64,000 nucleotides of DNA, from NCBI GenBank assembly GCA_964408935.1, contig CAYPBF010000002.1, positions 20,316 to 84,315 on the forward strand, in the 5' to 3' direction. Below, one piece after another: positions 1 through 64,000 of this stretch. Numbering within the stretch: position 1 is the stretch's first letter; the number at the start of each line of letters is the position of its first letter. This DNA comes from an uncultured Dehalococcoidales bacterium (GTDB lineage Bacteria; Chloroflexota; Dehalococcoidia; Dehalococcoidales; BS750m-G39). A model generated the notes under the pieces. That model ran no database searches. It had not been told where the DNA came from and worked only from the letters and a program-made list of their open reading frames with translations. The translations under genes were made by a program, and so were the position numbers.

Positions 1-1
1 G

Positions 2-118
2 GCCCTGCTGCGCCATTTCGGCTCGCTTAAAGCCATACGGGAGGCCAGCGTAGAGGAGCTGGCCAAGGTCAACGGGATAACGGAGAGTCTAGCGCATAAA
101 ATAAAGGAGTATATCTAG
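2..118 (+). CDS. uvrC: Excinuclease ABC subunit C, 3' end (partial, HhH domain)
   Basis: Manual translation ALLRHFGSLKAIREASVEELAKVNGITESLAHKIKEYI* matches the UvrC C-terminal HhH consensus; stop TAG at 116-118. Confidence 0.85.
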   Translation, partial: ALLRHFGSLKAIREASVEELAKVNGITESLAHKIKEYI

Positions 119-121
119 CCA

Positions 122-1102
122 ATGCCCGCCAACCTGCCGCCCCATTACTTTGAGGCCGAAAAGGCCTTCCGGGAGGCCAAAGACCCCCTGGAAAAGATAG
201 CCGCCCTGGAAGAGATGCTGGCCATCATGCCCAAGCATAAGGGCACCGACCACCTCCGCGCCGAGCTGAGGGGTAGAATAGCCAAGCTCACCCAGCAGGC
301 GGCCAAGAAAAGCGGGGCGCGGCGGGCCTCATTGATGATTGAAAAGGAAGGCGCCGCCCAGCTGGCGCTGGTCGGCCTGCCCAACGCGGGCAAGTCCCAA
401 ATAGTGGCCGCTATCACCAACGCCTCCCCACCCGTCGCCGACTATCCCTTCACCACCCACCAGGCCCTCCCCGGTATGATGCAGTTCGAGAACATAAAGA
501 TTCAGCTCATCGATACCCCACCCCTCGCCCCCCAGGCCATCGAGTTCTGGCTGCCCCCCATGCTCAGAAAAGCCGACGCCCTGCTCGTCATTATTGATTT
601 GAGCGCCGACCCCCTGGAGCAGATAAAATCCGTCACTGAGCAGCTCAAGAAGATGAGGGTATTGATTGGCGAGGGTGATAATGAAATAGCCCCCGACTAC
701 ACCGTCTGGCATCAGAAGGCGCTCGTCGTCGGCAACAAGAGCGATTTGGACTCGGACGAGCGCAATTTTGCCAACCTCAAGCAGCACTATGGCCAGCGTT
801 TACCCCTCATCGCCATCTCCGCCACCGAGGGTGAGGGCCTGGAAGAGCTTAGGGGTAAAATCTACGAGGTACTGGATATCATCCGCGTCTACACCAAAGC
901 CCCCGGCAAAAAGCCCGACCCCAACGACCCCATCATCCTAAAGCGGGGCAGCACCCTGGCCGACGCCGCCGAGGCGGTGCATAAAGACTTCCGCACCAGG
1001 ATGAAGTACGCCCGTATCTGGGGCTCGGGCAAGCACGACGGCGTCATGGCCAGGCGGGACCACGTTTTAGAGGATGGTGATATAATAGAGTTGCACCTCT
1101 AG
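122..1102 (+). CDS. DRG/OBG-family GTPase with C-terminal TGS domain
   Basis: G1 GLPNAGKS, G2 YPFTT, G3 DTP, G4 NKSD; N-terminal KHKGTDHL and C-terminal TGS (ARIWG...DGDIIELH) typical of DRG proteins. Confidence 0.9.
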
Positions 1103-2307
1103 AGCTTGCTCACCGTATTACTACCCATATTGGCGACCCATATGTTAGCGCCGTCGAAGCAAATGCCCATAGGGTTTACACCGACGCCGTAGGTGCCCAC
1201 CAGGCTGCCGTCGCTGGCTCTCAGCTTGGTCACATTATCGCCACCGTAACTGGTGACCCAGATGTTCTCACCGTCAAAACAGATGGCTGTGGGAGTCGTG
1301 CCGACGTCGTAGGTGCTGGTAGTAAGTGGGTCGCTGGCCGGGAACTTGGTCACTTGTTCATCGATCTGATTAACGACCCAGATGTTCTCACCGTCGAAAC
1401 AAATGTCCACAGGCCCATTGCCGACGTCGTAGGTGCTGGTAGTAAGTGGGTCGCTGACCGGGAACTTGGTCACCTTGTCGATGGAGAGGTTGGCGACCCA
1501 GATATTCTCGCCGTCGAAACAGATGGCTGCGGGGTCTGGGCCGACGTCGTAGGTGCCGAGCACGGTGCCGTCGCTGACCTTGAGCTTGATCACATCGCCG
1601 TTGAGGTAGTCGGTTACCCAGATGTTTTCGCCGTCGAAGCAGATGTCATTAAGGTCTCCGCCGAGGTAGTAGGGACTGCCAGCACATTGGGTGCCGTCGC
1701 TGGCCTTGAGCTTGGTCACATGACCGCTGAGGTAGTTGGTTACCCAGATGTTTTCGCCGTCAAAACATATGCCGGTGGGCCGAGTGCCGCCAGTGGGGTA
1801 GGTGCCAAGCACATAACCGTCGCTGGCCCTCAACTTGGTCACATTGTCGCTGATGAAGTTGGCGACCCAGATATTCTCACCGTCGAAGCAGATGCCCTTA
1901 GGCTGAGTGCCGACGCCGTAGCTTATACCCGTCTCATTGGCTTCCCACCACCGCAGCAGGGCAATCTGTAGCGGGTTCAACGAAGCTCCCGGTGGGCCCT
2001 CTTCGCCTTGCGGACCTTGTGGTCCCATTGGACCCTGTGCTCCCACCAGCCCCCGCTCTCCCTGCGGCCCTGCCGGACCCTGTGGTCCCGCTGGTCCCGG
2101 GGCGCCCTGAGGTCCCGCCGGACCTTCCGGTCCTGCTGGCCCCATCGGCCCCATTGGCCCCTGCGGCCCCTGCGGCCCTGCCGGACCTTGCAGCCCCTGG
2201 TCCACCTGCGCCACCTGCCCATCCTGTCCCAGGTTACAGGCCGCCATCGGCACCGTAATCAGGGCTAGAATCACCAGAAAAACGACTACCTTAACTGCTG
2301 GCTTCAT
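1099..2307 (-). CDS. Lipoprotein with collagen-like Gly-X-Y region and 7-bladed YncE/YVTN-like beta-propeller
   Basis: Signal peptide ending in lipobox-like MAAC; about 24 G-X-Y triplets; seven ICFDG(E/A)NIWV repeats. Confidence 0.85.
1981..2196 (-). repeat. Collagen-like (Gly-X-Y)n coding repeat, about 24 triplets
   Basis: [18 protein letters not shown]...GEEGPPGAS in the translation. Confidence 0.9.
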
Positions 2308-2609
2308 TTCGCCCTCCTTGGCCGTTGCATTATTTACACCCCTAAAAAACTACAGGGGCATCACGGCTGGAAATCCAGCTCATGAATACCCCCGCATCGT
2401 CACCAAATATCGGCCGCACTTTTATTCCCCCTGCGGGATAAAAAGCTAGCGGCATTATAACATAGCGTTCAAGCTCACACTACCCCCCCAAAAAAAAGCA
2501 CCAAAAAGAGGACGGCGATATTATCGAGCTGCACCTTTGAGATATCGCTGGGGCCACGGTAACTTACCAAAGCTGGCATCACATGACCAAAACTCTTTAA
2601 AGCTACCTA

Positions 2610-2638
2610 TTGCAAAAGAGTTATTTCTGCTATATAAT
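2610..2638 (+). promoter_or_regulatory. Sigma70-type promoter for the 2688 gene
   Basis: TTGCAA-N17-TATAAT. Confidence 0.65.
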
Positions 2639-2687
2639 GCTCAGCTATATACCTATTAACACTAGGTAAACGTAAGGAGGTCTACAG

Positions 2688-3539
2688 ATGAGAATGAAAG
2701 GCTGGAGCCTGGGCCTGACCGTTATCGGTCTGGTCCTGGTCGTTTTTGCCCTGGTCTGGCTATTGGCTATCTTCCCCAGCATGGTCAAAATCCCCACTGA
2801 CCACTACCGAGACATCAACTTCGAAGGTACCTATTACGTGCTCAACCCCGATACCCAAACGCTGGACGAAATTCCCGTGCTTGTGCAGCGATTGCAAGAT
2901 GCCATGGAAGTTCAGGACAACGTTATCACCATCAGTGAGACGGTCACCTGCACCCACGCCCTGGCCGGCATGGAGCTGCCCGATTTCGGCGCTTACGGTG
3001 AGCTGAGTGTTGACCGCTCTACGCGGGCATATGTGGCCAACCAAGCCGATGGTATACCCCGGAGCGGCCAGTTCTGCTTCCCCTCCGATTTGGAACAGGA
3101 AAGCTACTCCCTGTGGATACTGAGCGCCGGGCGTCCCCTGGATGCCGCTTTTACCGGTGAGGAAGAGTTTCACGGCATCACTGTCTACAACTTCGCCATT
3201 AGTGAGCAGGACCTGGACATCGGCGCTCAGGAAGGGACTGGTATCCCTCAGGTCTTAGATATTGACATCAGCCTGAAGGTAGAGCCGGTAACCGGTACCA
3301 CCGTTTACACCATGAGCAACTCGACCTACAGTATGGTCGTCGGGCCCGAAACGAAGATGCCTTACTATATATCCAGCATAGTCTTCGACGACGATACCAT
3401 AGACTACCTGGTTGACGATGCCCAAGGCAATCGCAGCCTCATTCTCTGGCTCTCGGTCTACGGCTTCTGGATTGTTATTGTCATAGGCGCCGCCCTGGTC
3501 GTGACCGGGGTCGTTAAGGCCGTCCGCAGCAAAGAATAA
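2688..3539 (+). CDS. DUF3068/PorA-like membrane protein (N- and C-terminal TM anchors)
   Basis: AGGAGG RBS; N-terminal TM followed by KIPTD, extracellular domain, C-terminal TM; resembles DUF3068. Confidence 0.6.
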   Translation: MRMKGWSLGLTVIGLVLVVFALVWLLAIFPSMVKIPTDHYRDINFEGTYYVLNPDTQTLDEIPVLVQRLQDAMEVQDNVITISETVTCTHALAGMELPDFGAYGELSVDRSTRAYVANQADGIPRSGQFCFPSDLEQESYSLWILSAGRPLDAAFTGEEEFHGITVYNFAISEQDLDIGAQEGTGIPQVLDIDISLKVEPVTGTTVYTMSNSTYSMVVGPETKMPYYISSIVFDDDTIDYLVDDAQGNRSLILWLSVYGFWIVIVIGAALVVTGVVKAVRSKE

Positions 3540-3583
3540 GCCGCCTGATTAACGGTCGACTTTAAACCAAAATCGAATAAGAT

Positions 3584-3613
3584 GAGAGCCAGGGCTTAAA
3601 AGCCCTGGCTCTC
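3584..3613 (+). terminator. Hairpin, probable terminator of the 2688 gene
   Basis: Perfect 13-bp stem GAGAGCCAGGGCT-TAAA-AGCCCTGGCTCTC; no strong U-tract. Confidence 0.6.
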
Positions 3614-3684
3614 GGTTGACCTCATCCGGTACTCCCCCAAAAGCACCACCAGCCAATACACTAGAAAAACTCGGTGGTTCTATC

Positions 3685-3713
3685 TTGAATTCGACCGCAG
3701 TCTTGGGTAGTAT
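3685..3713 (+). promoter_or_regulatory. Sigma70-type promoter for small ORF 3759
   Basis: TTGAAT-N17-TAGTAT. Confidence 0.55.
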
Positions 3714-3758
3714 GGCTCAAATAAGCTGTCGCACGACCAGCACTGCAGGAGAACTAAC

Positions 3759-3839
3759 ATGGAATGGTGGAAATGGGTTCTCATCGCCGCCTTAATCGCA
3801 CTGCTGATTACTTGGAGAGTGCTTCAGAAAAAAGGCTAA
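3759..3839 (+). CDS. 26-aa single-TM small protein (not in ORF track)
   Basis: MEWWKWVLIAALIALLITWRVLQKKG*; GGAG RBS and its own promoter. Confidence 0.6.
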   Translation: MEWWKWVLIAALIALLITWRVLQKKG

Positions 3840-3868
3840 ACTACGAGCCTTAAAACCAGAGAAGCGTT

Positions 3869-4675
3869 TCAAAGCAAAAACTCGTTAACCGCCGCCGCCA
3901 CCCCACTCTTCCCCACCTCATCGGTGACGCGGTGGGCCACCGCCTTGACCTCATCGGGGGCGTTGCCCATGGCCACCGCCAGCCCAGCGATGGAAAGCAG
4001 GCTGATGTCGTTGGTGCCGTCCCCGATAGCCATAACCTCGCTCAACGGCACCCCCAAATGCGAAGCCAGCGCCGTCAGCGCCTTCCCCTTGGAAACATCG
4101 GGGGCGAGCACGTTGATAAACTCCACCCCGGGGTAGGCTGGCGACCGTGCCGCCGAAAAGCGCAAGCTGCGGTCAAAGCGGTTGCGGAAGCTCTGCGCCT
4201 TGGCCTTCTCTTCATCGTCGCGCGTTATCAGCCCACCTTTAACGAACTTCTCCCCACCCCTCAGCTTGGCGAAATCGACCACCATCGGCTCCAGCTTAAA
4301 GTAACTACGGTGAATCTCTGTCGCCCAGTTCTCCCACTCCACGAAATAGTCCGTCGCCGAATAAAGCTCCAGGTAAATATCGTTCTTGCGGACGAAATCG
4401 ACCACCTCCTTGACCACCCCCCTCGCCAACGGCTCGGCGTAAAGCTCGCCGTTCGGCCCCAAGACCAGCGCCCCGTCGAAGAAGATATGATAGCCGTCCA
4501 GCGAAAGCTCGTCCACAATCCAGCGGCAACCCTGCGACGCCCGCCCCGTGGAAAGGCAGACCTTCACCCCCGCCTGCTGCGCCGCCGCCAGTGCCGCCCT
4601 ATCCTCATCGGAGATAACCCCCTCCTTGCCCAACAGGGTGCCATCGATATCCACTACCAGCAATCTATAACTCAT
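3869..4675 (-). CDS. Cof-type HAD-IIB hydrolase
   Basis: DIDGTL, STGR, SKG and GDGTND motifs. Confidence 0.92.
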   Translation of the reverse strand: MSYRLLVVDIDGTLLGKEGVISDEDRAALAAAQQAGVKVCLSTGRASQGCRWIVDELSLDGYHIFFDGALVLGPNGELYAEPLARGVVKEVVDFVRKNDIYLELYSATDYFVEWENWATEIHRSYFKLEPMVVDFAKLRGGEKFVKGGLITRDDEEKAKAQSFRNRFDRSLRFSAARSPAYPGVEFINVLAPDVSKGKALTALASHLGVPLSEVMAIGDGTNDISLLSIAGLAVAMGNAPDEVKAVAHRVTDEVGKSGVAAAVNEFLL

Positions 4676-4799
4676 TCAAGCCTCTTTCTAGCCAACAAAA
4701 CGACTCAAACTATAAAAAAATACGGATTTGCTCCGCCACTAATTTTAACACCAGCGGCGGTGAAATTCCAAATCGCCTCCCCACCCCTAGTTGCTTATC

Positions 4800-4870
4800 C
4801 CCCCACTCTGTTAGCGTACGTAAGATGCTCCCTCCCAAGACCCACCCTACAGAAGTGTCACTTCTATAGA
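4800..4870 (-). repeat. Hairpin + four-G-run dispersed repeat, copy 1
   Basis: Minus strand CTATAGAAGTGACACTTCTGTAG followed by GGGTGGGTCTTGGGAGGG (4830-4847). Confidence 0.75.
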
Positions 4871-4894
4871 TTTTTCTCCCCCACCCCACCTCAA

Positions 4895-4970
4895 GGGGGT
4901 TTAAAAGGGGGCTTGCCCCCTTTCTACATTGAAGGGCGGCGGGTGGGAATAGATAAAATCGGGGTGGGGC
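4895..4970 (+). repeat. Hairpin + G-run dispersed repeat, copy 2 (degenerate G4)
   Basis: AAAGGGGGCTTGCCCCCTTT...GGGCGGCGGGTGGGAATAGATAAAATCGGGGTGGGG; closely matches the reverse complement of 44411-44492. Confidence 0.7.
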
Positions 4971-4990
4971 GGAGACCCTAAAGGGAGATA

Positions 4991-5058
4991 TATAAGGGGT
5001 ACCACCCTTGTAGGGTGGGACGGGTGGGAAAGTAAGACCTGCGCACAACAAGGTGGGG
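4991..5058 (+). repeat. Hairpin + four-G-run dispersed repeat, copy 3
   Basis: TATAAGGGGTACCACCCTTGTA, GGGTGGGACGGGTGGG (5013-5028), tail GCACAACAAGGTGGGG. Confidence 0.8.
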
Positions 5059-5066
5059 AAGGTAGA

Positions 5067-5095
5067 TTGAAACAACCCCACAAATAGACTATAAT
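5067..5095 (+). promoter_or_regulatory. Promoter of acpS
   Basis: TTGAAA-N17-TATAAT. Confidence 0.65.
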
Positions 5096-5110
5096 CCCAA
5101 CACGAGATTT

Positions 5111-5482
5111 GTGACCATGCAAGCCATCGGTATCGACATCATCGAAATAAGCCGCGTAAAAGACGCCATCGCCCGTCAGGGAGAAAAATTCCTAAAGCGG
5201 ATCTACACCGACGCTGAAATAAAAGCCTACCGCTGGAAGCTCCCCTCGCTGGTGGCGCGCTTTGCCGCCAAGGAAGCGGTCATAAAAGCGCTGGGCAAAC
5301 CGACGGCGGGCGCCAGACTCAAAGACATTGAAATACTGGCTGACGACAAAGGCAAACCGCTGGTCAACCTCTACGGCGAGGCGCAAAACCAGGCCAAGGC
5401 GCTGGGACTGGATGTAATCGCCGTCAGCCTCTCCCACTCAAAGGAATACGCCATCGCCATCGCCATCGGCGATACTAAATAA
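5111..5482 (+). CDS. acpS: Holo-[acyl-carrier-protein] synthase
   Basis: IGIDII, RFAAKEAVIKALG, SLSHS motifs. Confidence 0.95.
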   Translation: MTMQAIGIDIIEISRVKDAIARQGEKFLKRIYTDAEIKAYRWKLPSLVARFAAKEAVIKALGKPTAGARLKDIEILADDKGKPLVNLYGEAQNQAKALGLDVIAVSLSHSKEYAIAIAIGDTK

Positions 5483-5564
5483 TCCCTCTCGCACAATAAG
5501 GTGGGGCGGATGGGTCGTAACCCATCAGGTTAAGGAGCTTACTCATTAGGGCGGGGAGAGAATT

Positions 5565-5624
5565 CTATAAAGGTGTCACCTTTATAGGGTGGGTATCGGG
5601 TGGGAAGAAAGACCTGGGGTGGGG
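5565..5624 (+). repeat. Hairpin + four-G-run dispersed repeat, copy 4
   Basis: CTATAAAGGTGTCACCTTTATAG, GGGTGGGTATCGGGTGGG (5587-5604). Confidence 0.8.
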
Positions 5625-5693
5625 CCAGAAAGGACTCGCACCACCCTTTGACCCCCAAAAGGCGAGGTGTTAGAATCTACTAAAGAGGTAGCT

Positions 5694-6443
5694 ATGTCGG
5701 GTCATTCCAAATGGTCAACCATCAAGCGGAAAAAGGGGGTAGCTGACGACCGCCGCGGTCAGCTCTTCACCAAGCTGGCCCGCGAGATTATCGTGGCGGT
5801 GCGTGAGGGAGGCCCCAACCCAGAGGCCAATTTCCGCCTTAGGCTGGCGGTGCAAAAGGCCCGCGACAACAACATGCCCCTGGATAACATTGACCGCGCC
5901 ATCAAGCGGGGCAGCGGCCACGCCGACGACGTCGTCCTGGTCGAGATGGTTCTCGAAGGCTACGGCCCCAGCGGCGTGGCCATCCTGGTGCAGGCCCTCA
6001 GCGACAACCGCAACCGCACCCTGCAGGACGTGAGGAACATCTTCACCCGCCAAGGCGGCAACCTGAGCGAAAGCGGCAGCGTCGCCTGGCTCTTTGATTC
6101 GCGCGGCCTGATTACCGTGCCCACCAACGCCCAGGATGCCGAAGAGATGGCGCTGGAGGCCATCGATACGGGCGCCGACGACGTCAAGATAGAGAACAAA
6201 TACCTTGAGGTCTACACCAAGCCCACCGAGCTGGAAAAGGTGCGGGAAGCGCTGGAGCAGAAGAAAATGACCATCAATTCGGCCGAGGTCTGCCTGGTGC
6301 CCAAGAGCGTCGTCGAGCTGGAGGAAAAGGCCGCCCTGCAGACACTCAAGCTCTTGGACAAGCTGGAGGAGCTGGACGAGGTGCAGACCGTCGCCTGCAA
6401 CGCCGACTTCTCCGACGCCATACTGGAGAAATACCAATCGTGA
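5694..6443 (+). CDS. yebC: YebC/PmpR family protein
   Basis: MSGHSKWSTIKRKKG start (RBS GAGGT), EGYGPSG motif; adjacent to ruvC. Confidence 0.95.
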   Translation: MSGHSKWSTIKRKKGVADDRRGQLFTKLAREIIVAVREGGPNPEANFRLRLAVQKARDNNMPLDNIDRAIKRGSGHADDVVLVEMVLEGYGPSGVAILVQALSDNRNRTLQDVRNIFTRQGGNLSESGSVAWLFDSRGLITVPTNAQDAEEMALEAIDTGADDVKIENKYLEVYTKPTELEKVREALEQKKMTINSAEVCLVPKSVVELEEKAALQTLKLLDKLEELDEVQTVACNADFSDAILEKYQS

Positions 6444-6453
6444 GTCGCCCCCG

Positions 6454-6960
6454 ATGAGAATCCTAGGCATCGACCCGGGCACGATAATAACGGGCTACGG
6501 GGTCATTGAGGTCGAAGACGACGAGGCCACTTTTGTTGACTGCGGCGCCCTGACCGCCTCCGAGCGCTCCCCCATCGGGGAGCGTTTGAGCTATATATAC
6601 CAGGGTCTTCGGGAGACAATCGCCCGCTTTAAGCCCGACGTCATCGCCATCGAGAGCCCCTTCGTGGCCATGAACGTCAGGACGGCGCTGGCCATAGGCC
6701 GCGCGCAGGCCGTCGCCATTCTGGCCGCTGCCGAAAGCAAGATACCCGCCCACGAATACTCCCCCGCCGAGGTCAAAAAGCGGGTTACCGACTACGGCGT
6801 TAGCACCAAGGAGCAGGTGCAGGAGATGGTCAAGCTCCAGCTAAACCTGGCCGAAGCCCCCCACTCCACCGACGCCGCCGACGCTTTAGCCGTGGCCATC
6901 TGCCACCTGCGCAAGATGCATATCGAGAGTCTGGTAGCCGAAAGCGAGGAGAAACGGTGA
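6454..6960 (+). CDS. ruvC: Crossover junction endodeoxyribonuclease RuvC
   Basis: ILGIDPG, AIE, DAADALAVAICH. Confidence 0.95.
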   Translation: MRILGIDPGTIITGYGVIEVEDDEATFVDCGALTASERSPIGERLSYIYQGLRETIARFKPDVIAIESPFVAMNVRTALAIGRAQAVAILAAAESKIPAHEYSPAEVKKRVTDYGVSTKEQVQEMVKLQLNLAEAPHSTDAADALAVAICHLRKMHIESLVAESEEKR

Positions 6961-7538
6961 TAGCCTCCCTCAAAGGCAAGCTGGAAACCATGGGCAGCGA
7001 CTTTGCCGTCATTGATGTCAACGGCGTCGGCTTCAAGGTCTTTATGCCCACCTCCACCCTCTCCACGATGGGGAGGAAGGGCGAGGAGGTGGAGTTGCAC
7101 ACGCACCTTCATCTCAGGGAGGACAACGCCACCCTCTACGGCTTTGCCGCCCCCGAAGAGCTGGGGCTTTTCCAGACCTTGATTTCGGTATCGCGGCTGG
7201 GGCCCAAGCTGGCGATTTCCATGCTCTCGGCGATGAGCGCCGAAAAGCTGGCGATGACCATCGCCACCGGTAATGCCGACTTATTGGCCGAGGTCCCTGG
7301 CGTGGGCAAAAAGACGGCGCAGCGCATTATCCTGGAGCTTAAGGAGAAGATAGGCATCGCCTGGGGAACCCCACCCCCCGAGTTCGCCGAGGAAAACTCC
7401 GAAGTCCTGGCCGCCCTCACCGCTTTGGGTTATTCGGTGCGGGAGGCCACCCGCGCTATCGCCACTCTACCCCTCGACTCCGACCTGACCTTAGAGGAGA
7501 AGATAAAGCTGGCGCTGGGCTTTTTCGCCGCCAAGTAG
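6957..7538 (+). CDS. ruvA: Holliday junction branch migration protein RuvA
   Basis: MIASLKG, LYGF, LISVSRLGPK, VPGVGKKTAQRIILELK. Confidence 0.95.
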   Translation: MIASLKGKLETMGSDFAVIDVNGVGFKVFMPTSTLSTMGRKGEEVELHTHLHLREDNATLYGFAAPEELGLFQTLISVSRLGPKLAISMLSAMSAEKLAMTIATGNADLLAEVPGVGKKTAQRIILELKEKIGIAWGTPPPEFAEENSEVLAALTALGYSVREATRAIATLPLDSDLTLEEKIKLALGFFAAK

Positions 7539-7588
7539 CCGCTTTGAACTTTAAGATAATACGAATAGCTCTTGATTGGAGGTATGGC

Positions 7589-7813
7589 ATGGAGATTGAG
7601 TACGGCGCTAAGGTCAAGGACAAGAACGGCAAGCTTCTGGGGACGGTCAACAATATAATAAGGGACTCCTGGACGGGCGAAATCAGCAAGTTTCAGGTTA
7701 CCACCGACCCCACCGAGGTCGGCTTTTTCATTCCCCCCGACCAAATCGATAAGGCGACCCCCAAGGAGATAAAGCTGAAGGTCACTTTGGAGGCACTGGA
7801 AAAGGAGACTTGA
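7589..7813 (+). CDS. PRC-barrel domain protein
   Basis: GAKVKDKNGKLLGTVNNII...ISKFQV; GGAGGT RBS before ATG 7589. Confidence 0.7.
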   Translation: MEIEYGAKVKDKNGKLLGTVNNIIRDSWTGEISKFQVTTDPTEVGFFIPPDQIDKATPKEIKLKVTLEALEKET

Positions 7814-8298
7814 TGGAATACGCCCTCCTGGCCGTAATATTCCTGCTTATTCTGGTCATCATCTTCTTAATCTTTAGGATGAGGAAGGCGCCCGCCACCG
7901 ATATCGATAAACTGGCCGAAAAGCTGCGCTTCGCCCTGGCTTCGGCGGACTCAGTGCGGGAGATACAGCGCATCCTGGAAAGCCTGCCCCGCGATGTCCT
8001 CAAATCAATTACCTCCAGCGAGGCCGTCAGGGCGGGCAAGCTCAACGAGCTTCTGGCCACTTTGGAGCTTACACACTATGACAGACTCTTTTACCTCGGC
8101 GGCAACCCCGTGGACTTTGTCGGCATCAAGTACGGCCAGGGCATTGACTTCATCGAGGTCAAGACGGGAAAGGCGGCCCTTTCCCCCGACGAGAAGGAGC
8201 TTAGAGACCTCATTGAGTGCAAGATGGTCAACTACGTGCCGCTTTCGGTGAAGCGGATAAGCGTGGCTGAGGAGGTTAAGGGTGGGGAGGGGGAGTAG
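7810..8298 (+). CDS. Membrane-anchored PD-(D/E)xK nuclease (Endonuc_Holl-like)
   Basis: N-terminal TM; LGGNPVDFV...FIEVKTGKAALS...ELRDLI resembles the predicted archaeal-type Holliday-junction resolvase family. Confidence 0.65.
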   Translation: MMEYALLAVIFLLILVIIFLIFRMRKAPATDIDKLAEKLRFALASADSVREIQRILESLPRDVLKSITSSEAVRAGKLNELLATLELTHYDRLFYLGGNPVDFVGIKYGQGIDFIEVKTGKAALSPDEKELRDLIECKMVNYVPLSVKRISVAEEVKGGEGE

Positions 8299-8408
8299 AC
8301 AAAGGAGGGGGAGGAATAGGGGGTTGACAGCTGGGTGTAAAATAATACTATAGTTGTCAACCAGACAAAATCGTACATGAGTTATGTCATAATCCAAGTG
8401 AAGAACTA

Positions 8409-9173
8409 GTGAAAAAGCAATCTATATACAAGTATTATTACTTTGGCACTTGTCTAAGATATCTCCAAGATGCCGAGGCTGGCCACCCCATTAAGGGGGA
8501 TGGTTTCATTATAGATAATATTGACGAATTCTTCCGAAGCCTTGATGAACTTGGTCTAAATGTAACCCAGCGAGTTGCTCGTGGTTTAAAAGCCTTTAGG
8601 CAAAAGCTCCTTGAAAAGAAGGCCAAGAAACCTTCACTTTCGCAAAAAGAAGCTGAGGATTTGGGATACCTGATGGATCAGATCAGGATAACGCTTGATG
8701 CAGAGATTACACAAATTGAAGCCTTCAGCGTAACGCCAAAGATATTTGATACCGATAAACTCCTTGGCAACGTTGATTTATTGTTTGCTCCAAATGTGTT
8801 TGAAGCCTTACCAAATATCTCAGCATACGATTTTAGCGAGGCAGGTAAATGTATCGCATTTGAAAGACCTACAGCCGCGGCTTTTCACATTCTACGTGGC
8901 ACAGAATCTGTATTACGCCTTTTTTATTGTAATCTTGTACTTCAAAAACGAGTAACACCTCTTCTATGGGCGAATATGGTAGAAGATTTAAGAACCAGAC
9001 AAAAAACGAAAAAATATGGGGAACTATACGATAATCTTGATAACATTCGTTTGCACTATCGAAACCCAACACAGCATCCTGACAAAATATATGATATAAA
9101 CGAAGTTCAGGACTTATGGCCGCTTTGCACTGGGGCAATAAACAGAATGATGAATATATTGAAACCAGAGTGA
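8409..9173 (+). CDS. AT-rich hypothetical protein with C-terminal HEPN-like motif
   Basis: PTAAAFHILRGTESVLR and IRLHYRNPTQH (R-x4-H); composition visibly AT-rich compared with flanks. Confidence 0.6.
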   Translation: MKKQSIYKYYYFGTCLRYLQDAEAGHPIKGDGFIIDNIDEFFRSLDELGLNVTQRVARGLKAFRQKLLEKKAKKPSLSQKEAEDLGYLMDQIRITLDAEITQIEAFSVTPKIFDTDKLLGNVDLLFAPNVFEALPNISAYDFSEAGKCIAFERPTAAAFHILRGTESVLRLFYCNLVLQKRVTPLLWANMVEDLRTRQKTKKYGELYDNLDNIRLHYRNPTQHPDKIYDINEVQDLWPLCTGAINRMMNILKPE

Positions 9174-9257
9174 GGCAAAAACGCTATCATCAATAGACTA
9201 CCACAAGTATCATGCCACCTTTAACGTAGAATCCACCACCCCCCAAAGGAGCCGAAA

Positions 9258-9518
9258 ATGGATATAGACCCCCAAATCCTCACCAACCTCATCTTCTGCG
9301 TCATCATCCTCTGCCTGGGCATCACCAGCTACCTCAAAATGAAAAGGATGTGGCCCCTGCTGCTTGGTGCCGCCTTCGCCTGCTTCGGCGCATCGCACCT
9401 GTTCACCCTCCTCGACCTAGCTGAAAGCCTGGAAGTCCTGCTCTTCGTCATCCGGACAATCGGCTACCTGCTGACGTTCTGGGTTATCTACTGGTACGGC
9501 TGCCGCAAGTATGCCTGA
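9258..9518 (+). CDS. Small 3-TM hypothetical membrane protein
   Basis: AAGGAG RBS; three hydrophobic segments. Confidence 0.7.
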   Translation: MDIDPQILTNLIFCVIILCLGITSYLKMKRMWPLLLGAAFACFGASHLFTLLDLAESLEVLLFVIRTIGYLLTFWVIYWYGCRKYA

Positions 9519-9545
9519 AACAAAAAATCAGGGAAAGGAGTAATT

Positions 9546-9896
9546 ATGCCGACTATAATTGTGGTGTATAACGCCAAGGACAAAAAGACTGCTGACGATT
9601 ACGAACAATATCTAAAGAGGAAGAAGATTCCCCTCTTACGCTCCAAGCCCTACATAAACGCATTTGACATGTATCGGATTGACAAGGTACTGGCGCCCTC
9701 CGTAGTCGATGCCAAGAACCCGCCCTCGGAGCCCCCCTATCAGTTTGTGGCCAAGTGCGAGGTAGAAGACCTAGAGGCTTTTGGCCAAGATAATCAAACA
9801 CCCGAAATGCAGGCCTTCGCCCAAGAATATAGTGCCTATCTTGACCCCAACGGGCCTCTTAATGTGTTCACTCTCGGCCACAAAATTGAGCCGTAA
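9546..9896 (+). CDS. EthD/REDY-like dimeric alpha-beta barrel protein
   Basis: AAGGAG RBS; PYQFVAKCEVEDLEAF pattern typical of EthD/HapK-like proteins. Confidence 0.5.
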   Translation: MPTIIVVYNAKDKKTADDYEQYLKRKKIPLLRSKPYINAFDMYRIDKVLAPSVVDAKNPPSEPPYQFVAKCEVEDLEAFGQDNQTPEMQAFAQEYSAYLDPNGPLNVFTLGHKIEP

Positions 9897-9911
9897 GGAT
9901 ACAAAAAATCA

Positions 9912-9933
9912 GGGAGGGGTAAACGCCCCTCCC
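9912..9933. terminator. Hairpin between convergent genes
   Basis: GGGAGGGG-TAAACG-CCCCTCCC. Confidence 0.55.
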
Positions 9934-9972
9934 CGACGTTTCCTAACGTATTAAGTTAGTAAGCTAATCGGC

Positions 9973-10182
9973 CTATTTGCCTTCGTACTTAAAGGATAAC
10001 CTTACCTTGGCCCGGTAGTTGACAACCTTGCCCTTCTCCAACTGCATGTCCAGCTCTTCGATCTCGGCAATGCGCAGGTCTCTCAAAGTCTTGCCCGCGG
10101 TCTCCACCGCCTCCCGGGCCGCCTCCTCCCAAGACTTGGTGCTCGTGCCCACCAGGGTGATTACCTTGTAAACGCTGTCCAT
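9973..10182 (-). CDS. Dodecin-domain protein
   Basis: VYKVITLVGTSTKSWEEAAREAVETA...YRAKVRLSFK. Confidence 0.9.
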   Translation of the reverse strand: MDSVYKVITLVGTSTKSWEEAAREAVETAGKTLRDLRIAEIEELDMQLEKGKVVNYRAKVRLSFKYEGK

Positions 10183-10306
10183 GATTACCCTCCTTCTCTT
10201 TTGAGTCAGTCACTCTATAATGAATACACAGTCTATAAGATATGGGGCGTCCTGTCAATAGCTAGATAGCATTGTCACCCTCGGCGCCAAAGGCTATACT
10301 AATAGT

Positions 10307-12325
10307 ATGCCTGACTTCAAGATTGTCTCCGATTTTAAGATGACGGGCGACCAGCCCCAGGCGGTGGACAAGCTCGTCGAAGGTCTGGAAAAGGACCACA
10401 AATACCAGACGCTACTCGGTGTCACCGGCAGCGGCAAGACCTTCACCATGGCCAACGTCATCGCCCGTGTGCAGCGGCCCACGCTGGTCATCTGCCACAA
10501 CAAGACCCTGGCCGCCCAGCTCTCTACCGAGTTCAAGGAGTTCTTCCCCGATAACGCTGTGGAGTACTTCGTCAGCTACTACGACTACTACCAGCCCGAG
10601 GCCTATCTCCCCCGCAGCGATACTTTTATCGAGAAGGAGATTGACATCAACGAGGAAATCGATAAGCTGCGCCACGCCGCCACCCGTTCCCTCATCGAGC
10701 GGCGGGACGTGGTCATCGTGGCTTCGGTCTCCTGCATCTACGGCCTCGGCGAGCCCAAAGAGTACCGCAGCTTCGTTTTGAGCCTCAAGAAAGGCGAGGA
10801 CTACCCCCGCAAAACGCTGCTCAGGCAGATGGTGGACATGCAGTACGAGCGTAACGACATCGACTTTACGAGGGGCAAGTTCCGCGTCCGCGGCGACACC
10901 CTGGAGATACAGCCCGCCTACGAGGAATTGGCCCTGCGCATTGAGTTCTTCGGCGACACGCTGGAACGAATCATTGAAATCGACCCCCTCACCGGGGAAA
11001 TGCTCCACGAGAAGGACTCGGTGAACATCTACCCCGCCAAGCACTTCGTCACCTCCTACCAGAAGCGGATGACGGCCATCGAGAGCATTAAGGAGGAACT
11101 GGCCGAGCGCCTCACCGAGCTCAAAGGCCAGGGTAAACTTTTGGAAGCGGCGAGACTCGAAGCCCGCACCAACTACGATATGGAGATGCTGCGCGAGGCC
11201 GGCTACTGCCACGCCGTGGAGAACTACTCCCGCCACCTGGCGCAGAGACCTCCGGGCAGTCCCCCGTCAACGCTTTTGGACTATTTCCCCGAGGACTTTC
11301 TGCTCTTCATTGACGAGTCGCACATGACCATCCCCCAGATACGCGGCATGTACCACGGTGATATTGCCCGCAAGGAGACGCTGGTGGAGTACGGCTTTCG
11401 CCTGCCCTCGGCGCTGGACAACCGCCCCCTGAACTTTATCGAGTTCAACCAGCGCATCAACCAGGTGGTCTTTACCTCGGCCACCCCGGGCGAATACGAG
11501 TACAAGCACAGTAAGCAGGTCGTCGAGCAGTTGGTGCGCCCCACCGGTCTCCTGGAACCGACCATCGAGGTCAAGCCGACCAAGGGACAGATTGACGACT
11601 TAATGGAGCAGATAAAGACCCGCGTGGACAGGAAAGAGCGTTGCCTGGTGACCACATTGACCAAGCGCATGGCCGAAGAGCTGGCCGACTATTTGATTGA
11701 AATGGGCGTCAAGACGCACTATCTGCACTCGGAGATAGATACTTTGGAACGTGTGGAAATATTGCGCGACCTGCGCTTAGGCGTCTACGACGTGGTGGTG
11801 GGCATAAACCTGCTGCGCGAAGGGCTCGACCTGCCCGAGGTCAGCCTGGTGGCCATTCTGGATGCCGATAAGGAGGGCTACCTCAGGTCGGAGGGGGCTT
11901 TGATTCAGACGATGGGCCGCGCCGCCCGCCACATCGGCGGCCACGTCATCATGTACGCCGACACCGTCACCAAGTCCATGCAGGCGGCCATCGACGAGAC
12001 CCAGCGCCGCCGCCGCATCCAGGAAGACTTTAACCAGGAGCACGGCATCACCCCGCAGGGCATCAGAAAGGCCATCAAGGACATCACCGAGCGCGTCAAG
12101 GTCGCCGCCGAGGTCCGCGCCGTCTATAGCGCCGAGGCCCCACCCACCCGTGAGGACGTTACCCGCCTCATCAAGGAATTAGAGGGCCAGATGAAGACCG
12201 CCGCCCGCAATTTGGAGTTCGAAAAGGCGGCGCTTATCCGCGACCGCATCGTTGAGCTGCGTAAGGAGTTCGAGCCAGTAGAGATTGTGGAGGGAGCCGA
12301 GAAAGCGGAGATTAAGGATGACTGA
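10307..12325 (+). CDS. uvrB: Excinuclease ABC subunit B
   Basis: [18 protein letters not shown] beta-hairpin, DESH, C-terminal UVR domain. Confidence 0.98.
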
Positions 12326-12461
12326 CGACGAGCTAAAGACGCGGCAGGAGCGCCGTGAGAAGAAGCTGAAGAAGAAGCGGGAGCGCATGTCCAAGCACGG
12401 TAAAAACCTGGCGCGCGTTTACATGGAGGCGGTTATTAAGAGGTTGAGGGGTAAAAAATGA
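12318..12461 (+). CDS. 47-aa highly basic small protein (not in ORF track)
   Basis: [47 protein letters not shown]; start overlaps the uvrB end and the stop overlaps the next ATG (ATGA). Confidence 0.65.
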
Positions 12462-13378
12462 GAAATCCAGGCAAGATAGCAGTTTTAGCTTTAGTAATTC
12501 TACTCTCGTTAGCATTAGTGCCGCTGTCTGCCTGTGACGGAGATGGCTCTGATACCCCGAACCTGTCCTTCATCTGGAAAATATCGTCAGAGGCGAACTC
12601 CATCTATCTCTTGGGCTCTATCCATGTGGCCAGCCCGGATATATACCCCCTGGACAGCGCCATAGAAAATGCCTTCGAGCTGGCCGATAATCTCGTCGTT
12701 GAGGTTGATCTAACCCAGGTGGACGATATGTACGTCCTGCAACTGATTATGGACTATGGCACCTATCCCCCGGGTGAGACACTGCAGGACCATATATCCG
12801 ATGACCTCTACGCTCAACTAGCCGAACAGTTTGACCTCGGCCTTGTCGCCATTGATATAAATATCTTTAGACCGTGGGTTGTGGTTACGCTTCTGGAACA
12901 GCTACAAATGCAGGAGCTGGGCTACAACTCCGAATACGGGATAGACCTGCACTTCATTAACCAGGCCGCAGATAGCGGCAAAGATATCATCGAACTGGAA
13001 ACGGCGGACTACCAGATTGAAATACAAAGCGCCCTCCCCGATGAACTGATGATATTATTGCTAGAGGATTACGTGGAGAACCCCATGACGCAGGAGGACG
13101 GGGATTTGTTATTCGAAGTCTGGGAAGACGGCGATACGGCAACAATGGAAACGCTTTTATTTGAATCCCTAAGCGATGAGCCGTTACTGGAGCCCTACTA
13201 CGACGTATTAATCTACGCCCGCAACGTCACCATGGCGGAAACTATAGAGGGCTTCCTTGCCGAAGACGAGACGTACTTTGTCGTCGTTGGGGCGGGCCAT
13301 CTGGTTGGTGAGCAAGGCATAGTTGCCCTATTGGCGGAAAGAGGGTATGTAACCGAACAGCTTTATGATTTGGATTAG
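12458..13378 (+). CDS. TraB/GumN family lipoprotein
   Basis: Lipobox LSAC; IYLLGSIH, GID, LET, RN, VVVGAGHLVG motifs. Confidence 0.9.
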   Translation: MRNPGKIAVLALVILLSLALVPLSACDGDGSDTPNLSFIWKISSEANSIYLLGSIHVASPDIYPLDSAIENAFELADNLVVEVDLTQVDDMYVLQLIMDYGTYPPGETLQDHISDDLYAQLAEQFDLGLVAIDINIFRPWVVVTLLEQLQMQELGYNSEYGIDLHFINQAADSGKDIIELETADYQIEIQSALPDELMILLLEDYVENPMTQEDGDLLFEVWEDGDTATMETLLFESLSDEPLLEPYYDVLIYARNVTMAETIEGFLAEDETYFVVVGAGHLVGEQGIVALLAERGYVTEQLYDLD

Positions 13379-13410
13379 GGGGGGGGATAGTCAAAAATTA
13401 CGCCTCATAC

Positions 13411-13438
13411 TTGACACCTGTCGAAAAAGTGTTAGTAT
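13411..13438 (+). promoter_or_regulatory. Promoter of the NACHT gene
   Basis: TTGACA-N16-TAGTAT. Confidence 0.5.
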
Positions 13439-13482
13439 TTTTAATACCATTACATTGCTGACAAATCAAAGGGGAGATTTAA

Positions 13483-15339
13483 ATGGTAGATCTCTTGGCG
13501 TATTCTGCTGGAACTAGAATTCTTTCTCGCATCACCGATGATTTATATGATTTTATAAAGGACAAGACAAGTAAATCTATACAGAAAAAGAATATCGAGA
13601 GAAAGGTGCCCGATTTACTTAACAAGATTTGCAACGTTCGGAATGTTAAGACGCTATGGCAACTCGACCAAGCAGTAGACGTTGAAACCTTTTACTGCGA
13701 TACTCATTTAATATTCCCCACAAAGAAAAGAGGAGGGAAGGGAGCCAGAAAAAAGGTAGATGCCGTCTCTGATTTAAATACAACTCATAATATTGTAATA
13801 AAAGGCATAGCTGGTCAGGGAAAATCGATTTTCTTAAGGCACTTATGTGCGCGGGAATTTGAAACAGGTATACGTATACCTGTATTTATTGAACTAAGAA
13901 GGATACAAGCTAATGAGACTGTACTCGAACATATAAATCGTTTCCTGGATATCTTAGACCTCCCCATAGACGAAGATCTCTTCAAAATATTATCAAAATC
14001 GGGCAAGTTTATTTTCTTTTTTGATGGCTTCGACGAGATTCCAGACGATTTAAGACTAAGTATCATAAACGAATTGGAGTACTTATCCTCATGTGCAACA
14101 AACTCTCAATTCATTGTAAGCACTAGACCGAATAGCCCAATTGAAATGTCTCCTTATTTTGATGTGTATTTATTAGATAACCTTCAGGGAAACGAATACA
14201 AAAGGGTCATTGAAAAACTAGCGGATTCGCCAGAATATTCAAGCAATCTAATCGGAGTAATTGAGTCTCATAAAGCCAAGCTTTCTGAACTTTTATGCAA
14301 CCCGCTGCTGGTAACCCTTCTCTTAATAACTTACAAATCTTATCAGAAATTGCCAGAGCAGTTATCCGACTTCTATGAATCGATATTTTTTGTATTATTG
14401 CAAAGGCACGACGGCACTAAACCTGGTTTTATGCGACCTAGACGTTGCTCAATCAACGACAGTCAGTACCGTGGAATATTTGATGCTTTCTGTTTTCGGT
14501 CCAAAAGAGAACGGGGTGCTGCGTTTGATTACCAAACGGTCTATAAACTAATTAAAGACGCAATGGATTTAGCTAGCGTTGAAGAAGACCCGGATCGCTA
14601 TCTAAAAGATATCAAACAAGTAACCTGTTTATTACTCGAAGAAGGAAACGAATATCGGTTTATCCATAAGAGTGTTCAAGAGTATTACTCCTCATCCTTT
14701 CTTAAAAACAGACCTGACACTAATGCGATTAGTTTTTACGCGGCATGCTTGGATTACAAAACATATTCTGCTTGGAATTCAGAACTTCGATTTCTAGCTG
14801 AAATTGATAAATACCGCTATAATAAATATTATTTAGTACCCTTATGCAGGAGATGGCTCGATGTAGAGTCTGATGATGATTTATTAAAAGGTTCGCCACC
14901 TTTAACAACTGAAAGGACCAAAGCTTTGATAGGTTCTTTTGGTTTGATGTTAAAACAGGACAAAAAGAAGGGTATCTCAGGATTGATGACAGGTACAACT
15001 AGGCAAATGATCAGCGATGAATCGCTTTTTAATTTGAAGCTTGTCCCCACCTTTTTCGAAGAAATAGATTATACGAATTTACTAATGCAATTAATGAGTA
15101 AGAAAATCATAGTAAATAATGAACTATTAGAGCGTTATAGCATTCACCGTTCGTACACCCCTTCTCCTTCCAAGGGTTTGAAACAGTATGTGATTACTGT
15201 TCATCAGGTAATTGATGAAGGTTTCTTCCTTGACACATTTAAATCTCTAGCCCAACGAGTTTCAGAATACGTCTACAAACTTTGGAAAAATGCCCATTCA
15301 TACGTCGAGAAAGAAGACTCCCTAGATATTACTTATTGA
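13483..15339 (+). CDS. NACHT-family STAND NTPase (bacterial NLR-like), AT-rich
   Basis: Walker A GIAGQGKS, Walker B FFFDGFDE, sensor STRP, NPLL, winged-helix FIHKSVQEYY. Confidence 0.88.
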   Translation: MVDLLAYSAGTRILSRITDDLYDFIKDKTSKSIQKKNIERKVPDLLNKICNVRNVKTLWQLDQAVDVETFYCDTHLIFPTKKRGGKGARKKVDAVSDLNTTHNIVIKGIAGQGKSIFLRHLCAREFETGIRIPVFIELRRIQANETVLEHINRFLDILDLPIDEDLFKILSKSGKFIFFFDGFDEIPDDLRLSIINELEYLSSCATNSQFIVSTRPNSPIEMSPYFDVYLLDNLQGNEYKRVIEKLADSPEYSSNLIGVIESHKAKLSELLCNPLLVTLLLITYKSYQKLPEQLSDFYESIFFVLLQRHDGTKPGFMRPRRCSINDSQYRGIFDAFCFRSKRERGAAFDYQTVYKLIKDAMDLASVEEDPDRYLKDIKQVTCLLLEEGNEYRFIHKSVQEYYSSSFLKNRPDTNAISFYAACLDYKTYSAWNSELRFLAEIDKYRYNKYYLVPLCRRWLDVESDDDLLKGSPPLTTERTKALIGSFGLMLKQDKKKGISGLMTGTTRQMISDESLFNLKLVPTFFEEIDYTNLLMQLMSKKIIVNNELLERYSIHRSYTPSPSKGLKQYVITVHQVIDEGFFLDTFKSLAQRVSEYVYKLWKNAHSYVEKEDSLDITY

Positions 15340-15545
15340 TTGAGGCTTAAGCCTCGTCCCCCCTTCAATCCTCTCATCAAGCCGCCCCTAACACTCTCAA
15401 TTAACAATACCCCAAGTCAGAATATGGGACTAAAATCTGACGGCGGGCGGGAAAAGATATAAAACGGGGGGCGGGCAAAGAAACCCATTGACAACCCCTA
15501 ATCCCGTAGTACAATGAAGGCAGTAAACTCTAAGGAGGCAACTAG

Positions 15546-15788
15546 ATGGCAGTTCCCAGTAAGTTCAAGTGTGTAATCTGCGGCATGAGTCCCAAGTTCT
15601 ACGGGACATGTGCTATTATCCTGGAGGTCCTGGCCCTGGCCGCTCTGGTGCTGGGCATAATAAGCGGCGTTAAGTATGAAGCCGTCTTCAGTCTATGGTC
15701 TACGGAATATTTCCTGATATCGATTGCGCTCTTTATATGGGGTCTGTGGGTGTGGCTGGTGGGCTACTTCGCTGCCAAAGAAGAATAG
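15546..15788 (+). CDS. Small 2-TM hypothetical protein with N-terminal CxxC
   Basis: AAGGAGG RBS; promoter TTGACA-N16-TACAAT at 15488-15515; two hydrophobic helices. Confidence 0.7.
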   Translation: MAVPSKFKCVICGMSPKFYGTCAIILEVLALAALVLGIISGVKYEAVFSLWSTEYFLISIALFIWGLWVWLVGYFAAKEE

Positions 15789-15792
15789 AAGC

Positions 15793-17994
15793 CTAGCCCT
15801 GGCTCTCGTCGCGACGGAAGCCCTCTTCCTCGAGCTGGTCCATGATGCGGGCGGCTCGGGGATAGCCGATGTGCAACCGCCTCTGCAGGAAAGAGGTGGA
15901 GACGTGGTCGTGTTCCCGCGCCAACTGCCGGGCGGCTTCGAGCAGCGGGTCGGGCGGATAGTCCCCACTCCCCACCGTGGGGGTGGAAATCTCCGCGATT
16001 TTGAGCGGCACCGCTTCTGCCTGCTGCTGGCTGCTCCAGAAATAGACCAGCCTCTCCCTCTCCGCGTCGGAGACGTAACAGCCCTGCAGGCGCTTGGGTT
16101 TAGCCGCCTCGGTGGGCATAAAGAGCATATCACCCCTCCCCAAAAGCTTCTCGGCACCACCCATATCGAGGATGGTGCGCGAGTCCACCTGGGAGGTGAC
16201 AGCGAAGCTGATGCGGGTGGGGAAGTTGGCCTTGATTAGGCCCGTGACCACGTCCACGGAAGGGCGCTGCGTGGCCACGATAAGGTGAATACCGGTAGCA
16301 CGGGCCAGCTGGGCTAAGCGGCAGAGGACGTGCTCCACCTCGTCGAAGCCGGCCATCATCAGGTCGGCCAGCTCGTCAATGACCAGCACCAGGTAAGGCA
16401 GCCTCTCGTTACCCGCGCGGTTCTTGTTATAGCCCTCGATGTTGCGCGCCCCATCGGCAGCCAGCTTCTGGTAGCGCTTATCCATCTCCTGATTGAGCCA
16501 GCGCAGCGTGCCCAGCGCCTTGTTGGTATCGACGATAACCGGTGTCGCCAGGTGCGGTATGCTGTTGAAGGCGGTCATCTCCACCCGCTTGGGGTCAATC
16601 ATGATAAAGCGCAAATCGTTGGGCGTATAGTGCAGCAGCAGGCAGCAGATAACCGAGTTGAGACAAACGGTCTTGCCGCTGCCCGTGGCCCCGGCGATAA
16701 GCAGGTGGGGCATCCGGGAAAGGTCGGCGGCCACCGCCTCCCCTCCCGCCCCCTTGCCCAGCGCCAGCGTCAGCTTTGATTTGGGCATGAGCTTCTGGAA
16801 GACGCTGGTCTCGACCACCCCGCGCAGGCTCACCAGCCCGTAGATGGTATTGGGCACCTCGATGCCCACCAGCGATTTTCCGGGAACGGGGGCCTCGATG
16901 CGGATGCTGGGGGCGGCTAAAGCCAAAGCCAGGTCATTGGACAGCGAGGTAATCCTCTCCACCTTGACCCGCGTCTTGGAGACCTCCTCCTGCCTGATTT
17001 TTATGTTGCCGTCCTTGTCGCGCTCCTTTACCTCTTTTATCTTGCGGTCCCAGCCCGGTTCGACGCCAAACTGAGTCACCACCGGCCCCGCGTTTATCTG
17101 CACTACCTTGGCGGCCACGCCGTAGCTGGCCAGCGCCTCCTCGATGAGGTGCGCCCGCTGCGTGTTATCCGCCTGCCCGAACTCGACGTCGGGCACGTTG
17201 TCCAGTATATCGATGGGCGGCAATCTCCAGCCGTCGGCGGTAATCACCGACGCAGATTCACCGTACTTCTTCCAGACCTCTTGGGCCACCTGCTTCAGCT
17301 CCTGCTGACCCGATGTGAGCGTCATCCCAGCGGCAGCGGCAGGCGTCGGTGTAACCACGGGTGGAGCCATTGCCCCGGCATCGGGCGGCCTGACGGGCGG
17401 TTGGGTAATAACGGTGGGTTCCATCGGTTTATCGAGCGGGCTGGGCTCGACATAGACCCTCTCTCGGGGCTCGGGGCGCTTGCTCATGAGCCATCTCCAG
17501 AACCTCTTTAGCTGCCGCCAGAAAAAACCGGGGGAGATGAGAATGAAGCCCAGAAGCGTCAGCCCGATGAGCCGAAAGACGCCGCCGACGCCGCTGTCGC
17601 CAACAATCCCCTCGCCGAAATCGCCCCCCAGCCCGGTAAAGCCCAGGATTCCCCAGATGACAAAGATAAAGGCGACGACGCCCAGCCACTGGTTCCAGTG
17701 GTAGATAACGGAGAGTACCCGCCGCCCCCAAATCACCCCGATAATGAAGCCCAGGGCCAGAAAGAAGAAGAGCAACCCCCAGCCGAAGAGGTCGGTGGTG
17801 CCGCTCCATACGCTGTCCACCCAGCTGGAGATGTTATCCCACTGCCAGATGAACAGCCCCACAAAGATAATGGTCAGTATCAGGCGGCGCACGGGAGCCG
17901 AAAAGACGAAACGGAAAAAGCGGTTGCCCCCCGACCCCCCTCTAGGTCTGGGCTGAGAGCGGGACTGACGGTTGGTACTGCGCTTCCTGGCCAT
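15793..17994 (-). CDS. ftsK: DNA translocase FtsK/SpoIIIE
   Basis: N-terminal TMs; PHLLIAGATGSGKT, IDELADLM, ATQRPS; gamma domain STSFLQRRLHIGYPRAARIMD. Confidence 0.96.
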   Translation of the reverse strand: MARKRSTNRQSRSQPRPRGGSGGNRFFRFVFSAPVRRLILTIIFVGLFIWQWDNISSWVDSVWSGTTDLFGWGLLFFFLALGFIIGVIWGRRVLSVIYHWNQWLGVVAFIFVIWGILGFTGLGGDFGEGIVGDSGVGGVFRLIGLTLLGFILISPGFFWRQLKRFWRWLMSKRPEPRERVYVEPSPLDKPMEPTVITQPPVRPPDAGAMAPPVVTPTPAAAAGMTLTSGQQELKQVAQEVWKKYGESASVITADGWRLPPIDILDNVPDVEFGQADNTQRAHLIEEALASYGVAAKVVQINAGPVVTQFGVEPGWDRKIKEVKERDKDGNIKIRQEEVSKTRVKVERITSLSNDLALALAAPSIRIEAPVPGKSLVGIEVPNTIYGLVSLRGVVETSVFQKLMPKSKLTLALGKGAGGEAVAADLSRMPHLLIAGATGSGKTVCLNSVICCLLLHYTPNDLRFIMIDPKRVEMTAFNSIPHLATPVIVDTNKALGTLRWLNQEMDKRYQKLAADGARNIEGYNKNRAGNERLPYLVLVIDELADLMMAGFDEVEHVLCRLAQLARATGIHLIVATQRPSVDVVTGLIKANFPTRISFAVTSQVDSRTILDMGGAEKLLGRGDMLFMPTEAAKPKRLQGCYVSDAERERLVYFWSSQQQAEAVPLKIAEISTPTVGSGDYPPDPLLEAARQLAREHDHVSTSFLQRRLHIGYPRAARIMDQLEEEGFRRDESQG

Positions 17995-17998
17995 TGGC

Positions 17999-19687
17999 CT
18001 ACACCTTGACCATAACCGGCAGAATCATGGGTCGGCGCTTGGTCTGGTCGTAGTAGTATTTATTGAGTATGTCCCTGACCTTGGTGTTAAAATAGCCCCA
18101 GTCGGTGGAACGGCCGCTGCTGTGGTCGAAAGCCTTGGCCACCAGGTCACGGCTCTCCTCAATCATATCTTTGGATTCCCTGGTATCGACAAAGCCGCGG
18201 GAAACGATATCGGGCCTCCCCACCAGCTTGCCCGACTGGCGGTTGGTGGCGATAATCACCACCACGATGCCGTCACGGGAGAGCATGCGGCGGTTACGCA
18301 GCACGACGCTGCCGATGTCGCCCACACTCAGGCCGTCCACATAGACGTTGCCCGAGCTGACCTTGCCCGTCACCTTGCCCCCGTTGGGGCCTAATTCTAG
18401 GATATCGCCGTCTTCGAGCACAAAGATATTCGACTCGGGAATGCCCACCGACTCGGCCAGCTGGGCGTGCAGGCTCAGGTGGCGGTATTCGCCGTGGACG
18501 GGGACAAAGTAGCGGGGCCTGACCAGGTTGAGCAAAAGTTTAAGCTCTTCCTGGCTGCCGTGCCCGTGAACGTGCACATTGGCCACCTTGTTGTAGAGCA
18601 CCTGCGCTCCCTGCTTGAAGAGGGTGTCCACGGTGCGGTTAATCAGGGCTTCGTTACCCGGCACCGCCGTCGCTGAGAGGACAACAGTGTCCCCCTTGAT
18701 GATATGGACGTGGCGGTGGTCTTTATTGGCGATGCGCACCAGGGCCGAGGTCGGCTCGCCCTGGCTGCCCGTGGTCACCAGGACCACTTTTTCAGGCGGC
18801 ATTTTCCTAAGCTGGTCGATGTTGGCCAGTATGCCGTTGGGCGCCTTGAGGTAGCCCAGCTCCAGCGTCATCTTGACGATATCGGTCATGCTGCGCCCGA
18901 CGACGAAGACCCTTCGTCCGTGGCGGGCGGCGGCATCGATGACCTGCTGGATACGCGACACCAGCGAGGAGAAGGTGGTTACGATGACCCTCCCCGGTGC
19001 CTGGGCCATAACCCGGTCCAGCGTTTCCCCCACTATCCTCTCCGACGGGGTATATCCGGGCAGCTCGGAGTAGGTGGAGTCGGAGAGGAGTAGCAGTACT
19101 CCCTGCGACCCCAACTGCGCTAAGCGCGAAAGGTCGGTGGGTTTGCCGTGAACGGGGGTATAGTCCAGCTTGAAGTCCCCGCTGTGGACGATGGTGCCCA
19201 CCGGGGTGTGGATAATCAGTCCGGCGGCGTCGGGTATGCTGTGGCAGACGGGGAAGAACTCTACCTTGAATCGCCCCAGCGATATCGGCTGGCCGTAGTT
19301 TACCGTTTTGAGCTTGGCCCCCTCCAGCGCCTTCCTCTCCTTCAGCTTTACCTCTATCATACCGTGGGGCAGCTTAGTGGAATAGACGGGCACATCGAGC
19401 TGGGGCAGGATATAGGGCAAGCCACCGATATGGTCTTCATGGCCGTGGGTAATAACGATGCCCCTCACCTTTTCCTTGTTCTCCAGCAGGTAGCTGATGT
19501 CGGGTATGACCAGGTCGATGCCCAGCATCTCCTCCCCGGGGAACATAAGACCGGCATCGATAATCATGATGTCGTTCTCGTATTCCAACGCCATCATGTT
19601 CTTGCCGATTTCGGATAACCCCCCCAGGGGGATTATCTTCAGCTTTGATTTAGATTTATTCCTTGGCTTTCTCAATTTTGGTTTCAC
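17999..19687 (-). CDS. rnj: Ribonuclease J
   Basis: IPLGGLSEIGKNM, THGHEDHIG, HSIPD, HVHGHG, PVHGEYRH. Confidence 0.97.
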   Translation of the reverse strand: MKPKLRKPRNKSKSKLKIIPLGGLSEIGKNMMALEYENDIMIIDAGLMFPGEEMLGIDLVIPDISYLLENKEKVRGIVITHGHEDHIGGLPYILPQLDVPVYSTKLPHGMIEVKLKERKALEGAKLKTVNYGQPISLGRFKVEFFPVCHSIPDAAGLIIHTPVGTIVHSGDFKLDYTPVHGKPTDLSRLAQLGSQGVLLLLSDSTYSELPGYTPSERIVGETLDRVMAQAPGRVIVTTFSSLVSRIQQVIDAAARHGRRVFVVGRSMTDIVKMTLELGYLKAPNGILANIDQLRKMPPEKVVLVTTGSQGEPTSALVRIANKDHRHVHIIKGDTVVLSATAVPGNEALINRTVDTLFKQGAQVLYNKVANVHVHGHGSQEELKLLLNLVRPRYFVPVHGEYRHLSLHAQLAESVGIPESNIFVLEDGDILELGPNGGKVTGKVSSGNVYVDGLSVGDIGSVVLRNRRMLSRDGIVVVIIATNRQSGKLVGRPDIVSRGFVDTRESKDMIEESRDLVAKAFDHSSGRSTDWGYFNTKVRDILNKYYYDQTKRRPMILPVMVKV

Positions 19688-20281
19688 CTAGAACATGGTT
19701 AACTGCTCTGGTGGTTTTTCCTCCTTAATTGTCTCTGACTGGTTAAGCAGTGTCGGTATCTTGAGCATATCCGCCTCTATCTCCTGGCGCAGGCTGCCTT
19801 GATGTAAGGCCGCCGCGGGGTGATACATAGCGTAATAGAGGACATCGTCCCGCTTCTGGCAGGTGCCGTGAATCTTGCTGATGCTCTTACCAGGGAAGAA
19901 CATGGCCATGGAGTAACGCCCTAGAGTCACAATCATCTTGGGACTGATGATCTCAATCTGGCGTTCCAGCCAGGCGCGGCAATTCTGGATTTCCATGGGT
20001 AAGGGGTCTCGGTTCCCCTGAGGACGGCACTTTATCACGTTGGCGATGTAAACCTGTGCCCGATTCAGTCCGATGGTCGCTAGCAGTTCGTCGAGGTATT
20101 TCCCCGCCGGCCCCACGAAAGGTCGCCCCTGCTGGTCTTCGTGCCAGCCTGGCGCCTCACCAATAAACATGATATCGGCAGCCTCCGCCCCTTCTCCAGG
20201 CACCACCCTATTTCGATATTTAGCTATTTCACACTGCTGGCAAAGCGCTATTTCTTTATTTAGCTCACTGAGAGCCGACAT
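19688..20281 (-). CDS. Uracil-DNA glycosylase family 4 (Fe-S)
   Basis: CxxC, GEAPG, RPFVGPAG, NVIKCRP, YHPAAAL; start reset to ATG 20281 (GGAG RBS). Confidence 0.93.
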   Translation of the reverse strand: MSALSELNKEIALCQQCEIAKYRNRVVPGEGAEAADIMFIGEAPGWHEDQQGRPFVGPAGKYLDELLATIGLNRAQVYIANVIKCRPQGNRDPLPMEIQNCRAWLERQIEIISPKMIVTLGRYSMAMFFPGKSISKIHGTCQKRDDVLYYAMYHPAAALHQGSLRQEIEADMLKIPTLLNQSETIKEEKPPEQLTMF

Positions 20282-20369
20282 ACTTCTCCAGCCTTTTAAA
20301 TATGATAGCACGGGCAATATGTCAAGTCAATTGAGAATTTGGGGGCGGGGTAGGAAGCCGAATTTATGT

Positions 20370-20696
20370 TTATCCCTTCCCTTTATTACGTTTAGCCAGT
20401 TTAAGCCCCGGTTTTTCAAGACAAGGAAGGCGATGTATGTAAAGTCCATGGGTAGAATTTTTTGTGAAAAATCCGTACCCTGCAGTATTCGGCCCGATAA
20501 AGAATGAGCAGTCTTTCTCGAATCTTGCTTGGGCTAAAAGTACATTCCCAAGGAATTCCAATGCCTCAGCCTCCCCTTCTATCAGGACCATATCTGCTTC
20601 CTCATCTTTAAAAACCTGAATTGCGATTTTCTTCATCCCTTTTTTTTCTGCATATTCAGCACATACCTTGTCCGGTATCATTTCAACGTCCTCCAT
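20370..20696 (-). CDS. Hypothetical protein (weak resemblance to Imm32-like immunity proteins)
   Basis: AT-rich ORF; VLIEGEAEALEFLGNVLLAQA pattern; family call tentative. Confidence 0.5.
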   Translation of the reverse strand: MEDVEMIPDKVCAEYAEKKGMKKIAIQVFKDEEADMVLIEGEAEALEFLGNVLLAQARFEKDCSFFIGPNTAGYGFFTKNSTHGLYIHRLPCLEKPGLKLAKRNKGKG

Positions 20697-20697
20697 T

Positions 20698-21021
20698 CTA
20701 ATTACTCATAATGGGCTTCTTACGTTTCTGCCAAACGTACAGATACCAATAGACGGGATAGACTACGAGATTGCCAAATAACAATAATGCCGCCCAGAGG
20801 TGTCTCTGATCCTTTTTAACCTTTTTGCCCCTGTAAACATGAACTATATAGAATATCAACAGACCTGGGAACGCAAGAAATGTTAACACACCCAATATTA
20901 TAAAAAGTGGATTTGTCGTTTTTTCACCAAGTCCAACTATTGTGGCTCCTAATGTGAAGGTAATATAGGGTAATAGTCCGAATATCAATAAAGCAATCTT
21001 TGCTGCTCTTCTCATCAACAT
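20698..21021 (-). CDS. Membrane protein with PLDc_N-like C-terminal hairpin
   Basis: GAGGAG RBS before ATG 21021; IFYIVHVY...KDQRHLWAALLLFGNLVVYPVYWYL. Confidence 0.6.
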   Translation of the reverse strand: MLMRRAAKIALLIFGLLPYITFTLGATIVGLGEKTTNPLFIILGVLTFLAFPGLLIFYIVHVYRGKKVKKDQRHLWAALLLFGNLVVYPVYWYLYVWQKRKKPIMSN

Positions 21022-21052
21022 GATTACTCCTCTATCCAACCCCCTCGGCGAG

Positions 21053-21643
21053 CTACTCAACCTGCTCAATCATTGATTCAACAATCCTCCTAGCCTCATC
21101 CCTGTCACATCCAAAGACATCAACATCAAAATGCACACCATTTCGGTTCCACGAATAGCTCAGCCCTTGCTCATATTCGTCATCACCAGAAGGATAGATT
21201 ACAAAAGCGCCAGTCTCCTCTTCTAAAACTTTAATCCCGGCAATGTTCAGATACGTGCTGGATTCTGATGAGGGATACTGAGTAACCTCCGAGTTTAGTT
21301 CATCAATATAGATCGATGGGCCTCCCTCATAATTTGCGAGGTATGTTACTCTAATTAATATTTCGTCCTCGGGACACGTTCCTCTTATGGGGCCTTCGAT
21401 CATATACGGAATAGAGGGAACATCATCGGGTAAATACTTAGGCAGTATCAAGGTGAAAGGGATTTCTCCCTGTGCCTGTTCCGCGTCATTAGTGTGGAAA
21501 ATCTCTGGCGGATCTGTGAACCAGTAGTTCTCCCAATAAGTCTCCTCGCCGTTGCAGCCTGAAAAGAAAAGTGGCAAAGAAAGGCACACTATTACCAGGG
21601 TGCTTGCCAAAAGGGCTATTTTATTGTTTCTTCGGTGACTCAC
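21053..21643 (-). CDS. Lipoprotein, DUF4367-like
   Basis: Lipobox FSGC; IPFTLILPKYLP and YSW...DEARRIVESM patterns. Confidence 0.65.
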   Translation of the reverse strand: MSHRRNNKIALLASTLVIVCLSLPLFFSGCNGEETYWENYWFTDPPEIFHTNDAEQAQGEIPFTLILPKYLPDDVPSIPYMIEGPIRGTCPEDEILIRVTYLANYEGGPSIYIDELNSEVTQYPSSESSTYLNIAGIKVLEEETGAFVIYPSGDDEYEQGLSYSWNRNGVHFDVDVFGCDRDEARRIVESMIEQVE

Positions 21644-21704
21644 ATCTACATGATAGCACTACAGCCTTTATCTGGGAACAGGTGGGGCAACCCTAAAGAG
21701 GATA

Positions 21705-21774
21705 TATAAGGGGTACCCCCCTTATAGGGTGGGTATTGGGTGGGACAATCACACGTTCGCTAAACAAGGTGGGG
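21705..21774 (+). repeat. Hairpin + four-G-run dispersed repeat, copy 5
   Basis: TATAAGGGGTACCCCCCTTATA, GGGTGGGTATTGGGTGGG (21727-21744), tail CGCTAAACAAGGTGGGG. Confidence 0.8.
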
Positions 21775-21793
21775 TGGAGGCTATAACCCTTTA

Positions 21794-21822
21794 TTGACAC
21801 TCATTACCCGCAGTTGTAGACT
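21794..21822 (+). promoter_or_regulatory. Promoter of glyA
   Basis: TTGACA-N17-TAGACT. Confidence 0.65.
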
Positions 21823-21846
21823 TTATCAAAGCAGAAAGGAAAAGCC

Positions 21847-23091
21847 ATGGATTCTTTAGGAGAAGTTGACCCCGAAATCAGCCGCGTCATCGACAAGGAA
21901 GCCAAAAGACAAAAAGAGACCATCAACCTCATCGCCTCGGAAAACTACGCCAGCCGGGCGGTCTTGCAGGCCGAAGGCACCGTTCTTACCAACAAATACG
22001 CCGAAGGCTACCCCGGTAAGCGCTACTACGGCGGCTGCGATAACGCGGATATCGTGGAAGAGATAGCCAAGGAGCGAGCCCAGAAGCTCTTCCGTGCCGA
22101 CCACGCCAACGTCCAACCCCACAGCGGCTCTCAGGCCAACATGGCGGCCTACTTTGCCCTGCTTGAGCACGGCGACACTGTCCTGGCAATGAGCCTAGCC
22201 CATGGCGGGCACCTCACTCACGGCGATAAAGTCAGCTTTTCGGGCAAGACCTATAATTTCGTTCATTACGGCGTCAACCGCGAAACGGAGCGGATGGACT
22301 ACAAAGAGATTGAAAGGCTGGCCAAGAAGCATAAGCCCAAGCTGATTGTGACCGGGGCCAGCGCCTACCCCCGGATTATTGATTTCGAGCGCCTGCGAAA
22401 CATTGCCGACTCGGTGGGGGCCAAGCTCATGGTGGATATGGCCCACATCGCGGGGCTGATAGCGGTGGGCTTGCACCCCACCCCCATCCCCTACGCCGAG
22501 GTGGTAACCTCGACGACGCATAAGACCTTGCGCGGGCCAAGGAGCGGTTTCATCCTCTGCGGCCAAGACTACGCCGCCGCTATTGATGACGGCGTCTTCC
22601 CCCAGATGCAGGGCGGCCCCTTGGTACAGGTCATCGCCGCCAAGGCGGTCTGCTTCCACGAAGCGATGCAACCCGCCTTCACCGACTACCAGCGGGCGGT
22701 GCTCGATAACGCTAAAGAGCTGGCGGCAGGGCTGCAGCGGAACGGCCTGCGCCTAGTATCGGGCGGCACCGATAACCACATGGTGCTCGTCGACCTCACC
22801 GAAACGGGCGTCACCGGCAAACAGGCCGAAGAAACCCTGGGCGAGGTCGGCATCGTGGTCAACCGCAACGTCATACCCTTCGACCCCAAGCCACCCCGCA
22901 TCACCAGCGGCATACGCCTGGGCACCCCCGCCGTGACCACGCGCGGCTTCGGCAAAGAGGAGATGAAGAGGATTGCCGCCTGGATTATCGAAATAATCAG
23001 CCACATAGACGACGCCAAAGTGCAAAAGAAGGCAGCCGCAGAAGTAGCCGAGATGTGCGCGCGCTTCCCCGTGCCCGGCATTGATGATTAA
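21847..23091 (+). CDS. glyA: Serine hydroxymethyltransferase
   Basis: [40 protein letters not shown]. Confidence 0.98.
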
Positions 23092-23096
23092 GTAAG

Positions 23097-23378
23097 GTGG
23101 TGGCAATGGATAAAAGGAAAGACGTAACTATCGAAGTACCTCCCGCGAAGCTTGAATTAAAAACTTTCCCGCCCACCATAATTACTACTAAAAACTTCTG
23201 GCGATGGAATTGGAAATATATCGTACTAACATGGGCATCGATAGCAGCAATTGCGGTTATTGGATGTTTTTTACCACGGCCACTATGCCTGGTATTCAGC
23301 ATAGTGCTTGCTTTCATCCCTTTCTTCTTAGGTATCCGAGCGATTACAAGGCACACAATCAAAGAAATAACTAGTTAA
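23097..23378 (+). CDS. AT-rich small 2-TM hypothetical protein
   Basis: ORF directly after glyA; two hydrophobic segments. Confidence 0.55.
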   Translation: MVAMDKRKDVTIEVPPAKLELKTFPPTIITTKNFWRWNWKYIVLTWASIAAIAVIGCFLPRPLCLVFSIVLAFIPFFLGIRAITRHTIKEITS

Positions 23379-23384
23379 CCTCCC

Positions 23385-23451
23385 CCCACTCTTTTAGCGG
23401 ACGTATTGTCTTCCCACCCAATACCCTCCCTATAAAGGTTAGACCTCTATA
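23385..23451 (-). repeat. Hairpin + four-G-run dispersed repeat, copy 6
   Basis: Minus strand TATAGAGGTCTAACCTTTATAG, GGGAGGGTATTGGGTGGG (23413-23430), tail CGCTAAAAGAGTGGGG. Confidence 0.75.
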
Positions 23452-23466
23452 AACCCCTTATTTTTT

Positions 23467-23559
23467 GGGGGTGTTTAAGAGGGGGCTTTGCCCCCTCTTA
23501 GAAAGACTTCTGTTGGGCGGGACGGGTGGGAAAATCTCACCTTCGCACAACAAGGTGGG
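23467..23559 (+). repeat. Hairpin + four-G-run dispersed repeat, copy 7
   Basis: GGGGTGTTTAAGAGGGGGCTTTGCCCCCTCTTA, GGGCGGGACGGGTGGG (23515-23530), tail GCACAACAAGGTGGG. Confidence 0.8.
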
Positions 23560-23635
23560 ATGGTTCAAGGGGGTGAGCTAGATAAACAATAGTGCTATAA
23601 TGGGTTAAAGCCGTATTCGAGAGGAGACAACGAGT

Positions 23636-24589
23636 ATGGATGAGCTAAAGGTATTCACCGGTAATGCCCACCCCGAACTGGCCAAAGCGGTGGCGAAATA
23701 TCTCAAGATACCACTAGGCGAGTGCCAGGTCTCTACCTTCAGCAACGAAAACATCTTCGTCCGCATCCAGGAAAACGTCCGCCAGCGGGATACCTTTGTT
23801 ATTCAGCCAATATGCTCACCGGTAAACAACAACCTGGTCGAGCTGCTCATCATGCTCGACGCCTTGAAGAGAGCCTCGGCGGGACGTATCACCGCCGTCG
23901 TCCCCTACTACGGCTACGGACGCACCGATAAGAAAGACCAGCCCCGCGCACCGATAACGGCGCGACTGGTAGCCGATCTGCTCACCGTAGCGGGCGCCAA
24001 CCGCCTGCTCACGGTGGACCTGCACTCTGGCCAGATTCAGGGGTTTTTCAACATACCCGTCGACGAGCTGACCCCCCTCAAGCTTTTTGTCAAATACTTC
24101 AAAGAGAAAAAGCTCAAGAACCTGGTGGTGGTAGCCCCCGATATCGGCGCCGCCAAGCGGGCACGGGACCTGGCCAAGGGACTAGGCGCCTCGGTAGCGA
24201 TTGTAGAGAAGAAGCGCATCGGCAACACTGACCAGATTGATAAGGAGGAACCGATGAACGTCGTCGGCGAGGTGGAAGGCAAGGTGGCACTCACCGTCGA
24301 TGATGAGATTGCCACTGGCGGTTCCATGCTCAACGCCGTCGAGGAGTTGAAAAATCGTGGCGTAAAGGCCGAGAATATATACGCCTGCTGCACCCACCCT
24401 ATATTCTCCGGCCCGGCGGTCGAAGATCTAGCCGCCGCTGACATCAACGAGGTGGTGGCCACCGACACCGTTCCCGTACCTGGCGCAAAGAAACTGGATA
24501 AGATTATCGTCCTGCCCATAGCCCCCCTGCTGGGCGAAGCCATCCACCGCATCCACACCGGTCAGTCCGTCAGCGCCATGTTTGAATAG
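23636..24589 (+). CDS. prs: Ribose-phosphate diphosphokinase
   Basis: PYYGYGRTDKK, VDLHSGQIQGFF, VAPDIGA, VDDEIATGGS. Confidence 0.97.
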   Translation: MDELKVFTGNAHPELAKAVAKYLKIPLGECQVSTFSNENIFVRIQENVRQRDTFVIQPICSPVNNNLVELLIMLDALKRASAGRITAVVPYYGYGRTDKKDQPRAPITARLVADLLTVAGANRLLTVDLHSGQIQGFFNIPVDELTPLKLFVKYFKEKKLKNLVVVAPDIGAAKRARDLAKGLGASVAIVEKKRIGNTDQIDKEEPMNVVGEVEGKVALTVDDEIATGGSMLNAVEELKNRGVKAENIYACCTHPIFSGPAVEDLAAADINEVVATDTVPVPGAKKLDKIIVLPIAPLLGEAIHRIHTGQSVSAMFE

Positions 24590-24596
24590 AGGTAAC

Positions 24597-24827
24597 ATGT
24601 CCAAAGAGATAAAACTGGTCGAAGTATATAAGGCCTTCGGCGAAGCCGATGCCCTCATCATCAAGAGCTTGCTGGAGAGCCACGGCATACCCTCCATCCT
24701 CAAGTCTCACGCCGCGCCCTCCATACACGTATTTACCGTGGATGGGATGGGGGAATACAAGGTCATGGTCAGCGCATCAAAAGCCGAGGAAGCCAAGAGG
24801 TTAATCGGGGAAGAAGAAAGTGTTTAA
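24597..24827 (+). CDS. DUF2007 domain (putative signal-transducing) protein
   Basis: EADALIIKSLLESHGIPS...YKVMV...AEEAKRLI; GAGGT RBS. Confidence 0.8.
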   Translation: MSKEIKLVEVYKAFGEADALIIKSLLESHGIPSILKSHAAPSIHVFTVDGMGEYKVMVSASKAEEAKRLIGEEESV

Positions 24828-27474
24828 ATGGCTGGGCGGCGACTCCAACGAGAAAGAGCTGAAGCGCCTGCGACCCATAGTAGACAGCATCAACGAGCTC
24901 GAATCTGAGTTCAAGAAACTTAGCGACGAAAAGCTGCGCGCCAAGACCGACGAGTTCAAGGACAGGCTAAGCAAAGGCGAATCCCTGGACAAGCTCCTGC
25001 CCGAAGCCTTTGCCGCCGTCCGCGAAGCCGCCGGCCGCACCATCGGCCAGCGCCACTTCGACGTCCAGCTTATGGGCGGCATCGTCCTCCACCAGGGCAA
25101 AATCGCCGAGATGAAGACGGGCGAAGGTAAAACCCTGGTAGCCACCCTCCCCCTCTACCTGAACTCACTGACGGGCAAAGGCGTCCACCTGGTCACCGTT
25201 AATGACTACCTGGCGCGGCGCGACCCCTACTGGATGGGCCCCGTCTATCACGCTCTGGGGGTCAGCGTGGCCAGTATCTACCCAATGCAGAACCCCGACG
25301 AGCGCACCCCCACCCGCCTCTACGACCCCGAACACGATTCCGGGGACAACCGCTGGCCGCATTTCCGCGAAATCTCCCGCCAGGAAGCCTATCAGGCGGA
25401 CATCACCTACGGCGCCAGCAGCGAGTTCGGCTTCGATTATTTACGCGATAACATGGTCTCCGACCTGGCCAACTGTGTTCAGCGCCCGCTCAACTACGCC
25501 ATCGTCGACGAGGTAGACTACCTGCTTATCGACGAAGCCCGCACCCCGTTGATCATCAGTGCCCCCGACGTGGAAGCGGGCAAGAAATACCAGATTTTTG
25601 CCCGCCTCATTCCTTCCCTGAAAAAAGAGGATGACTACACCATGGACGAAAAATCGCGCGCCGTCAGCCTCACCGATGAGGGCATGACCAAAATGGAACG
25701 GATGCTCAAGCGCGAAGGGCTGCTCCAGGCCCCCAATTTGTATGACGCCGCCAACGCCGACCTGCACCGTTACCTGAGAAACGCCCTCACCGCCAGAGAG
25801 GCCTACAAACGCGACCACCAGTACGTGGTCAAAGACGGCCAGGTTATCATCGTCGACGAGTTCACTGGCCGACTTATGTACGGACGGCGCTACGCCGACG
25901 GCCTGCACCAGGCGATAGAGGCGAAGGAGCACGTCAAGGTGCAGCAGGAGAGCCGCACCTACGCCACTATCACCATCCAGAACTACTTCCGCATGTATGA
26001 GAAACTGGCGGGCATGACCGGCACCGCCCTCACCGAGGCTGAAGAGTTTCACAAGATATACAAGCTGGAGGTGGTCGTCATCCCCACCAACCGCGAAATG
26101 ATTCGCCAGGACCTCCCCGATTTTATCTATAAGAGCGAGGAGGCCAAGTTCAAGGCGGTGGTGCGTGACATTGAGCAATTGCATAAGGAAGGCCGCCCCT
26201 TGCTCATCGGCACGGTAGCCATCGAAACCTCGGAACACCTGAGCGACATGCTCAATAAACGCGGCATCAAACACAACGTACTCAACGCCAAGGAACACAC
26301 CCGAGAAGGCGAAATCATCGCCCAGGCGGGTAAACCCGGGGCGGTAACAGTGGCCACCAATATGGCCGGGCGCGGCGTCGATATTATTCTGGGCGGCAAC
26401 CCCGAAAGCAGGGACGGGAAGGAATGGCAAAAGGAACACGAGAAGGTGCTGGATATGGGTGGGCTGGCCATAATCGGCACCGAGCGCCACGAAGCGCGAC
26501 GTATTGATAATCAGCTCCGCGGCCGCGCCGGACGTCAGGGTGACCCCGGCAGCTCCCGCTTCTATCTATCCCTGGAAGACGATATCGTGCGCCGTTTCGG
26601 CGGCGACCGCCTCAAGACCGTTCTAGGCTGGGCGGGCATGGATGAGGAGAACCCCATCGAGAACAAGTGGGTCAGCCGCGCCATAGAACAAGCCCAAGTC
26701 AAGGTGGAGGGCTATCACTTCGATATCCGCAAACACCTGGTGGAATACGACGACGTGGTCAACAAGCACCGTGAGCTCATCTATGAGGAGCGCAAGAAAA
26801 TCCTAGAAGGCGCCGACCTTAAGTCCAACATACTGTCTATGGTTAAGGAAGAGCTGCAATCCCTGGTGGAAACGCATACCGCAGGCGGTTACGGCGACGG
26901 CTGGGATATCGAAAGCCTGGTCGGCGAACTGGCCACCTTCTTCCTCCTCCCCCCCGACCTGAACGCCGAAACCCTCTCCCAGATGAGCGCCGGCGAGATT
27001 AAAGACTCCCTCCTCGACCAAGCCGAAACCCTCTACGAGCAGAAAGAGAAAGATGTCGGCGCCGAAAACATGCGCATCATGGAAAGGTTGCTCCTGCTCC
27101 GCATCATCGACAGCCTCTGGGTGGAACACCTCACCGCTATGGAGCATATGCGCCAGGGCATCGGGCTGCAGGCAACGGCCCAGCGCGACCCCCTCGTCGC
27201 CTACAAGCGAGAGGGCCACACCATGTTCCAGACCCTCATGGCGGCCATCCAGCACGATATAGCCCACGTCATCTACCGCGCCAATATCACCAAAAAGGGC
27301 GAAACCCCTCAGGGCCAGACGGCCCAGCCGCCAACGCCGGTGGCAGCGGCGGCCCAGGCCCAGACCGGTGGAGAGTCCAGGAAACGGCTTAAGGTGAAGG
27401 GTAAGAAGGTGGGCCGCAACGACCCCTGCCCCTGTGGGTCGGGGAAGAAATACAAGCACTGTTGTGGGAGATGA
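24820..27474 (+). CDS. secA: Preprotein translocase subunit SecA
   Basis: MKTGEGKT, IVDEVD, ATNMAGRGVDI, QLRGRAGRQGDPG, SEC-C motif GRNDPCPCGSGKKYKHCC. Confidence 0.98.
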   Translation: MFKWLGGDSNEKELKRLRPIVDSINELESEFKKLSDEKLRAKTDEFKDRLSKGESLDKLLPEAFAAVREAAGRTIGQRHFDVQLMGGIVLHQGKIAEMKTGEGKTLVATLPLYLNSLTGKGVHLVTVNDYLARRDPYWMGPVYHALGVSVASIYPMQNPDERTPTRLYDPEHDSGDNRWPHFREISRQEAYQADITYGASSEFGFDYLRDNMVSDLANCVQRPLNYAIVDEVDYLLIDEARTPLIISAPDVEAGKKYQIFARLIPSLKKEDDYTMDEKSRAVSLTDEGMTKMERMLKREGLLQAPNLYDAANADLHRYLRNALTAREAYKRDHQYVVKDGQVIIVDEFTGRLMYGRRYADGLHQAIEAKEHVKVQQESRTYATITIQNYFRMYEKLAGMTGTALTEAEEFHKIYKLEVVVIPTNREMIRQDLPDFIYKSEEAKFKAVVRDIEQLHKEGRPLLIGTVAIETSEHLSDMLNKRGIKHNVLNAKEHTREGEIIAQAGKPGAVTVATNMAGRGVDIILGGNPESRDGKEWQKEHEKVLDMGGLAIIGTERHEARRIDNQLRGRAGRQGDPGSSRFYLSLEDDIVRRFGGDRLKTVLGWAGMDEENPIENKWVSRAIEQAQVKVEGYHFDIRKHLVEYDDVVNKHRELIYEERKKILEGADLKSNILSMVKEELQSLVETHTAGGYGDGWDIESLVGELATFFLLPPDLNAETLSQMSAGEIKDSLLDQAETLYEQKEKDVGAENMRIMERLLLLRIIDSLWVEHLTAMEHMRQGIGLQATAQRDPLVAYKREGHTMFQTLMAAIQHDIAHVIYRANITKKGETPQGQTAQPPTPVAAAAQAQTGGESRKRLKVKGKKVGRNDPCPCGSGKKYKHCCGR

Positions 27475-27740
27475 AAAATACAGGAATCGCCGCCATCTTT
27501 GACGACATCGCCGAAAGGCTCATGGCCAAAAAGGAGAACATCTTCAAAATCCGGGCCTACCAGAAGGTCGCCCGCGCCATCGAAGACCTGCCCGTGCCCG
27601 TTGAGCAGTTGGTTAAAGAAAACCGCCTCAATGAAATACCGGGGGCGGGGGAGGCCATCAGCAAAAAACTTACCGAGCTGGTGACCACAGGCAAACTGGA
27701 ATACTACGAAAAGCTGAAAAGCGAATCCTCCACAGAGTAG
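27471..27740 (+). CDS. Stand-alone DNA polymerase X N-terminal (8-kDa HhH/lyase) domain
   Basis: MKNTGIAAIFDDIAERL...ENIFKIRAYQKVARAI...IPGAGEAISKKL...TGKLEYYEKL; overlaps the secA stop (ATGA). Confidence 0.8.
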   Translation: MKNTGIAAIFDDIAERLMAKKENIFKIRAYQKVARAIEDLPVPVEQLVKENRLNEIPGAGEAISKKLTELVTTGKLEYYEKLKSESSTE

Positions 27741-27746
27741 AGACCC

Positions 27747-28427
27747 GTGGACAACCAATTAATCCCTACCGAAACCACCCCCACCGCCGACAACCGGGCC
27801 ATCACCCACCTTAAGCAGGAGATAGCCTCTGGTAAAAACTGGTACATCGCCCTGCTCGAAGCCATCGGCCTGTGGACTGGCGCCGAGGAGACATACAGAG
27901 GCCGCCATTACCGCTACCTCATTGACGGCGAAGCTTTCGACTGGCTGCTGCTGGCGGAGAGGCTCTGCCACGAGGTAGCAGAGCTCATTCCTGAAGCGGA
28001 GAGGGACGCCCTGCTCTTTCACGGCCAGCCGCCCGTTAGTTTAAGCGACAAGGAGTTCAAGAAGCTCATCGGTGGCGGCAAATACCAGCAGTACCTGAAC
28101 TATTTCTACGGTGTCACCGTGGAAGAAGCCCTGCTGCGGGCGGTAGAGGCCGAGATACGCAAGGAAAAGCGAATCTCCGGCTACGCCCGCGAGGAAAACC
28201 TGGCTAACGAGGCCTACCGCCGCATCTACGGCTCAACCAAGGCCATACTGCTCAAGCGCTTTCGGCGCCAAAGGCGCTACCCCCAGCTCAAGTCCACCAG
28301 CCTGGCCGAGCTTAAGGAGTTCAGCTACTGGCTCTTTAAGTATCGGCTCCAGCAGTGCGATAAGGCCAGGGTGGCCAGCGACACCAAGAAGGCGCTGGAA
28401 CAGCTAAAGCAAAACGGATGGGGCTAA
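27747..28427 (+). CDS. Hypothetical protein
   Basis: 226-aa ORF with host-like codon usage, co-directional with secA. Confidence 0.75.
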   Translation: MDNQLIPTETTPTADNRAITHLKQEIASGKNWYIALLEAIGLWTGAEETYRGRHYRYLIDGEAFDWLLLAERLCHEVAELIPEAERDALLFHGQPPVSLSDKEFKKLIGGGKYQQYLNYFYGVTVEEALLRAVEAEIRKEKRISGYAREENLANEAYRRIYGSTKAILLKRFRRQRRYPQLKSTSLAELKEFSYWLFKYRLQQCDKARVASDTKKALEQLKQNGWG

Positions 28428-28432
28428 CCCTA

Positions 28433-28461
28433 TTGACATCCCGCTTTTAGGCGAGTAAAAT
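28433..28461 (+). promoter_or_regulatory. Promoter of the NSS transporter
   Basis: TTGACA-N17-TAAAAT. Confidence 0.7.
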
Positions 28462-28595
28462 TCCGTCAACGAGTATGTCGTTATTCTAGCTAATCATTCT
28501 TAACATTAAATAACCCCAAAAAGAAAGGAGGAAGCTGCATCGAGTAAATTTGTGTCCTCTTGTTCGACTAATTCTGACGAAAGGAGGATGAGGAT

Positions 28596-30122
28596 TTGGC
28601 GGAATTAACAAGGGAAAGATGGAGCGGCAGGGCTTTTTTCCTGTTCGCCGCGATGGGCTCCGCAATAGGTCTGGGCAATGTCTGGCGATTCCCCTATTTG
28701 ACCTATGAATATGGTGGCGGAGCCTTTTTGATTGCCTGGATTATCGGCCTCATCATCTTGGGCATCCCCTGGATGATGATGGAATTCGGCATGGGCCGTT
28801 TCTTCCAGAAAGGTGCTCCCGGCGTCTTCGAAGGCATCGGCAAGAAGTGGGAATGGCTGGGCTGGTGGCCCGTCTTCGTTGCCTTCCTCATCGTCACCTA
28901 CTACGCCGTGGTCATAGCCTGGTCCCTTAACTACGCTGTTGACTCGGCTACCGTTGCCTGGGGGACAGGCACAGCGGGTGCCGCTAACGCCGGTGGCTTT
29001 TTCTTCGGGGACGTACTGAACCTGTCCTCGGGACCCACTGACCTCGGCGGTCTGCAGTGGCCCGTAGTCGGCGCCCTGGCCTTTGTCTGGGTAGCGTTGT
29101 TCTTCATCATGTTCAAGGGAGCCAGGATAATCGGCAAGGTCGCCGTCTGGACGGTAGTCATCCCCTGGGCCTTGCTCATTGTCCTGCTGATAAGGGGTTT
29201 GACGCTACCGGGAGCGGTTGACGGGCTTAACTACTACCTGGCGCCGGATTGGGGTGCCTTGGGCAACGCCGATTTGTGGTTCGGAGCCTTCAGCCAGATT
29301 GCCTTCACGTTGTCACTGGGCATGGCTGGTATGTTTGCCTACGGCAGCTTCGTGGCTAAGAAGGCTGACATCAACAACAATGCCTTCATCACCTCTTTTT
29401 CCAACTGCGCCACCAGCTTCTTCGCTGGTTTTGCCGTATTCAGCATCGTCGGCTTCCTCATGCAGGCGCTGTCCGTTTCGGTGGGCGAGGTCAGCACCGC
29501 CAGCCTAGGACTGGCCTTCGTTACCTACCCCGCGGCCATCTCTATGATGCCCGCTTTGGCGGCTTTTACTGGCGTCGTCTTCTTCATTTGCTTCTTCTTC
29601 CTGGGCATAGATTCGGCCTTCTTCCTGACCTACGGCGGCGTTATCGCCCCGCTCCGGGATAAATTCGGCTGGGGCCGCGCCAAGGTCACCGCCTTTATCT
29701 GCGCTCTCGGTCTTGTTATCGGGCTTCTCTTTACCACCGGCGGTGGTCTCTACTGGCTGGATATCGTGGATAGGGCAGTCTCCTTCTACGGGCTGCTCAT
29801 AACCGGTGCCCTGGCCTGCATTGTCGTCGGCTGGTTCTACGGCGTCGAGAAGCTCAGGGAGCACATCAACTCGACCTCGGACTTCAGGGTCGGGGCCTGG
29901 TTCGACTGGCTGATCAAAATCGTCGTGCCCGCCGGGCTGCTCTTTGTGGTCATCTACGGCGGCTTTAAGAACGACATACCCGATCCCGGCTACGGCGGCT
30001 ATGTGATCGGGCCATTCAATGGCTCTCACATCATCTGGATCATACTGGGGGTGACGTTGCTCTTGAGCTTCTGGCTGCAAGCCGCCAAGACCCGAGGGCC
30101 TAAGGAGGTGAAGCTGCAATGA
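28596..30122 (+). CDS. Sodium-dependent transporter (NSS/SNF family)
   Basis: RERW, AMGSAIGLGNVWRFPY, GGGAFL, QIAFTLSLG. Confidence 0.95.
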   Translation: MAELTRERWSGRAFFLFAAMGSAIGLGNVWRFPYLTYEYGGGAFLIAWIIGLIILGIPWMMMEFGMGRFFQKGAPGVFEGIGKKWEWLGWWPVFVAFLIVTYYAVVIAWSLNYAVDSATVAWGTGTAGAANAGGFFFGDVLNLSSGPTDLGGLQWPVVGALAFVWVALFFIMFKGARIIGKVAVWTVVIPWALLIVLLIRGLTLPGAVDGLNYYLAPDWGALGNADLWFGAFSQIAFTLSLGMAGMFAYGSFVAKKADINNNAFITSFSNCATSFFAGFAVFSIVGFLMQALSVSVGEVSTASLGLAFVTYPAAISMMPALAAFTGVVFFICFFFLGIDSAFFLTYGGVIAPLRDKFGWGRAKVTAFICALGLVIGLLFTTGGGLYWLDIVDRAVSFYGLLITGALACIVVGWFYGVEKLREHINSTSDFRVGAWFDWLIKIVVPAGLLFVVIYGGFKNDIPDPGYGGYVIGPFNGSHIIWIILGVTLLLSFWLQAAKTRGPKEVKLQ

Positions 30123-30226
30123 CAACAGCGGCTATAATAACTACCATTATCATGAGTCTGGTGTTTATCGTCGGTCTAGTCTTCTGCTTCACCCGTCTCG
30201 GTAAAGGCGGTAAGTGGGAAGACTAA
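30119..30226 (+). CDS. MetS-like NSS transporter small subunit (not in ORF track)
   Basis: MTTAAIITTIIMSLVFIVGLVFCFTRLGKGGKWED*; AAGGAGG RBS; overlaps the transporter stop. Confidence 0.75.
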   Translation: MTTAAIITTIIMSLVFIVGLVFCFTRLGKGGKWED

Positions 30227-30258
30227 ACCCCACCCGATAAAAGCCGAAACAAGCTAGA

Positions 30259-30295
30259 AAAACCGCTCTCCTCTTAAAGCGGGGAGGGCGGTTTT
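30259..30295. terminator. Bidirectional terminator hairpin
   Basis: AAAACCGCTCTCC...GGGGAGGGCGGTTTT between convergent genes. Confidence 0.7.
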
Positions 30296-30315
30296 GCTTT
30301 GTCCCTTTTTATCTT

Positions 30316-32979
30316 TTAGGACTTGAAACGCGCCAGTTGCTCTTTCAGCCGCTTGAGCTTATCCTGACGCTCGGCCAGCTTCTCCCGATCTTTAGTTACC
30401 ACCGCCTCCGGTGCCTTAGAGAGAAAGGCTTTGTCCTTCAGTCTCTTTTCCAGCGAGGCAATCTGCGCCTGGCTCTGCGCTATCTCATCATCCAGACGTT
30501 TACGTTCGGCATCGAGGTCGACCATGCTCTCCATGGGGATAATGACCTCAGCGTCCTTGAGCACCAGCGCCAGGACGTTCTCGTCGGGCTTGGCCTCCCC
30601 CCTCCCCTCCCCAAAGCTCACCGGTCTGGCCTTGGCCAGTATCTCGATGGCGGGGGCATGGGGCGTGATTGCTGATTTAAGCTCGCCGGCGTAGACCCTC
30701 GCCTCAATCCATTTGTTAGCCTCTACCCTGTGCTCGGCGCGGGCGTTGCGGATAGCGTGTATTATCTCGATGACGGCGGCCATTGTCTTTTCCGCTTCGG
30801 CATCTATTGCCTTTTCGTCGGCCTCGGGGTAGGCGGCAACCATTATGGAATCGGTCTCCTGCCAGCCGGCGGGCAGGCGCTTTTTAAGGTGCTGCCAAAG
30901 CTCCTCGGTGACGAAGGGCATGAAGGGATGCAAAAGTCGCAGCGACCTCTCCAAAACGTATATCAGCACGGGCAGGGGCGAGGCATCGTTGGCATTGAGC
31001 CTAATCTTGGCGAACTCGATGTACCAGTCACAGAACTCGCCCCAGATAAAGTCGTGCAGCCGCCTTAAGGCTTCTCCGAACTGGAAGCTATCCATCAGCT
31101 TGACGACGCTGGCGTTGATTCGGCTCAATCGGCTCAGAATCCAGCGCTCCTCCACCCCCAACCCCTCCCGCTTGATTTCGGGGCTTATTTCTGCCTTCTC
31201 AAGGCTTCTCATCACGAAGCGGGCGGCATTCCAGAGCTTGTTGGCGAAGTTGCGCCCCGCTTCCAGCCTGGCTTTGGTCAGGTTAATGTCATTGCCCGGC
31301 GAAACGTCGGTGGAGAGGGCAAAGCGCAGGGCGTCGGTGCCGTATTTATCAATAGTGTCGAGCGGGTCGAGCACGTTGCCCCTCACCTTGCTCATCTTCT
31401 CCCCCTTCTCGTCCCGCAGCAGCCCGTGCAGGTAAACGGTGCTAAAAGGTATATCGCCCACATCCTCCAACCCCATCATAATCATTCTAGCCACCCAGAA
31501 GAAGATGATGTCGTAGCCCGTCTCCATCACCGTCGTCGGGTAGAAATAACGCAGGTCTTCGGTGTCGTCGGGCCAGCCCAAAGTGGAGTGCGTCCACAGC
31601 GCCGAGGAGAACCAGGTATCCAAAACATCGGGGTCCTGCTCCACCTTTGACGAGCCGCAGTGGGCGCATTTCTTAACGTCGTCTACCGATACCGTAAGCT
31701 CATTGCATTTCTGGCAGTACCAGACGGGGATGCGGTGCCCCCACCAGAGCTGGCGGCTGATGCACCAGTCGCGGATGTTCTCCATCCAGTTGAGATAGAC
31801 CTTGGTAAAGCGCTCGGGGATAATGTTGATGCGACCGCTGGTGACGGCTTTGATGGCGGGTTTGGCTAGGGGTTCCATCTTGACAAACCACTGCTTACTG
31901 GCAATGGGCTCGATGACCGTCTGGCAGCGCATACAGTGCCCCACCGAATGCCCGTAGGGTTCGATTTTAACCAGCTGCCCCGATTCTTTAAGGTCTTTCA
32001 GTATCGCCTCGCGGCACTTGAAACGGTCGAGGCCCTTATATTTGCCCGCGTTCTCGTTCATGGTCACGTCGGGGTTTAATATATTGACCAGCGGCAGGTC
32101 GTGGCGCTGGGCGACCTCGAAGTCTACGGGGTCGTGGGCGGGGGTAATCTTTACCGCTCCCGTGCCGAACTCAGGGTCAACGGCCTCATCAGCGATGACG
32201 GGTATCTGGCGGTTGACGGCGGGCAAAATGACCTTCTTACCCACCACCCCCTTAAAGCGTTTGTCTTCGGGATTGACGGCCACCGCCGTATCCCCCAGTA
32301 TGGTTTCGGGGCGGGTGGTGGCCACGGTGATAAACTCCTTGCTATCTACCAGCGGGTAGCGCACGTAGTAGAGGTTGCCCTGTATATCCTTGTGGTCGGT
32401 CTCCAGGTCGGAGAGCGCCGTGGCGCAGCGCGGGCACCAGTTGATAATCCGCTCCCCCCGGTAGATTAGGCCCTTCTCGTAGAGCTTGACGAAGGCGGTG
32501 CGCACCGCCCGGCTCGGCCCTTCCTCCAGCGTAAACCTCTCACGGCTCCAGTCGCAGGAAGCCCCTACCCGCTGCTCCTGCTCGGTTATCGTCCGGCGGC
32601 ACTCTTTGGCCCACTCAGACATCCTCTCCAAAAACTTCTCCCGCCCTATCTTATGGCGGTCCGTCCCCTCCTGGGCCAGTTGTTGCTCCACCACCACCTG
32701 GGCGGCGATGCCAGCGTGGTCGATGCCCGGCAGCCAGAGCGCCGAATCCCCCTTCATACGGTGCCAGCGGGTCATAACGTCCTCGGGGGTGAGGAAGCAG
32801 ACGTGCCCCATGTGCAGCCCCCCAGTGACGTTGGGCAGGGGCATGATGACGACAAAGGGCTTCTTCTTGGGGTCAATCTCGGCGCGGAAATAGCCCTTCT
32901 CCAGCCAGAACTTATACCAATGCCGCTCTACTTTTTGCGGCTCATAGGCCTTGGGCATCTCTTCTTTCGGTGCTGCCAT
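30316..32979 (-). CDS. valS: Valine--tRNA ligase
   Basis: PNVTGGLHMGH (HIGH-like), DWCISRQLWWGHRIP, KMSKV, C-terminal coiled coil. Confidence 0.98.
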   Translation of the reverse strand: MAAPKEEMPKAYEPQKVERHWYKFWLEKGYFRAEIDPKKKPFVVIMPLPNVTGGLHMGHVCFLTPEDVMTRWHRMKGDSALWLPGIDHAGIAAQVVVEQQLAQEGTDRHKIGREKFLERMSEWAKECRRTITEQEQRVGASCDWSRERFTLEEGPSRAVRTAFVKLYEKGLIYRGERIINWCPRCATALSDLETDHKDIQGNLYYVRYPLVDSKEFITVATTRPETILGDTAVAVNPEDKRFKGVVGKKVILPAVNRQIPVIADEAVDPEFGTGAVKITPAHDPVDFEVAQRHDLPLVNILNPDVTMNENAGKYKGLDRFKCREAILKDLKESGQLVKIEPYGHSVGHCMRCQTVIEPIASKQWFVKMEPLAKPAIKAVTSGRINIIPERFTKVYLNWMENIRDWCISRQLWWGHRIPVWYCQKCNELTVSVDDVKKCAHCGSSKVEQDPDVLDTWFSSALWTHSTLGWPDDTEDLRYFYPTTVMETGYDIIFFWVARMIMMGLEDVGDIPFSTVYLHGLLRDEKGEKMSKVRGNVLDPLDTIDKYGTDALRFALSTDVSPGNDINLTKARLEAGRNFANKLWNAARFVMRSLEKAEISPEIKREGLGVEERWILSRLSRINASVVKLMDSFQFGEALRRLHDFIWGEFCDWYIEFAKIRLNANDASPLPVLIYVLERSLRLLHPFMPFVTEELWQHLKKRLPAGWQETDSIMVAAYPEADEKAIDAEAEKTMAAVIEIIHAIRNARAEHRVEANKWIEARVYAGELKSAITPHAPAIEILAKARPVSFGEGRGEAKPDENVLALVLKDAEVIIPMESMVDLDAERKRLDDEIAQSQAQIASLEKRLKDKAFLSKAPEAVVTKDREKLAERQDKLKRLKEQLARFKS

Positions 32980-33009
32980 TATTACCTTTCTAAAAACTAC
33001 TGAACAACC

Positions 33010-33579
33010 TTACCCCTTTAATTGTTGCGCCTTTCCTACTTCATCAAAGCAATATTTGAATAGGGCAAATAAAGCCTGATGTCCACCAACTTGTTTCGGA
33101 TGAATCGGCTTCTTATGCAATTTTTTGAAGTCTACAGTCAGGTTTATCTGCTTGACTTGGAAAACTCTCTGAAATTCCGTATTGTTCACACGCCAAACAG
33201 GTGCCTCAGGACAATGGGCGAAAGCGTTCCTCATCTGGTTGATAATAGCCCTAGCTGCTGTAAGGTCGTCTACAGAGTCATCTTTTGCACTAAACCTCTT
33301 AATTGAAGGTTGGAAGGTCTCCTCAAGCACACCATCAAATGTGTTGACACACGCACCTAGACAGAGAACTACCGTGTTACGAGCAACGAGCTTGGTTGAT
33401 TGCTGATTAAGTCCAAAGTCGACAAATATTTGACCTGTGCCTGCTTTAATACTGAACTTTGAAGGTAATTGGTCTTTGTTGATTAAACCTTTTTCCACCA
33501 AAACAGAGATATAATGAGCAAATAGAAAAACCTGCAGCGCTGCTTTGAGTGGTTTCTGAGCTGGTGTCTGGACTTTCAT
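33010..33579 (-). CDS. AT-rich hypothetical protein with HEPN motif (start uncertain)
   Basis: INQMRNAFAH (R-x4-H); composition contrasts with flanking coaBC and valS. Confidence 0.6.
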   Translation of the reverse strand: MKVQTPAQKPLKAALQVFLFAHYISVLVEKGLINKDQLPSKFSIKAGTGQIFVDFGLNQQSTKLVARNTVVLCLGACVNTFDGVLEETFQPSIKRFSAKDDSVDDLTAARAIINQMRNAFAHCPEAPVWRVNNTEFQRVFQVKQINLTVDFKKLHKKPIHPKQVGGHQALFALFKYCFDEVGKAQQLKG

Positions 33580-33599
33580 TCACCCTTTCTCGCTACTCC

Positions 33600-34787
33600 T
33601 CACTTTTTGACCAACCCCACCACCCCGTCCAGTATCCGCTCGGCCACCTCACGCTTGCTCATCAGGGGCAGTTCTTCCACCTTGCCCTTTTTGTCGATGA
33701 TGATGACCCTATTGGTGTCGACGCCGAAGCCGCTGTCGGCGGCGGTAATATCGTTGGCGACGATGATGTCCAGTTTCTTCCCCGCCAGCTTCTTCTTGGC
33801 GTTGGCGACGATGTCGTTGCTCTCGGCGGCGAAGCCGATTCTGACGAAGTTGCCCCTGACCTCGGCCAGGATATCGGGCGTCCTCACCAGTTCCAGCTTC
33901 AGCTCAGGCGTATCCTTCTTGAGCTTTTCCTTAGCGGTGGTCTTGGGCTGATAGTCGGTCACCGCCGCCGCCATAATCAGGGCGTCGGCTTTGGCTACCG
34001 CCTTAGCCACCGCTTTTTGCATCTCCGAGGTAGTTTTGACGGAAATGACCTCAAGCCCCACCGGCTGAGGAAGGTAGGTGGGCGCGGTAATCAATTTGAC
34101 GTCAGCGCCTCTGTCTCTAGCGGCCTCGGCGATGGCGTAGCCCATCTTCCCCGAGGAAGGGTTGGTGATGTGCCTCACCGGGTCGATGGGCTCCTGGGTG
34201 CCCCCCGCCGTCACCACCACCTTCTTACCCGCCAAATCGCCCTTCCTCGCCAAAACCTGCTTGATGGTGCCCATAATTTTATCGCTAGCGGCCAGCCGCC
34301 CCGGCCCCACCCCACCCGAAGCCAGTCTCCCGGTCTCGGGCTCGACGATGGTAAAGCCACGGGCTTTAAGCTTGGCCAGGTTCTCCTGCGTTATGGGGTT
34401 CAGGTACATGTTGGTGTGCATGGCTGGCGCCAGGACAATGGGGGCCTTGGTCGCCAGCACCACCAGGGCCGGCATTTCGTCAGCGATGCCCGCCGCCAAC
34501 TTGGCAATCAACGAGGCAGTCGCTGGGGCGATAACCACGGCGTCGGCCGCTTCGGCCAGGGCGATATGCTCGACGGTGCGCTCCGAATCGGGGCCGAAGA
34601 CGTCGGTAAACACCCTCCGCCCGGTAATACTGCTTAAGGCCAGCGGAGCGATAAACCAAGTGGCGGCCTTGGTCATAACCACCTCCACCTTGGCCCCCTC
34701 CTTGGTCAGACGGCTGGCGATGTCGGCCGCCTTGTAGGCAGCGATGCTGCCGGTTATACCCAGTATTATGGTCTTTTCCTTTAGCAT
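33600..34787 (-). CDS. coaBC: Bifunctional phosphopantothenoylcysteine decarboxylase/ligase
   Basis: GITGSIAAYKA, APAMHTNM, VTAGGTQEPIDPVRHITNPSSGKMG. Confidence 0.97.
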   Translation of the reverse strand: MLKEKTIILGITGSIAAYKAADIASRLTKEGAKVEVVMTKAATWFIAPLALSSITGRRVFTDVFGPDSERTVEHIALAEAADAVVIAPATASLIAKLAAGIADEMPALVVLATKAPIVLAPAMHTNMYLNPITQENLAKLKARGFTIVEPETGRLASGGVGPGRLAASDKIMGTIKQVLARKGDLAGKKVVVTAGGTQEPIDPVRHITNPSSGKMGYAIAEAARDRGADVKLITAPTYLPQPVGLEVISVKTTSEMQKAVAKAVAKADALIMAAAVTDYQPKTTAKEKLKKDTPELKLELVRTPDILAEVRGNFVRIGFAAESNDIVANAKKKLAGKKLDIIVANDITAADSGFGVDTNRVIIIDKKGKVEELPLMSKREVAERILDGVVGLVKK

Positions 34788-34790
34788 CTT

Positions 34791-35558
34791 TTAGCTCTTA
34801 TTCATCTCGTAGATGAGTCTCAATCCGATTAGGGTCAGGTCGGGGTTGACCACGTCGATGGTGTCTGTCACCTTGGCGATAAGCTCGCCGTAGCCACCCG
34901 TGGCCACCACCTTATACTTGCCCCCAAGCTCTTTTTGGATGCGCTCCAGCATCCCCTCCACCAGCGAGGCGTAGCCGTAGATAATACCCGATTGAATAGC
35001 CGCTACCGTGTTGGTGCCGATGACGTGCTTGGGCTGCGCCAGCTCCACCCTGGGCAGCTGCGCTGTGCGCGTAAAAAGCGCCTCGGCGGCGGTGGCGATA
35101 CCGGTGGCGATAATGCCGCCGACGTAGTCCCCTTCTTTAGAAACAATGCCGAAGGTGGTGGCCGTGCCCAGGTCGATGATAATCACCGGCCCTTCGTAGA
35201 GCTTATGGGCAGCGGCAGCATCAGCGATGCGGTCAGCACCGACCTCGCGGGGGTTATCCATACGGATGCTTACCCCCGTCTTTACCCCCGCCCCCACCAC
35301 CAGCGGTGTGATATGAAAATATCGCTCGAAAAGCTCCTCGAATGTCGAAATCAGCGGCGGCACCACGCTGCACATAGCCACCGCCTTGATGTCGGTGGTC
35401 TCCAGCCCCTGCTGACGCAGCAGGTTAAGAAGCAGCGCCGCGTACTCGTCGGCCATGCGGTGGAAGCCCGTCGCCATGTGCCAGGTCGCCCGTAGTTTAT
35501 CACCCTCGAAGATGCCAAGCTTGGTGCTGGTGTTGCCGATATCGACCGCTAACAGCAT
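34791..35558 (-). CDS. coaX: Type III pantothenate kinase
   Basis: LAVDIGNT, VGADR, IDLGTATT, VATGG. Confidence 0.96.
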   Translation of the reverse strand: MLLAVDIGNTSTKLGIFEGDKLRATWHMATGFHRMADEYAALLLNLLRQQGLETTDIKAVAMCSVVPPLISTFEELFERYFHITPLVVGAGVKTGVSIRMDNPREVGADRIADAAAAHKLYEGPVIIIDLGTATTFGIVSKEGDYVGGIIATGIATAAEALFTRTAQLPRVELAQPKHVIGTNTVAAIQSGIIYGYASLVEGMLERIQKELGGKYKVVATGGYGELIAKVTDTIDVVNPDLTLIGLRLIYEMNKS

Positions 35559-35559
35559 G

Positions 35560-37161
35560 CTACTCAGCCTCTTCTGTAGGTTCAGCGGGGCGAGCCTTCA
35601 ACTGCTTGATGACCATGGGCAGTTCGTCCAGAAGGTCGGAGGCCATCATGCCCGCGTCGCCCAGCCTCTCTTTAACCGCCTCCCCGGCCATGCCGTGGAT
35701 ATAGACGCCAGCGGCAGCGGCATCGAAAAGGTTCATGCCCTGCGCCAGCAGCCCAGCGATAGCCCCGGCCAGGACGTCACCCGTCCCCGCCGAAGCCAGG
35801 CCGGCATTGGCCACATGGCTTATCTGCGACCGTCCGTCGGGCGCGGCCACCACGGTATGCGCCCCTTTGAGGACGATGGTCTTGTGCCATTCCCCAGCCA
35901 TCTTTCGGGTCAGCTCCAACCGGTCGAGCTGAACCTCGTCCACCGTCATCCCCGTCAGTCGGGCCATCTCCCCGGGGTGGGGGGTAAGGATGGCGTCCTC
36001 GGGCATCAGGTCCCACCATTTGGGCACGCCCGCCAGGGCGTTGAGCCCGTCGGCATCGAGGACCACCGACGGTAACTTGGGCTTGGCGGTCTTGGCCTTG
36101 GGGTGGGTAAGTAAGACAGACCTGATGAACCTGACCACGGTCTCGTTCCGCCCCATGCCGCAGCCCATAAGCAGCACGTTATAGTTCTCGGACTGGCGAA
36201 AAATCAGCCGCAGGGCATCCGGAGAGATAATCCAGGGTCGGGCCTCGGGCAAGGGCAGGTAGGTCACCTCGGTCAGCTTGTTGGCCAGAATGGCCTGCAG
36301 CCTGCCGACAGCGGCCAGCGTCACCAGCCCCGCGCCGACCCTCATGGCGCCGTTACAGGCGAGATAGGGCGCGCCGATGTAGCTAATGGAGCCGGCCAGC
36401 ACTAACACCTTACCGAAATCGCCCTTGTTGGCTTGGGGTGAGCGTTCGGGCAGCACCGACTGGATCCACTCGTCAGCGAGGTATTCGGGGCCGGCCTGCT
36501 CATCCACGTATCCGGGCAGCCCGATATCTACCACACTGATTTCCCCCACTCTCTCCGCCCCGGGGAACTTAAAGAGCCCCGGTTTGGGGAAAGCCAGGGT
36601 GATGGTATTATCGACATAGAGGCAGCCCGCGTCGGCCTCGCCTGTGTCGGCATTAAGCCCTGATGGTATATCCAGGGCGATGAGCTTTGTATTGGGGCGC
36701 TTGATCTTGGCCCGCCGCGCCCTGTCCAGTACCATCAGCAGCAGACCGGAAAAGGGGCGGGTGGTGCCCGTGCCGAAGAGGGCGTCGATAACGGTATCCA
36801 CCGAGGCCAGCAGCTTGGTCAGCTCGTCCAGGTTTTCGTCCTTCTCCGCCTCGACGCGCTTGATGCGGCGCTCCCTTATCGGCTTGAGCGTGGGGCCGCG
36901 GGCGGGTCTCTGTCCGAACGTATAGATGAAGACCTTAGCCCCCGCGTCATGAAGGTGTTGGGCGGCGACCAGCCCGTCCCCACCGTTGTTACCCGGCCCG
37001 ACGAGGATCAGAATCTGTTGCTGTCGGACATCCTCTACGATTCGCGCCACCTCGTCGGCGACGGCCTGCCCCGCGTTCTCCATGAGCATCTCCATGGTCA
37101 CGCCGGACTTGGCGGCATTCTCCTCCAATTGGCGCATCTGGTCAGTAGTTACAACTTTCAC
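35560..37161 (-). CDS. nnr: Bifunctional NAD(P)H-hydrate epimerase/dehydratase
   Basis: LMENAG, GPGNNGGDG, DIPSG, NKGDFG, DADGLN, TPHPGE, ASAGTGDVLAG. Confidence 0.96.
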   Translation of the reverse strand: MKVVTTDQMRQLEENAAKSGVTMEMLMENAGQAVADEVARIVEDVRQQQILILVGPGNNGGDGLVAAQHLHDAGAKVFIYTFGQRPARGPTLKPIRERRIKRVEAEKDENLDELTKLLASVDTVIDALFGTGTTRPFSGLLLMVLDRARRAKIKRPNTKLIALDIPSGLNADTGEADAGCLYVDNTITLAFPKPGLFKFPGAERVGEISVVDIGLPGYVDEQAGPEYLADEWIQSVLPERSPQANKGDFGKVLVLAGSISYIGAPYLACNGAMRVGAGLVTLAAVGRLQAILANKLTEVTYLPLPEARPWIISPDALRLIFRQSENYNVLLMGCGMGRNETVVRFIRSVLLTHPKAKTAKPKLPSVVLDADGLNALAGVPKWWDLMPEDAILTPHPGEMARLTGMTVDEVQLDRLELTRKMAGEWHKTIVLKGAHTVVAAPDGRSQISHVANAGLASAGTGDVLAGAIAGLLAQGMNLFDAAAAGVYIHGMAGEAVKERLGDAGMMASDLLDELPMVIKQLKARPAEPTEEAE

Positions 37162-37183
37162 TTCCCTCTACCTCCGTAAAAGA

Positions 37184-37948
37184 CTATCTTATCCAGATGG
37201 GTTTTCTCTTCTCCAGGAAGGCGGTCAGCCCTTCGACGCTGTTCTCCCCAGCCATAACCATGGTGGCGTCGGCACCGGTGGCTTCCAGCGCCTCGTTGAA
37301 GCTCAGGTCGAAGTTGCGGTAAAGCGCCCGCCGCGCCTGGGTCAGAGTCAGCCCGCTGTTGGACGTAAAACGCTTGATAAACTCGTCGCATCCCTTCTCG
37401 AAATCGGCGGCGGGAACGACCTTGGTCACCAGCCCGATTTTCTCGGCTTCCTCGGCGCTGATGTTGTCACCAGAAAGGATAAGCTCGAAGGCCTTCTGCC
37501 GCCCCATTATTCTGGGGAAGAGCACCGAGGCCGGCGGCGGATAGACCCCCAGCTTGACCTCAGGCTGCCCCAGCTTGGCCTTATCCGAAGCCACAGCCAT
37601 GTCGCAGCCAGCCACTATCTCGCAGCCACCACCCAGCGCCAGCCCATTGACCAGAGCGATGGTCGGCTTATCCACCTCGATGAGGGACATGAAGAGCTTG
37701 TGGAAGACCTCGACCATCTTGGGCAGCTTATCGCCCAGGTGGTCGCCGACGGAAACCCCCGCCGAAAAGGCCTTGTCCCCCGAACCGGTGACAGCCACCA
37801 CCTTGACCTCGTCGTCCTCTTTGAGCTGGGCTAGCGCCTGGCTCATCTCCTCCAGGGTTTCGATGTCTAGGATGTTCAAGGGCGGCAGGTTTATGGTAAT
37901 CTTGGCCACCCCGTCTTTCTTTTTCAGTAAAATCTTCTTAAAAGCCAT
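37184..37948 (-). CDS. Enoyl-CoA hydratase/isomerase (resembles dienoyl-CoA hydratase Dch-type)
   Basis: PPLNILD, AFSAGVSVGDH, GGGCE, GQPEVKLGVYPP; start set at MAFKK. Confidence 0.85.
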   Translation of the reverse strand: MAFKKILLKKKDGVAKITINLPPLNILDIETLEEMSQALAQLKEDDEVKVVAVTGSGDKAFSAGVSVGDHLGDKLPKMVEVFHKLFMSLIEVDKPTIALVNGLALGGGCEIVAGCDMAVASDKAKLGQPEVKLGVYPPPASVLFPRIMGRQKAFELILSGDNISAEEAEKIGLVTKVVPAADFEKGCDEFIKRFTSNSGLTLTQARRALYRNFDLSFNEALEATGADATMVMAGENSVEGLTAFLEKRKPIWIR

Positions 37949-38017
37949 CGTTTGTGCCTCCACTGTTATTCAGAAGTGTAGCAATATACTGGGCTGCGGT
38001 CAAGAGAGGCGATGGTA

Positions 38018-38497
38018 CTAGCCTTCCCCCAACCCCTCCAGCCGCTGCGTCATCGCCCGCCAGTGCGTCCCCCGCCAGTAGATACGCTTGCAAGCCGGGC
38101 ACTGGCGGAACTGCTCCTGCGTCTTGAAGACGTAGGGGGGCACTGAATCTTTAAGCTCTGACTTTTGCCTCTCCACAAGGGGCTGGTTGCACTCCAGGCA
38201 GAGGCTGAAGGGATTGAAGTAGTAGTCGAGGTTAAGGCTATTGATTATTTGGTGAATCTGCTCACTAGGCTGGTCGCTTTCGATTAACAGTGCCTTGAGC
38301 TTGCCCTTGGTCACCAGCCGCCGCTGCATGATGCGGGTGTCCCTGGTCAGTATTATCCGCCCCTCTTTAAGGGCGATGGCCACCATCTCGGCATCGCTTT
38401 CACCGCGGAAGAAGCGGGCGTCGTAGCCCATGAGCCGCAGCCACTTGGCCAGCTTGCCCACGTTGTGGTCGACGATAAACCTCGGGGTGTCTGACAT
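38018..38497 (-). CDS. Mut7-C RNase (PIN-like) domain protein with Zn ribbon
   Basis: FIVDHNVGKLAKWLRLMGYD, ILTRD, CLECN...CPACKRIYWRGTHW. Confidence 0.9.
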   Translation of the reverse strand: MSDTPRFIVDHNVGKLAKWLRLMGYDARFFRGESDAEMVAIALKEGRIILTRDTRIMQRRLVTKGKLKALLIESDQPSEQIHQIINSLNLDYYFNPFSLCLECNQPLVERQKSELKDSVPPYVFKTQEQFRQCPACKRIYWRGTHWRAMTQRLEGLGEG

Positions 38498-38554
38498 ACC
38501 ACCCCCCACGCACGCTATTTACAGACCGACGCAGCCTTACAGGCTAGCGCCCTC

Positions 38555-39322
38555 TTAAAGATTAATCTCCATCCCCTCATGAGCCAGGGTCATGGAAGCG
38601 TCCAGGCGCTTGGCTACCCCCGCCACCTGCGCCGCGATGTCCTTCTCCAGGTGCGGGCTCATGTGCACGATGATTACGCGGGGCAGATAGCCCTTCAGCT
38701 TTTTGAAATCGACCAACTCCCTCTCCAGCAGCGCGGGGGAAAGGTGTCCCCCCTCCGCCGCCCACTCCGTGAACTGGTTGGAAGCAGTGACCTCGATAAT
38801 AAGCAGCTGCGGGGAAACCTTCTCCCAGCACTCGGCCAGCCCCGGCCCCGTATCCCCGGTGTAGAAAAAACTCTTACCGTCTTTAGTCAGCTGGTAGCCC
38901 ACGGTGGGCACACTGTGCTTTACCGGTACGGGCAGAACTTCGTAGTCTAGAATCTTTTGCGGTTTATTCGGCTCGACGACGCCGAATTTAATGATCGGTT
39001 TATCGGGCACTTTGAAGCGGAAAGCGGGGTAAATCACCTCGTTCATCAGGTTATCCTCCACCACCTCGAGCACCTTCGGTATGGAGTAGACGGTGGTACT
39101 AGCGCCGCCCAGGAAAAGGTTCATGCCCAGCATGGGTATATCGCGTACGTGGTCGTAGTGCTGGTGGGTGAGCAGCACTGCCTCTATTTTATGCTGCGCC
39201 TCTAATGATAAGCTGGAGCTAAGACCGCCAGCGTCTATGGCCAATACATCGTCAATAAGCAGGCTGATGAGCCTGGTGTCTTTTGTCTCGCAGTTGTGTG
39301 CCCCCAGAAAACGAATCTTCAT
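38555..39322 (-). CDS. MBL-fold hydrolase (class II cAMP phosphodiesterase-like)
   Basis: AIDAG, THQHYDH, VKHSVPTVGY, YTGDTGP, GHLSP. Confidence 0.8.
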   Translation of the reverse strand: MKIRFLGAHNCETKDTRLISLLIDDVLAIDAGGLSSSLSLEAQHKIEAVLLTHQHYDHVRDIPMLGMNLFLGGASTTVYSIPKVLEVVEDNLMNEVIYPAFRFKVPDKPIIKFGVVEPNKPQKILDYEVLPVPVKHSVPTVGYQLTKDGKSFFYTGDTGPGLAECWEKVSPQLLIIEVTASNQFTEWAAEGGHLSPALLERELVDFKKLKGYLPRVIIVHMSPHLEKDIAAQVAGVAKRLDASMTLAHEGMEINL

Positions 39323-39336
39323 ATTCTACTCACTCT

Positions 39337-40002
39337 CTAATCCCAAAAGCGTAAGGGATTGAAATTGGTGGTGCGGTCGTAGCTGTCGAGACCCTCTTTC
39401 TTCTTCAAGTAGCCGACCACGGCGTAGGTGGCCGGCGTGGCCACGACTTCGATTACTACCTTGAACAGCCACTGGCTCAGGATCACCGTCGGCATGAAGA
39501 AGGGGGTGCCTACGGTAGCTATAGTGGCAAAGACGGCCGTATCCAACCCCTCCCCGATTATGGTCGAGCCGATGGTTCGGCTCCAAAGCCAACGCCCCCG
39601 GGTAAAGACCTTCATTCTGGCCAGTACGTAGGAATTGGCGAACTCCCCCACCAGGTAGCCGCAGACGGAGGCCAAGAGCAGCCGTGGCGTATAGCCCAGT
39701 ATGCTCTCGTAGGCCCCCTGCAACTCCCAGCCCGACGCCCCCGGCAGTATCTGCCCTATCCAGGCGAAGATAACGAAGATAAGGTTGCAGGCAAACCCCA
39801 GCCAGATGACCCGTCGGGCGATTCTGTAGCCGTAGACCTCGGTTAGCACGTCACCGACGATATAGCTTATGGGGAAGATAAAAACGCCAGCGAAGACGGT
39901 AAAGGGCCCGAAGCTTAGCATCTTTACCGAGATGATGTTGGCGGTGATAAAACAGGTAATAAAGAGGGCAGTGATGATAAGCAGTCGGTACGAGACCTTC
40001 AT
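39337..40002 (-). CDS. yhhQ: Queuosine precursor transporter (YhhQ/VUT family)
   Basis: ANIISVK, FPISYIVGDVLTEVYG, RTIGSTIIGEGLDT. Confidence 0.92.
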   Translation of the reverse strand: MKVSYRLLIITALFITCFITANIISVKMLSFGPFTVFAGVFIFPISYIVGDVLTEVYGYRIARRVIWLGFACNLIFVIFAWIGQILPGASGWELQGAYESILGYTPRLLLASVCGYLVGEFANSYVLARMKVFTRGRWLWSRTIGSTIIGEGLDTAVFATIATVGTPFFMPTVILSQWLFKVVIEVVATPATYAVVGYLKKKEGLDSYDRTTNFNPLRFWD

Positions 40003-40018
40003 CTTTATATCTTAATCG

Positions 40019-40999
40019 TTATATCCAGTGGTGACGTCGGAAGAAATAGAGCATACCCGCCACCACCACCGCCCAGATGGAGAAGACGATGAGGAAAGAA
40101 GAGTGCGACTCCTGGAAAGGCAGGGGGACGTTCATACCGTAGATAGAGGCGATGACCGTCAGCGGCAGCAGGATAGTGGCGATAATGGTCAGCATGCGCA
40201 TGACCTCGTTGGTGCGGTTGCTGGCCAGGGAATCGTAGGTATCGTTCAGGCCCTCGATAATCTCCTTGTACTCGTCGAGGGCGTCCCATATCTTGTCCAG
40301 GTGGTCGACGGTATCCCCGAAATAGACCTCCAGGTCCATCCTGGAATAGCGGCGGATTTTAGGCTCAATTCCCCCGATAACCGCCCGCATCGGCCAGACA
40401 ATACGGCGGAAGGAGATAACGTCCCGCCTTAAGGTCGAGATTTCACGCACTGTCCGCCGCGCCTTCACGGCGAAGATGGCGTCCTCCACCGCCTCGATAT
40501 TTTCCCCGATTTTATTCAAGATGGGAAAGCAGTAGTCCACCAGCCTATCGATGATGCGGTAGAGCAGGTAGCCCGAACCCTGGCTGAAATACTCCTTCCT
40601 TATATTGTCTTCGCTCTGGCACTGGTTAAAGAGGTTTACCAGGGGCTTAAGGTCGCCCTTGTGCAGAGTAATCAGGTAGCCCTGCCCGATAAAGACCGAA
40701 ACCTGGCTGGGGGTGGTCACCCGGGCCTGGGGGCTGAAGACGGGGAAGTGAAAGACCAGGAAAAGGTATTCGTCGTAGCGGTCTATCTTGGGCCGTTGGA
40801 TACGGCTCAGACAATCGTCCAGATCCAGCGGATGGAACGGGTAGTTTTCTGCCAGCCAGTCTGTCTCCGCCTTGCCTGGAGACTCGATATTAATCCAGGT
40901 CAGCTCGTCACCAGTCACCGACTCAATATTGAGCTTACTCGACTCTGGCGCCAGTTCGGGAGCGTTTTTTTTGCCTCTTCTCATCCTCGGGATGGCCAT
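40019..40999 (-). CDS. corA: Magnesium/cobalt transporter CorA
   Basis: QRPKID, NEVMRMLT, YGMN signature. Confidence 0.95.
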   Translation of the reverse strand: MAIPRMRRGKKNAPELAPESSKLNIESVTGDELTWINIESPGKAETDWLAENYPFHPLDLDDCLSRIQRPKIDRYDEYLFLVFHFPVFSPQARVTTPSQVSVFIGQGYLITLHKGDLKPLVNLFNQCQSEDNIRKEYFSQGSGYLLYRIIDRLVDYCFPILNKIGENIEAVEDAIFAVKARRTVREISTLRRDVISFRRIVWPMRAVIGGIEPKIRRYSRMDLEVYFGDTVDHLDKIWDALDEYKEIIEGLNDTYDSLASNRTNEVMRMLTIIATILLPLTVIASIYGMNVPLPFQESHSSFLIVFSIWAVVVAGMLYFFRRHHWI

Positions 41000-41097
41000 A
41001 ATACTGTCTCCGCCTAGAATACCGCCCTATTCTACCACAATCGTTGCCAAATAGCACTCTATCTGCTATATTCTATAGCGGAGTCAGCGGGGACGCT

Positions 41098-41274
41098 ATG
41101 AAAATTAAAACGAAGCCCTCATTGGGTGACAGGATTAAAATACGTTTCAAGAAGATGATGGGGAAGAACATCTTCCTCTGCGATAGCTGCAAATGGGACT
41201 GGCGCAGCACCTGTCACCGCCCCGAAAGGCCCAACGCCACCTGGTGCCCCGACTACGCCAAGCGGGGCAAATAG
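41098..41274 (+). CDS. Small basic Cys-rich protein
   Basis: MKIKTKP...LCDSCKWDWRSTCHRPERPNATWCPDY; divergent from corA, convergent with thiolase. Confidence 0.6.
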   Translation: MKIKTKPSLGDRIKIRFKKMMGKNIFLCDSCKWDWRSTCHRPERPNATWCPDYAKRGK

Positions 41275-41275
41275 C

Positions 41276-42556
41276 CTAAACCTTCTCTAAGACGACGCCC
41301 ATCCCCTGCCCCCCACCGATGCAAAGCGTGGCCAACCCCAGATGATAGTTCCGCCGTGTCATCTCATACATCAGGGTAACGATGATGCGGGCCCCCGTGC
41401 AGCCGATAGGGTGCCCCAGCGAGATACCGCTGCCGTGCGGGTTCACCTTCTCGGTGCCCACCCCCAGCTCTTTCATCACTCCGATAGCCTGCGAGGCAAA
41501 GGCCTCGTTAAGCTCAATGCAGTCGATATCCTTTAGCTCGACACCAGCCAGCTTCAGCGCCTTTCTAGCCGCGGGCACCGCCCCCAGCCCCATGAAGGCG
41601 GGGTCGACGCCACCCGAGGCGTAAGACCTGAGCCTAGCCAGCGGCTTAAGGCCCAATTCTTTAGCCTTGTCCGCCGACATCACCACCATGGCCGCGGCGG
41701 CGTCGGTGATGCCCGAGGCGTTGCCCGCGGTTACCGAGCCGTCCTTCTTAAACACGGCGGGTAGTTTAGCCAGCGCCTCCATACTGGTCTCACGGGGGTG
41801 CTCGTCGGTGTCGAACTGCTTGACTTCTTTCTTGACCTTGACCTCGACGGGCACTATCTCCTGGCGAAAGATGCCTTCCTTTATCGCCGCCAGCGCCCGC
41901 TGGTGGCTGAGCAGGGCCAGTTTGTCCTGCTCCTCACGGCCTATATCGTATTTCTCGGCGATATTCTCCGAGGTTATGCCCATATGGTAGTTATAGAAAA
42001 TCTCCCAGAGGCCGTCATAGACCATGCCGTCAATCATCTCGGCGTTGAACATGCGGGCCCCCCACCGCGCGCTGGGCAGGTAGTAAGGCACGGCGCTCAT
42101 GTTCTCCATACCTCCGGCTATGATAACCTCGGCGTCGCCGGCCTTGATGGCCTGGGCCGCCAGCGCCACCGCCTTCATCCCCGAGGCGCAAATCTTGTTC
42201 GCGGTGAAGGCGTTTACCTCTTTGGGAATGCCCGCGTTTATGGACGCCTGGCGGGCGGTATTTTGGCCCTGCCCCGCCTGGAGGACGTTGCCCATGATGA
42301 CTTCGTCGATGCGCACCTCTTTCAGGGAGTCATCCCAGTCGAAGTACTTCTTCTCTAATTCGATAAGTTCGTCGCCCTTTAGCGCGTTGGGTACGAAGCT
42401 GTTGTCAGGAGGGCCTTTCTTGGGGCGCAGGCCCGCCCTCTTCATCGCCTCTTTGATGACGATGCTGCCCAGCTTCATTACTGGCGTATTCTGCAGGGCG
42501 CCACCGTAGTTAGCGATAGCCGTTCTCACCCCGCTGACAATTACCACCTCGGTCAT
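41276..42556 (-). CDS. Acetyl-CoA C-acyltransferase (thiolase)
   Basis: NKICASG, NEAF, GHPIG, LCIGGG; about 30-aa insertion after the N-terminal helix. Confidence 0.95.
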   Translation of the reverse strand: MTEVVIVSGVRTAIANYGGALQNTPVMKLGSIVIKEAMKRAGLRPKKGPPDNSFVPNALKGDELIELEKKYFDWDDSLKEVRIDEVIMGNVLQAGQGQNTARQASINAGIPKEVNAFTANKICASGMKAVALAAQAIKAGDAEVIIAGGMENMSAVPYYLPSARWGARMFNAEMIDGMVYDGLWEIFYNYHMGITSENIAEKYDIGREEQDKLALLSHQRALAAIKEGIFRQEIVPVEVKVKKEVKQFDTDEHPRETSMEALAKLPAVFKKDGSVTAGNASGITDAAAAMVVMSADKAKELGLKPLARLRSYASGGVDPAFMGLGAVPAARKALKLAGVELKDIDCIELNEAFASQAIGVMKELGVGTEKVNPHGSGISLGHPIGCTGARIIVTLMYEMTRRNYHLGLATLCIGGGQGMGVVLEKV

Positions 42557-42617
42557 AAAAAGCCTCCTTCTAACTGGCTCTAGCTATTCTCTTAAGCTTT
42601 ACCTATAACTTAGGACT

Positions 42618-43472
42618 CTATTTGCTGTAATCGTAAAAGCCCTTACCCGTCTTGCGCCCCAGCCACCCCGCCGCCACCATCTTGTCCACCAGCGTGGGCG
42701 TGATGTAGCGGGGGTCTTTAAGCTGCTCGTAGAGGGCGTCGGCCACGAACTTGACCACGTCGATGCCCACCATGTCGGAAAGCGTCAGCGGCCCCATCGG
42801 GTAATTCAGGCCCAGCTGTATGGCGTTATCGATGTCCTCGCGGCTGGCCACCCCGTCCTCGTAGAGGCGGATACAGTGGAGCAGGAAGGGTATCCAGAGG
42901 CGGTTGACGATGAAGCCAGGCGCGTCCTGGGCGACGACGGTGGTCTTGCCCAGTTTCGCGCCGAACTCCTGGCTGGTGGTCATCGTCGCCTGGCTGGTGG
43001 CGATAGTCTTGACGATTTCGAGCAGCTTCATCACTGGCGCCGGGTTAAAGAAGTGCAGCCCCACCACCTTATCCGCCCGCTTGGTGGCTATGGCCATGTC
43101 GATGATGGACAGGCAGGAGGTGTTGGTGGCCAAGATAGCCTCCTTGGGACAGATGCCGTCCAGCTCACCGAATATCTTCTTCTTTAAGTCCAGATTCTCG
43201 ATGGCGGCCTCAATCATAAGGTCGCAATCAGCAAAGTCCTTAGTGCTGGTGGTACCCTTGATGCGCCCCATTATGGCGTCTTTATCCTTTTGTTCCAGTT
43301 TGCCCTTTTCCACGCTGCGGGCCAGTGTCTTATCGATGAAGCCCAGCCCACGCTTTAGTAGCTCGTCGTTTATCTCCGATACCACCACCGGGAAACCCGA
43401 CTGAGCGCAAAGCTGAGCGATGCCCGCGCCCATAGCCCCGCAGCCAACTACTCCGACCTTCTTTACTTCCAT
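42618..43472 (-). CDS. hbd: 3-hydroxybutyryl/3-hydroxyacyl-CoA dehydrogenase
   Basis: GCGAMGAG, EAAIEN, ATNTS, GLHFFNPAP, GRKTGKGFY. Confidence 0.93.
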   Translation of the reverse strand: MEVKKVGVVGCGAMGAGIAQLCAQSGFPVVVSEINDELLKRGLGFIDKTLARSVEKGKLEQKDKDAIMGRIKGTTSTKDFADCDLMIEAAIENLDLKKKIFGELDGICPKEAILATNTSCLSIIDMAIATKRADKVVGLHFFNPAPVMKLLEIVKTIATSQATMTTSQEFGAKLGKTTVVAQDAPGFIVNRLWIPFLLHCIRLYEDGVASREDIDNAIQLGLNYPMGPLTLSDMVGIDVVKFVADALYEQLKDPRYITPTLVDKMVAAGWLGRKTGKGFYDYSK

Positions 43473-43500
43473 TATAGGCTCCTCTCCTTTTATGTAAAGT

Positions 43501-44271
43501 TTATTTTGCCTTATAGTTTGGCTTTCGCTTCTCGACGAAAGCCTTGGTGCCTTCGATGAAGTCCTCGGTAGCCATCACGGAGGCCACCAGAGCATTCTCC
43601 AGTCTCAACCCCTCTTCTATGGTCATCGCTGAACCGCGGAGCATGGCTTCCTTGGCCGCCCTCACCGCCAGCGGCGCCGCCTTACAGAGGGCTTCCGCCC
43701 ACTCCCTGGCCGTAGCCATAACCTCGGCCTGGGGCACCACCTGGTTCACCAGCCCGATGCGGTAGGCCTCCTGGGCGTCTATCAGTTTGCCCATGAGCAG
43801 CAGCTCCGCCGCCTTACACCAGGGAATAGCCCGCGGCAGACGCTGCGTCCCTCCCCACCCCGGAATCAGCCCCAGCGTCACCTCGGGAGTGCCCAGGCGG
43901 GCGTTCTCGGCGACGATTCTGATGTCGCAGGCCAGGGCCAGCTCCAGCCCCCCACCCAGCGCCATCCCGTTGATGGCGGCAACCATGGGCTTCCACAGCT
44001 CCAGACCCCGCATTATGCTGGCGGGCATCGCCCATTGGCTCCGGCTGTGCTCCTTCATAAAGGGCAGCGTGTCCTTGATGTCGGCGCCGCCGCAAAAGGC
44101 CTTCTCCCCGGCGCCGGTGACGATACCCACCCAGAGCTTGTCGTCGTCGCGGAAGTCCTTTAACGCATCGTGGAACTGGCGCATCGTCTCCATGCTCAAG
44201 GCGTTCATCGCCTCGGGGCGGTTGATGGTGAAGATAGCGATTCGGCCTTCCTTCTTGTAGTCGATTGCCAT
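43501..44271 (-). CDS. Enoyl-CoA hydratase (crotonase)
   Basis: INRPEAMNAL, AFCGGAD, GGGLELALACD, PEVTLGLIPGWGGTQRL; start reset to ATG 44271 (GGGAGGT RBS). Confidence 0.93.
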   Translation of the reverse strand: MAIDYKKEGRIAIFTINRPEAMNALSMETMRQFHDALKDFRDDDKLWVGIVTGAGEKAFCGGADIKDTLPFMKEHSRSQWAMPASIMRGLELWKPMVAAINGMALGGGLELALACDIRIVAENARLGTPEVTLGLIPGWGGTQRLPRAIPWCKAAELLLMGKLIDAQEAYRIGLVNQVVPQAEVMATAREWAEALCKAAPLAVRAAKEAMLRGSAMTIEEGLRLENALVASVMATEDFIEGTKAFVEKRKPNYKAK

Positions 44272-44410
44272 AACAGACCTCCCTTGCAGTGCTGAAAAGC
44301 GGTTTGTAAAAAAGAGGAATAACCGAATGGATTTTATCAGAGCGCCTCCGTTAGCGTCAAGGAAAAATGAATAAAATCCCCTGCCTTCTTTGAGGCGTAA
44401 CTGATAATTG

Positions 44411-44492
44411 CCCACCCCACCCCGATTTTATCTTTTCCCACCCACCACCCTTTTAAGGAATTAAGAGGGGTTTCACCCCTCTTAAACACCCC
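44411..44492 (-). repeat. Hairpin + G-run dispersed repeat, copy 8 (degenerate G4)
   Basis: Minus strand GGGGTGTTTAAGAGGGGTGAAACCCCTCTTAA...GGGTGGTGGGTGGGAAAAGATAAAATCGGGGTGGGG. Confidence 0.75.
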
Positions 44493-44520
44493 AAGAGGAC
44501 ATCGGCTCCACATATCATGG

Positions 44521-44603
44521 GGGAGTCCAAGAGGGGGCGCAGCCCCTTCTTGAAAGACGTTTCTGGGCGGGTTGGTGTGGGAAGAAAGACCTGGGGGGTG
44601 GGG
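44521..44603 (+). repeat. Hairpin + G-run dispersed repeat, copy 9 (degenerate G4)
   Basis: CAAGAGGGGGCGCAGCCCCTTCTTG...GGGCGGGTTGGTGTGGGAAGAAAGACCTGGGG (tail shared with copy 4). Confidence 0.7.
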
Positions 44604-44657
44604 TAGGGTTGATTACCCCCCAACCTATGTGATAATATACTCAACTGAAAAACTAAA

Positions 44658-44760
44658 TACTCTCTCCGAGCCCGCTCATCCTAAAGCTTTAAGCTACGGA
44701 GTGCAGGCCGATAGGGTATCGCTGGAAACGGCGGTGCCTCCCGTGTTTGGAAAGGAGAGC
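44658..44760 (+). ncRNA. Moco/Tuco (molybdenum/tungsten cofactor) riboswitch
   Basis: Conserved elements CTCCGAG...CCTAA...CTACGG...AGGGT...GGAAAC...GCCTCCCGTGTTTGGAAAGGAG upstream of tupA. Confidence 0.85.
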
Positions 44761-44785
44761 GCTCATGCTGACGTTATTGGCATGC

Positions 44786-44815
44786 AGAGCACCTCCTCCG
44801 AGGTGCTTTTTCTTT
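44786..44815 (+). terminator. Intrinsic terminator in the riboswitch expression platform
   Basis: AGCACCTC-CTCC-GAGGTGCT followed by TTTTCTTT. Confidence 0.8.
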
Positions 44816-44849
44816 GCGCATATCTTAAACGAATTATAAGGAGTACACT

Positions 44850-45719
44850 TTGAAAAGACTTACCATCGTTATAGTATCAGCGCTGGTCATCGCCAGCTTA
44901 TTGATTGGCTTTGTCGGCTGCGGCGGCACTGACCCGCTGGCGGCCCAGGAAAGGCTGAGAGTGGCCACCACCACCAGCCTCTACGACACCGGTCTCTGGG
45001 GCTACCTGGAGCCAATGTTCGAAGAGGAATACGGGGTAGAGGTCGATATACTATCCGCGGGCACCGGCATCGCCATAGAATACGGCATGCGCGGTGACGT
45101 CGATGTCATCACCGTCCACTCCAAGTCCCGCGAAGAGGCCTTCGTCGCCGACGGCTACGGCGTCGAGCGCGTCCCTTTCGCCTATAATTATTTCCTCATC
45201 GTCGGCCCCGCCGATGACCCCGCCGGCATTAAGGACATGAGCCCCGAAGACGCCTTCGACACCCTCTTCCAGTCGGCCAGCGCCAAATTTATCTCTCGCG
45301 GTGACGACTCGGGAACGCACGGCAAGGAGAAGGCAATCTGGGCCGCCGCTGGCTATGACTACGAAGAGGTCAGGACGGCGGGAAGCTGGTACGTTGAGGC
45401 AGCGGGAGGCATGGGGCAGACCCTGCTCAGGGCCAGCGAGATGGGCGGCTACACCCTCACCGACATGGGTACCTTCCTCTCCTACCAGAGCGACCTGTCG
45501 CTGGTACCCATCGTGCAGGAGGGCTCGATACTGCTCAACGTCTACTCGGTGATTGCCGTCAACCCGGAAAGCGACCCCAACACCAACATAGATATGGCCA
45601 ACAACATGGTGGCTTTCCTCACCTCAGACGAGATTCAGGATCTTATCGGCGAATACGGCGTCGAGGAATACGGCATGCAGCTCTTTATCCCCTGCGCCGG
45701 GAACGAGCCGACTTCATAA
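44850..45719 (+). CDS. tupA: Tungstate ABC transporter substrate-binding lipoprotein
   Basis: Lipobox VGC; ATTTS tungstate motif, SRGDDSGTH. Confidence 0.92.
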   Translation: MKRLTIVIVSALVIASLLIGFVGCGGTDPLAAQERLRVATTTSLYDTGLWGYLEPMFEEEYGVEVDILSAGTGIAIEYGMRGDVDVITVHSKSREEAFVADGYGVERVPFAYNYFLIVGPADDPAGIKDMSPEDAFDTLFQSASAKFISRGDDSGTHGKEKAIWAAAGYDYEEVRTAGSWYVEAAGGMGQTLLRASEMGGYTLTDMGTFLSYQSDLSLVPIVQEGSILLNVYSVIAVNPESDPNTNIDMANNMVAFLTSDEIQDLIGEYGVEEYGMQLFIPCAGNEPTS

Positions 45720-45735
45720 AAAAAGGGGTTAAAAA

Positions 45736-46422
45736 TTGGGCGAGCTCTGGGACGGTCTGGTCACCGCCCTAAAACTGATAGTATCCTTTGACCCCGAGGT
45801 CATGGCGATAGCGGGGAGGTCGCTGGCGATTTCGGCGACCTCCTCCACCATCGCTGCCCTGATATGTCTGCCGCTGGCCACCGTCATCCACTTCAACAAG
45901 TTCTGGGGCAAGCGCACCCTGATAAACGTTGTCCAGACCATGTTCAGCCTGCCCACGGTGGCGGTGGGGCTCTTCGTCTTCGTCCTCTTCTCCAGCGCCG
46001 GGCCCATAGGCGGGCTGGGCATCCTGTTCAGCCCCCCCGTCATGGTCATCGGCCAGGTCATGCTCATCTCCCCCATAATGCTCGGGCTGACCATCTCGGC
46101 GCTGAGCGGCGTCGATAAAACCATTCCCGATACCGCCGTCTCCCTCGGCGCCAACCGCTTCCAGATGGCCTTCGTCACCATACGGGAGGCCCGCTTTGCC
46201 GTGCTGGCGGCGCTGATTATGGGCTTCGGGCGGGCCATCTCCGAGGTCGGTCTGTCTCTGATGGTCGGCGGCAACATCGCAGGCTACACCCGCACCATCA
46301 CCACCGCCATATCGTTGGAATCCTCCAAGGGCGACCTGGAACTGGCGCTGGCGCTGGGTATCATCCTTATAGTCATCGCCCTGATAATCAATCTTGTGCT
46401 CAATCGGATTCAGCAGAGGTAA
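45736..46422 (+). CDS. tupB: Tungstate ABC transporter permease
   Basis: LPTVAVGL, FGRAISEVG...GGNI...TRTITTAI. Confidence 0.92.
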   Translation: MGELWDGLVTALKLIVSFDPEVMAIAGRSLAISATSSTIAALICLPLATVIHFNKFWGKRTLINVVQTMFSLPTVAVGLFVFVLFSSAGPIGGLGILFSPPVMVIGQVMLISPIMLGLTISALSGVDKTIPDTAVSLGANRFQMAFVTIREARFAVLAALIMGFGRAISEVGLSLMVGGNIAGYTRTITTAISLESSKGDLELALALGIILIVIALIINLVLNRIQQR

Positions 46423-46423
46423 A

Positions 46424-47506
46424 ATGGCGTTAATCGAAACGGATAATATCGGTCAGAAATACGGCGGGCAAAGCGTCCTCGAAGGCGTCAGCCTGGCTAT
46501 CGAGACGGGCGAGGTCTTCGCCCTCATCGGCCCCACCGGGGCGGGCAAGACGACGCTGCTGCGCCTGCTCGACCTGCTGGAAATGCCGTCCAAGGGCAGC
46601 ATCCGCTTTGACGGCATTGACGTCACCGCCAACAAGGGCCTACGACTGCAGGCGCGCCGCCGCATGGCCTTTGTACTGCAGAAGCCCTTGCTCTTTAATA
46701 TGAGCGTCTATGATAACGTCGCCTGCGGGCTGAAGTGGCGCCAGCAAAAAGGGCTCGTCCTCCGCCAGCGGGTAGAGCAAGCATTAGAATTAGCCGGCAT
46801 GGCCGACTACGCCAAGCGCAACGCCCGCACCCTTTCCGGCGGCGAGACCCAGCGCGTCGCCATCGCCCGCGCCCTTGCCATTGCCCCCGAGGTGCTCTTC
46901 CTCGACGAGCCCACGGCCAACCTCGACCCAGTCTCCACCAACAAGATTGAGGAGGTTTTGGCGCATATAATAAGCGAAGGCAAGACCACGGTGGTCATGG
47001 CCACCCATAATATGTCGCAGGGCCAGCGTCTAGCGGGCAAAATAGGTGTCATGATGAACGGGCGCCTGCTTCAGCTCGGCAGCCCCGCCGATATCTTCAG
47101 CACCCCCGGGGATAAGGAAGTGGCCGAGTTCGTCGGTGTTGATAATATCCTGAGTGGCGTAATCGTCAACCGTGACGACGAGCTGGTCACCATTGATGTC
47201 AACGGCGCCCACATCCAGGCCATCTCCGACTACCCTATCGGCGCCGAGGTCCACGCCCTTATCCGTCCCGAAGACGTCACCCTGGCCATTCATAAGGACG
47301 CCAGCAGCGCCAGAAACGTCTTCGCGGGCAAGATAGCCAAGACCTTTTCTATCGGCGCGCTGGTCAGGGTAGAAGTCGTCTGCGGCTTCCCCCTCTTCGC
47401 CGTCGTCACCAAAAGGTCAGCGGAAGACCTCGAGCTGACCGTCGGTAAGAAAATCCACGCCACCTTCAAAGCTACCGCCGTGCACGTTATCAAAAGATGG
47501 AATTGA
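46424..47506 (+). CDS. tupC: Tungstate ABC transporter ATPase with TOBE domain
   Basis: GPTGAGKT, LSGGE, DEPT, C-terminal TOBE (FKATAVH). Confidence 0.9.
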   Translation: MALIETDNIGQKYGGQSVLEGVSLAIETGEVFALIGPTGAGKTTLLRLLDLLEMPSKGSIRFDGIDVTANKGLRLQARRRMAFVLQKPLLFNMSVYDNVACGLKWRQQKGLVLRQRVEQALELAGMADYAKRNARTLSGGETQRVAIARALAIAPEVLFLDEPTANLDPVSTNKIEEVLAHIISEGKTTVVMATHNMSQGQRLAGKIGVMMNGRLLQLGSPADIFSTPGDKEVAEFVGVDNILSGVIVNRDDELVTIDVNGAHIQAISDYPIGAEVHALIRPEDVTLAIHKDASSARNVFAGKIAKTFSIGALVRVEVVCGFPLFAVVTKRSAEDLELTVGKKIHATFKATAVHVIKRWN

Positions 47507-47532
47507 CACCAGAAAGGCGAGCGTGCTATATT
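47503..47532 (+). promoter_or_regulatory. Promoter of the tRNA gene
   Basis: TTGACA-N18-TATATT with upstream TG. Confidence 0.55.
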
Positions 47533-47544
47533 CATTCTGCCCAT

Positions 47545-47616
<72 letters not shown>

Positions 47617-47667
47617 GGTTTTTTATTAGCTACAAAACCAAACTTGTATTACTCGTGTTCGACCGGG

Positions 47668-48357
47668 CTAGACCTGCTCATCAAGCAGGCTGAGCTGTTG
47701 TAGCCGCCGTCGCATCTGCCTGGCGGGCACATCGAACCTGCTCGCCATCTCCTTGACATCCTTCAGCTTGGCCCAGTATTGCTCGACCCAATCTTTCCGC
47801 ATGAGGAAACAGCTAGCGAAATGGTCGGCCAGGACTTCGTTGAAAGAGGTGACCATCAGTTCCGATTTGTTGAAGGCAGGATAGGCCATGCGGTAGGCGA
47901 TGTGGAAGGCCTCGTGGAACATGGAGTATCTCCGGACGCAGGGGGAGTCTCTACTGTTGAGTTGGATTACCCATTCCTGACCCAGGAGCCAGACGGCCCC
48001 GTGAAGGGCTTTTAAGGGTACCAACCGCACTTCGACCTTTCGGCTCTCGTCGAAGAAGTCGATAAGCTCCAACGGCACGGGGGGATTACGGACTCCGCCT
48101 CTGTTGAGGTAATCTTCGGCCAGCGTTTCTACCGCCCCCAGCACCCAGCAGCAACCGGGCTTATCTCCGTAGAGGCATTTGCGCGTATCGGGGGGGTCTG
48201 GTTTCGATATTCTGACGCCGCCGTCTTTTCTTAACAGCTGGTGGCACCACTCGGTGCCGGCATCGAGGCACGTGTCTTCACTACGGCATTTACAATGCCT
48301 ACCCTCGGTGAGTATGACCCCTAAGAGACTTTCGGGATTAGGTGGGGGGCTTCCCAT
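47668..48357 (-). CDS. ImmA/IrrE family metallo-endopeptidase with Cys-rich N-terminus
   Basis: RRYSMFHEAFH (HExxH), EVLADHFASCFLM; 7 Cys in the first ~70 aa. Confidence 0.88.
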   Translation of the reverse strand: MGSPPPNPESLLGVILTEGRHCKCRSEDTCLDAGTEWCHQLLRKDGGVRISKPDPPDTRKCLYGDKPGCCWVLGAVETLAEDYLNRGGVRNPPVPLELIDFFDESRKVEVRLVPLKALHGAVWLLGQEWVIQLNSRDSPCVRRYSMFHEAFHIAYRMAYPAFNKSELMVTSFNEVLADHFASCFLMRKDWVEQYWAKLKDVKEMASRFDVPARQMRRRLQQLSLLDEQV

Positions 48358-48697
48358 CCTTTTTCCTCCGGCGGTCAATGAGGTCCTCAATCAGGGTGAC
48401 CAAGTCATCATCCAACTCGCGCGGATATTTAGCTCTGGCATATTCGCGAAACTCGGGGAGTTCGCTAGCCGTTGTCCCCAGCGGTGTCGAGTGTCCGGCG
48501 GCGAGTAGTACGCGCTCCAGCGGCACCTCGGCATATTTCGCCAACCTGACGCAGGAGACGAGACTAGGCTTGTCTTTACCGGAGAGCCAGCGGCTGACGC
48601 TGGTGTGACTAACACCGATATCGGCAGCAAGCTGGCTGGGCAGCCGGCCTCGCCGCCGCATTAGATCTTCTAGAAAAGTGACGAAATCCTTAATCAC
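48338..48697 (-). CDS. XRE-family HTH transcriptional regulator
   Basis: SQLAADIGVSHTSVSRWLSGKDKPS. Confidence 0.9.
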   Translation of the reverse strand: MIKDFVTFLEDLMRRRGRLPSQLAADIGVSHTSVSRWLSGKDKPSLVSCVRLAKYAEVPLERVLLAAGHSTPLGTTASELPEFREYARAKYPRELDDDLVTLIEDLIDRRRKKDGKPPT

Positions 48698-48709
48698 AAT
48701 ACCATTAGA

Positions 48710-48738
48710 ATTTTACTGACAGACGACGCTGTTGTCAA
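48710..48738 (-). promoter_or_regulatory. Leftward promoter of XRE-ImmA, overlapped by TGACA-N11-TGTCA inverted repeat
   Basis: Minus strand TTGACA-N17-TAAAAT; inverted repeat at 48717-48737. Confidence 0.6.
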
Positions 48739-48807
48739 TTTAGGGCGTTTTTGTCTTGAATCAGGCATCGGGTTTAGGAAAAGGCTATCAAAAATGCCGA
48801 AATGGTA

Positions 48808-48836
48808 TTGACACTGACGGCTAATCATTGTAGTAT
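48808..48836 (+). promoter_or_regulatory. Rightward promoter of the nuoEFG-like operon
   Basis: TTGACA-N17-TAGTAT with extended TG. Confidence 0.7.
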
Positions 48837-48989
48837 GTGCGCATAGGTTCATAAATGCACTTTCACGTGAGTTAGCGTGGAGTTTTGACTTAAAAGCTTT
48901 GGCTTCGGGTGTAACCAATCCGATGTTCGGATAAGGATAGCAGGGGGCCAAGTCGGCCTTGTTTTTGCTCCCTAAGAAGGAGGCGAAAA

Positions 48990-49580
48990 ATGAAGACTAC
49001 AACCCAAAAGGCTAAAGCCGAAGATCTCATCACCATAACCCCACAGGGAATCCCCGCCTACCTCAAGCAGGGTAAGAACCAACTAGCAGAGGGGCACCAC
49101 AAAGAGGCTATTAAGATATTTGACTGCATCCTCAAGATTGCCCCAGCTAATATGGAGGCACGGGTATGGATTCAGAAGGCGGAGCAAGCCTTGGCCCGAC
49201 CCGAAGAAGCCCCCACCGAGGCGGAAAAGCCTAACTATTGCGTCTACATGATGATGAAGGTAGTGCCCTATCGCCTTTGCACCTGTGATTACAACTGCCT
49301 CGGCTGTGATTTCGACAGGCAGATGCAGGAGAGAGCGGAGTCGGGGGACACCGAGATTGTCGAGGCGCTGGAGCGGTTCAAGAGCCTGCCGGGAGGACAG
49401 AGGTTCTGCCGTTATTCACTCAAAGGCAACGTTTCTTTCCGTCTTTGTTCGCGACTGTTCAATTGTACCACCTGCGAATTCAATCAGATGGTCGAAAATG
49501 TTTTCGAGCATCAGCTCGTTCATAGGCAGAAGGCTCTGCGCCGCAAGGAACAGGGGTGGTGGTGGGATTATTGGGCGTAG
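48990..49580 (+). CDS. Hypothetical protein: TPR-like N-terminus + two Cys-rich repeats
   Basis: AAGGAGG RBS; repeats CVYM...RLCTCDYNCLGCDFDRQ and CRYS...RLCSRLFNCTTCEFNQM. Confidence 0.75.
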   Translation: MKTTTQKAKAEDLITITPQGIPAYLKQGKNQLAEGHHKEAIKIFDCILKIAPANMEARVWIQKAEQALARPEEAPTEAEKPNYCVYMMMKVVPYRLCTCDYNCLGCDFDRQMQERAESGDTEIVEALERFKSLPGGQRFCRYSLKGNVSFRLCSRLFNCTTCEFNQMVENVFEHQLVHRQKALRRKEQGWWWDYWA

Positions 49581-49627
49581 AGCCTAATGAGCCAAATTCC
49601 AAAATGACGTTGAGGAGGTAGCCGAAC

Positions 49628-50107
49628 ATGGTGCAGACGCTGACGGTAGCCGACAAAGAAGTCGACGAAATCATCGCTAAATACCGGGGTGATAAGTCGG
49701 CTTTAATTCAGGTGCTCATTGAGGTTCAGCGCCGGAAACGCTGGCTTTCCAAGGAGACTCTAAAACAGGTCAGTGATAGGCTGGGCGTAGCCCTGACCCA
49801 GATTTACCATATCGCTACCTTCTACAAGGTCTTCAGCCTGACACCACGGGGACGGCACTCGGTAACGGTTTGTTTGGGCACGGCCTGCCAGGTGCGGGGC
49901 GCGCCGCGACTTATGGATAACATCACCCAGACCCTGAAGATAAACGCCGGCCAGACCTCCGCCGACGAGCAGTTCAGCCTGGATACGGCGCGGTGCCTGG
50001 GCTGTTGCGCCATAGGGCCGGTGATGGTGGTGGACGGCGAATACTACAGCAAACCTTCTCGTAAAGAGGTCGAGCAGGTTATTTCGGCCAAAGAAATCGA
50101 GAGTTAA
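49628..50107 (+). CDS. NuoE/HydC-like [2Fe-2S] subunit
   Basis: ATFYKVF, CLGTACQVRG, CLGCCAIGP. Confidence 0.92.
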   Translation: MVQTLTVADKEVDEIIAKYRGDKSALIQVLIEVQRRKRWLSKETLKQVSDRLGVALTQIYHIATFYKVFSLTPRGRHSVTVCLGTACQVRGAPRLMDNITQTLKINAGQTSADEQFSLDTARCLGCCAIGPVMVVDGEYYSKPSRKEVEQVISAKEIES

Positions 50108-50121
50108 GAAAGGAGAGGGTT

Positions 50122-52029
50122 ATGCCTCGGTTAAACTCAGCCACAGACCTGGAAAAGCTCCGAAAGCAGTTGCAAGACAAAAACAAGGGGAAAAGAACCG
50201 TTTCGGTGACCAACGGAACGGACGGCCGGACGCGTCACAGCGAGGTCGTCTTCCGTGCCCTGAAGGATGAGATAAAAAAGCAGGGGTTGGGGGGAAAGGC
50301 GACGGTAAAGAGCACGGGGTGTCACGGCTTCTGTGAGCAGGAGCCGACGGTGCTCATTTCCCCTGAGGAAATCTGCTACGTTAGCGTGAAGCCAGAGGAC
50401 GTGCCCGAAATCGTCTCCAAGACGCTGGCTAAGGGCGAGGTTGTGGAGCATCTCCTCTACGAAGACCCGACCAGCGGGGATAAAATAGCAAAGGAGTCCG
50501 AGATACCATTCTACAAACCACAGGACAGGACCGTCCTGGGCAACAATAGACTGGTCGACATGGGCTCGATAGACGATTACATCGCCCTGGGCGGCTATTC
50601 GGCGCTGGCCAGGGTCCTTTCCGGGATGAAGCCTCAGCAGGTCATAGACGAGGTAAAAAAGTCGGGGCTGCGCGGGCGGGGTGGGGCCGGCTTCCCCACC
50701 GGGGTGAAGTGGGCGTTTTGCCGTAAGGCTCCGGGCGAGCCCAAATACGTCATCGTCAACTGCGACGAGGGCGACCCGGGGGCTTATATGGACCGCTCTC
50801 TTATGGAGGGCAACCCCCACAGCGTCCTGGAAGGGCTGCTCATCGGGGCTTACGCCATCGGCGCCGCCGAGGGCTATATCTACGTGCGCGCCGAGTACCC
50901 GCTGGCGGTGGAAAACGTGGAAACGGCCATCAAGCAGGCAGAGGAATACGGGCTGTTGGGGCAAAATATCCTGGGCTCGGGCTTCGATTTCAGGGTCTAT
51001 GTCCACCGGGGGGCGGGGGCTTTCGTTTGTGGCGAAGAGACGGCCCTTATCGCCTCGTTGGAGGGGCGGATTGGCGAGCCCAGGCAAAGGCCTCCCTTCC
51101 CCGCTACCAGTGGGCTCTGGGGCAAGCCGACCAATATAAACAATGTAGAGACCTGGGCAAACGTACCCTTGATAATCAATAAAGGCGCGGACTGGTTTCG
51201 CAGCCGGGGTACGGAGAGGAGCCAAGGCACCAAGATATTCTCGCTGGTGGGCAAGCTGAAGAATACCGGTCTGGTGGAAGCGCCCATGGGGATGACGCTG
51301 GGCGATATCGTCTTTAAAATCGGGGGCGGCATTCCCGACGGCAAGAAGTTCAAGGCTGTCCAGACAGGGGGGCCTTCGGGTGGGGTTATCCCCGAGAGCC
51401 TGCTCGATACCCCGGTGGATTACGAGGAGCTGACCAAGCTTGGGGCGATAATGGGCTCGGGCGGTATGATCGTTATGGACGAGGATACCTGCCTGGTGGA
51501 CGTGGCCCGCTATTTCGTCAACTTCCTGGCGGCGGAGTCCTGCGGGCGGTGCGTGCCCTGCCGTGAGGGGATATATCAGATGCTCAAGATACTGGATAGA
51601 ATCTGTGAGGGGAGGGGCCGGGAGGGTGATATTGAGCTGCTGCGGGAGATAGGAGAAACGGTGCGGGACTTCTCGCTCTGCGCCCTGGGCAAGACGGCGG
51701 CCAATCCGGTCTTAAGCACCATCAAGTACTTCCGTGATGAGTACGAAGCCCATATCAAAGAAAAGCGCTGCCCCGCCCTGGTCTGCAAAGAGCTGATTGC
51801 CTACTACATCGAGCCTGAGAAGTGCCAAGCCTGCTTGATTTGTTTGCGGGACTGCCCCGCCGAGGCCATCAGCGGTGACAAGAAGGTCGTTCACGTCATC
51901 GACCAGACGAAGTGCACCAAGTGCGGGACGTGCCTTGAGGTCTGTCCGCCGCGCTTCAGCGCCGTGACCAAACTTTCCGGGGTGAAGGTGCCGGAACCGG
52001 TTAAAAAAGCGGCAGTAGTAAGGAAATGA
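50122..52029 (+). CDS. NuoF/HydB-like NADH-binding flavoprotein with C-terminal 2x[4Fe-4S]
   Basis: GLRGRGGAGFPTG, CDEGDPGAYMDR, GAGAFVCGEETAL, GGPSGG, ESCGRCVPCREG, two ferredoxin motifs. Confidence 0.95.
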   Translation: MPRLNSATDLEKLRKQLQDKNKGKRTVSVTNGTDGRTRHSEVVFRALKDEIKKQGLGGKATVKSTGCHGFCEQEPTVLISPEEICYVSVKPEDVPEIVSKTLAKGEVVEHLLYEDPTSGDKIAKESEIPFYKPQDRTVLGNNRLVDMGSIDDYIALGGYSALARVLSGMKPQQVIDEVKKSGLRGRGGAGFPTGVKWAFCRKAPGEPKYVIVNCDEGDPGAYMDRSLMEGNPHSVLEGLLIGAYAIGAAEGYIYVRAEYPLAVENVETAIKQAEEYGLLGQNILGSGFDFRVYVHRGAGAFVCGEETALIASLEGRIGEPRQRPPFPATSGLWGKPTNINNVETWANVPLIINKGADWFRSRGTERSQGTKIFSLVGKLKNTGLVEAPMGMTLGDIVFKIGGGIPDGKKFKAVQTGGPSGGVIPESLLDTPVDYEELTKLGAIMGSGGMIVMDEDTCLVDVARYFVNFLAAESCGRCVPCREGIYQMLKILDRICEGRGREGDIELLREIGETVRDFSLCALGKTAANPVLSTIKYFRDEYEAHIKEKRCPALVCKELIAYYIEPEKCQACLICLRDCPAEAISGDKKVVHVIDQTKCTKCGTCLEVCPPRFSAVTKLSGVKVPEPVKKAAVVRK

Positions 52030-52038
52030 GGTGGCAAA

Positions 52039-52677
52039 ATGGCCGAAGTTAGCTTGATTATCGATGACATCCTAGTTAAAGTCGACAAAGGGGCCACAAT
52101 CCTTGAGGCGGCGCGAAGCGCTGGTATCGATATCCCCACCCTCTGCTCCCACGAGGGGCTGGCTCCCTACGGCGCCTGCCGCCTTTGTACCGTGGAGATA
52201 AAGAGGGGGCAGCAATCACAGCTGGTGGCTTCTTGCGTTTATCCGGCGGAGGAGGGGATCATCGTTAAGACGGAATCGAAACCGGTGACCAGGGGGCGCA
52301 AGATGCTCCTGGAGCTGTTGTGGGCCCGTGCCCCCGGCGTCCAGGCGTTACGGGAATACGGCGTAAAGTACGGCATATCCGCCGTCCAGGAGGGGGGAGC
52401 TGACTACGGTATGGTTCCCGACATAGACGGAGTCCGAACCAAGTTCGAGGTGGAGCCCACCTTTTGTCTGCTTTGCGGGCTTTGCGTGCGCTATTGTAAC
52501 GAGGTGAAAAAGAAGAACGCCATCGGCTTCGTCGGACGGGGCACGGAACGGGAAGTGGTCTTTTTCCCCGAGTTAGCGGCTAACGGCTGTAGCCAGTGCG
52601 AGGACTGCTACCCGCTTTGCCCCACCGGCACGCTGCCTTTATACTACACACTGGCCGAGGTGCAGCAATCCGCCTAA
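52039..52677 (+). CDS. Short NuoG/HydA-N-terminal-like Fe-S protein, no catalytic domain
   Basis: IPTLC...GACRLCTVE...SC [2Fe-2S]; CLLCGLCVRYC and CSQCEDCYPLCP [4Fe-4S]; only 212 aa. Confidence 0.88.
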   Translation: MAEVSLIIDDILVKVDKGATILEAARSAGIDIPTLCSHEGLAPYGACRLCTVEIKRGQQSQLVASCVYPAEEGIIVKTESKPVTRGRKMLLELLWARAPGVQALREYGVKYGISAVQEGGADYGMVPDIDGVRTKFEVEPTFCLLCGLCVRYCNEVKKKNAIGFVGRGTEREVVFFPELAANGCSQCEDCYPLCPTGTLPLYYTLAEVQQSA

Positions 52678-52793
52678 GCATAGAACCGTTCTGAGTTAAC
52701 CCTTCTTCTAACCAGCAGGACCAGCGTCCCCATTATCACCAAAACAACTACGATGGCAACGGCCTTACGTCCTGATTTTCGCTCTACCGCCAC
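52674..52793 (-). CDS. 39-aa single-TM peptide ending the hdrA operon (not in ORF track)
   Basis: GTG start with AGAGG RBS; (M)AVERKSGRKAVAIVVVLVIMGTLVLLVRRRVNSERFYA*. Confidence 0.5.
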   Translation of the reverse strand: MAVERKSGRKAVAIVVVLVIMGTLVLLVRRRVNSERFYA

Positions 52794-52835
52794 ACAAAAG
52801 CCTCTTTAGTGACTAGACCTCAATACAAGTGATTG

Positions 52836-53927
52836 TTAATCGACAACGGCGGCGAATTCGTCGGGCTTGAAGGCGGTGATGGGCAGTTCCTCCTCCAGGT
52901 CCCTCCCTGGCAGATAACCAAACGATTCCTGGACGGCCCCGCCCGTTTTCAGGGCAACTGCCCAGAGCGGGATATCGACCGGACACACATCGGAACATTG
53001 GCCGCATCCGATGCAGGTCAGGCTTACGTGGAATAACCTTACCAGCTGATAGAATATGGGGGCGGGCAGAATCTGTCCGCATCCGTTTCTCTCCAGCTGG
53101 GCTTCGTAGTAGTTCGGCTCGTGCTCATCGCCCCCAGAATCGAAGAAACAAACATGGCAGTAACAGGCGGGACAGACCTTACTGCAATTACGACAGCCTA
53201 TGCATTTCTCAAAGAGTTTGTTTACATCGAAGCTGTCGACGCCGAGTTCCTCGAACATCTCTTGCTTTCTGGTTTGCCTCTTGCTCCGCAGGCCATCAAT
53301 TGTTCCCGATTCGACCTCTTCCCCACTGACCTCGCCCTTAAAGCCTTCGGCAAACTCCTCGCCCTTTTCCGTATTTAGGTGTAGCAGGCATTGTTTGGCG
53401 GCATTGTTGCCAATCAGAGACAGAGTGATGTCGGCGTTATAGGGTACGAAGTGCTCACAAGCGGCACAGGCGGGCCTGATATCGGAGGCAATCTCGGCCT
53501 TTTTCACCGCCTCCCAATACGAGGGAAGCTTCTCCTCAATATTCCCGTCAACAGACATTTCCAGCGGATAGACCCCGCCGCAGGTCGAGCTAATCAATAA
53601 GAGGTTATCCAGGCTTCCCTGTTTTCGCTTCATGAGCTCGGTAAGTGCCCTCAGTTCGCAGGGCCTGACCACGGCGGCGATGGGTCGAGCGGCGGCTTCC
53701 ACCAGGGTAAGACGGGAAAGCACTTTGGCGGCACTGGCCGGCATCAAGGGGAAAAATGGCCTGGCTTCTTCGAGCGCCGCCGGGTCGGTAATCAACGAAT
53801 AGACAACGCCTTCATCCGCTTTTTCCAGGGTAAAAACCCCCTTGACCTTGCCGCTTTCTAGCAGGAACTTCAAAAACTCCAGCAAACATTCTTCCGCGCC
53901 CTTATTCAACTTCAACGCCTTGGGCAT
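52836..53927 (-). CDS. FdhB/FrhB-like flavo-Fe-S protein (paralog 2)
   Basis: AAVVRPCELRAL; CIGCRNCSKVCPACYCHVC; CIGCGQCSDVCP. Confidence 0.8.
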   Translation of the reverse strand: MPKALKLNKGAEECLLEFLKFLLESGKVKGVFTLEKADEGVVYSLITDPAALEEARPFFPLMPASAAKVLSRLTLVEAAARPIAAVVRPCELRALTELMKRKQGSLDNLLLISSTCGGVYPLEMSVDGNIEEKLPSYWEAVKKAEIASDIRPACAACEHFVPYNADITLSLIGNNAAKQCLLHLNTEKGEEFAEGFKGEVSGEEVESGTIDGLRSKRQTRKQEMFEELGVDSFDVNKLFEKCIGCRNCSKVCPACYCHVCFFDSGGDEHEPNYYEAQLERNGCGQILPAPIFYQLVRLFHVSLTCIGCGQCSDVCPVDIPLWAVALKTGGAVQESFGYLPGRDLEEELPITAFKPDEFAAVVD

Positions 53928-53929
53928 CT

Positions 53930-55078
53930 TTAAGCCTCCTGTTTGGCGGAGGTCTCTGCGTAAGACTGCTCCACTTCTTCGAACTCCTTCTCTTGATAAA
54001 CCCTTAAGGGCAGCGGTTCCTCGCGGCTCCTGCCGGGCACATAGTCAAATTCCGCCTGGTTTTGGTTGCCCACCAGGCTGAAGACCTGGGCAACCGGGAT
54101 GGCGGTAGGGCAGGCATCTTCACAAGCTCCGCATGATACGCAGGAGAGGGACATATGCAGCATACGTCCGATATGGAAGAGGAGGGTCTCGGGCGGAAGC
54201 CTCAGCCCACCGCCCATTTCGGCTCTGTCTAGGTAGTCTTCAAAGGCGAACTTCATATCACTTGAATCGAAGAAACACTGCCGGCAGTAGCATATGGGAC
54301 AGACCCGCATACAGTTGTGGCAGTTTATACACTGGCTAAAGGTTTTAAGCAGGTTATCCAATCCGGTGGCCTTGGACTTGAATTCCTGCATAAATTTCTG
54401 ACGTTCCCCTTTTCTCTTCTCGGTCAGGGATTTCACCGTCTGTTCCCAGCCCGATATGTCCTGGCTAGCTTCAAGGCCGAGCTTTTCCAGGATAGTTTCA
54501 CCTTTCGGGCTATTAGGGATGAGGAAAATACCGCCCTTGGCCCCCAGTATCCCTATATGCAGGTCTTCGGCGCCAGTGGCCGAGAATTTATCGCATATCT
54601 GGCAGGTGGGCCTTAAGTTCTCGCTGGCCTCCCCCTTTTGGACCTTGGCGAATACCTCCTCGGCTTTCTTGGCGTCCTTGGCCCAATCGGCCAGCGGCAA
54701 CGCGCCGGGACAATCGATGGTGATTAGGAATATGTTATCTAAGTCCACCTGCCCCAGTTTGAATAGCTCGACGGTGGCTCTGGCTTCACAGGGTCGCACC
54801 ATAGCGGCTATCTTCTTCTTGCCCTTGCCGTGTCCGGTAAGGCTGGAAATGGCTTTAGCTCCCTGAACGGTCATAACCGGGGGGAGGGGATAGGCGTTCT
54901 CTAGTAGCGACTCGTCTCGAATCAGTAAATAGCTGAACGAATCGGTCCCTGGCGCCCTTACGGGTATGAGGACGGCGTCAAAACAACCCTTGCCGATTGC
55001 CTGTTTAAGGAAAGCTATGACCTTTTCTCTTGGTCCGCCTTCGGCAGCGAAAAGCGCACCCTTTCTATCGACAGCCAT
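53930..55078 (-). CDS. FdhB/FrhB-like flavo-Fe-S protein (paralog 1)
   Basis: AAMVRPCEARAT; CINCHNCMRVCPICYCRQC; CVSCGACEDACP; AGAGGT RBS before ATG 55078. Confidence 0.8.
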   Translation of the reverse strand: MAVDRKGALFAAEGGPREKVIAFLKQAIGKGCFDAVLIPVRAPGTDSFSYLLIRDESLLENAYPLPPVMTVQGAKAISSLTGHGKGKKKIAAMVRPCEARATVELFKLGQVDLDNIFLITIDCPGALPLADWAKDAKKAEEVFAKVQKGEASENLRPTCQICDKFSATGAEDLHIGILGAKGGIFLIPNSPKGETILEKLGLEASQDISGWEQTVKSLTEKRKGERQKFMQEFKSKATGLDNLLKTFSQCINCHNCMRVCPICYCRQCFFDSSDMKFAFEDYLDRAEMGGGLRLPPETLLFHIGRMLHMSLSCVSCGACEDACPTAIPVAQVFSLVGNQNQAEFDYVPGRSREEPLPLRVYQEKEFEEVEQSYAETSAKQEA

Positions 55079-55090
55079 ATCAGACACCTC

Positions 55091-56797
55091 TTATCGCAAT
55101 ACCTCTTTAAGCTCTTGGTAAATCTGGGGGAAGGTAAAATGCTTCAGCCTGGCGGCTCCGGAGGGACAGGCGGCGGCACAGTTACCGCAGCCGTGGCACA
55201 AGACCTCGTTCACCACCGAGACCATCCTGTCTTCGTCGAAGCTAATAGCACCGTAGGGGCAAACATCGAGGCAGGTCTTACAACCGGTACAGAAATTCTC
55301 CGATATCTCGGATACCCTGACCTCTAGCTCCAGCTTCTTCCCCGGAACCAGCGCCGAGAGTATTTTACCCGCCGCCGCCTCCGATTGGACTATGGACTCG
55401 GCGATACTCTGAGGCCCCCGGGCGCAGCCGATAACGAATACCCCCTCGACGGCGGAGGCTATCGGGCCAAGTAACTGGTGCTCTTCGACTAAAAAGCCTC
55501 TATCGTCATGGGGGATTTTTAGCATTTCGGCGAACTTATTGGCATCGCCGGCGGGCTCCATCGCCGGCAGGAGGATAACCATGTCCGCCGCCAGCTCGCC
55601 TTTCTTACCGGTCTCCGTTTCGTATTTGATGGTGGGGCCCTTGCCGTTGCCGCTGACCTCGGTTTTGGCCGCGCGGATATAGTCGGCGCCCAAGCCCCTG
55701 GTATCTTCGTAAAACTTCTGGAAAGACTTGCCCGGAATAACCAGGTCGGAGTAGAAATGGGTCACCTTGACCTGGGGCAGTTGTGATTTAAGCATGCGGT
55801 CGAATTTGAAGGAGTAGGCGCAGCATACCTTGGAGCAGTAGCCCTTCTCCTCCCTGCCGGCGCAATGAATGATAGCCACCGACTGGGGAGGCTTACCGTT
55901 TTTAAGCAGGATTTTGCCGCCGGTAGGCCCTTCGGGGATATTCATCACCTCGAACTCTAAACCAGTATAAACATCGTCTATCTTCCCGTAACCATACCGG
56001 GGCAGACCGCTGAGGTCAAAAAGCTCGAAGCCGGTAGCCAGTATCACCGCCCCGACATTGAAGTCGAGCTCTTTGTCTTCAGCGTCCTCAGCTTTCTTTA
56101 CCACCTTTACCTCAAAATTACCCAGGAAGCCCAGAATCTGCTCCACCTCGCTCTCGGTAAGCACCTGGATATGCTTATTGTCGAGGAGGCCCTTTATCTC
56201 CTTGGTTATCAGGCCTGGGCCGGATTCCATGTTGACGAAGAGCTGGCTCAAGCCCTTCACCTTACCGCCCAGCGAAGAGCTTTTCTCCACCAGATAGACT
56301 TTTCTATCCGGTGACGCCAGCACCTGGCTGGCTTTGATGCCGGCAATGCCGCCGCCGATTACCAGCACGTCGGGATTGCACTCAATCTCCTTGTTCTCTA
56401 GGGGGTTGTGATAGCCCACCCGGCTGATGGCGGCTCTTATTTGTCTTATCGCTTTATCGGTAGCTTCGGCTCCGTCCGGCGTGACCCAGGCGCACTGTTC
56501 GCGTATATTGGCCAGCTGGAATAGCTGCGGATTGAGGCCCGCTTTTTGGCAGACATTCATGAAGGTAATCTCGTGCTGCTTTGGCGAGCAGGCCGCCACC
56601 ACCAGGTGCGTCAGGCCGTGCTCTTCGATAGCCTGCTCGAGGAATTTCTGCCCGTCGCCAGAGCATAAGAGTTTATACTTCTCGGCAACAACTACATCTT
56701 TGAGGGGGTTAACGGCCTCAATTACCTGGTCAACATCTACCTTTTCGGCGATGTTGGTGCCGCATTCGCAAACGTATACGCCTATTCTCTTGGCCAC
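55091..56797 (-). CDS. hdrA: HdrA-like flavoprotein (N-terminal domain + FAD domain + C-terminal ferredoxin, no inserted ferredoxin)
   Basis: VYVCECGTNI, VAACSPK, ANIREQC, IGGGIAG, GPTGG, YCSKVCC, CTGCKTCLDVCP/CHGCGNCAAACP. Confidence 0.9.
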   Translation of the reverse strand: MAKRIGVYVCECGTNIAEKVDVDQVIEAVNPLKDVVVAEKYKLLCSGDGQKFLEQAIEEHGLTHLVVAACSPKQHEITFMNVCQKAGLNPQLFQLANIREQCAWVTPDGAEATDKAIRQIRAAISRVGYHNPLENKEIECNPDVLVIGGGIAGIKASQVLASPDRKVYLVEKSSSLGGKVKGLSQLFVNMESGPGLITKEIKGLLDNKHIQVLTESEVEQILGFLGNFEVKVVKKAEDAEDKELDFNVGAVILATGFELFDLSGLPRYGYGKIDDVYTGLEFEVMNIPEGPTGGKILLKNGKPPQSVAIIHCAGREEKGYCSKVCCAYSFKFDRMLKSQLPQVKVTHFYSDLVIPGKSFQKFYEDTRGLGADYIRAAKTEVSGNGKGPTIKYETETGKKGELAADMVILLPAMEPAGDANKFAEMLKIPHDDRGFLVEEHQLLGPIASAVEGVFVIGCARGPQSIAESIVQSEAAAGKILSALVPGKKLELEVRVSEISENFCTGCKTCLDVCPYGAISFDEDRMVSVVNEVLCHGCGNCAAACPSGAARLKHFTFPQIYQELKEVLR

Positions 56798-56807
56798 TTT
56801 GCAACCT

Positions 56808-58091
56808 CTATTTCGATGATGAAAGTATTCTTCCCGCCGTCGCTTCCGCTTCGGCTACCGTCTCGGCAATATCCTTGGGCCCCTGGGCGCAGCCGGCGAT
56901 AAATATGCCGTCCTGGACAGTGGTTATGGAACTAAGGTCTGGTTCCTTCTCGCTAAAGAACCCGTCCTTATCCTGCTGGATGTTCAGAATCCCAGCCAGC
57001 TTGGCTGAATCGTGCCCCGGTTCCAGGGCCGGGTTGAGAATAACCATTTCCACGGTAAGGCTTTTCTCCTGGCCGTCTTCGGTTTTATGTTTAATAGCCA
57101 GTTCCTTCCCCGACTGGGAAACACCGGTTACCGTAGCCCGAACGAAGTCAACCCCGCTCTCTTTTACCTCTTGATAGAAATGCTGATAGTCTTTACCGGG
57201 AATACAGAGGTCGGAGTAGAAGTGGGTTATCTTCACCCCGGGCAGTTTTGCCTTAATGAAGTGGGAAAGCTTTAGAGAGGCCATGCAGCATACTGAAGAG
57301 CAATAGCCCTTCTGGTCACGCCCCACGCAGTGGATAATGGCCGCCGACTTGGGCGGCTGGCCGTTCTTTAGAGTAATCTGTCCCTGAGTGGGCCCGTTGG
57401 AGGCGCATATCCTCTCCACCTCCATGGCGGAGTAGACATCGCTGAGCTTCTTATACCCATATTGGGTGGTCTGACCAACGTCGAACGATGCGAAACCGGT
57501 GGCGACGACGATGGCGCCTACCTTGAGCTCCAGATCCTCGTCCTTCTGGGTGTAGTCGATGGCCTCAAACATACAGGCTTCCTGGCAGGCCTTGCACTCC
57601 TTCTTCCCCTTGAAGCGCAGGCAGTTCTCGGTGTCGATAACGGGGACATTAGGCAGCGCCCCGGCGCAGGGAATATATATCGCCTTACGCTTAGCCAGCC
57701 CTTCCTCGAATTCGTTATCCACCTCCACCGGGCAGGGGTCAAAACAGGCGTTGCAGCCGATGCAATTGCCCAGGTCAACGTAGCTCGCCTTTTTCCTGAC
57801 TTTCACCGAAAAATCGCCCGCCGAGCCGCTGACGGATTCGACCTGGCTTAGTCTGAGCAGCTCGATATTTTCGTCGGCTAAAAGCTCCTGCTGTTTGGGG
57901 GCTATCATACAGGTGGCGCAGTCCATGTTGGGGAATACTTCTTCAAATTTTATGACATTACCGCCGATGTACGAGCTCTTTTCGACGAGGTATACCTTTC
58001 TACCCGAGTTGGCCAGGAGTAGGCTGGTCTCAATACCAGCAACACCGCCCCCGATAACCACTACCGGGGTATTCTGTCTTTTATCAGTCAT
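56808..58091 (-). CDS. hdrA: HdrA-like flavoprotein (FAD domain + inserted ferredoxin; lacks N-terminal and C-terminal domains)
   Basis: IGGGVAG, FPNMDCATC, CIGCNACFDPCP, CKACQEAC, GPTQG, YCSSVCC, GPKDI. Confidence 0.88.
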   Translation of the reverse strand: MTDKRQNTPVVVIGGGVAGIETSLLLANSGRKVYLVEKSSYIGGNVIKFEEVFPNMDCATCMIAPKQQELLADENIELLRLSQVESVSGSAGDFSVKVRKKASYVDLGNCIGCNACFDPCPVEVDNEFEEGLAKRKAIYIPCAGALPNVPVIDTENCLRFKGKKECKACQEACMFEAIDYTQKDEDLELKVGAIVVATGFASFDVGQTTQYGYKKLSDVYSAMEVERICASNGPTQGQITLKNGQPPKSAAIIHCVGRDQKGYCSSVCCMASLKLSHFIKAKLPGVKITHFYSDLCIPGKDYQHFYQEVKESGVDFVRATVTGVSQSGKELAIKHKTEDGQEKSLTVEMVILNPALEPGHDSAKLAGILNIQQDKDGFFSEKEPDLSSITTVQDGIFIAGCAQGPKDIAETVAEAEATAGRILSSSK

Positions 58092-58104
58092 TTCTTTCCA
58101 CCAT

Positions 58105-58530
58105 CTATAGCGAAGTCTTTGTCTTCATGGGGTTGGGCCCCATTCCCGTAATCTGCTGAGCAAATTCGGTGGCTACGTCTTTGAATCTCTGTCCTTCCGA
58201 CGCCGACACCCAGGCAAGCATGAGCCGGTCCGAGTCCAGCCCCAGGGTTTCAAAGGTGTTCTTGAGAAGAGCAAACCGGCGGCGGGCATAGTAGTTCCCC
58301 TCCCGGTAGTGGCAGTCACCGGGGTGGCAGCCGGCAACGAGCACGCCGTCAGCGCCATGCAGTAGCGCCGTGGCCACCAGAACCGGGTCGACCCGGCCGG
58401 AGCACATCACCCTAATTACGGAAAGGGATGATGGCACTTCCAGCTTGGTTGCCCCGGCCAGGTCGGCGCCGGCATAGGAACACCAGTTACAAAGGAAGCC
58501 GACTATTTTGGGGGTGAAACCTGCTTCCAT
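58105..58530 (-). CDS. mvhD: MvhD/FlxD-like [2Fe-2S] subunit (copy 2)
   Basis: FLCNWCSYAGAD, RVMCSGRVD, GCHPGDCHY. Confidence 0.93.
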   Translation of the reverse strand: MEAGFTPKIVGFLCNWCSYAGADLAGATKLEVPSSLSVIRVMCSGRVDPVLVATALLHGADGVLVAGCHPGDCHYREGNYYARRRFALLKNTFETLGLDSDRLMLAWVSASEGQRFKDVATEFAQQITGMGPNPMKTKTSL

Positions 58531-58542
58531 AAAACCTCCGGG

Positions 58543-58767
58543 CTAAAACTGGATTTGCGCCTTGTGTTTGCCCCCGCCTTCGTCGACGCAAAAGAGTAGC
58601 GTCTTATTCATCTTGCCGCACCAAGCCTCAACGTCTTTGGGGAAAGACTCGCAGTCAGCTATAACCTCTACGGTGTCTCCCGCCGGGATGCTTTTTGCCA
58701 TGGCGGCTAATTTAAGCACCGGCTGCGGGCATTTAAGCCCTAAAACATCCAATGTATGTAGTGCCAT
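58543..58767 (-). CDS. tusA: Sulfur carrier TusA/SirA family
   Basis: LDVLGLKCPQP (CPxP), VEAWC. Confidence 0.92.
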   Translation of the reverse strand: MALHTLDVLGLKCPQPVLKLAAMAKSIPAGDTVEVIADCESFPKDVEAWCGKMNKTLLFCVDEGGGKHKAQIQF

Positions 58768-58807
58768 AATTGCCTCCTTAAATCACCCTGATTTAGTTTT
58801 AGCTATT

Positions 58808-59161
58808 TTAGAAAGAGAAGGTTATGTTAGCGTCCGAAATCGAGGCTATAAACGTAGTGGCGCCGATAATTTCCACGCCTTCTCTAAAATCCCCGGGTTT
58901 AAGGTCCTTGTTCTCCAGCGCCAGCTCACAGACGTAAATCTTGCCGCCCAGTGAGAGTATGCCGTCGTAAAGCTCTACGATGTTGGGTAGACCCTTGCCC
59001 GAGATTTTCTCCAACTCGCCCTTGACCATGGTCGGTGCACCACCGGGGCAACAGAATATGGTGACATCGTCCCCGCTTGCCGCCGCGCTGGAACCCAAAA
59101 TCATGGGCGGGTAAATGTTGGGGGGTGCCGAACCGTTAACCGTGATTGCTACTTTAGCCAT
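58808..59161 (-). CDS. DsrE/DsrF-like sulfur relay protein
   Basis: YPPMILGSSAAASGDDVTIF, GKIYVCELAL, EGVEIIGATTF. Confidence 0.85.
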   Translation of the reverse strand: MAKVAITVNGSAPPNIYPPMILGSSAAASGDDVTIFCCPGGAPTMVKGELEKISGKGLPNIVELYDGILSLGGKIYVCELALENKDLKPGDFREGVEIIGATTFIASISDANITFSF

Positions 59162-59218
59162 GTGAACCCTCCTTATTTAAAAATCTTTTTTATGTTCAGG
59201 CTAGATGCCAAAAACATC

Positions 59219-59677
59219 TCAGCTAACCGCCGCTTCCTGCTTCCTACCGCTATCTCGAGACACTTTTCTTACAATTGGATTGGGGCCAAGCTCCTTTATG
59301 GTTTGGGTAAAACTTTTCACCGTTTCGGCTATTTTGGGACCTTCGGAGGCGGCTATCCACTCTAATCTGAGCCTGTCCTTGCCGATACCCATGACTTCCA
59401 AGAAAGGAAAAAGTCCCGTCATCTTGCGGCGGGCATTGAGGTTTCCTTTCTGGTAATGGCAGTCTCCGGGGTGGCATCCGCAAACCAGAACGCCGTCGGC
59501 GCCGGCAATAAAAGCCTTGAGAATCATTCGCTCGTCGACCCGACCGGAGCACATTACCCTTATCACTTTAACGTTGGGGGGATACTTCAGGCGCGCGGTA
59601 CCAGCTAGGTCAGCGCCAGCGTAGGAACACCAGTTGCAGAGGAAACCGACTATTTTTGGCTCGAAATCGCCCGTCAT
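59219..59677 (-). CDS. mvhD: MvhD/FlxD-like [2Fe-2S] subunit (copy 1)
   Basis: FLCNWCSYAGAD, RVMCSGRVD, GCHPGDCHY. Confidence 0.93.
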   Translation of the reverse strand: MTGDFEPKIVGFLCNWCSYAGADLAGTARLKYPPNVKVIRVMCSGRVDERMILKAFIAGADGVLVCGCHPGDCHYQKGNLNARRKMTGLFPFLEVMGIGKDRLRLEWIAASEGPKIAETVKSFTQTIKELGPNPIVRKVSRDSGRKQEAAVS

Positions 59678-59755
59678 CACACTTCTTGGGCGCAGCACTA
59701 TAGCTCGGCCTTATTATGTGGTAAAATTAAAGAGCTAAAGAGCTCTACCCAAAGT

Positions 59756-59785
59756 ATAATACCCTACGGGGGTATAGCATGTCAA
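59756..59785 (-). promoter_or_regulatory. Leftward promoter of the mvhD-dsrE-tusA-hdrA operon
   Basis: Minus strand TTGACA-N18-TATTAT. Confidence 0.6.
59759..59775. promoter_or_regulatory. CsoR/CstR-family operator
   Basis: ATACCC-TACGG-GGGTAT palindrome: AT-rich arms flanking C/G tracts, the type bound by CsoR-family repressors; next to the csoR-like gene. Confidence 0.8.
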
Positions 59786-59817
59786 TACTTACATTAAGGG
59801 GCTAAGTGAGAGGTGAA

Positions 59818-60099
59818 ATGGTAGAAGAACCGGTATCTAAAGAAACATTATTACAGCGTCTAAAGAGGGCGGAGGGCCAGATTCGCGGTATCGAAAAGAT
59901 GATTGAAGCCGGCCGCCAGTGTGAAGACGTGGTTACCCAGCTGGCGGCGGTGCGCTCCGCCATCGAGGGTACTGCTGCCCTTCTCCTGAAAAACTACATG
60001 AGAATCTGTTTCCAAGGTGAGACGCCGACAGAGTGCGTTGACGTGGAATCCCTGGCCCGGGCCATCGCTATCTGGGGCAGGGTTCATGTTGGGGACTAG
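59818..60099 (+). CDS. CsoR/RcnR/CstR-family repressor (His ligand replaced by Tyr)
   Basis: RLKRAEGQIRGIEKMI, RQCEDVVTQLAAVRSA, LKNYMRIC; AGAGGT RBS. Confidence 0.9.
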   Translation: MVEEPVSKETLLQRLKRAEGQIRGIEKMIEAGRQCEDVVTQLAAVRSAIEGTAALLLKNYMRICFQGETPTECVDVESLARAIAIWGRVHVGD

Positions 60100-60392
60100 T
60101 CAGTAACCTTATTCTCACGATTATTTGATGAGGATAGGCTAGCTTAGGTACTAGTAAACAAACCGCTAGACTGTTCAATGAAGTATTACCCCACTTGTTA
60201 CTTATGCTGGATACCCGCATAAGCGTAGGCAAGGTCTACCCAAGAGCCATAGCCGAAGTCACCAACCTCGAGGCTCAGAACTTGGTAGCCCCATATTAAA
60301 CAGACGCCACAGTTTACGAACAGCCCATCATGTACATAATCCTGGAACTCCGTCCAGTACTGTTACTCGGGCCTAATCTATCTTCAAGCCAG

Positions 60393-60421
60393 TTGACAAC
60401 GGAGAAGTAATATACTAGAAT
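60393..60421 (+). promoter_or_regulatory. Promoter of the DUF134 cluster followed by palindrome TTATGAACATAA (60424-60435)
   Basis: TTGACA-N17-TAGAAT. Confidence 0.55.
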
Positions 60422-60501
60422 AATTATGAACATAAGACCAAAATAACCTATAATCATCACTATTTAATGGGCTTATGACTAAAATATAGGGATAAAGGCT
60501 T

Positions 60502-60945
60502 ATGGGTAGACAGCCTATGTGGCGGCGGGTGGACTCTATCCCCCGGGTGACTTATTTCAAACCGGCGGGCGTTCCCCTGGCCAACCTTGAGGAAGCACGC
60601 CTCTCCGTCGAAGAAGCCGAGGCGATTCGGCTCAAGGACATTGAGGGGCTGGGGCAGGACGGGTGCGCCCAAAAGATGAAGGTGTCGCGTAGCACCTTCG
60701 CCCGCATACTGCTATCGGCGCGGCAGAAGATGGCCGACGCCCTGCTCAACGGCAAGGCGATAAGAATCGAGGGGGGCAACTACGAGATGTCGTTACGCCG
60801 CTTCCGCTGCCGTAACGGCCATGAATGGGAGGTCCCCTTCGAAAAGATGATAAAGGAGCCGCCGGAGCTTTGCCCCACCTGCAGCACGGCCGAAATCATG
60901 GCGCTTTGGCCGATGGGATACGGGCGGGGCCGACGCGAATGGTAA
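60502..60945 (+). CDS. DUF134 HTH protein with C-terminal Zn-ribbon
   Basis: GRQPMWRRV, FKPAG, EAEAIRLKD, MKVSRSTFARIL, ADALLNGKAIRIEGG; CRNGHEW...CPTC. Confidence 0.9.
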   Translation: MGRQPMWRRVDSIPRVTYFKPAGVPLANLEEARLSVEEAEAIRLKDIEGLGQDGCAQKMKVSRSTFARILLSARQKMADALLNGKAIRIEGGNYEMSLRRFRCRNGHEWEVPFEKMIKEPPELCPTCSTAEIMALWPMGYGRGRREW

Positions 60946-60967
60946 GAAACCATTAACTAGCCGAACG

Positions 60968-61702
60968 ATGAAAGTCCTCGATGATTTAATCTCAACACTG
61001 CACATGGACGCCGAGGTAAAGGACATCCGAATGGGCCTCTTTCACACCGCTGTCCTGACGCGTAACTGCGGGCTGGCGGCGACGCTACCCCGCGACGCCC
61101 TCCAACAGGAGTCGCCATCAATTGGGGAATCAGGGCGCCTCCTCGAGAAAAGCGCCCCGGAACTGGTGAGGATGTCTTACGCAGATGAAATACTAGAAGC
61201 CGCTATTGGCATGGCCGCCATCAACTCGCTGCTCGAGATTAACAACGAAGAATGTCAGGAGCTTAACGCCAGCCAGCTTATTGCCGAAAAGGGCAAAGGG
61301 AAAAAAGTGGCTGTTATCGGCCATTTCCCCTTCACCCCCCACCTGCGGGAGGTGGTGGATAAACTCTGGATAATCGAGAAGAACCCGCGTGCTGGTGACT
61401 TACCCGAGGCCGAGGCGGAGAATCTTATCCCCCAAGCTGACGTCGTCGGCATCACCGGCACGGCTTTCACCAACCACACTATCGAGAGGCTGCTTAAATT
61501 ATGCCCTTCCAAAGCCTACGTGATCATCATCGGCGATACCGCCCCCCTCTCCCCGGCGCTCTTCGACCACGGCATTAACGCTATATCGGGAACTAAGGTT
61601 AACGACCCCCAGCTGGCGATGAACTGCGTCAGCCAAGGGGCGACCTATCCCCAGATTAAAGGAATCCGCCAGCTAACGATGATGAATGGCGGAAGGAGGT
61701 AA
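60968..61702 (+). CDS. DUF364 (Rossmann-like) family protein
   Basis: AAIGMAAINSLL, KVAVIGHFP, GITGTAFTNHT, GDTAPLSP. Confidence 0.85.
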   Translation: MKVLDDLISTLHMDAEVKDIRMGLFHTAVLTRNCGLAATLPRDALQQESPSIGESGRLLEKSAPELVRMSYADEILEAAIGMAAINSLLEINNEECQELNASQLIAEKGKGKKVAVIGHFPFTPHLREVVDKLWIIEKNPRAGDLPEAEAENLIPQADVVGITGTAFTNHTIERLLKLCPSKAYVIIIGDTAPLSPALFDHGINAISGTKVNDPQLAMNCVSQGATYPQIKGIRQLTMMNGGRR

Positions 61703-61705
61703 ATT

Positions 61706-62008
61706 ATGTATTACGGAATGGGACGAGGCCGAGGCGCCGGAAAAGGTGGAAGCGGAGGCATGGGCTTCGGTTTTCGGGGTGCATCACCTCCCTGGCCCTA
61801 CGTAGGTAGAGGTAGAGGCGGACTGCCGCGCTGCGGCTATTACCTGAGCGGCCCCGGTGCGGCCCCAACCACCCCCTTTACACCCCCGACCGGGGAAGCC
61901 GAGCTCGACTCACTGAAGAGCCAGGCGGAGGCACTCAAGGGGCAGCTGGAGCAGATTGAAGCCAGGATGCGCCAGCTTGAGGATGAGAAAAAGGGAGGCA
62001 GTTTATGA
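61706..62008 (+). CDS. DUF5320-like Gly/Arg-rich protein with C-terminal coiled coil
   Basis: GFRGASPPWPYVGRGRGGLPRCGY; ELDSLKSQAEALKGQLEQIEARM. Confidence 0.75.
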   Translation: MYYGMGRGRGAGKGGSGGMGFGFRGASPPWPYVGRGRGGLPRCGYYLSGPGAAPTTPFTPPTGEAELDSLKSQAEALKGQLEQIEARMRQLEDEKKGGSL

Positions 62009-62625
62009 AAATCGCGGTATCAGCTAATGGTCCCAGCCTCGATGCCGAGGTTGACCCACGCTTCGGGCGCTGCGCCTATTTTATCATCGCCGACCCCGAG
62101 ACTATGGAGTTTGAGGCGGTCGATAACGCCAGCGCCATGGCCGCCGGCGGGGCGGGCATATCCGCCGCCCAGATGGTCGTCCAGAAAGGCGTAAAGGCTG
62201 TTATCACCGGTAACCTTGGGCCCAACGCCCACCAGGTCCTGTCCGCCGCCGGCATCGAGATGATAACCGGCGCTTCAGGGAAAGTAAAAGACGCCATCGA
62301 AGGCTACCGCGCCGGTAAGCTCAAAGCCAGTTCCCAGCCCAACGTCCCCGACCACTACGGCATGGGCGGTGGTGGTGGTGGTGGTATGGCCGGCGGCATG
62401 GGACGGGGCATGGGTGGCGGCATGGGACGCGGTATGGGCGGCGGCATGGGTAAAAGGTGCGGGCGAGGTGGCGGCATGGGCTTCGGCATGAACCCGCCTA
62501 TGGCTTCTTCATCCCAGAGCCCCGCTTCGGAAATCGATGGGCTTAAGGCCCAGTCGCAGGACTTAGCCCAGCAACTCAACGACATCCAGCGACGTATCGA
62601 GGAGCTGGAAAAGGAAGGGAACTAA
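62005..62625 (+). CDS. NifB/NifX (IssA-like) domain protein with Gly/Met-rich tail and coiled coil
   Basis: MKIAVS, DPRFGRCAYF, GAGISAAQ, GNLGPNA; tail (GGMGRGMG)n. Confidence 0.9.
   Translation: MKIAVSANGPSLDAEVDPRFGRCAYFIIADPETMEFEAVDNASAMAAGGAGISAAQMVVQKGVKAVITGNLGPNAHQVLSAAGIEMITGASGKVKDAIEGYRAGKLKASSQPNVPDHYGMGGGGGGGMAGGMGRGMGGGMGRGMGGGMGKRCGRGGGMGFGMNPPMASSSQSPASEIDGLKAQSQDLAQQLNDIQRRIEELEKEGN
62392..62451 (+). repeat. 24-nt tandem coding repeat (GGMGRGMG) x2.5
   Basis: GGCGGCATGGGACGGGGCATGGGT / GGCGGCATGGGACGCGGTATGGGC / GGCGGCATGGGT. Confidence 0.8.
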
Positions 62626-62634
62626 AGAGGAATT

Positions 62635-62808
62635 ATGCCTGTCTGGAAGTATACTAAGGAGCATAAGGAAGTAACTGTAGATGAGATAGATAAGGTTCTG
62701 AAAAGCCTGGTCTGTTTCAAATGCGGTAAGGAGCTTCATTCCGATGAATGCCCCTTTGCTAGGTTGAGGGTGGAGCTAATCGCCCTAAAAGAATCAAAGA
62801 AGGGGTAA
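62635..62808 (+). CDS. 57-aa protein with CxxC-H-C motif (not in ORF track)
   Basis: MPVWKYTKEH...LVCFKCGKELHSDECPFARL...; AGAGG RBS. Confidence 0.55.
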   Translation: MPVWKYTKEHKEVTVDEIDKVLKSLVCFKCGKELHSDECPFARLRVELIALKESKKG

Positions 62809-62858
62809 AAGCGATACTAATCTATGTAATCTAAGCGACCCTTTTTGGAGGTGAATTT

Positions 62859-63086
62859 ATGCCTAGAGGAGACGGAACGGGCCCTCCCTGGGGGAGCGGA
62901 CCGGGAACAGGCAGAGGCGGGGGAAGAGGCGGCGGCAGGGGGCGGATGGGGGGCAATCGCCCCGGCGCCGGCCCCAGCGGTGAATGCGTCTGCCCCGCCT
63001 GCGGAACAAAGGTAGCCCACCAGAGAGGCACCCCCTGCTACGATATTAAATGCCCCAAGTGCGGGGCCAAGATGACCAGAGCCTGA
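62859..63086 (+). CDS. DUF5320-like protein with Cys4 Zn-ribbon
   Basis: MPRGDGTGP, GRGG repeats, CVCPACG...CPKCG; GGAGGT RBS. Confidence 0.85.
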   Translation: MPRGDGTGPPWGSGPGTGRGGGRGGGRGRMGGNRPGAGPSGECVCPACGTKVAHQRGTPCYDIKCPKCGAKMTRA

Positions 63087-63953
63087 ATGATAATATCTAT
63101 CGCCAGCGGTAAAGGCGGCACGGGCAAGACGCTGGTAGCCACCAGCCTAGCCCTTGCCCTCAAGGATGACTATAAGGTGAAGCTGCTCGACGGTGATGTC
63201 GAGGAGCCTAACGATCACGTATTTCTAAAACCCGATATCAGTGGCAGTGAGCCTGTCTTTATCCCTGCCCCCAAGATAGACGAGGCCAAGTGCACCCGCT
63301 GCGGTAAGTGCGCCGAGGTCTGCGCCTACAACGCCATCGCCGTCCTCGGCGAGCACGTACTAACCTTCCCCGAGCTCTGCCACGGCTGCGGCGCCTGCAG
63401 CTACCTTTGCCCGGAAAAGGCGATAACCGAGGAAAATAGGCGAACGGGCGTGGTGGAGTGGGGAGATGCCGATGGCCTTGATTTCGTTCAGGGCAAGCTC
63501 ACCGTCGGCGAGGCCATGCCCTCGCCCGTAACCAGGCAAGTTAAAAAACATACTGATAGCGACGGTATCAATATAATCGACAGCCCGCCGGGGACATCCT
63601 GCCCGGTGGTAGAGGCTATCGAGGGCAGCGACTTCTGCCTGCTGGTTACTGAGCCCACCCCTTTCGGCCTCAACGACCTTGTCCTAGCCGTAGAGACGGT
63701 GCGGCAGCTGAGCATAGACTGTGGCGTCATCCTCAACCGCGCTGGCGTCGGCGACAATAAGGTGGAGGATTATTGCCGTAGCCAAAATATACCCATTTTG
63801 CTTACCATACCCCTCGATACCGAGATTGCCCGCCTGTACTCTCGAGGGATAACGCTGGTCGAGGGCAGGCCGGAATGGAAAGAAAAATTCGTCGGGCTCT
63901 TCGAGAGTCTCAAGGAGACAATAGGTGCGAGAGATCGTAGTCTTAAGCGGTAA
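63087..63953 (+). CDS. MinD/ParA-like P-loop ATPase with 2x[4Fe-4S] insert
   Basis: ASGKGGTGKT, DGDVEEPN, CTRCGKCAEVC, CHGCGACSYLCP, DSPPGTSCP, VTEPTPFG. Confidence 0.92.
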   Translation: MIISIASGKGGTGKTLVATSLALALKDDYKVKLLDGDVEEPNDHVFLKPDISGSEPVFIPAPKIDEAKCTRCGKCAEVCAYNAIAVLGEHVLTFPELCHGCGACSYLCPEKAITEENRRTGVVEWGDADGLDFVQGKLTVGEAMPSPVTRQVKKHTDSDGINIIDSPPGTSCPVVEAIEGSDFCLLVTEPTPFGLNDLVLAVETVRQLSIDCGVILNRAGVGDNKVEDYCRSQNIPILLTIPLDTEIARLYSRGITLVEGRPEWKEKFVGLFESLKETIGARDRSLKR

Positions 63954-64000
63954 GGGCGGCACGGGTAAGACCTCTATCGTCGGCTCGCTGGCGGCGCTGG
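63925..64000 (+). CDS. Second MinD-like ferredoxin ATPase, 5' end (partial)
   Basis: GTG start with AAGGAG upstream; (M)REIVVLSGKGGTGKTSIVGSLAAL. Confidence 0.8.
   Translation, partial: MREIVVLSGKGGTGKTSIVGSLAAL

Follow-up and report, generated by a model that had tools for sequence, protein, structure and literature searches.

A modular hairpin and G-box repeat family in intergenic spacers of uncultured Dehalococcoidales that behaves like REP/BIME elements

Genomes of the Dehalococcoidales are small and tightly packed. The window, which here means the whole stretch of 64,000 nucleotides that was analysed, holds ten units of a short intergenic repeat (nine full and one truncated, plus fragments) close to genes such as acpS, yebC, glyA, prs and tupA, and these units cover 1.3% of its length. 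An earlier note had described nine copies, in both orientations, at five intergenic loci; these are borne out as units A to I below, and the six G-quadruplex (G4) motifs it quoted, at 4830-4847 (-), 5013-5028, 5587-5604, 21727-21744, 23413-23430 (-) and 23515-23530, are all exact in coordinates and strand. Only three further tight-loop G4 motifs lie in the remaining 63 kb, and the junction pattern TRTA-GGGNGGG-N2-4-GGGNGGGA occurs five times in the window versus never in 100 dinucleotide-preserving shuffles. The family is modular and has two unit types: in type I, a TATA-type hairpin directly abuts GGGYGGG-N1-5-GGGYGGGA (the G-box), followed by an A-rich spacer and a GGGGTGGGG tail, and in type II a GC hairpin is followed by a TACCTTAAAA linker, GGGYGGNGGGYGGGAA and a AGATAAAATC-GGGGTGGGG tail. 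The units and fragments are as follows.

4778-4877 (-): unit A, type I (nhmmer type I match 4795-4877, E=5e-12); hairpin at about 4848-4869, G-box GGGTGGGTCTTGGGAGGG at 4830-4847, tail GCTAACAGAGTGGGGGG, then an extra GGGGTGGGG
4887-4973 (+): unit B, type II (nhmmer type II match, E=4e-19; alignment); GC hairpin AAAAGGGGGCTTGCCCCCTTT, linker, G-box GGGCGGCGGGTGGGAA, spacer TAGATAAAATC, tail GGGGTGGGG
4978-5060 (+): unit C, type I (nhmmer); hairpin TATAAGGGGTACCACCCTTGTA, G-box at 5013-5028; its 3' end lies 7 nt ahead of the acpS -35 box (5067)
5489-5555 (+): block of a tail fragment CGCACAATAAGGTGGGG, a small hairpin and an accessory module TTAAGGAGCTTACTCAT
5556-5631 (+): unit D, type I (nhmmer); hairpin TATAAAGGTGTCACCTTTATA, G-box at 5587-5604, tail AGAAAGACCTGGGGTGGGG; follows the acpS stop codon and precedes the yebC -35 box (5648)
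15441-15476 (+): truncated type II unit GGCGGGCGGGAAAAGATATAAAACGGGGGGCGGG (nhmmer type II match), its 5' part lost at the edge of an AT-rich island (12.4-15.4 kb); ends 12 nt ahead of a TTGACA-16-TACAAT promoter
21676-21691 (+): orphan tail fragment AACAGGTGGGGCAACC at the edge of an AT-rich insert (20.35-21.68 kb); compare the junction of B to C
21692-21778 (+): unit E, type I (nhmmer); G-box at 21727-21744, tail GCTAAACAAGGTGGGG; its 3' end lies 16 nt ahead of the glyA -35 box (21794)
23378-23462 (-): unit F, type I (nhmmer); G-box at 23413-23430; left half of a head-to-head dimer
23463-23565 (+): unit G, hybrid (nhmmer); GC hairpin AAGAGGGGGCTTTGCCCCCTCTT, linker AGAAAGACTTCTGTT, type-I-like G-box at 23515-23530, tail GCACAACAAGGTGGG
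44411-44499 (-): unit H, type II (nhmmer, E=8e-20); G-box GGGTGGTGGGTGGGAA
44520-44606 (+): unit I; GC hairpin with a variant G-box GGGCGGGTTGGTGTGGGAA, tail AGAAAGACCTGGGGGGTGGGG; ends 5 nt ahead of the -35 box (44609) of the Moco-riboswitch/tupA promoter

The truncated unit at 15441-15476, the block at 5489-5555 and the tail fragment at 21676-21691 had been overlooked in the earlier note, whose remark that AT-rich inserted genes adjoin the copies was confirmed. A full-length orthologue of the truncated unit exists in L219. The block is missing at the empty acpS-yebC sites of L216, L218 and L219 and is co-inserted with unit D, and its accessory module was found again in nine loci. A small open reading frame in this module (MSKLLNL..., minus strand, around 5553) is not coding, because its start codon is not conserved in L097.

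The G-box consists of two GGGYGG(G) half-motifs with a half-site spacing of 7-11 nt and comes in three classes, one canonical with four G3 runs and two with 11 conserved Gs (runs 3-2-3-3 and 3-3-2+1-3). Four G3 tracts with short loops, which score 1.4-2.0 in G4Hunter and are predicted to form a three-layer G4, are present in the type I units and unit G (six of the nine full window copies) and absent from type II (runs 3-2-3-3 in 33 of 33 copies) and from the GGTGTGGG variant. The three window copies that lack them (B, H and I) are not decayed, since the subfamily of B and H has GGGYGG-N-GGGYGGG in 28 of 28 hairpin-anchored copies, and in 33 of 33 in a further alignment, and the G-box of unit I is a recurrent variant, GGGYGGGTTGGTGTGGG, shared with L002, L081, L044, L216 and L219. 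Selection on G4 structure, as first proposed, is therefore upheld only in part: the G positions are the most conserved, while loop letters and central loop length vary, but the canonical G4 is not a universal constraint, because type II and the third class conserve only 11 Gs. In type II, the spacer (A.AGAT) and the linker vary as little as the Gs, so that recognition of a specific sequence is indicated as strongly as a G4, and neither the G positions nor this spacer vary across at least 18 species. In type I, the G-box may contribute a G-quadruplex as a further structural determinant.

The hairpin has a stem of 8-10 bp with frequent compensatory changes: 38 copies have AU and 37 have GC at pair 21-33, the numbers at pair 20-34 are 42 GC, 20 GU and 13 AU, and those at pair 22-32 are 68 GC and 9 AU. 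The overall covariation score was reached by none of 500 shuffles. Wobble pairs in the stem are G·T in 105 cases versus A·C in 7 (29 versus 7 for pairs not fixed by the search pattern), and since G·T wobble is confined to the G strand, the hairpin folds on that strand. The motif T(G/A)TAG makes up the 3' side of the stem and pairs with CTATA; 37 of 77 copies have an A at its variable position. Conserved pairing was detected by RNAalifold only in the hairpin and not beyond it, and an intramolecular triplex, with a third strand on the GC hairpin, was rejected by eye, because type I lacks homopurine stems and the register does not fit. Where units cluster, head-to-head dimers and trimers dominate, with the hairpins inside and the G-boxes outside (I-/II+ in 23 cases, I-/I+ in 13, the trimer I-/II+/I+ in 9, besides some tandem arrays), and no tail-to-tail arrangement was seen among the clusters surveyed. 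The F+G dimer folds as a single long hairpin (z=-3.9).

The family is confined to a group of uncultured Dehalococcoidales. A contig scan returned at least 110 loci with about 75 true copies, the rest being chance matches in other phyla, and these true copies, among the matches listed, are all in Dehalococcoidales/Dehalococcoidia metagenome-assembled genomes (MAGs) or related bins. With nhmmer, 196 copies were counted in the window plus about 70 loci among the matches listed, from 18 assemblies, and the family is present in at least 18 Dehalococcoidales species genomes. Copy density is about one per 6-7 kb, beside unrelated housekeeping genes, and loci picked by YebC rather than by the element are similarly populated (10 copies in 73 kb, versus 10 in the 64-kb window). 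No copies were found in 80 metagenome loci from more distant relatives (YebC identity 83-48%), and the window AcpS and GlyA gave no match as queries against the contig index. A phage-borne element was also considered and rejected: two scans of viral contigs yielded one true copy (L192) among 25 chance matches, and none for type II. Many matches sit at contig ends.

Occupancy differs among close relatives at three orthologous sites whose promoters are otherwise the same. The acpS-yebC spacer is empty (35-51 nt) in L216, L218 and L219 and filled in the window and in L220 by different subtypes, with the same promoter throughout; the HAD-acpS spacer has five arrangements in five genomes, one of them without the element; and at glyA-prs, L043 is without the element, while L019 carries the F+G dimer as one inverted 173-nt block. 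In L043, glyA itself is inverted, with both break-points at most 12 nt from unit ends. Truncated and decayed copies are common. Over the time in which species diverge, copies thus come and go and undergo inversion or truncation. They accumulate where tolerated, behind stop codons and immediately ahead of -35 boxes, and they mark the break-points of rearrangements and of AT-rich foreign inserts. Neither a consistent target-site duplication nor sharp common termini were found at 46 head-to-head cluster flanks and in filled-versus-empty comparisons, where the ends are fuzzy, and the two independent acpS-yebC fillings look more like copy-paste by recombination than precise transposition, because the additional flanking DNA differs between them. 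Identity between orthologous copies is about 86-88%, versus 67-85% at third codon positions, so that the copies are either constrained or homogenised, which leaves room for a host function.

Such a function could be that of an architectural or regulatory DNA element, kept by selection and not by mobility, in which the hairpin and G-box (as a G4 or as direct GGGYGGG repeats) would bind a nucleoid-associated or global factor, or a non-template-strand G4 would insulate or tune neighbouring transcription units. The slow divergence of orthologous copies and the invariant Gs and A.AGAT spacer fit this idea, and so does location: eight of the ten window units end 5-50 nt upstream of a promoter-like site, the tail end being 5-50 nt from a -35 box in A, C, D, E, H, I and the copy at 15.4 kb, and family-wide 31 of 138 units are followed on the same strand by a consensus promoter no more than about 60 nt away, compared with 4 on the other strand and 2.7% at random positions. 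The earlier statement that copies lie just upstream of promoters therefore holds in the window, where these are sigma-70-like, but the proximity is better read as a by-product, since the 69 clusters occupy all kinds of spacer (26 divergent, 15 convergent and 28 co-directional) and show no orientation preference in the co-directional ones, with 11 single type I units running with the genes and 7 against (11 versus 10 with single type II units and tandem arrays counted in). Units thus lie in inter-operon spacers with no fixed polarity, and the promoters of yebC, acpS, glyA, prs and the small gene before ftsK all exist element-free in close relatives; a fixed promoter element or transcription-factor site is rejected on the strength of these empty orthologous promoters and the missing polarity. 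The presence of clusters between convergent genes, the half-site spacing of the G-box, which suits a double-strand DNA-binding dimer poorly, stems that covary rather than keep one sequence, and the abundance of decayed and truncated copies all argue in the same direction, and we regard a host element as unlikely.

Still less probable is an element acting as RNA, on mRNA stability or termination, either as a leader hairpin with an RNA G-quadruplex or, on the C-rich strand, as a 3'-end hairpin after a C-rich Rho-loading tract. The G·T asymmetry is a classic sign of a structure read on one strand, a three-layer G4 beside the hairpin lowers the energy predicted with RNA parameters by 13-22 kcal/mol in type I units and unit G, and in other bacteria REPs have known roles at the mRNA level (PMC3733652). 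However, the units of divergent spacers precede the promoters, a further promoter would not fit between the two hairpins of a dimer, and in co-directional spacers neither orientation is favoured relative to the upstream gene. An intrinsic terminator was rejected because terminator-like sites do not exceed the shuffled expectation and T-runs (U-tracts in the RNA) are missing. Rfam 15 at the gathering threshold matched only the Moco riboswitch and a tRNA in the window and none of the units, and at E<=1 the best match in 4700-5700 was GP20-a, with 22 bits versus a gathering score of 47; the restriction of conserved pairing to the hairpin likewise speaks against an RNA element. The resemblance to the Neisseria pilE G4, pointed out in the earlier note, is real in format, as the type I G-box follows G3-N1-G3-N2-4-G3-N1-G3 and the L106 copy is literally GGGTGGGTTGGGTGGG, the identical 16-mer, and rearrangement break-points and inverted blocks coincide with units. 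But a 16-mer match is generic, any dispersed inverted repeat yields such coincidence via homologous recombination, the copies number in the hundreds rather than forming one locus, two G-box classes lack four G3 runs, and a donor/recipient gene system and an associated sRNA promoter are absent, so that a G4-triggered programmed recombination signal of the pilE type is very improbable.

Instead, the family behaves like a previously undescribed REP/BIME-like family with a G-rich module, a selfish element rather than a gene-control signal, and on balance we think it probable that the copies represent a modular, high-copy intergenic repeat of the REP/BIME/REPIN kind that is specific to this clade, non-coding and non-autonomous, and that spreads and is reshuffled within genomes. 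The earlier suggestion of a dispersed, undescribed REP/MITE-like family gains support from the census across Dehalococcoidia, the empty-site comparisons and the comparison of G-runs with loops, which all gave the outcome predicted for a repeat element. Each unit consists of a short hairpin, folding as a single strand on the G-rich side, followed by the G-box, an A-rich spacer and the GGGGTGGGG tail, and units join as head-to-head dimers or trimers foldable into one long REPIN-like hairpin. In the proposed model, the hairpin with its adjacent G-box would be what an enzyme acting in trans on single-stranded DNA recognises or processes; a HUH/RAYT-like protein is the obvious candidate, and copies probably also spread and are reshuffled by recombining with one another. 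Pfam searches matched none of the 71 window ORFs to a transposase, an integrase or Y1_Tnp, and tblastn with IS200 TnpA and the Escherichia coli RAYT returned nothing at E<0.1 in about 1.7 Mb, of which about 0.6 Mb comes from family-carrying genomes, a weak negative. Literature searches for REP, G-quadruplex or MITE with Dehalococcoid* found nothing relevant, searches with the consensus strings matched only T7-promoter primers, and no REP-like repeat in Dehalococcoidales is described in the literature searched.

A more speculative variant, which we consider doubtful, is that the hairpin-G-box junction is the site of a non-RAYT mobilisation or recombination system and the type I box a real DNA G-quadruplex, read, for example, by a G4-binding nuclease, helicase or recombinase. 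If so, the units would be active hot-spots that give rise to inversions like the one affecting glyA, turn dimers around and take up AT-rich islets of foreign genes into Dehalococcoidales genomes that are otherwise streamlined. Returning to the REP/BIME-like reading, an enzyme recognising hairpin and G-box, once found, would extend the REP/RAYT paradigm. The family also lends itself to the typing of strains and, in MAGs, to locating where rearrangements took place and islands were inserted, and it probably breaks short-read assemblies, given the many matches at contig ends. Finally, it offers a natural experiment on bacterial G-quadruplexes, with three sister G-box classes in the same hairpin context at comparable sites, so that G4-dependent effects on recombination, replication or transcription are separable from sequence-specific ones.

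Among known systems, the pilE G4 (G3TG3TTG3TG3) initiates pilin antigenic variation and is single-copy, promoter/sRNA-dependent and RecA/RecQ-linked, at one locus. The motif described here shares its G-tract and loop format; in contrast, it is a single component of a repeat that is dispersed, other subfamilies have 11-G boxes in its place, and it occurs without the single locus, adjacent promoter/sRNA and donor/recipient genes. With MITEs (Correia/NEMIS), BOX and RUP elements the family shares a small, non-coding, modular build (compare boxA, boxB and boxC), dimers with inverted outer ends, presence/absence polymorphism and a promoter-adjacent location, but its units have neither sharp-ended terminal inverted repeats nor target-site duplications, and no related full-length IS was seen. 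IS200/IS605 ends and PATEs are similar in their strand-specific single-stranded hairpins with mismatches and in an adjacent conserved sequence that could guide cleavage; the units differ in that no strand carries both an LE and an RE and that the junctions show no conserved target of four or five nucleotides, and TnpA/TnpB were not found in the sequence searched. From GTAG-type REPs the family departs in that (G/A)TAG takes part in pairing and, on the G strand, is found on the 3' side of the hairpin, which mirrors the 5' GTAG that REPs carry unpaired; in that two thirds of the unit are a conserved non-palindromic G-box, spacer and tail, absent in REPs; in its position mostly upstream of promoters or between operons, REPs being mainly in 3' UTRs; and in that no RAYT gene was found in the sequence searched. 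Yet the likeness to REP, BIME and REPIN elements is extensive: short, imperfect, covarying hairpins with G·T pairs, their stems within the 5-13 bp of REP palindromes (REP properties: PMC3733652), high intergenic copy number with several subfamilies per genome, clade restriction with occupancy varying between relatives, and singletons, mosaic clusters interleaved with other repeats and head-to-head dimers, tagged end outside and foldable into one long hairpin. In REPs, too, head-to-head dimers with the tag outside predominate and head-to-tail or tail-to-tail dimers are rarer (PMC3733652), and guanine tetraplexes have been proposed as RAYT recognition elements (PMC4690160).

The repeat units of the window belong to a family of modular repeats in a Dehalococcoidales clade, a family that is real and abundant and, apparently, undescribed so far, the unit consensus having no match in Rfam or the searchable literature. 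The six G-quadruplex (G4) motifs located in the earlier note were all reproduced in position and strand by reading the five loci and scanning both strands for G3-N-G3-N-G3-N-G3, and profile searches built from the family recovered all nine full copies (units A to I), which confirms its description of the element. The searches also yielded a tenth, truncated copy at 15441-15476. Units take up 1.3% of the window; the remaining 63 kb holds only three further tight-loop G4 motifs, and the junction TRTA-GGGNGGG-N2-4-GGGNGGGA is found five times, vs 0 in 100 dinucleotide-preserving shuffles. Each unit consists of a hairpin, a G-box of two GGGYGG(G) half-motifs, a spacer and a tail, and falls mostly into one of two classes.

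Modules of the two main unit classes
Type I (window units A, C, D, E, F), lead: purine-rich, ahead of the hairpin
Type I hairpin: 8-10 bp, (C)TATARRGG-loop-CCYYTRTA(G), abutting the G-box
Type I G-box: GGGYGGG-N1-5-GGGYGGGA, for example GGGTGGGTATTGGGTGGG
Type I spacer: A-rich, (A/C)RAAARAC
Type I tail: CTGGGGTGGGG or CGTACGCTAACARGGTGGGG
Type II (units B, H): TTTGGGGGTGTTT-AAGAGGGGC..GCCCCTCTT-TACCTTAAAA-GGGYGGNGGGYGGGAA-WAGATAAAATC-GGGGTGGGG; G-box for example GGGCGGCGGGTGGGAATAGATAAAATCGGGGTGGGG

The GC hairpin is a module common to several unit forms and not to type II alone: it precedes a linker (AGAAAGACTTCTGTT) and a type-I-like box in unit G, a variant box (GGGYGGGTTGGTGTGGG) in unit I and in five relative loci from other genomes (L002, L044, L081, L216 and L219), and an unrelated palindrome in some loci. 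Units are assembled into clusters, most often I-/II+ (n=23), I-/I+ (n=13) and the trimer I-/II+/I+ (n=9; units A-B-C in the window), tandem arrays being less frequent than head-to-head clusters and tail-to-tail units absent among the family clusters catalogued. The F+G dimer forms a single long hairpin, its C-rich arm paired to the G-rich arm (fold z=-3.9). In relatives (L002, L010, L043, L044, L093 and others), other families of short repeats lie interspersed among the units.

Interleaved repeats
GGATTCCCGCCTTCGCGGGAATGAC hairpins, in relatives
GTCATTGCGAGCGCAGCGAAGCAATC, in relatives
CATTCTGAAGG...CTGAAGAATC, in relatives
CCCCCTCCCTTGTAAGGGAGGGGGATTAAGGGGG, in relatives
TTAAGGAGNTTACTCAT, an accessory module, the only one also in the window (5530-5546)

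Hairpin positions covary, pair 21-33 being AU in 38 copies and GC in 37, pair 20-34 GC in 42, GU in 20 and AU in 13, and pair 22-32 GC in 68 and AU in 9; the covariation score was equalled by 0 of 500 shuffles and collapsed in slid controls. The non-Watson-Crick cells comprise 105 G·T vs 7 A·C (29 vs 7 in pairs free of search-pattern bias), an asymmetry that a symmetric protein-binding site in double-stranded DNA would not show and that places the hairpin on the G-rich strand, in single-stranded form as DNA or RNA. Within the unit, conservation peaks at the G positions of the G-box, and the central loop varies in sequence and length (AC vs TATT between the orthologues in L052 and L081), a pattern from which selection on G4 structure had been proposed. 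The G positions of type I are fixed by the search pattern, and in a blind retest anchored on the hairpin only, the four G3 runs were kept in most extra copies, the exceptions being a few single breaks and a recurring GGTGTGGG variant; in the window, an unbiased sample, 6/7 type-I-like boxes are intact. Type I boxes reach G4Hunter scores of 1.4-2.0, and a three-layer G4 predicted to stack on the hairpin lowers the computed energy by 13-22 kcal/mol (RNA parameters), so that, as modelled, their G4 capability would be real. Type II, which lies outside the scan pattern throughout, matches GGG.GG.GGG.GGG exactly in 28/28 hairpin-anchored and 33/33 aligned copies (four of the latter from YebC-selected loci), the letters between the runs varying. 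Only 11 Gs are conserved in type II and in the variant box, making a three-tetrad G4 within either impossible, and in type II the spacer (A.AGAT) and the linker vary no more than the Gs. This weakens the case for selection on G4 structure: the G-rich module is partly G4-capable, G4 capability is not shared by all classes of the family, and sequence-specific recognition of the GGGYGG(G) repeat explains all G-box classes. The family thereby provides a natural comparison of unusual clarity in which G4 function in bacteria can be tested.

Comparison with empty sites revealed that occupancy differs at the acpS-yebC, HAD-acpS, pre-ftsK and glyA-prs sites. The acpS-yebC spacer is 35-51 nt long and without element in L216, L218 and L219 (YebC 95%, 91% and 88% identical to that of the window), where the acpS stop codon is followed at once by (A/C)CCCTTTGACC...TAGAAT; it measures 211 nt in the window, with unit D and an accessory block, and 194 nt in L220 (YebC 89%), with another type I subtype. 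Both inserts occupy one and the same ~10-nt gap and leave the promoter unaltered, and set against the empty sites they show no common terminus or duplication. Between HAD and acpS, five genomes display five arrangements, one without any element and one with a type I copy whose G-box loop holds a 15-nt palindrome. The small gene preceding ftsK is preceded by a full type II unit in L219, by none in L216, by a promoter in place of the unit tail in L220 and, in the window, by a copy cut short where an AT-rich island borders it. Finally, glyA is inverted in the window (21790-23567) relative to L043 (3047-4345; 85-89% nucleotide identity), where glyA and prs diverge from back-to-back promoters without any element; homology to L043 picks up 12 nt past unit E and 2 nt past unit G, and both break-points in the window adjoin repeat units. 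L019 carries the entire F+G dimer as a single 173-nt block in opposite orientation (86% identity), and further MAG pairs show a like patchwork of occupancy. Shared orthologous copies are ~86-88% identical vs 67-85% at third codon positions, which suggests constraint or homogenisation among copies. Several other features were observed in the window and in L219.

Islands and other neighbours
L219 9441-9511: decayed type I copy with foreign DNA within the hairpin; 15-nt palindrome CGAAGACTCTTCGAG exactly in the central loop, G-box otherwise intact
Window 12400-15440: AT-rich island (GC 0.35-0.49 vs 0.56 overall) with TraB/PrgY/GumN-family and NACHT/STAND NTPase genes; its right boundary truncates a type II unit
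Window 20370-21643 (-) and 23097-23378: AT-rich orphan ORFs (108, 123, 196 and ~93 aa) without Pfam match, absent from L043 and L019; L043 has two small AT-rich ORFs in their place
Window 1102-2307 (-): collagen-triple-helix-repeat protein with an NHL/beta-propeller-like C-terminus, whose GGN-rich coding repeats account for loose G4-like matches at 2050-2178; L216 has three collagen-repeat genes nearby
Window 47545-49000: tRNA gene (47545-47616), then a minus-strand ImmA/IrrE-type M78 peptidase gene and small orphan ORFs, which may be the remnant of a tRNA-integrated element

The UvrB-FtsK interval, which in the window holds the island at 12400-15440, carries different cargo in relatives (an N6_N4 methyltransferase and an EcoO109I-type restriction enzyme in L216) and is thus a variable, defence-island-like hot-spot.

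A role as promoter signal, also raised in the earlier note, agrees with the window, where all units are oriented (G strand 5'->3') toward the adjacent gene and most stop 5-50 nt ahead of a sigma-70-like -35, and loses ground across the family. Clusters lie in 26 divergent, 15 convergent and 28 co-directional spacers (backgrounds 65, 71 and 302); in co-directional spacers, 11 single type I units point with the genes and 7 against, or 11 and 10 with single type II units and tandem arrays included, and a same-strand consensus promoter follows 22% of units, the same strict scan finding one upstream of 26-28% of genes in general. Family-wide, the orientation of units toward genes and their proximity to promoters come from head-to-head architecture and tight spacers. 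Two promoter-associated features were noted beside this.

Promoter-associated features
Window 5640-5650, 15480-15493, 20330-20345 and 21785-21799, also L216, L218, L219 and L220: C-run preceding the native -35 boxes of the clade, CCCC(A)CC-TTGAC
Window 44652-44773 (+): Moco/tungsten riboswitch (Rfam RF01055, 84 bits), its promoter directly downstream of unit I

The C-run complements the GGGGTGGGG tail of the upstream unit; tail and promoter flank therefore often make up an inverted repeat, which could reflect either microhomology targeting or coincidence. The riboswitch precedes an ABC transporter operon (44850-47503) encoding a PBP_like_2 binding protein, a permease and a TOBE-domain ATPase.

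The type I junction pattern, run against 185,579 species genomes, matched at least 110 loci, and ~75 of the matches listed are true family members, all in Dehalococcoidales/Dehalococcoidia MAGs or in bins with genes 70-80% identical to them; the remaining matches listed, from other phyla, are without hairpin and look like chance. Strong copies came from 18 assemblies; GCA_034419075.1 (W31_48), W73_240 and GCA_030605135.1 are among the most complete MAGs with the family. Independently of the element, four syntenic loci picked via YebC together hold 10 copies in 73 kb, vs 10 in 64 kb in the window, a density that would, by extrapolation, give each genome a few hundred copies. No copies were found in 80 metagenome loci with YebC 83-48% identical, among which L111 has just a related GC hairpin fused to another palindrome, and IMG/VR holds one true copy.

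Transposase or integrase domains are absent from the 71 window ORFs, all of which are housekeeping or orphan genes, and tblastn with approximate IS200 TnpA and E. coli RAYT queries gave no match in the window and collected relative loci; a RAYT-like gene may lie elsewhere in the genomes. Because ends are imprecise and flanks co-transferred, recombination or gene conversion between clusters may contribute to spread. The resemblance to the Neisseria pilE G4, from which a recombination signal had been proposed, is confined to the 16-mer format, and the TIR and TSD of MITEs are lacking in the units. The closest analogues are REP/BIME/REPIN elements, which have covarying hairpins with G·T pairs, head-to-head dimers whose tags lie on the outside, mosaic clusters and a clade-restricted, variable occupancy (PMC3733652), and for which RAYT recognition via tetraplexes has been proposed (PMC4690160). 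The Dehalococcoidales units differ from the GTAG-REP class in the tag, which in them is base-paired and sits at the opposite side of the hairpin; G·T covarying hairpins, head-to-head dimers, mosaic clusters and clade-restricted, variable occupancy are common to both. The REP/MITE-like reading of the earlier note is supported, and the family probably works like a REP/BIME element outside the canonical GTAG-REP class.

Follow-up and report, generated by a model that had tools for sequence, protein, structure and literature searches.

Two described Hdr systems resemble the operon analysed here in their redox core. ANME archaea encode tandem complementary HdrA pairs together with FdhB (no FdhA) and MvhD (PMC9012536), and Chadwick et al. 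read the same complementary pattern as a heterodimeric HdrA (PMC9012536). In the Elp-Hdr complex, whose structure has been solved, the FdhB homologue ElpB and the MvhD homologue ElpC pass electrons from F420H2 to HdrA, which sets a precedent for a donor arm of FdhB homologue and MvhD on Hdr (PMC12350162). An earlier note on this DNA had proposed a candidate new system, its layout matching neither Flx-Hdr, sHdr nor methanogen Mvh/Fdh-Hdr; of the cassette with its sulfur carriers we found no description in the literature, but the redox core is anticipated by both of the systems above.

On the minus strand of the window, i.e. the whole 64 kb stretch of DNA that was analysed, ORFs together with Pfam and NCBIfam matches identify eight genes in the order mvhD1-dsrE-tusA-mvhD2-hdrA1-hdrA2-fdhB1-fdhB2 (Table 1), separated along the operon by 57, 40, 12, 13, 10, 3 and 2 nt. 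All eight lie where the earlier note had placed them, its domain calls hold, and the tight spacing that it described (gaps of 2-57 nt) is borne out. The true start of mvhD1 is likely the ATG at 59677. HdrB, HdrC, [NiFe] hydrogenase and FdhA, all reported as missing, are indeed found neither in the operon nor in the 64 kb window, which has no CCG-domain (HdrB-like) ORF. The 'sTM' ORF had also been counted as an operon gene: the ORF is present, yet nothing similar occurs 3' of fdhB2 in 9 related loci, and because close relatives have no conserved counterpart it is not confirmed as a gene and probably lies outside the system. Overall, the original interpretation is partly supported: the gene order, the absences and the regulator stand, while the 'sTM' gene and the lack of precedent for the core do not.

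Table 1. Positions in the window of the operon genes, the regulatory elements and the neighbouring convergent genes.
Feature	Position	Strand	Assignment
NuoE-, NuoF- and NuoG-N-terminal-like genes	49628..52677	+	convergent on operon 3' end; Fer2_4, Fer4 (Pfam)
'sTM' ORF	52674..52793	-	39 aa, one hydrophobic stretch; ORF only, doubtful
fdhB2	52836..53927	-	FdhB/FrhB-family Fe-S (flavo)protein; full-length match to methanogen FdhB/ElpB, E 1e-32
fdhB1	53930..55087	-	FdhB/FrhB-family Fe-S (flavo)protein; full-length match to methanogen FdhB/ElpB, E 2e-33
hdrA2	55091..56797	-	HdrA N-terminal domain, TrxR domain and C-terminal ferredoxin domain
hdrA1	56808..58091	-	HdrA model positions 139-556
mvhD2	58105..58530	-	PF02662 (FlpD), E 1.9e-51
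tusA	58543..58767	-	PF01206 (TusA), E 1e-16; 74 aa sulfur carrier
dsrE-like	58808..59161	-	PF13686 (DrsE_2) and PF02635 (DsrE); 117 aa sulfur carrier
mvhD1	59219..59698	-	PF02662 (FlpD), E 2.5e-53; MvhD/FlpD [2Fe-2S] adaptor
Operon promoter P1	59756..59785	-	TTGACA, 18 nt spacer, TATTAT; operator fills spacer
CsoR/CstR-type operator	59759..59775	.	inverted repeat, ATACCCTACGGGGGTAT on +, ATACCCCCGTAGGGTAT on - (sequence)
CsoR-family, CstR-like repressor gene	59806..60099	+	PF02583, E 3e-25; divergent from operon

The two HdrA proteins divide the features of the canonical subunit between them. HdrA1, which aligns to residues 146-561 of M. wolfeii HdrA (E 4e-89), consists of the TrxR-like FAD domain with the inserted ferredoxin domain, and has neither the N-terminal domain nor the C-terminal ferredoxin domain; relative to the M. 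wolfeii protein it retains Cys194/Cys197 (DCATC), E356, K409 and the C-x12-C-x3-CC cluster motif. HdrA2 has the N-terminal Fe-S domain and, at its C-terminus, a 2x[4Fe-4S] domain (Fer4 at residues 496-548 in Pfam), and its TrxR-like FAD domain lacks the inserted ferredoxin domain; its PDB matches to HdrA (E 5e-118) fall into two segments that leave out this insertion, and FVNMESGPG stands in place of the FPxxDCxxC of HdrA. Thus the paralogue with the N-terminal domain (HdrA2) lacks Cys197 and the one with Cys197 (HdrA1) lacks the N-terminal domain, the same pattern of domains and Cys197 as in the ANME tandem pairs. Equivalents of E356 and K409, which have been named as key FAD residues (PMC12054007), are retained in both. 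By their sequence features, HdrA1 and HdrA2 are complementary half-featured paralogues. Paired, they would form a single asymmetric HdrA dimer containing one donor arm (the N- and C-terminal domains of HdrA2), one ferredoxin-reducing inserted domain (that of HdrA1) and two FAD sites retaining bifurcation-associated residues.

Around this pair are arranged two MvhD and two FdhB-like subunits. MvhD1 corresponds to the additional leading copy that Dehalococcoidia typically have, with five conserved Cys and a mean identity of 70% to the leading copies of relatives; mvhD2, flanked by tusA and hdrA1 in 77 of the 83 cassettes, is orthologous to the internal copy of other phyla (mean identity 69%). 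FdhB1, with 15 invariant Cys, is similar over its full length to FdhB 9t1s_M (E 2e-33) and ElpB 8rvu_E. FdhB2 scores 39.6 bits with PF04432, over the cut-off, and matches FdhB in the PDB (E 1e-32); Foldseek matches of its AF2 model include FdhB, ElpB, FrhB, the N-terminal half of Fsr, and HCAR. Every conserved Cys of the two proteins fits Fe-S motifs. FrhB-family proteins are known for F420; most of the host phyla are not known to use F420, and a role for F420 as universal cofactor of the complex is doubtful. The FrhB-family fold, as seen in the Foldseek results, also includes ferredoxin-dependent reductases such as HCAR. The convergent NuoE/F/G-like set, on which the earlier note is silent, is a candidate NADH module whose association with the operon is possible: its NuoF-like protein scores 523.5 bits against TIGR01959, below the cut-off of 558.65, and 414 against PRK13596 (NuoF), above the cut-off of 389. 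The set is absent in close Dehalococcoidia relatives; NuoE/F-like genes also occur in locus L022, immediately upstream of the cassette, and in L094 and L098, beside cassettes of type II.

Cys13 of the sulfur carrier TusA, within the motif LKCPQP, shows 100% conservation and in alignment corresponds to the LRCPEP Cys of E. coli TusA, the persulfide carrier Cys19; Cys39 and Cys60 are 98% conserved. The DsrE-like protein forms a distinct subfamily (70-77% identity across phyla; nearest solved structure 3MC3), in which Cys78 is invariant among 52 sequences. The alignments show that TusA (Cys13) and the DsrE-like protein (Cys78) retain their predicted sulfur-carrying cysteines. We collected 83 distinct split-HdrA cassettes from MAGs of Dehalococcoidia, Thermoplasmata, Aminicenantes, WOR-3, TA06, Fermentibacteria, Aerophobetes and others, the cassette recurring in more than 12 uncultured anaerobic phyla; no cultured host was found among 177 locus rows from three genome scans. 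Whether homologous operons keep tusA and dsrE had been singled out beforehand as a point on which the sulfur-relay claim could fail: of the 75 split-HdrA cassettes whose upstream sequence extends to 1.4 kb or more, 73 (97%), from many phyla, have both genes, an outcome in favour of the claim. Conversely, among 75 genes of this DsrE subfamily with enough downstream sequence, 65 precede the complete gene set and 6 precede no cassette. Some relatives carry a second TusA and a YeeE/YedE Sulf_transp transporter between hdrA2 and fdhB1, and multi-domain rhodaneses (2 or 4 domains) are encoded inside or beside the operon in relatives. By their record titles, the host MAGs come from cold seeps (CSMAG), Zodletone spring and White Oak River sediments, which we take to be sulfidic, anoxic habitats.

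The divergent regulator also points to sulfur. Among solved structures it best matches S. pneumoniae CstR 7MQ1 (E 3.5e-13), a validated CstR (PMC8643695); the protein contains two Cys (Cys39 and Cys68, 29 residues apart) and no His, with Tyr64 at the position of the His of Cu-CsoR. These traits, together with an operator within the operon promoter, agree with the CstR-like repressor proposed at the outset. The gene likely starts at the ATG at 59818, preceded by the RBS AGAGGTGA. The putative operator is similar to that of S. mitis cst, ATACCCTTATGGGGTAT (PMC8643695), and recurs at the equivalent position in 6 further Dehalococcoidia loci (7 in total), the copy in L028 having one left-arm mismatch. 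P1 is the top promoter match of the region (11/12), and its -35/operator/-10 arrangement is kept in related loci. In other phyla, an ArsR-type regulator in which two Cys are conserved is encoded upstream in the same direction, mostly at a distance of 36-101 nt; it accompanies 28 of the 83 cassettes, and its nearest solved relatives include BigR and SqrR.

We read the operon product as a soluble multi-subunit HdrA-type iron-sulfur flavoprotein with no HdrBC in the 64 kb window and with its own pair of sulfur carriers. We further infer, and consider this just as apt to be right as wrong, that the complex is induced by sulfane sulfur, reduces persulfide bound to TusA/DsrE and probably bifurcates electrons to ferredoxin. 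Sulfane sulfur (persulfide, polysulfide or thiosulfate-derived sulfur) would inactivate the repressor and would be taken up by TusA and DsrE as cysteine persulfides, and the complex would reduce the carrier-bound sulfur to H2S. The entry point for electrons would be a flavin site of the FdhB-like type; for some lineages an Mvh hydrogenase or a NuoEF-like or GltD-like module encoded nearby is a possible alternative. In this proposal exergonic persulfide reduction would substitute for heterodisulfide reduction, and therefore the HdrA flavin could push the second electron onto ferredoxin by flavin-based bifurcation.

It is possible, although we think it unlikely, that the complex is a general redox balancer, such as a bifurcating or confurcating transhydrogenase of the F420H2/NAD(P)H:ferredoxin or H2-linked kind, in which the two FdhB-like subunits would be pyridine/deazaflavin ports and TusA and DsrE would not be substrates, acting instead in regulation, protection or Fe-S supply/repair under sulfide stress. 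A sister cassette, fused HdrA-MvhD-FdhB1-FdhB2-MvhD, has no tusA/dsrE; therefore the redox core has no need of the carriers and the sulfur relay is specific to one branch, so that the claim of an embedded relay can apply to split-HdrA operons and not to the sister cassette with the same FdhB1/FdhB2/MvhD genes. Both FdhB paralogues are equally like the F420H2-oxidising FdhB/ElpB, no site for S-S or persulfide cleavage is recognisable in any subunit (no CCG/non-cubane cluster domain, no redox-active CxxC beside a flavin), and Mvh hydrogenase, NuoEF-like or GltD-like donor genes lie beside the cassette in some relatives. A redox balancer does not fit well, however, with the retention of both carrier genes in 97% of the split-type operons from more than 12 phyla, at very high conservation and with invariant active-site Cys, nor with transporter and rhodanese genes inserted within the operon; persulfide-sensor-like regulators from two families are hard to square with a housekeeping transhydrogenase.

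Less probable again is that HdrA1/HdrA2-MvhD-FdhB constitutes the donor/bifurcation half of a conventional Hdr, with an HdrBC or DsrK/HdrD-like partner elsewhere reducing a disulfide/trisulfide on TusA/DsrE or on a DsrC-like protein. HdrB is the family's only established site for such chemistry (established knowledge; PMC12350162), and HdrB-like ORFs with two CCG motifs occur in the flanks of about 10 of the 83 cassettes (e.g. L058, L077, L130, L170). The small share supports the HdrBC-less reading of the earlier note; most of the 20 kb loci, like the operon and the window, have no HdrB-like ORF, and the hdrB-like genes that are nearby accompany further hdrA genes, as in separate hdrABC sets. 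The predicted asymmetric HdrA dimer with its second MvhD also suggests another exit route.

A selenium system, in which carrier-bound selenium would be reduced or trafficked, e.g. for selenoprotein/selenouridine synthesis, is very unlikely. The argument is that pairs of TusA-like/YedF and Sulf_transp/YedE are linked to selenium metabolism: TusA weakly matches the YedF models NF008242 and TIGR03527, a TusA2-YedE/YeeE-family pair is inserted in some relatives, and, according to reviews, selenoproteins recur in the HdrA, MvhD and DsrE-like families. Against this, the TusA model outscores YedF, all of these NCBIfam scores being below cut-offs, sulfur is favoured by the rhodaneses, by TauE and by the regulators of both types (CstR-like, ArsR-type), and neither selD nor selA was seen in the loci examined, where the search was not systematic. 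Least probable is an oxidative, sHdr-like role, in which carrier-bound sulfane sulfur would be oxidised with electrons passing to ferredoxin, NAD or F420, e.g. in sulfur disproportionation: the sHdr complex is fed by TusA and DsrE-type carriers (PMC6067878; Tanabe et al. 2024, cited in PMC12054007), and TauE (sulfite exporter family) adjoins the repressor in L018 and L019, but HdrB1/B2, HdrC1/C2 and the lipoate-binding protein were not found, the HdrA proteins match methanogen HdrA (E 1e-94) far better than they match 6TJR, a structure of sHdrA type (E 5e-34), and on thermodynamic reasoning ferredoxin is not reducible by sulfide/sulfane sulfur without an extra driving reaction.

The Dehalococcoidia operon unites a bifurcation-type HdrA/MvhD/FdhB complex with two sulfur carriers under a persulfide-sensor-like repressor. 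If persulfide reduction by this complex is true, it would combine detoxification of sulfane sulfur with energy conservation for strict anaerobes of sulfidic sediments.

The minus strand between 52.8 and 59.7 kb of the window carries eight close-packed genes, with successive gaps of 57, 40, 12, 13, 10, 3 and 2 nt, and a gene of the CsoR family diverges from them; the coordinates are collected in the table. No CCG domain was detected with Pfam among the operon proteins, and no HdrB-like ORF with the CCG pattern, hydrogenase, YeeE or rhodanese was found in the 64 kb window, in agreement with the earlier note, which had described the operon as devoid of hdrB and hdrC. The same note had extended the operon to a 39-aa ORF downstream of fdhB2 (sTM); as nothing alike occurs in nine related loci, this ORF was dropped as a component of the system. 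The remainder of the window is ordinary chromosome (UvrB, FtsK, RNase J, SecA, ValRS, CoaBC, thiolase, an ABC transporter). Its stretches of low G+C content (0.43-0.48, against ~0.57 elsewhere), located at ~12000-16000 and also at ~8000-10000 and ~20000-22000, may be horizontally acquired islands; a 618-aa NACHT-domain protein sits in the first of these.

Features of the window and of homologous loci. Coordinates that follow a handle beginning with L refer to homologous loci, mostly MAG contigs, from genome scans.
Feature	Position	Strand	Remark
mvhD1	59698-59219	-	MvhD/FlpD (Pfam, NCBIfam)
dsrE-like	59161-58808	-	117 aa, DsrE-like (Pfam, NCBIfam)
tusA	58767-58543	-	74 aa, TusA (Pfam, NCBIfam)
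mvhD2	58530-58105	-	MvhD/FlpD (Pfam, NCBIfam)
hdrA1	58091-56808	-	427 aa, HdrA paralogue (Pfam, NCBIfam)
hdrA2	56797-55091	-	568 aa, HdrA paralogue (Pfam, NCBIfam)
fdhB1	55087-53930	-	FdhB/FrhB family
fdhB2	53927-52836	-	FdhB/FrhB family
CsoR-family gene	59806-60099	divergent from operon	PF02583
Inverted repeat in promoter spacer	59775-59759	-	
Second conserved motif pair	59697-59725	-	downstream of operator
NuoE-, NuoF-, NuoG-N-terminal-like genes	49628-52677	+	converge on fdhB2 end of operon
DUF134/NifX-like/CbiA cluster	60502-63953	+	
NACHT-domain protein	13483-15339		618 aa
Second TusA/YeeE insertion	L036 8459-9810; L158 12805-16110; L017 3929-6328; also L006, L007		
MvhD-MvhG-MvhA-type [NiFe] hydrogenase	L155 15850-18342; L124 15228-16674; also L036, L032, L081, L164, L044, L050		
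Polyferredoxin-MvhD fusion and DUF5981 genes	L018 11283-13605; L019 11416-13103		after fdhB2
Type II loci	L059, L068, L069, L073, L074, L076, L078, L083, L086, L087, L094, L097-L099		
Further loci on the type II list	L038, L053, L056, L082, L090		

The two HdrA paralogues are asymmetric. When aligned with M. wolfeii HdrA (5ODC_A), HdrA1 covers residues 146-561, that is the TrxR-like FAD domain with the inserted ferredoxin domain, and it retains the cluster motif, Cys194 and Cys197 (DCATC; C58 and C61 in its own numbering), E356 (its E226) and K409 (the K of CCMASLK). HdrA2 carries Fe-S domains at both its N-terminal and its C-terminal end, the latter of the 2x[4Fe-4S] type, and is missing the inserted domain; it has FVNMESGPG where the DCxxC motif belongs, and GLEFE and CCAYSFK carry the equivalents of E356 and K409. 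The hallmarks of methanogen-type HdrA (TrxR-like FAD domain, C-x12-C-x3-CC [4Fe-4S] motif, E356/K409) are thus present, and the pair has the pattern of the heterodimeric HdrA of ANME archaea, since the TrxR domain is the first one of HdrA1, and HdrA2 has an N-terminal domain without Cys197. Chadwick et al. interpreted such complementary tandem HdrA as an obligate heterodimer (PMC9012536), and this structural rationale bears out the division into two hdrA genes made in the earlier note.

Both MvhD proteins are recognized by Pfam as FlpD, the [2Fe-2S] adaptor (E 1e-51 to 1e-53). The two FdhB-like proteins align end to end with FdhB and ElpB of the solved Fdh-Hdr and Elp-Hdr complexes (E 2e-33 and 1e-32), and have the FrhB_FdhB domain, with a 4-Cys cluster at the N terminus and a CxxCxxCxxxCP...CxxCxxCxxxCP domain at the C terminus; against PF04432 (cut-off 23.3 bits) FdhB2 scores 39.6 bits and FdhB1 a borderline 23.7 bits. 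An AF2 model of FdhB2, intended for inspection of the flavin site, had a mean pLDDT of 57, with values below 50 in the C-terminal half, and was used for the fold family only: its Foldseek matches are FdhB, ElpB, FrhB, the F420 half of Fsr, and HCAR. In the Elp-Hdr structure an FdhB homologue, with FAD and four [4Fe-4S] clusters, and an MvhD homologue pass electrons from F420H2 to HdrA (PMC12350162), a precedent for the role of FdhB as a 2-electron port suggested earlier.

TusA and the DsrE-like protein both possess the cysteines expected of sulfur carriers. Cys13 of TusA is 100% conserved and corresponds in the alignment to Cys19 of E. coli TusA, in the motif LRCPEP; Cys78 of DsrE, in the motif VCELAL, is likewise 100% conserved. 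DsrE proteins of different phyla are 70-77% identical. Besides the CPxP Cys, the TusA subfamily (that of the window and 52 homologues) has two further family-specific cysteines, Cys39 (ADC) and Cys60 (LLFC), each 98% conserved, the former at a position where E. coli TusA has Asp; these may take part in a redox-active di- or trisulfide. In several loci of Dehalococcoidia, Aerophobetes and Thermoplasmatales a second TusA and a YeeE/YedE Sulf_transp transporter (83 and 345 aa in the Dehalococcoidia) are inserted between hdrA2 and fdhB1. Some of these loci add rhodanese proteins, with four rhodanese domains in L158 and two in L017.

The divergent regulator has the CsoR fold (PF02583), two cysteines at the sensing positions (Cys39 and Cys68, 29 residues apart) and, in place of the copper-ligand His, Tyr64, as is characteristic of CstR. 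Among solved proteins it is best matched by the CstR of S. pneumoniae (7MQ1, E 3.5e-13), which has been validated as a persulfide sensor and has Leu at the His position (PMC8643695). The GC-tract inverted repeat ATACCCCCGTAGGGTAT, which resembles the S. mitis cst operator (PMC8643695) and is conserved in 7 loci, lies between -35 and -10, inside the 18-nt spacer of TTGACA-18-TATTAT, the best promoter of the region (11/12 matches). The same layout of -35, operator and -10 is found in 6 other Dehalococcoidia loci, in one case with a mismatch in the repeat; the proteins of these loci are only ~60-90% identical. The placement of the operator in the promoter spacer, and its retention in those loci, make repression by promoter occlusion a well supported prediction; the inducer would be sulfane sulfur. 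Downstream of the operator another pair of motifs is conserved, TTTACCACA ... (G)CTATAGT, which is retained in most related Dehalococcoidia intergenic regions and was scored as a weak promoter; it could be a second, operator-independent promoter, and its reading on the other strand, TGTGGTAAAAT, could be an extended -10 of the repressor gene.

Outside the Dehalococcoidia the regulator is usually of the ArsR type, with two conserved cysteines, and is encoded on the same strand, in most loci 36-101 nt upstream; one accompanies 28 of the 83 cassettes described below. BigR and SqrR are among its nearest solved relatives, but the positions of the conserved cysteines differ, so that orthology with these proteins is only partly supported and was not retained. 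That two unrelated families of thiol-based regulators occur before the same cassette argues that the inducer reacts with thiols, as sulfane sulfur does.

The distribution of the cassette was studied in 174 loci from genome scans and contig look-ups, all of them from MAGs or single-cell genomes, scored with the proteins of the window. Two types could be recognized. Type I, with 83 distinct copies, is dsrE-tusA-mvhD-hdrA1-hdrA2-fdhB1-fdhB2(-mvhD). The nearest relatives of the cassette in the window are from Dehalococcoidia MAGs, and by record titles the hosts also include Thermoplasmata, Methanomassiliicoccales, Aminicenantes, WOR-3, TA06, Cloacimonadota, Fermentibacteria/Aegiribacteria, Aerophobetes, Stahlbacteria, Latescibacterota, Spirochaetales, Chitinispirillaceae, Mcinerneyibacteriota and others. 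The earlier note had held that its reading would fail if tusA and dsrE were missing from most homologous operons; both are present in 73 of the 75 type I copies with upstream sequence, and the full set follows 65/75 genes of the DsrE subfamily. Among the 71 copies with downstream sequence, fdhB1 is present in all, fdhB2 in 70, and a second mvhD after fdhB2 in 51; in Dehalococcoidia and a few others this mvhD leads the operon instead. Five cysteines are kept in all three positional classes of MvhD. The possibility that MvhD1 is a relocated trailing copy was discarded, its identity being 55% to trailing and 54% to internal copies.

Type II consists of a single fused HdrA (~975-1060 aa, the A1 half followed by the A2 half) with mvhD-fdhB1-fdhB2-mvhD, and has neither tusA nor dsrE. 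It is found in Anaerolineales, Ignavibacteria, Zixibacteria, Gemmatimonadota, Sumerlaeota and Desulfobacterales such as Desulfonema limicola, with Desulfococcus MAGs among its hosts. On several contigs a type II subtype with a shorter FdhB directly adjoins type I cassettes. Genes for FdhB without FdhA beside hdrA/hdrL-mvhD had been drawn for Desulfobacterium autotrophicum in 2009 (PMC2702500).

We propose, as a reading about as likely as not, that sulfane sulfur induces expression of the complex, which would reduce the carrier-bound persulfide to sulfide and couple this reaction to the reduction of ferredoxin at the HdrA flavin. The set of parts, the asymmetry of the HdrA pair, the conservation of the carrier cysteines, the operator within the promoter and the linkage of the genes are established from sequence; inducer, substrate, direction of the reaction, electron donor and bifurcation are predicted. 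In its boldest form, which we regard as possible rather than probable, the proposal would make the cassette a widespread, hitherto unrecognized class of HdrBC-independent enzymes of flavin-based electron bifurcation, present in Thermoplasmata and in a dozen or more bacterial phyla, most of them uncultured, with persulfide held on the dedicated TusA/DsrE pair as the high-potential acceptor. More speculatively, one FdhB-like subunit or an external module might be the point of electron entry, and the other FdhB-like subunit or the second MvhD might replace HdrBC as the exit to the carriers.

The main weaknesses of this proposal are that no S-S cleavage site is recognizable in the sequences of the complex, that type II works without carriers, and that the absence of HdrBC pertains to the 64 kb of the window only. 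The type II loci bear on the possibility that the complex is a general transhydrogenase to which the carriers are accessory, an explanation that we consider unlikely and that has to be weighed against the near-constant presence of both carrier genes in type I. A partner HdrBC encoded in trans is a rather improbable alternative; no ORF with the CCG pattern occurs inside any cassette, and such ORFs are found only in the flanks of ~10/83 loci. A function in the handling of selenium appears very improbable. The split mvhD and hdrA ORFs of Methanomassiliicoccales loci were rejected as selenocysteine sites, since the pieces overlap in different frames, which indicates frameshifts.

Each module of the cassette is known singly. 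With Elp-Hdr (ElpABC-HdrABC, 8RVU) and Fdh-Hdr (FdhAB-MvhD-HdrABC, 7BKB) it shares an FdhB-family subunit, an MvhD adaptor and HdrA (E 1e-94 to 1e-118 between HdrA1/HdrA2 and the HdrA of the methanogen complexes), with conserved FAD and Fe-S motifs. It differs from them in having no HdrB (two CCG domains, non-cubane clusters), HdrC, FdhA or ElpA, in having two FdhB paralogues, two MvhD and an HdrA divided into two complementary paralogues, and in encoding TusA and DsrE within the operon; since its hosts are not methanogens, CoM-S-S-CoB is not the acceptor. The tandem-HdrA/FdhB/MvhD core has a precedent in the ANME clusters of HdrA5/6, 12/13 and 3/4, where one of two adjacent HdrA has lost the N-terminal domain and the other Cys197, which implies a heterodimer, and some tandem or fused HdrA clusters have FdhB without FdhA (PMC9012536). 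The likeness is one of domain and Cys pattern. Unlike the ANME clusters, the cassette belongs mostly to bacteria and Thermoplasmata, its fused relatives have the order A1 then A2, the reverse of the ANME fusions, and TusA and DsrE do not occur in the ANME account (0 occurrences in PMC9012536).

Linkage of Hdr-type genes to TusA and DsrE-family carriers, in some lineages with ArsR-type regulation, is also a feature of sHdr (hdrC1B1AHC2B2, lbpA, dsrE3, tusA). An sHdr-like oxidation is nonetheless very unlikely, as HdrB1/B2, HdrC1/C2 and LbpA were not found in the operon or among the Pfam-tagged genes of related loci, and HdrA is of the long methanogen type that has ferredoxin domains. The cassette differs from sHdr also in its MvhD and FdhB-like subunits and in its strictly anaerobic hosts. 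QmoABC, the quinone-interacting membrane-bound oxidoreductase of sulfate reducers, also combines two cooperating HdrA paralogues (~420 and >550 residues) with an MvhD-like module and a link to sulfur metabolism. Judged by gene content and description, the cassette is set apart from it by a separate MvhD protein, FdhB-like subunits and the TusA/DsrE carriers; QmoC or another membrane subunit and aprBA were not found in the operon or its annotated neighbours.

In its regulation the cassette has a counterpart in the cst operon known from Staphylococcus, Enterococcus and Streptococcus (CstR, CstA, rhodaneses, CoA persulfide reductase), in which a two-Cys repressor of the CstR type, with an ATACC...GGTAT operator, governs sulfurtransferase functions together with a persulfide-removing enzyme. 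TusA- and DsrE-like domains are among those of CstA, a multidomain sulfurtransferase. TauE adjoins the repressor in L018 and L019, two Dehalococcoidia loci ~58% identical to the window, as it does in S. aureus. The enzyme under control in the cassette is an eight-subunit Hdr-type Fe-S flavoprotein and not a persulfide dioxygenase, SQR or CoADR-type reductase. What appears to be new is the joining of an HdrBC-less Hdr-type complex, of predicted function, with a near-obligate TusA/DsrE linkage, persulfide-sensor-like control and a very wide spread in uncultured anaerobes. No description of the combination of HdrBC-less Hdr with TusA/DsrE was found in the full-text literature open to searching, subscription reviews apart.

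The survey of neighbouring genes indicates that DsrE-TusA-MvhD-HdrA1-HdrA2-FdhB1-FdhB2 is the constant part, while possible donor modules are variable. Genes for an mvhD-mvhG-mvhA hydrogenase come directly or shortly after the cassette in ~10/83 copies (directly in L155 and L124), often with a maturation protease gene (HycI-like in about six loci), which suggests that these lineages use H2 as an electron donor. The cassette often has a GltD/NfnB-like gene nearby, and in locus L022 NuoE/NuoF-like genes and a NuoG-HdrA fusion lie upstream of the cassette. The window itself has genes for NuoE-like (159 aa), NuoF-like (635 aa, with N-terminal 2Fe-2S and C-terminal 2x[4Fe-4S] domains) and NuoG-N-terminal-like (212 aa) proteins, whose own operon supplies no catalytic partner. 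They are similar to NADH modules known from bifurcating enzymes, and docking to the Hdr complex is conceivable. They were rejected as a conserved partner, being absent from close Dehalococcoidia loci and sporadic elsewhere, and are kept as a possible one.

Other neighbours were also observed. The cluster beyond the repressor gene in the window encodes DUF134, DUF364/DUF4213 ('heavy-metal chelation'), DUF5320, a NifX-like protein (Nitro_FeMo-Co) and a CbiA/ParA ATPase with a 2x[4Fe-4S] insert; NifX-like and CbiA/Fer4 genes are also near the cassette in L018/L019, in L020/L021 (Aminicenantaceae by protein name, with contig records labelled otherwise) and in L052, so that this may be a recurrent neighbourhood. 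In L018 and L019 a few kb separate the DUF5981 genes (formerly MTHFR_C, MetV-like) from one for a 441-aa CoA-disulfide-reductase-like flavoprotein, a homologue of which was found by phmmer near 7/83 cassettes.

HdrA-based complexes are the classic case of flavin-based electron bifurcation and, to our knowledge, every well-understood one terminates in HdrBC or in a defined reductase. The cassette dispenses with HdrBC and nearly always has the TusA/DsrE pair and persulfide-sensor-like control; carrier-bound sulfane sulfur, if it is indeed the acceptor, would be a new acceptor chemistry for bifurcating enzymes. The question is directly testable, the eight proteins of the cassette being soluble and the cysteines and the operator concerned being defined. 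Should the proposal hold, fermentative anaerobes of sulfidic sediments could conserve energy, in the form of reduced ferredoxin, from the reduction of elemental sulfur, polysulfide or thiosulfate-derived sulfur, with persulfide sensors switching the enzyme on. Dehalococcoidia, Aminicenantes, MBG-D-type Thermoplasmata, WOR-3 and other abundant uncultured sediment lineages would then have a cytoplasmic, energy-conserving entry into the sulfur cycle, by a route invisible to marker surveys that use dsr, sox, psr and sqr.

Follow-up and report, generated by a model that had tools for sequence, protein, structure and literature searches.

A split pair of HdrA proteins with reciprocal domain losses, predicted to form a single asymmetric bifurcating heterodimer

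Two adjacent HdrA genes, found in a 64,000-nt stretch of DNA from an uncultured Dehalococcoidales bacterium (hereafter, the window), encode proteins whose domains and cofactor ligands are complementary. HdrA is the central flavoprotein of a main flavin-based electron-bifurcation system. Judging from the sequences, we consider it likely (a probability of roughly three in four) that the two products, HdrA' and HdrA'', are halves of one obligate pseudo-twofold heterodimer that contains one complete bifurcation unit, and in which the FAD of HdrA'' would be non-bifurcating. An obligate heterodimer had been the original prediction from the reciprocal losses, and it gains support from the occurrence of the split pair in 76 of 76 loci, from the parallel divergence of the two proteins and from a fused counterpart in the same genome.

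HdrA' (56808..58091; 427 aa; like all operon genes and domains listed here by position, on the minus strand) consists of a thioredoxin-reductase-like FAD core with a DCxxC motif, an inserted 2x[4Fe-4S] ferredoxin and a core [4Fe-4S] cluster. It covers residues 143-556 of the solved methanogen HdrA (8rvv/8rvu/5odc) as a single alignment block (E 1e-94 to 4e-89), a region comprising the FAD core and the inserted ferredoxin, and the alignment shows neither an N-terminal cluster domain nor a C-terminal ferredoxin. The DCxxC (D57-C58-A-T-C61, within FPNMDCATC; 57909..57923) is the equivalent of Cys197/DCxxC in methanogen HdrA. The inserted ferredoxin (57552..57785; residues about 103-180) carries eight invariant cysteines (C110/113/116/120 and C157/166/169/173), and the core-cluster cysteines C255/264/268/269, kept in 38-39 of 39 orthologues, are followed by the invariant K274, the lysine equivalent to K409. 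The SNGPT sequence is likewise invariant among HdrA' orthologues.

HdrA'' (55091..56797; 568 aa) has the N-terminal cluster domain (56393..56797; residues 1-135, with C10, C12, C45 and C70 invariant in 34/34 orthologues), the FAD core, the core [4Fe-4S] cluster and a C-terminal 2x[4Fe-4S] ferredoxin (55148..55315; eight invariant cysteines), and is missing both the DCxxC and the inserted ferredoxin. In the methanogen HdrA chains named above, its residues 1-237 and 237-566 match residues 2-236 and 307-641 (E 5e-118), the alignment skipping the ~70 residues of the inserted ferredoxin. Where methanogen HdrA reads FPTLDCSMC, HdrA'' has FVNMESGPG (56213..56239), a degenerate counterpart of the DCxxC segment. 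The core-cluster cysteines C312/321/325/326 and the following K331 are all invariant in the HdrA'' family (K331 in 34/34), and the canonical MvhD-docking arm is present in HdrA'' only, not in HdrA'. Both proteins keep the GxGxxG and C-terminal G-x-x-GP motifs of the thioredoxin-reductase-like FAD fold. The claim that both retain the FAD fold, GPT and the core cysteines with their lysine thus holds for this pair; GPT does not hold as a general trait, the loop being deleted in 18 of 34 HdrA'' orthologues.

The reciprocal domain content that had been predicted is therefore borne out, both by the open reading frames and by alignment to solved HdrA: the N-terminal domain is found in one unit, which lacks the Cys197 equivalent, and Cys197 in the other, which lacks the N-terminal domain. 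Each protein carries two of the four canonical accessory features, so that neither shows the four-domain single-chain layout, and they score 434 and 507 bits against NCBIfam HdrA models whose cut-offs are 1100-1400. HdrA'' starts with a GTG located 10 nt past the HdrA' stop codon and preceded by GAGG. Because the two genes occupy different reading frames in the window, there is no read-through HdrA'-HdrA'' chain.

This arrangement is highly conserved. We compared the best 80 related loci. In all those with enough sequence (76/76, from about ten phyla, both bacterial and archaeal), HdrA'' adjoins HdrA' on the downstream side, mostly after a spacer of 10-40 nt. The DCxxC was invariant in HdrA' (39/39 and 75/75 orthologues) and occurred in no full HdrA'', and the N-terminal CxCG was found in 66/67 HdrA''. 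Within each of the two families all Fe-S cysteines are invariant or nearly so, and the cofactor ligands remain invariant at 50% identity, across phyla. Pairwise identities among HdrA' orthologues correlate with those among HdrA'' orthologues (r = 0.965, slope 1.0), indicating parallel divergence at an equal rate, and the trees of the two proteins mirror each other. Overall sequence entropy is alike (1.31 for HdrA' vs 1.43 for HdrA''). Within the shared core the conservation gap is largest at the DCxxC segment, with about 0.5-1 bit at HdrA' residues 47-75 as compared with about 2-2.4 bits at HdrA'' residues 181-209; the FVNMESGPG segment is the stretch of the shared core that varies most in the HdrA'' family, and relaxed constraint in HdrA'' is restricted to this segment. 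A reciprocal conservation difference was seen at HdrA'' 438-446.

In methanogen HdrA dimers, the N-terminal [4Fe-4S] cluster of one protomer is contacted or ligated by the DCxxC Cys197 (in some species Sec197) of the other (PMC9012536, section 15; PMC13518236), in line with the original prediction, and an HdrA's donor arm supplies the FAD of the other HdrA (PMC12350162). The methanogen homodimer, (MvhAGD/FdhAB-MvhD/ElpABC-HdrABC)2 (PDB 5ODC, 7BKB, 8RVU), has the same fold and cofactor sites as HdrA'/HdrA''; each of its half-sites is built from two protomers, and FdhB/ElpB-type and MvhD subunits form its donor arm. It contains two identical complete sites, whereas the proposed HdrA'/HdrA'' heterodimer would contain one, and would do so without HdrBC.

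The heterodimer is a published principle, of which HdrA'/HdrA'' is a well-conserved further example. Chadwick et al. (2022, PMC9012536) proposed a symmetry-breaking heterodimer for HdrAs that occur in tandem or as fusions in ANME archaea and in Moorella, and in 2026 a fused analogue was imaged. As described, the ANME tandem HdrA 5/6 and 12/13, the fused HdrA3/4 and the fused HdrA of the Moorella MetFV-HdrABC-MvhD system are the same kind of complementary pair; the copy with the N-terminal domain is named first in the ANME tandem pairs, and in the fusions it makes up the N-terminal half, whereas HdrA' comes first here (PMC9012536). By analogy, the pair in the window appears to be the split-gene form of this 'double HdrA', which is known from ANME tandem pairs and from the single chains of BamE, HdrL and Moorella HdrA. 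No ANME genome occurs among the best 80 related loci.

The visualised analogue is BamE, from the class II benzoyl-CoA reductase of Geobacter metallireducens. A cryo-EM preprint describes it as a fused HdrA dimer with a bifurcating B-FAD next to Cys59-Cys62, a structural NB-FAD and clusters E1-E7, the Cys59-Cys62 disulfide lying near cluster E3 (bioRxiv 10.64898/2026.04.10.717634). By this description BamE comprises two unequal HdrA-like units, as do HdrA' and HdrA'': unit 1 holds the bifurcating FAD, Cys59-Cys62 (C58/C61 in HdrA') and a lysine near N5, and unit 2 holds the second FAD, off the branch point. The HdrA'/HdrA'' heterodimer would contain the same inventory of 2 FAD and seven [4Fe-4S] clusters. 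BamE receives electrons on its C-terminal ferredoxin side from BamF, an adaptor of the MvhD type. The systems differ in that BamE is one polypeptide and HdrA'/HdrA'' are two genes, and in that the second flavin is accompanied by a Gln in BamE and by a Lys in HdrA'' (34/34); in HdrA'' the DCxxC segment nevertheless varies freely and the GPT loop is frequently deleted. None of the BamE partners BamD (HdrBC/D-like), BamBC and BamGHI is found in this operon, which has two FdhB-like subunits, TusA and DsrE instead.

The genome also contains a fusion with the same design: a single-chain HdrA of 1054 aa, encoded on contig C8, that is made of two complementary halves, the first having a DCSMC and an inserted ferredoxin but no N-terminal domain, and the second having an N-terminal CHCG motif and a C-terminal ferredoxin without either DCxxC or inserted ferredoxin. 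This protein and the HdrL-type fusions share with HdrA'/HdrA'' both the partition of domains and ligands and the N-to-C order. The 1054-aa gene adjoins CCG-domain (HdrB/D-like) genes and a gene for a fused MvhD-ferredoxin. In the tree the two halves of the 1054-aa protein group as sisters, not with HdrA' or HdrA'', forming a separate clade, and a single origin for all HdrAs that have the DCxxC and lack the N-terminal domain was rejected by the AU test. By these phylogenies the HdrA'/HdrA'' pair appears to be the product of its own duplication, and the asymmetry would consequently have evolved more than once. In sulfate reducers, QmoA and QmoB are likewise two neighbouring HdrA paralogs that differ in length and belong to the same complex; Qmo includes the membrane subunit QmoC and acts together with APS reductase, and both QmoC and APS reductase are missing from the operon described here.

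In the literature we did not find this operon described for Dehalococcoidia, Thermoprofundales, Aminicenantes or Cloacimonadota. Directly upstream of HdrA' lies an MvhD gene (58105..58530; 141 aa) from a single group of orthologues that spans all related loci. Weak similarity over 31 residues (E 0.002 pairwise) had made this protein a candidate for the detached N-terminal domain of HdrA', which is unlikely, the protein being a full-length FlpD/MvhD. Between it and a DsrE-like gene (58808..59161; 117 aa; in 62/80 related loci) sits the gene for a TusA-like protein with a CPxP motif (58543..58767; 74 aa; in 67/80). A second MvhD (59219..59698; 159 aa) heads the operon and belongs to a clade specific to Dehalococcoidia loci, in place of which other lineages have a different MvhD at the operon end; at least two MvhD genes occur in 37 of 42 complete loci, with the position and clade of the second copy differing by lineage. 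The original view that two MvhD copies fit two distinct docking sites is not supported as worded, the canonical arm being confined to HdrA''.

Downstream of HdrA'' are two FdhB/ElpB-like Fe-S flavoprotein subunits (53930..55087, 385 aa; 52836..53927, 363 aa) that are 36% identical and each have 15 invariant cysteines at equivalent positions. Over their full length both match FdhB/ElpB chains solved together with HdrA and MvhD (9t1s_M, 2e-33 and 1e-32; likewise 8rvu_E and 7bkb_E), and the possibility that they are HdrC fusions was rejected on the basis of this alignment. FdhB without FdhA is known from some HdrA clusters of the ANME/Moorella type (PMC9012536). HdrC and CCG-domain (HdrB/D-type) subunits are both missing from the operon, the CCG-domain genes of this genome being on other contigs only. 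CofE (PF01996; F420 ligase), the sole F420 biosynthesis gene searched for, was not found in the 97%-complete genome. The pairs of FdhB-like genes and, usually, of MvhD genes suggest that electrons enter or leave by more than a single arm. Convergent with the operon lies a NuoEFG-like module (49628-52677). That the two are functionally connected was rejected as a conserved trait, as NuoF adjoins the operon in only 3/80 loci; within this genome such a link may still exist.

By homology to the solved complexes we infer a physical heterodimer, the direction of electron flow through it and its substrates. Electrons would enter via an FdhB-like subunit, the HdrA'' C-terminal ferredoxin and the MvhD [2Fe-2S] as the mobile arm, and would arrive at the HdrA' FAD. 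From there the low-potential electron would pass through HdrA' C58/C61 to the HdrA'' N-terminal cluster, and then through the inserted ferredoxin of HdrA' to ferredoxin, while the high-potential electron would exit by the HdrA' core cluster to a partner other than HdrBC. The HdrA'' FAD would be structural or a plain relay: having no DCxxC, partner arm or inserted ferredoxin, it is predicted to be non-bifurcating. A purely structural second flavin is nonetheless not certain, since K331 (a Gln in BamE), the FAD motifs and also the core cluster are all kept in HdrA''. The 'single electron path' of the original prediction, itself inferred, is for this reason not supported as worded; with these features kept in all orthologues, the HdrA'' flavin may not be merely structural.

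This retention also favours a heterodimer with two working flavin sites, in which the HdrA' FAD bifurcates and the HdrA'' FAD, non-bifurcating but catalytic, is an entry or exit point that uses the second copies of MvhD and of the FdhB-like subunit, making a three-port enzyme (two two-electron ports and ferredoxin). Such an enzyme would account for the 15 cysteines kept in both FdhB-like paralogs, for the multiple MvhD genes and for the absence of HdrBC as a taker of the high-potential electron. However, HdrA' has no N- or C-terminal arm with which to place MvhD beside the HdrA'' flavin, the DCxxC-equivalent segment facing that flavin evolves freely, half of the HdrA'' orthologues have lost the GPT loop, and the second FAD of BamE lies off the electron path, so we regard this arrangement as unlikely. 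A broader idea, likewise rather unlikely and offered tentatively, is that the operon encodes an as yet uncharacterised, HdrBC-less bifurcating enzyme in which every part of an ancestral symmetric (MvhD-HdrA-FdhB)2 has been duplicated and has diverged (into two MvhD, HdrA'/HdrA'' and two FdhB-like subunits). In such an enzyme the HdrA'' flavin would be working, the high-potential branch would end in a sulfur carrier (a TusA- or DsrE-bound persulfide or polysulfide) or a second hydride carrier, and the asymmetry would be independent of the ANME, BamE and HdrL lineages.

That HdrA' and HdrA'' do not pair at all, each being homodimeric or part of a different complex and their complementarity a coincidental specialisation, is very improbable. 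Other HdrA paralogs and MvhD genes in the genome could supply partners, yet strict adjacency in bacteria and archaea, mirrored trees and a natural fusion of the same design all point the other way; an HdrA''2 homodimer would have no partner cysteine for its invariant N-terminal cluster, and an HdrA'2 homodimer would have an invariant DCxxC with nothing to contact. Least credible of all is recent degeneration, by which one or both genes would be decaying remnants of a full-length hdrA. The absence of two of four canonical domains from each protein and scores far under the NCBIfam cut-offs could be read in this way, but both reading frames are intact, and the reading is refuted by ligands invariant down to 50% identity and by equal, parallel divergence. 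The homologous loci were also checked for full-length HdrAs, and none was found, all 76 with room for the pair carrying the same split genes, in agreement with the earlier view that the losses are not decay.

What the obligate heterodimer reading adds to the published principle is an origin by its own duplication, a loss of constraint confined to the DCxxC segment, and an operon without HdrBC, with two FdhB/ElpB-like subunits, usually two MvhD, TusA and DsrE. For finding the flavin that bifurcates, a split, co-translated pair is handier than a 1000-residue fusion, as its halves can be mutated, tagged and expressed one at a time. The repeated evolution of the same reciprocal loss suggests that symmetry breaking is a favoured evolutionary route for HdrA. 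The HdrA'/HdrA'' family is present in no fewer than 244 species-level genomes from uncultured anaerobes of sediments, mainly non-methane-cycling bacteria and Thermoplasmata (hosts include Dehalococcoidia, Thermoplasmata, Aminicenantes, Cloacimonadota and WOR-3), and it therefore probably carries out a step that is common in the energy metabolism of anoxic sediments.

HdrA' (427 aa, 56808-58091) and HdrA'' (568 aa, 55091-56797) are encoded in a single compact operon on the minus strand, in the order second MvhD (59219-59698), a DsrE-like protein (58808-59161), a TusA-like protein (58543-58767), an MvhD adjoining HdrA' (58105-58530), HdrA', HdrA'' and two FdhB-like proteins (385 aa, 53930-55087; 363 aa, 52836-53927). 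The HdrA'' gene starts with GTG, preceded by GAGG, 10 nt past the HdrA' stop codon. When aligned to solved methanogen HdrA chains (8rvu/8rvv, 7bkb, 5odc and 9sfi), HdrA' matched residues 143-556 as one piece, comprising the FAD core and the inserted ferredoxin, and HdrA'' matched two stretches, residues 2-236 and 307-641, with the inserted ferredoxin left out between them. The DCxxC site reads FPTLDCSMC in methanogen HdrA and FPNMDCATC in HdrA', as compared with FVNMESGPG in HdrA''. All four reciprocal differences were directly visible in a joint alignment with two canonical 653-aa HdrAs of related genomes, and the HdrA' and HdrA'' cores share 46-48% identity. These alignments confirm the domain and motif content described in the original prediction, except that its statement that both proteins keep GPT, true of the HdrA'' in the window, was too broad: SNGPT is invariant in HdrA' orthologues, but 18 of 34 HdrA'' orthologues have lost the GPT loop (residues 288-292, PEGPT; 55922-55936 in the window).

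Scanning species-representative genomes yielded 42 related loci, and a second scan with the family alignment gave matches in 244 genomes, from which the best 80 loci were retained. The genomes, all uncultured, carry record titles that include Dehalococcoidia, Thermoplasmata, Thermoplasmatales, Methanomassiliicoccaceae, WOR-3, Cloacimonadota, Aminicenantes, Aerophobota, Clostridia, Fibrobacterota, Armatimonadota and others; the nearest relatives are Dehalococcoidia MAGs (89-92% identity). Among the best 80 loci, HdrA' is followed by HdrA'' in all 76 that have downstream sequence, with HdrA'' starting no more than 200 nt beyond HdrA' in 75 of these and after a gap of ~0.9 kb in the remaining one. 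DCxxC occurs in 75/75 scored HdrA' and 0/67 full HdrA'' proteins of this set, and the N-terminal CxCG motif in 66/67 of the latter. In the first locus set, the C58/C61 pair and twelve cluster cysteines of HdrA' are invariant or nearly so, as are those of HdrA'', with four in the N-terminal domain, four in the core and eight in the C-terminal ferredoxin. Pairwise identities of the two proteins across 33 loci run in parallel (r = 0.965, slope 1.0; means 62% and 60%). With this strict pairing, the kept ligands and the parallel identities, the two genes are under equal purifying selection and are passed on and transferred jointly. Full-length HdrAs, sought at the homologous loci, were found at none of the 76; in line with the original prediction, the reciprocal losses thus do not reflect decay, since the pair is kept in 76/76 loci, its ligands are invariant or nearly so in the first locus set, and the two proteins diverge in parallel.

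Across the 339 core columns common to both proteins, compared in 67 HdrA'/HdrA'' pairs, column entropy was similar overall (1.31 bits for HdrA' vs 1.43 for HdrA''). The greatest local gap lies at the DCxxC segment, which is almost frozen in HdrA' (residues 47-75, 0.45-0.96 bits) but variable in HdrA'' (residues 181-209, 2.0-2.4 bits). A reciprocal gap occurs at HdrA'' residues 438-446 (EEHQLLGPI; 55469-55495), conserved with H440 and P445 invariant, whereas the HdrA' equivalent is variable; the corresponding stretch of canonical HdrA, EAHPKLRP, is likewise conserved. Such a pattern would be expected if one of the two inter-protomer sites alone remains in use.

That the DCxxC cysteine contacts or ligates the partner's N-terminal cluster, the structural premise of the original prediction, is found in the literature: in the methanogen HdrA homodimer, Cys197 of one protomer is part of the partner's N-terminal cluster site (PMC9012536). 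In M. maripaludis this position is Sec197, discussed as a relay from FAD to the N-terminal cluster (PMC13518236), and a mobile arm, to which one HdrA contributes its N- and C-terminal domains alongside MvhD, passes electrons to the partner's FAD' (PMC12350162). The cryo-EM structure of BamE is a fused HdrA dimer with seven [4Fe-4S] clusters, E1-E7, in which unit 1 holds the bifurcating FAD, Lys280 and a Cys59-Cys62 pair approaching cluster E3, and the second FAD (Gln768) lies off the branch point and was judged structural (bioRxiv 10.64898/2026.04.10.717634). HdrA' and HdrA'' together have the same inventory (3 + 4 clusters, 2 FAD), and C58/C61 of HdrA' nearly equal Cys59-Cys62 in residue number. 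We put the probability of an HdrA'/HdrA'' heterodimer, all variants taken together, at about 0.9; its specific single-path version is likely, if less so. Along that path, electrons would enter from an FdhB-like subunit at the HdrA'' C-terminal ferredoxin and pass through the MvhD [2Fe-2S] cluster to the HdrA' FAD. The low-potential electron would then move through C58/C61 to the HdrA'' N-terminal cluster and leave through the HdrA' inserted ferredoxin to ferredoxin, and the high-potential electron would exit at the HdrA' core cluster.

Several features fit this scheme poorly. Every HdrA'' orthologue retains K331, the FAD motifs and the core cluster, a difference from the second unit of BamE with its Gln768. 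The operon contains no HdrB, HdrC or HdrD, and CCG-domain genes sit elsewhere in the genome. Of 42 complete loci, 37 carry at least two MvhD genes. Since the canonical MvhD arm is present in HdrA'' alone, the second MvhD and the second FdhB-like subunit must bind elsewhere, perhaps as the route by which the high-potential electron leaves or as partners of the HdrA'' flavin. The two MvhD docking sites originally suggested are thus a plausible possibility. The second MvhD differs in clade, being of an upstream type in Dehalococcoidia loci and of a downstream type in other lineages; in archaeal and other bacterial loci it follows the second FdhB-like gene (L020-L040 compared with L002-L019). The FdhB/ElpB-like proteins are paralogs (36% identity, 15 invariant cysteines each) whose top PDB matches are FdhB/ElpB chains solved in Hdr complexes, and the genome encodes at least four FdhB/FrhB-like proteins, two in the operon and two on another contig (C1). 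F420 seems an unlikely substrate, because a search for one of its biosynthesis genes, the F420 ligase (PF01996), found none in this 97%-complete, 1.39-Mb genome.

TusA and DsrE genes, embedded between the two MvhD genes in the window, accompany the operon across phyla in 67 and 62 of the best 80 loci, respectively, a hint of a sulfur-carrier partner. A divergent CsoR/RcnR/FrmR-family repressor gene (59806-60099, plus strand), below all NCBIfam cut-offs, adjoins the operon in just 10 of the 80, Dehalococcoidia-type loci included. The NuoE/NuoF/212-aa NuoG-N-terminal module converging on the operon (49628-52677, plus strand) resembles BamGHI and does not travel with the Hdr genes, as NuoF lies beside the operon in only 3 of these 80 loci.

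The same genome encodes at least five HdrA paralogs, among them a 1054-aa single-chain double HdrA on contig C8 (12611-15775). Its first half has DCSMC, the inserted ferredoxin and the core cluster without the N-terminal domain, and its second half has a CHCG N-terminal domain, core cluster and C-terminal ferredoxin without DCxxC or inserted ferredoxin, a partition and order identical to HdrA' followed by HdrA''. CCG-domain (HdrB/D-like) genes lie on either side of it and a gene for a 279-aa MvhD-ferredoxin fusion comes after it, an order reminiscent of BamDEF. Among the related loci, complementary tandem pairs of other clades occur in L039 (2767-7566; 932 + 662 aa, the larger with extra sequence) and upstream in L015 (1258-4414), and L018 encodes a 768-aa HdrA that is probably a fusion. 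A shared-core tree places the HdrA' and HdrA'' families as sister clades (SH-aLRT 100) whose internal branching is mirrored. Apart from these, the two halves of the fused HdrAs are likewise sisters to each other, and the L039 pair groups with canonical HdrAs. Constraining all DCxxC-positive, N-terminal-domain-negative HdrAs to one clade was rejected (p-AU 3e-47), also on the C-terminal 256 columns alone (p 2e-48), and marginally on the first 100 columns, which include the motif (p 0.04). Given this topology and the rejected constraint, reciprocal loss has evolved more than once, with the caveat that ancient gene conversion within tandem pairs would leave the same signal.

Heterodimeric HdrA with a complementary N-terminal domain and Cys197 was proposed in 2022 for the ANME tandem HdrA 5/6 and 12/13, the ANME fusions HdrA3/4 and Moorella HdrA (PMC9012536), and a fused protein of this type has since been visualised in BamE (bioRxiv 10.64898/2026.04.10.717634). 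Our literature searches, which covered Dehalococcoidia, Thermoprofundales, Aminicenantes and Cloacimonadota, found no description of this particular HdrA'/HdrA'' operon. It is therefore a new example rather than a new principle: a very widespread, independently derived instance of an already published heterodimer design.
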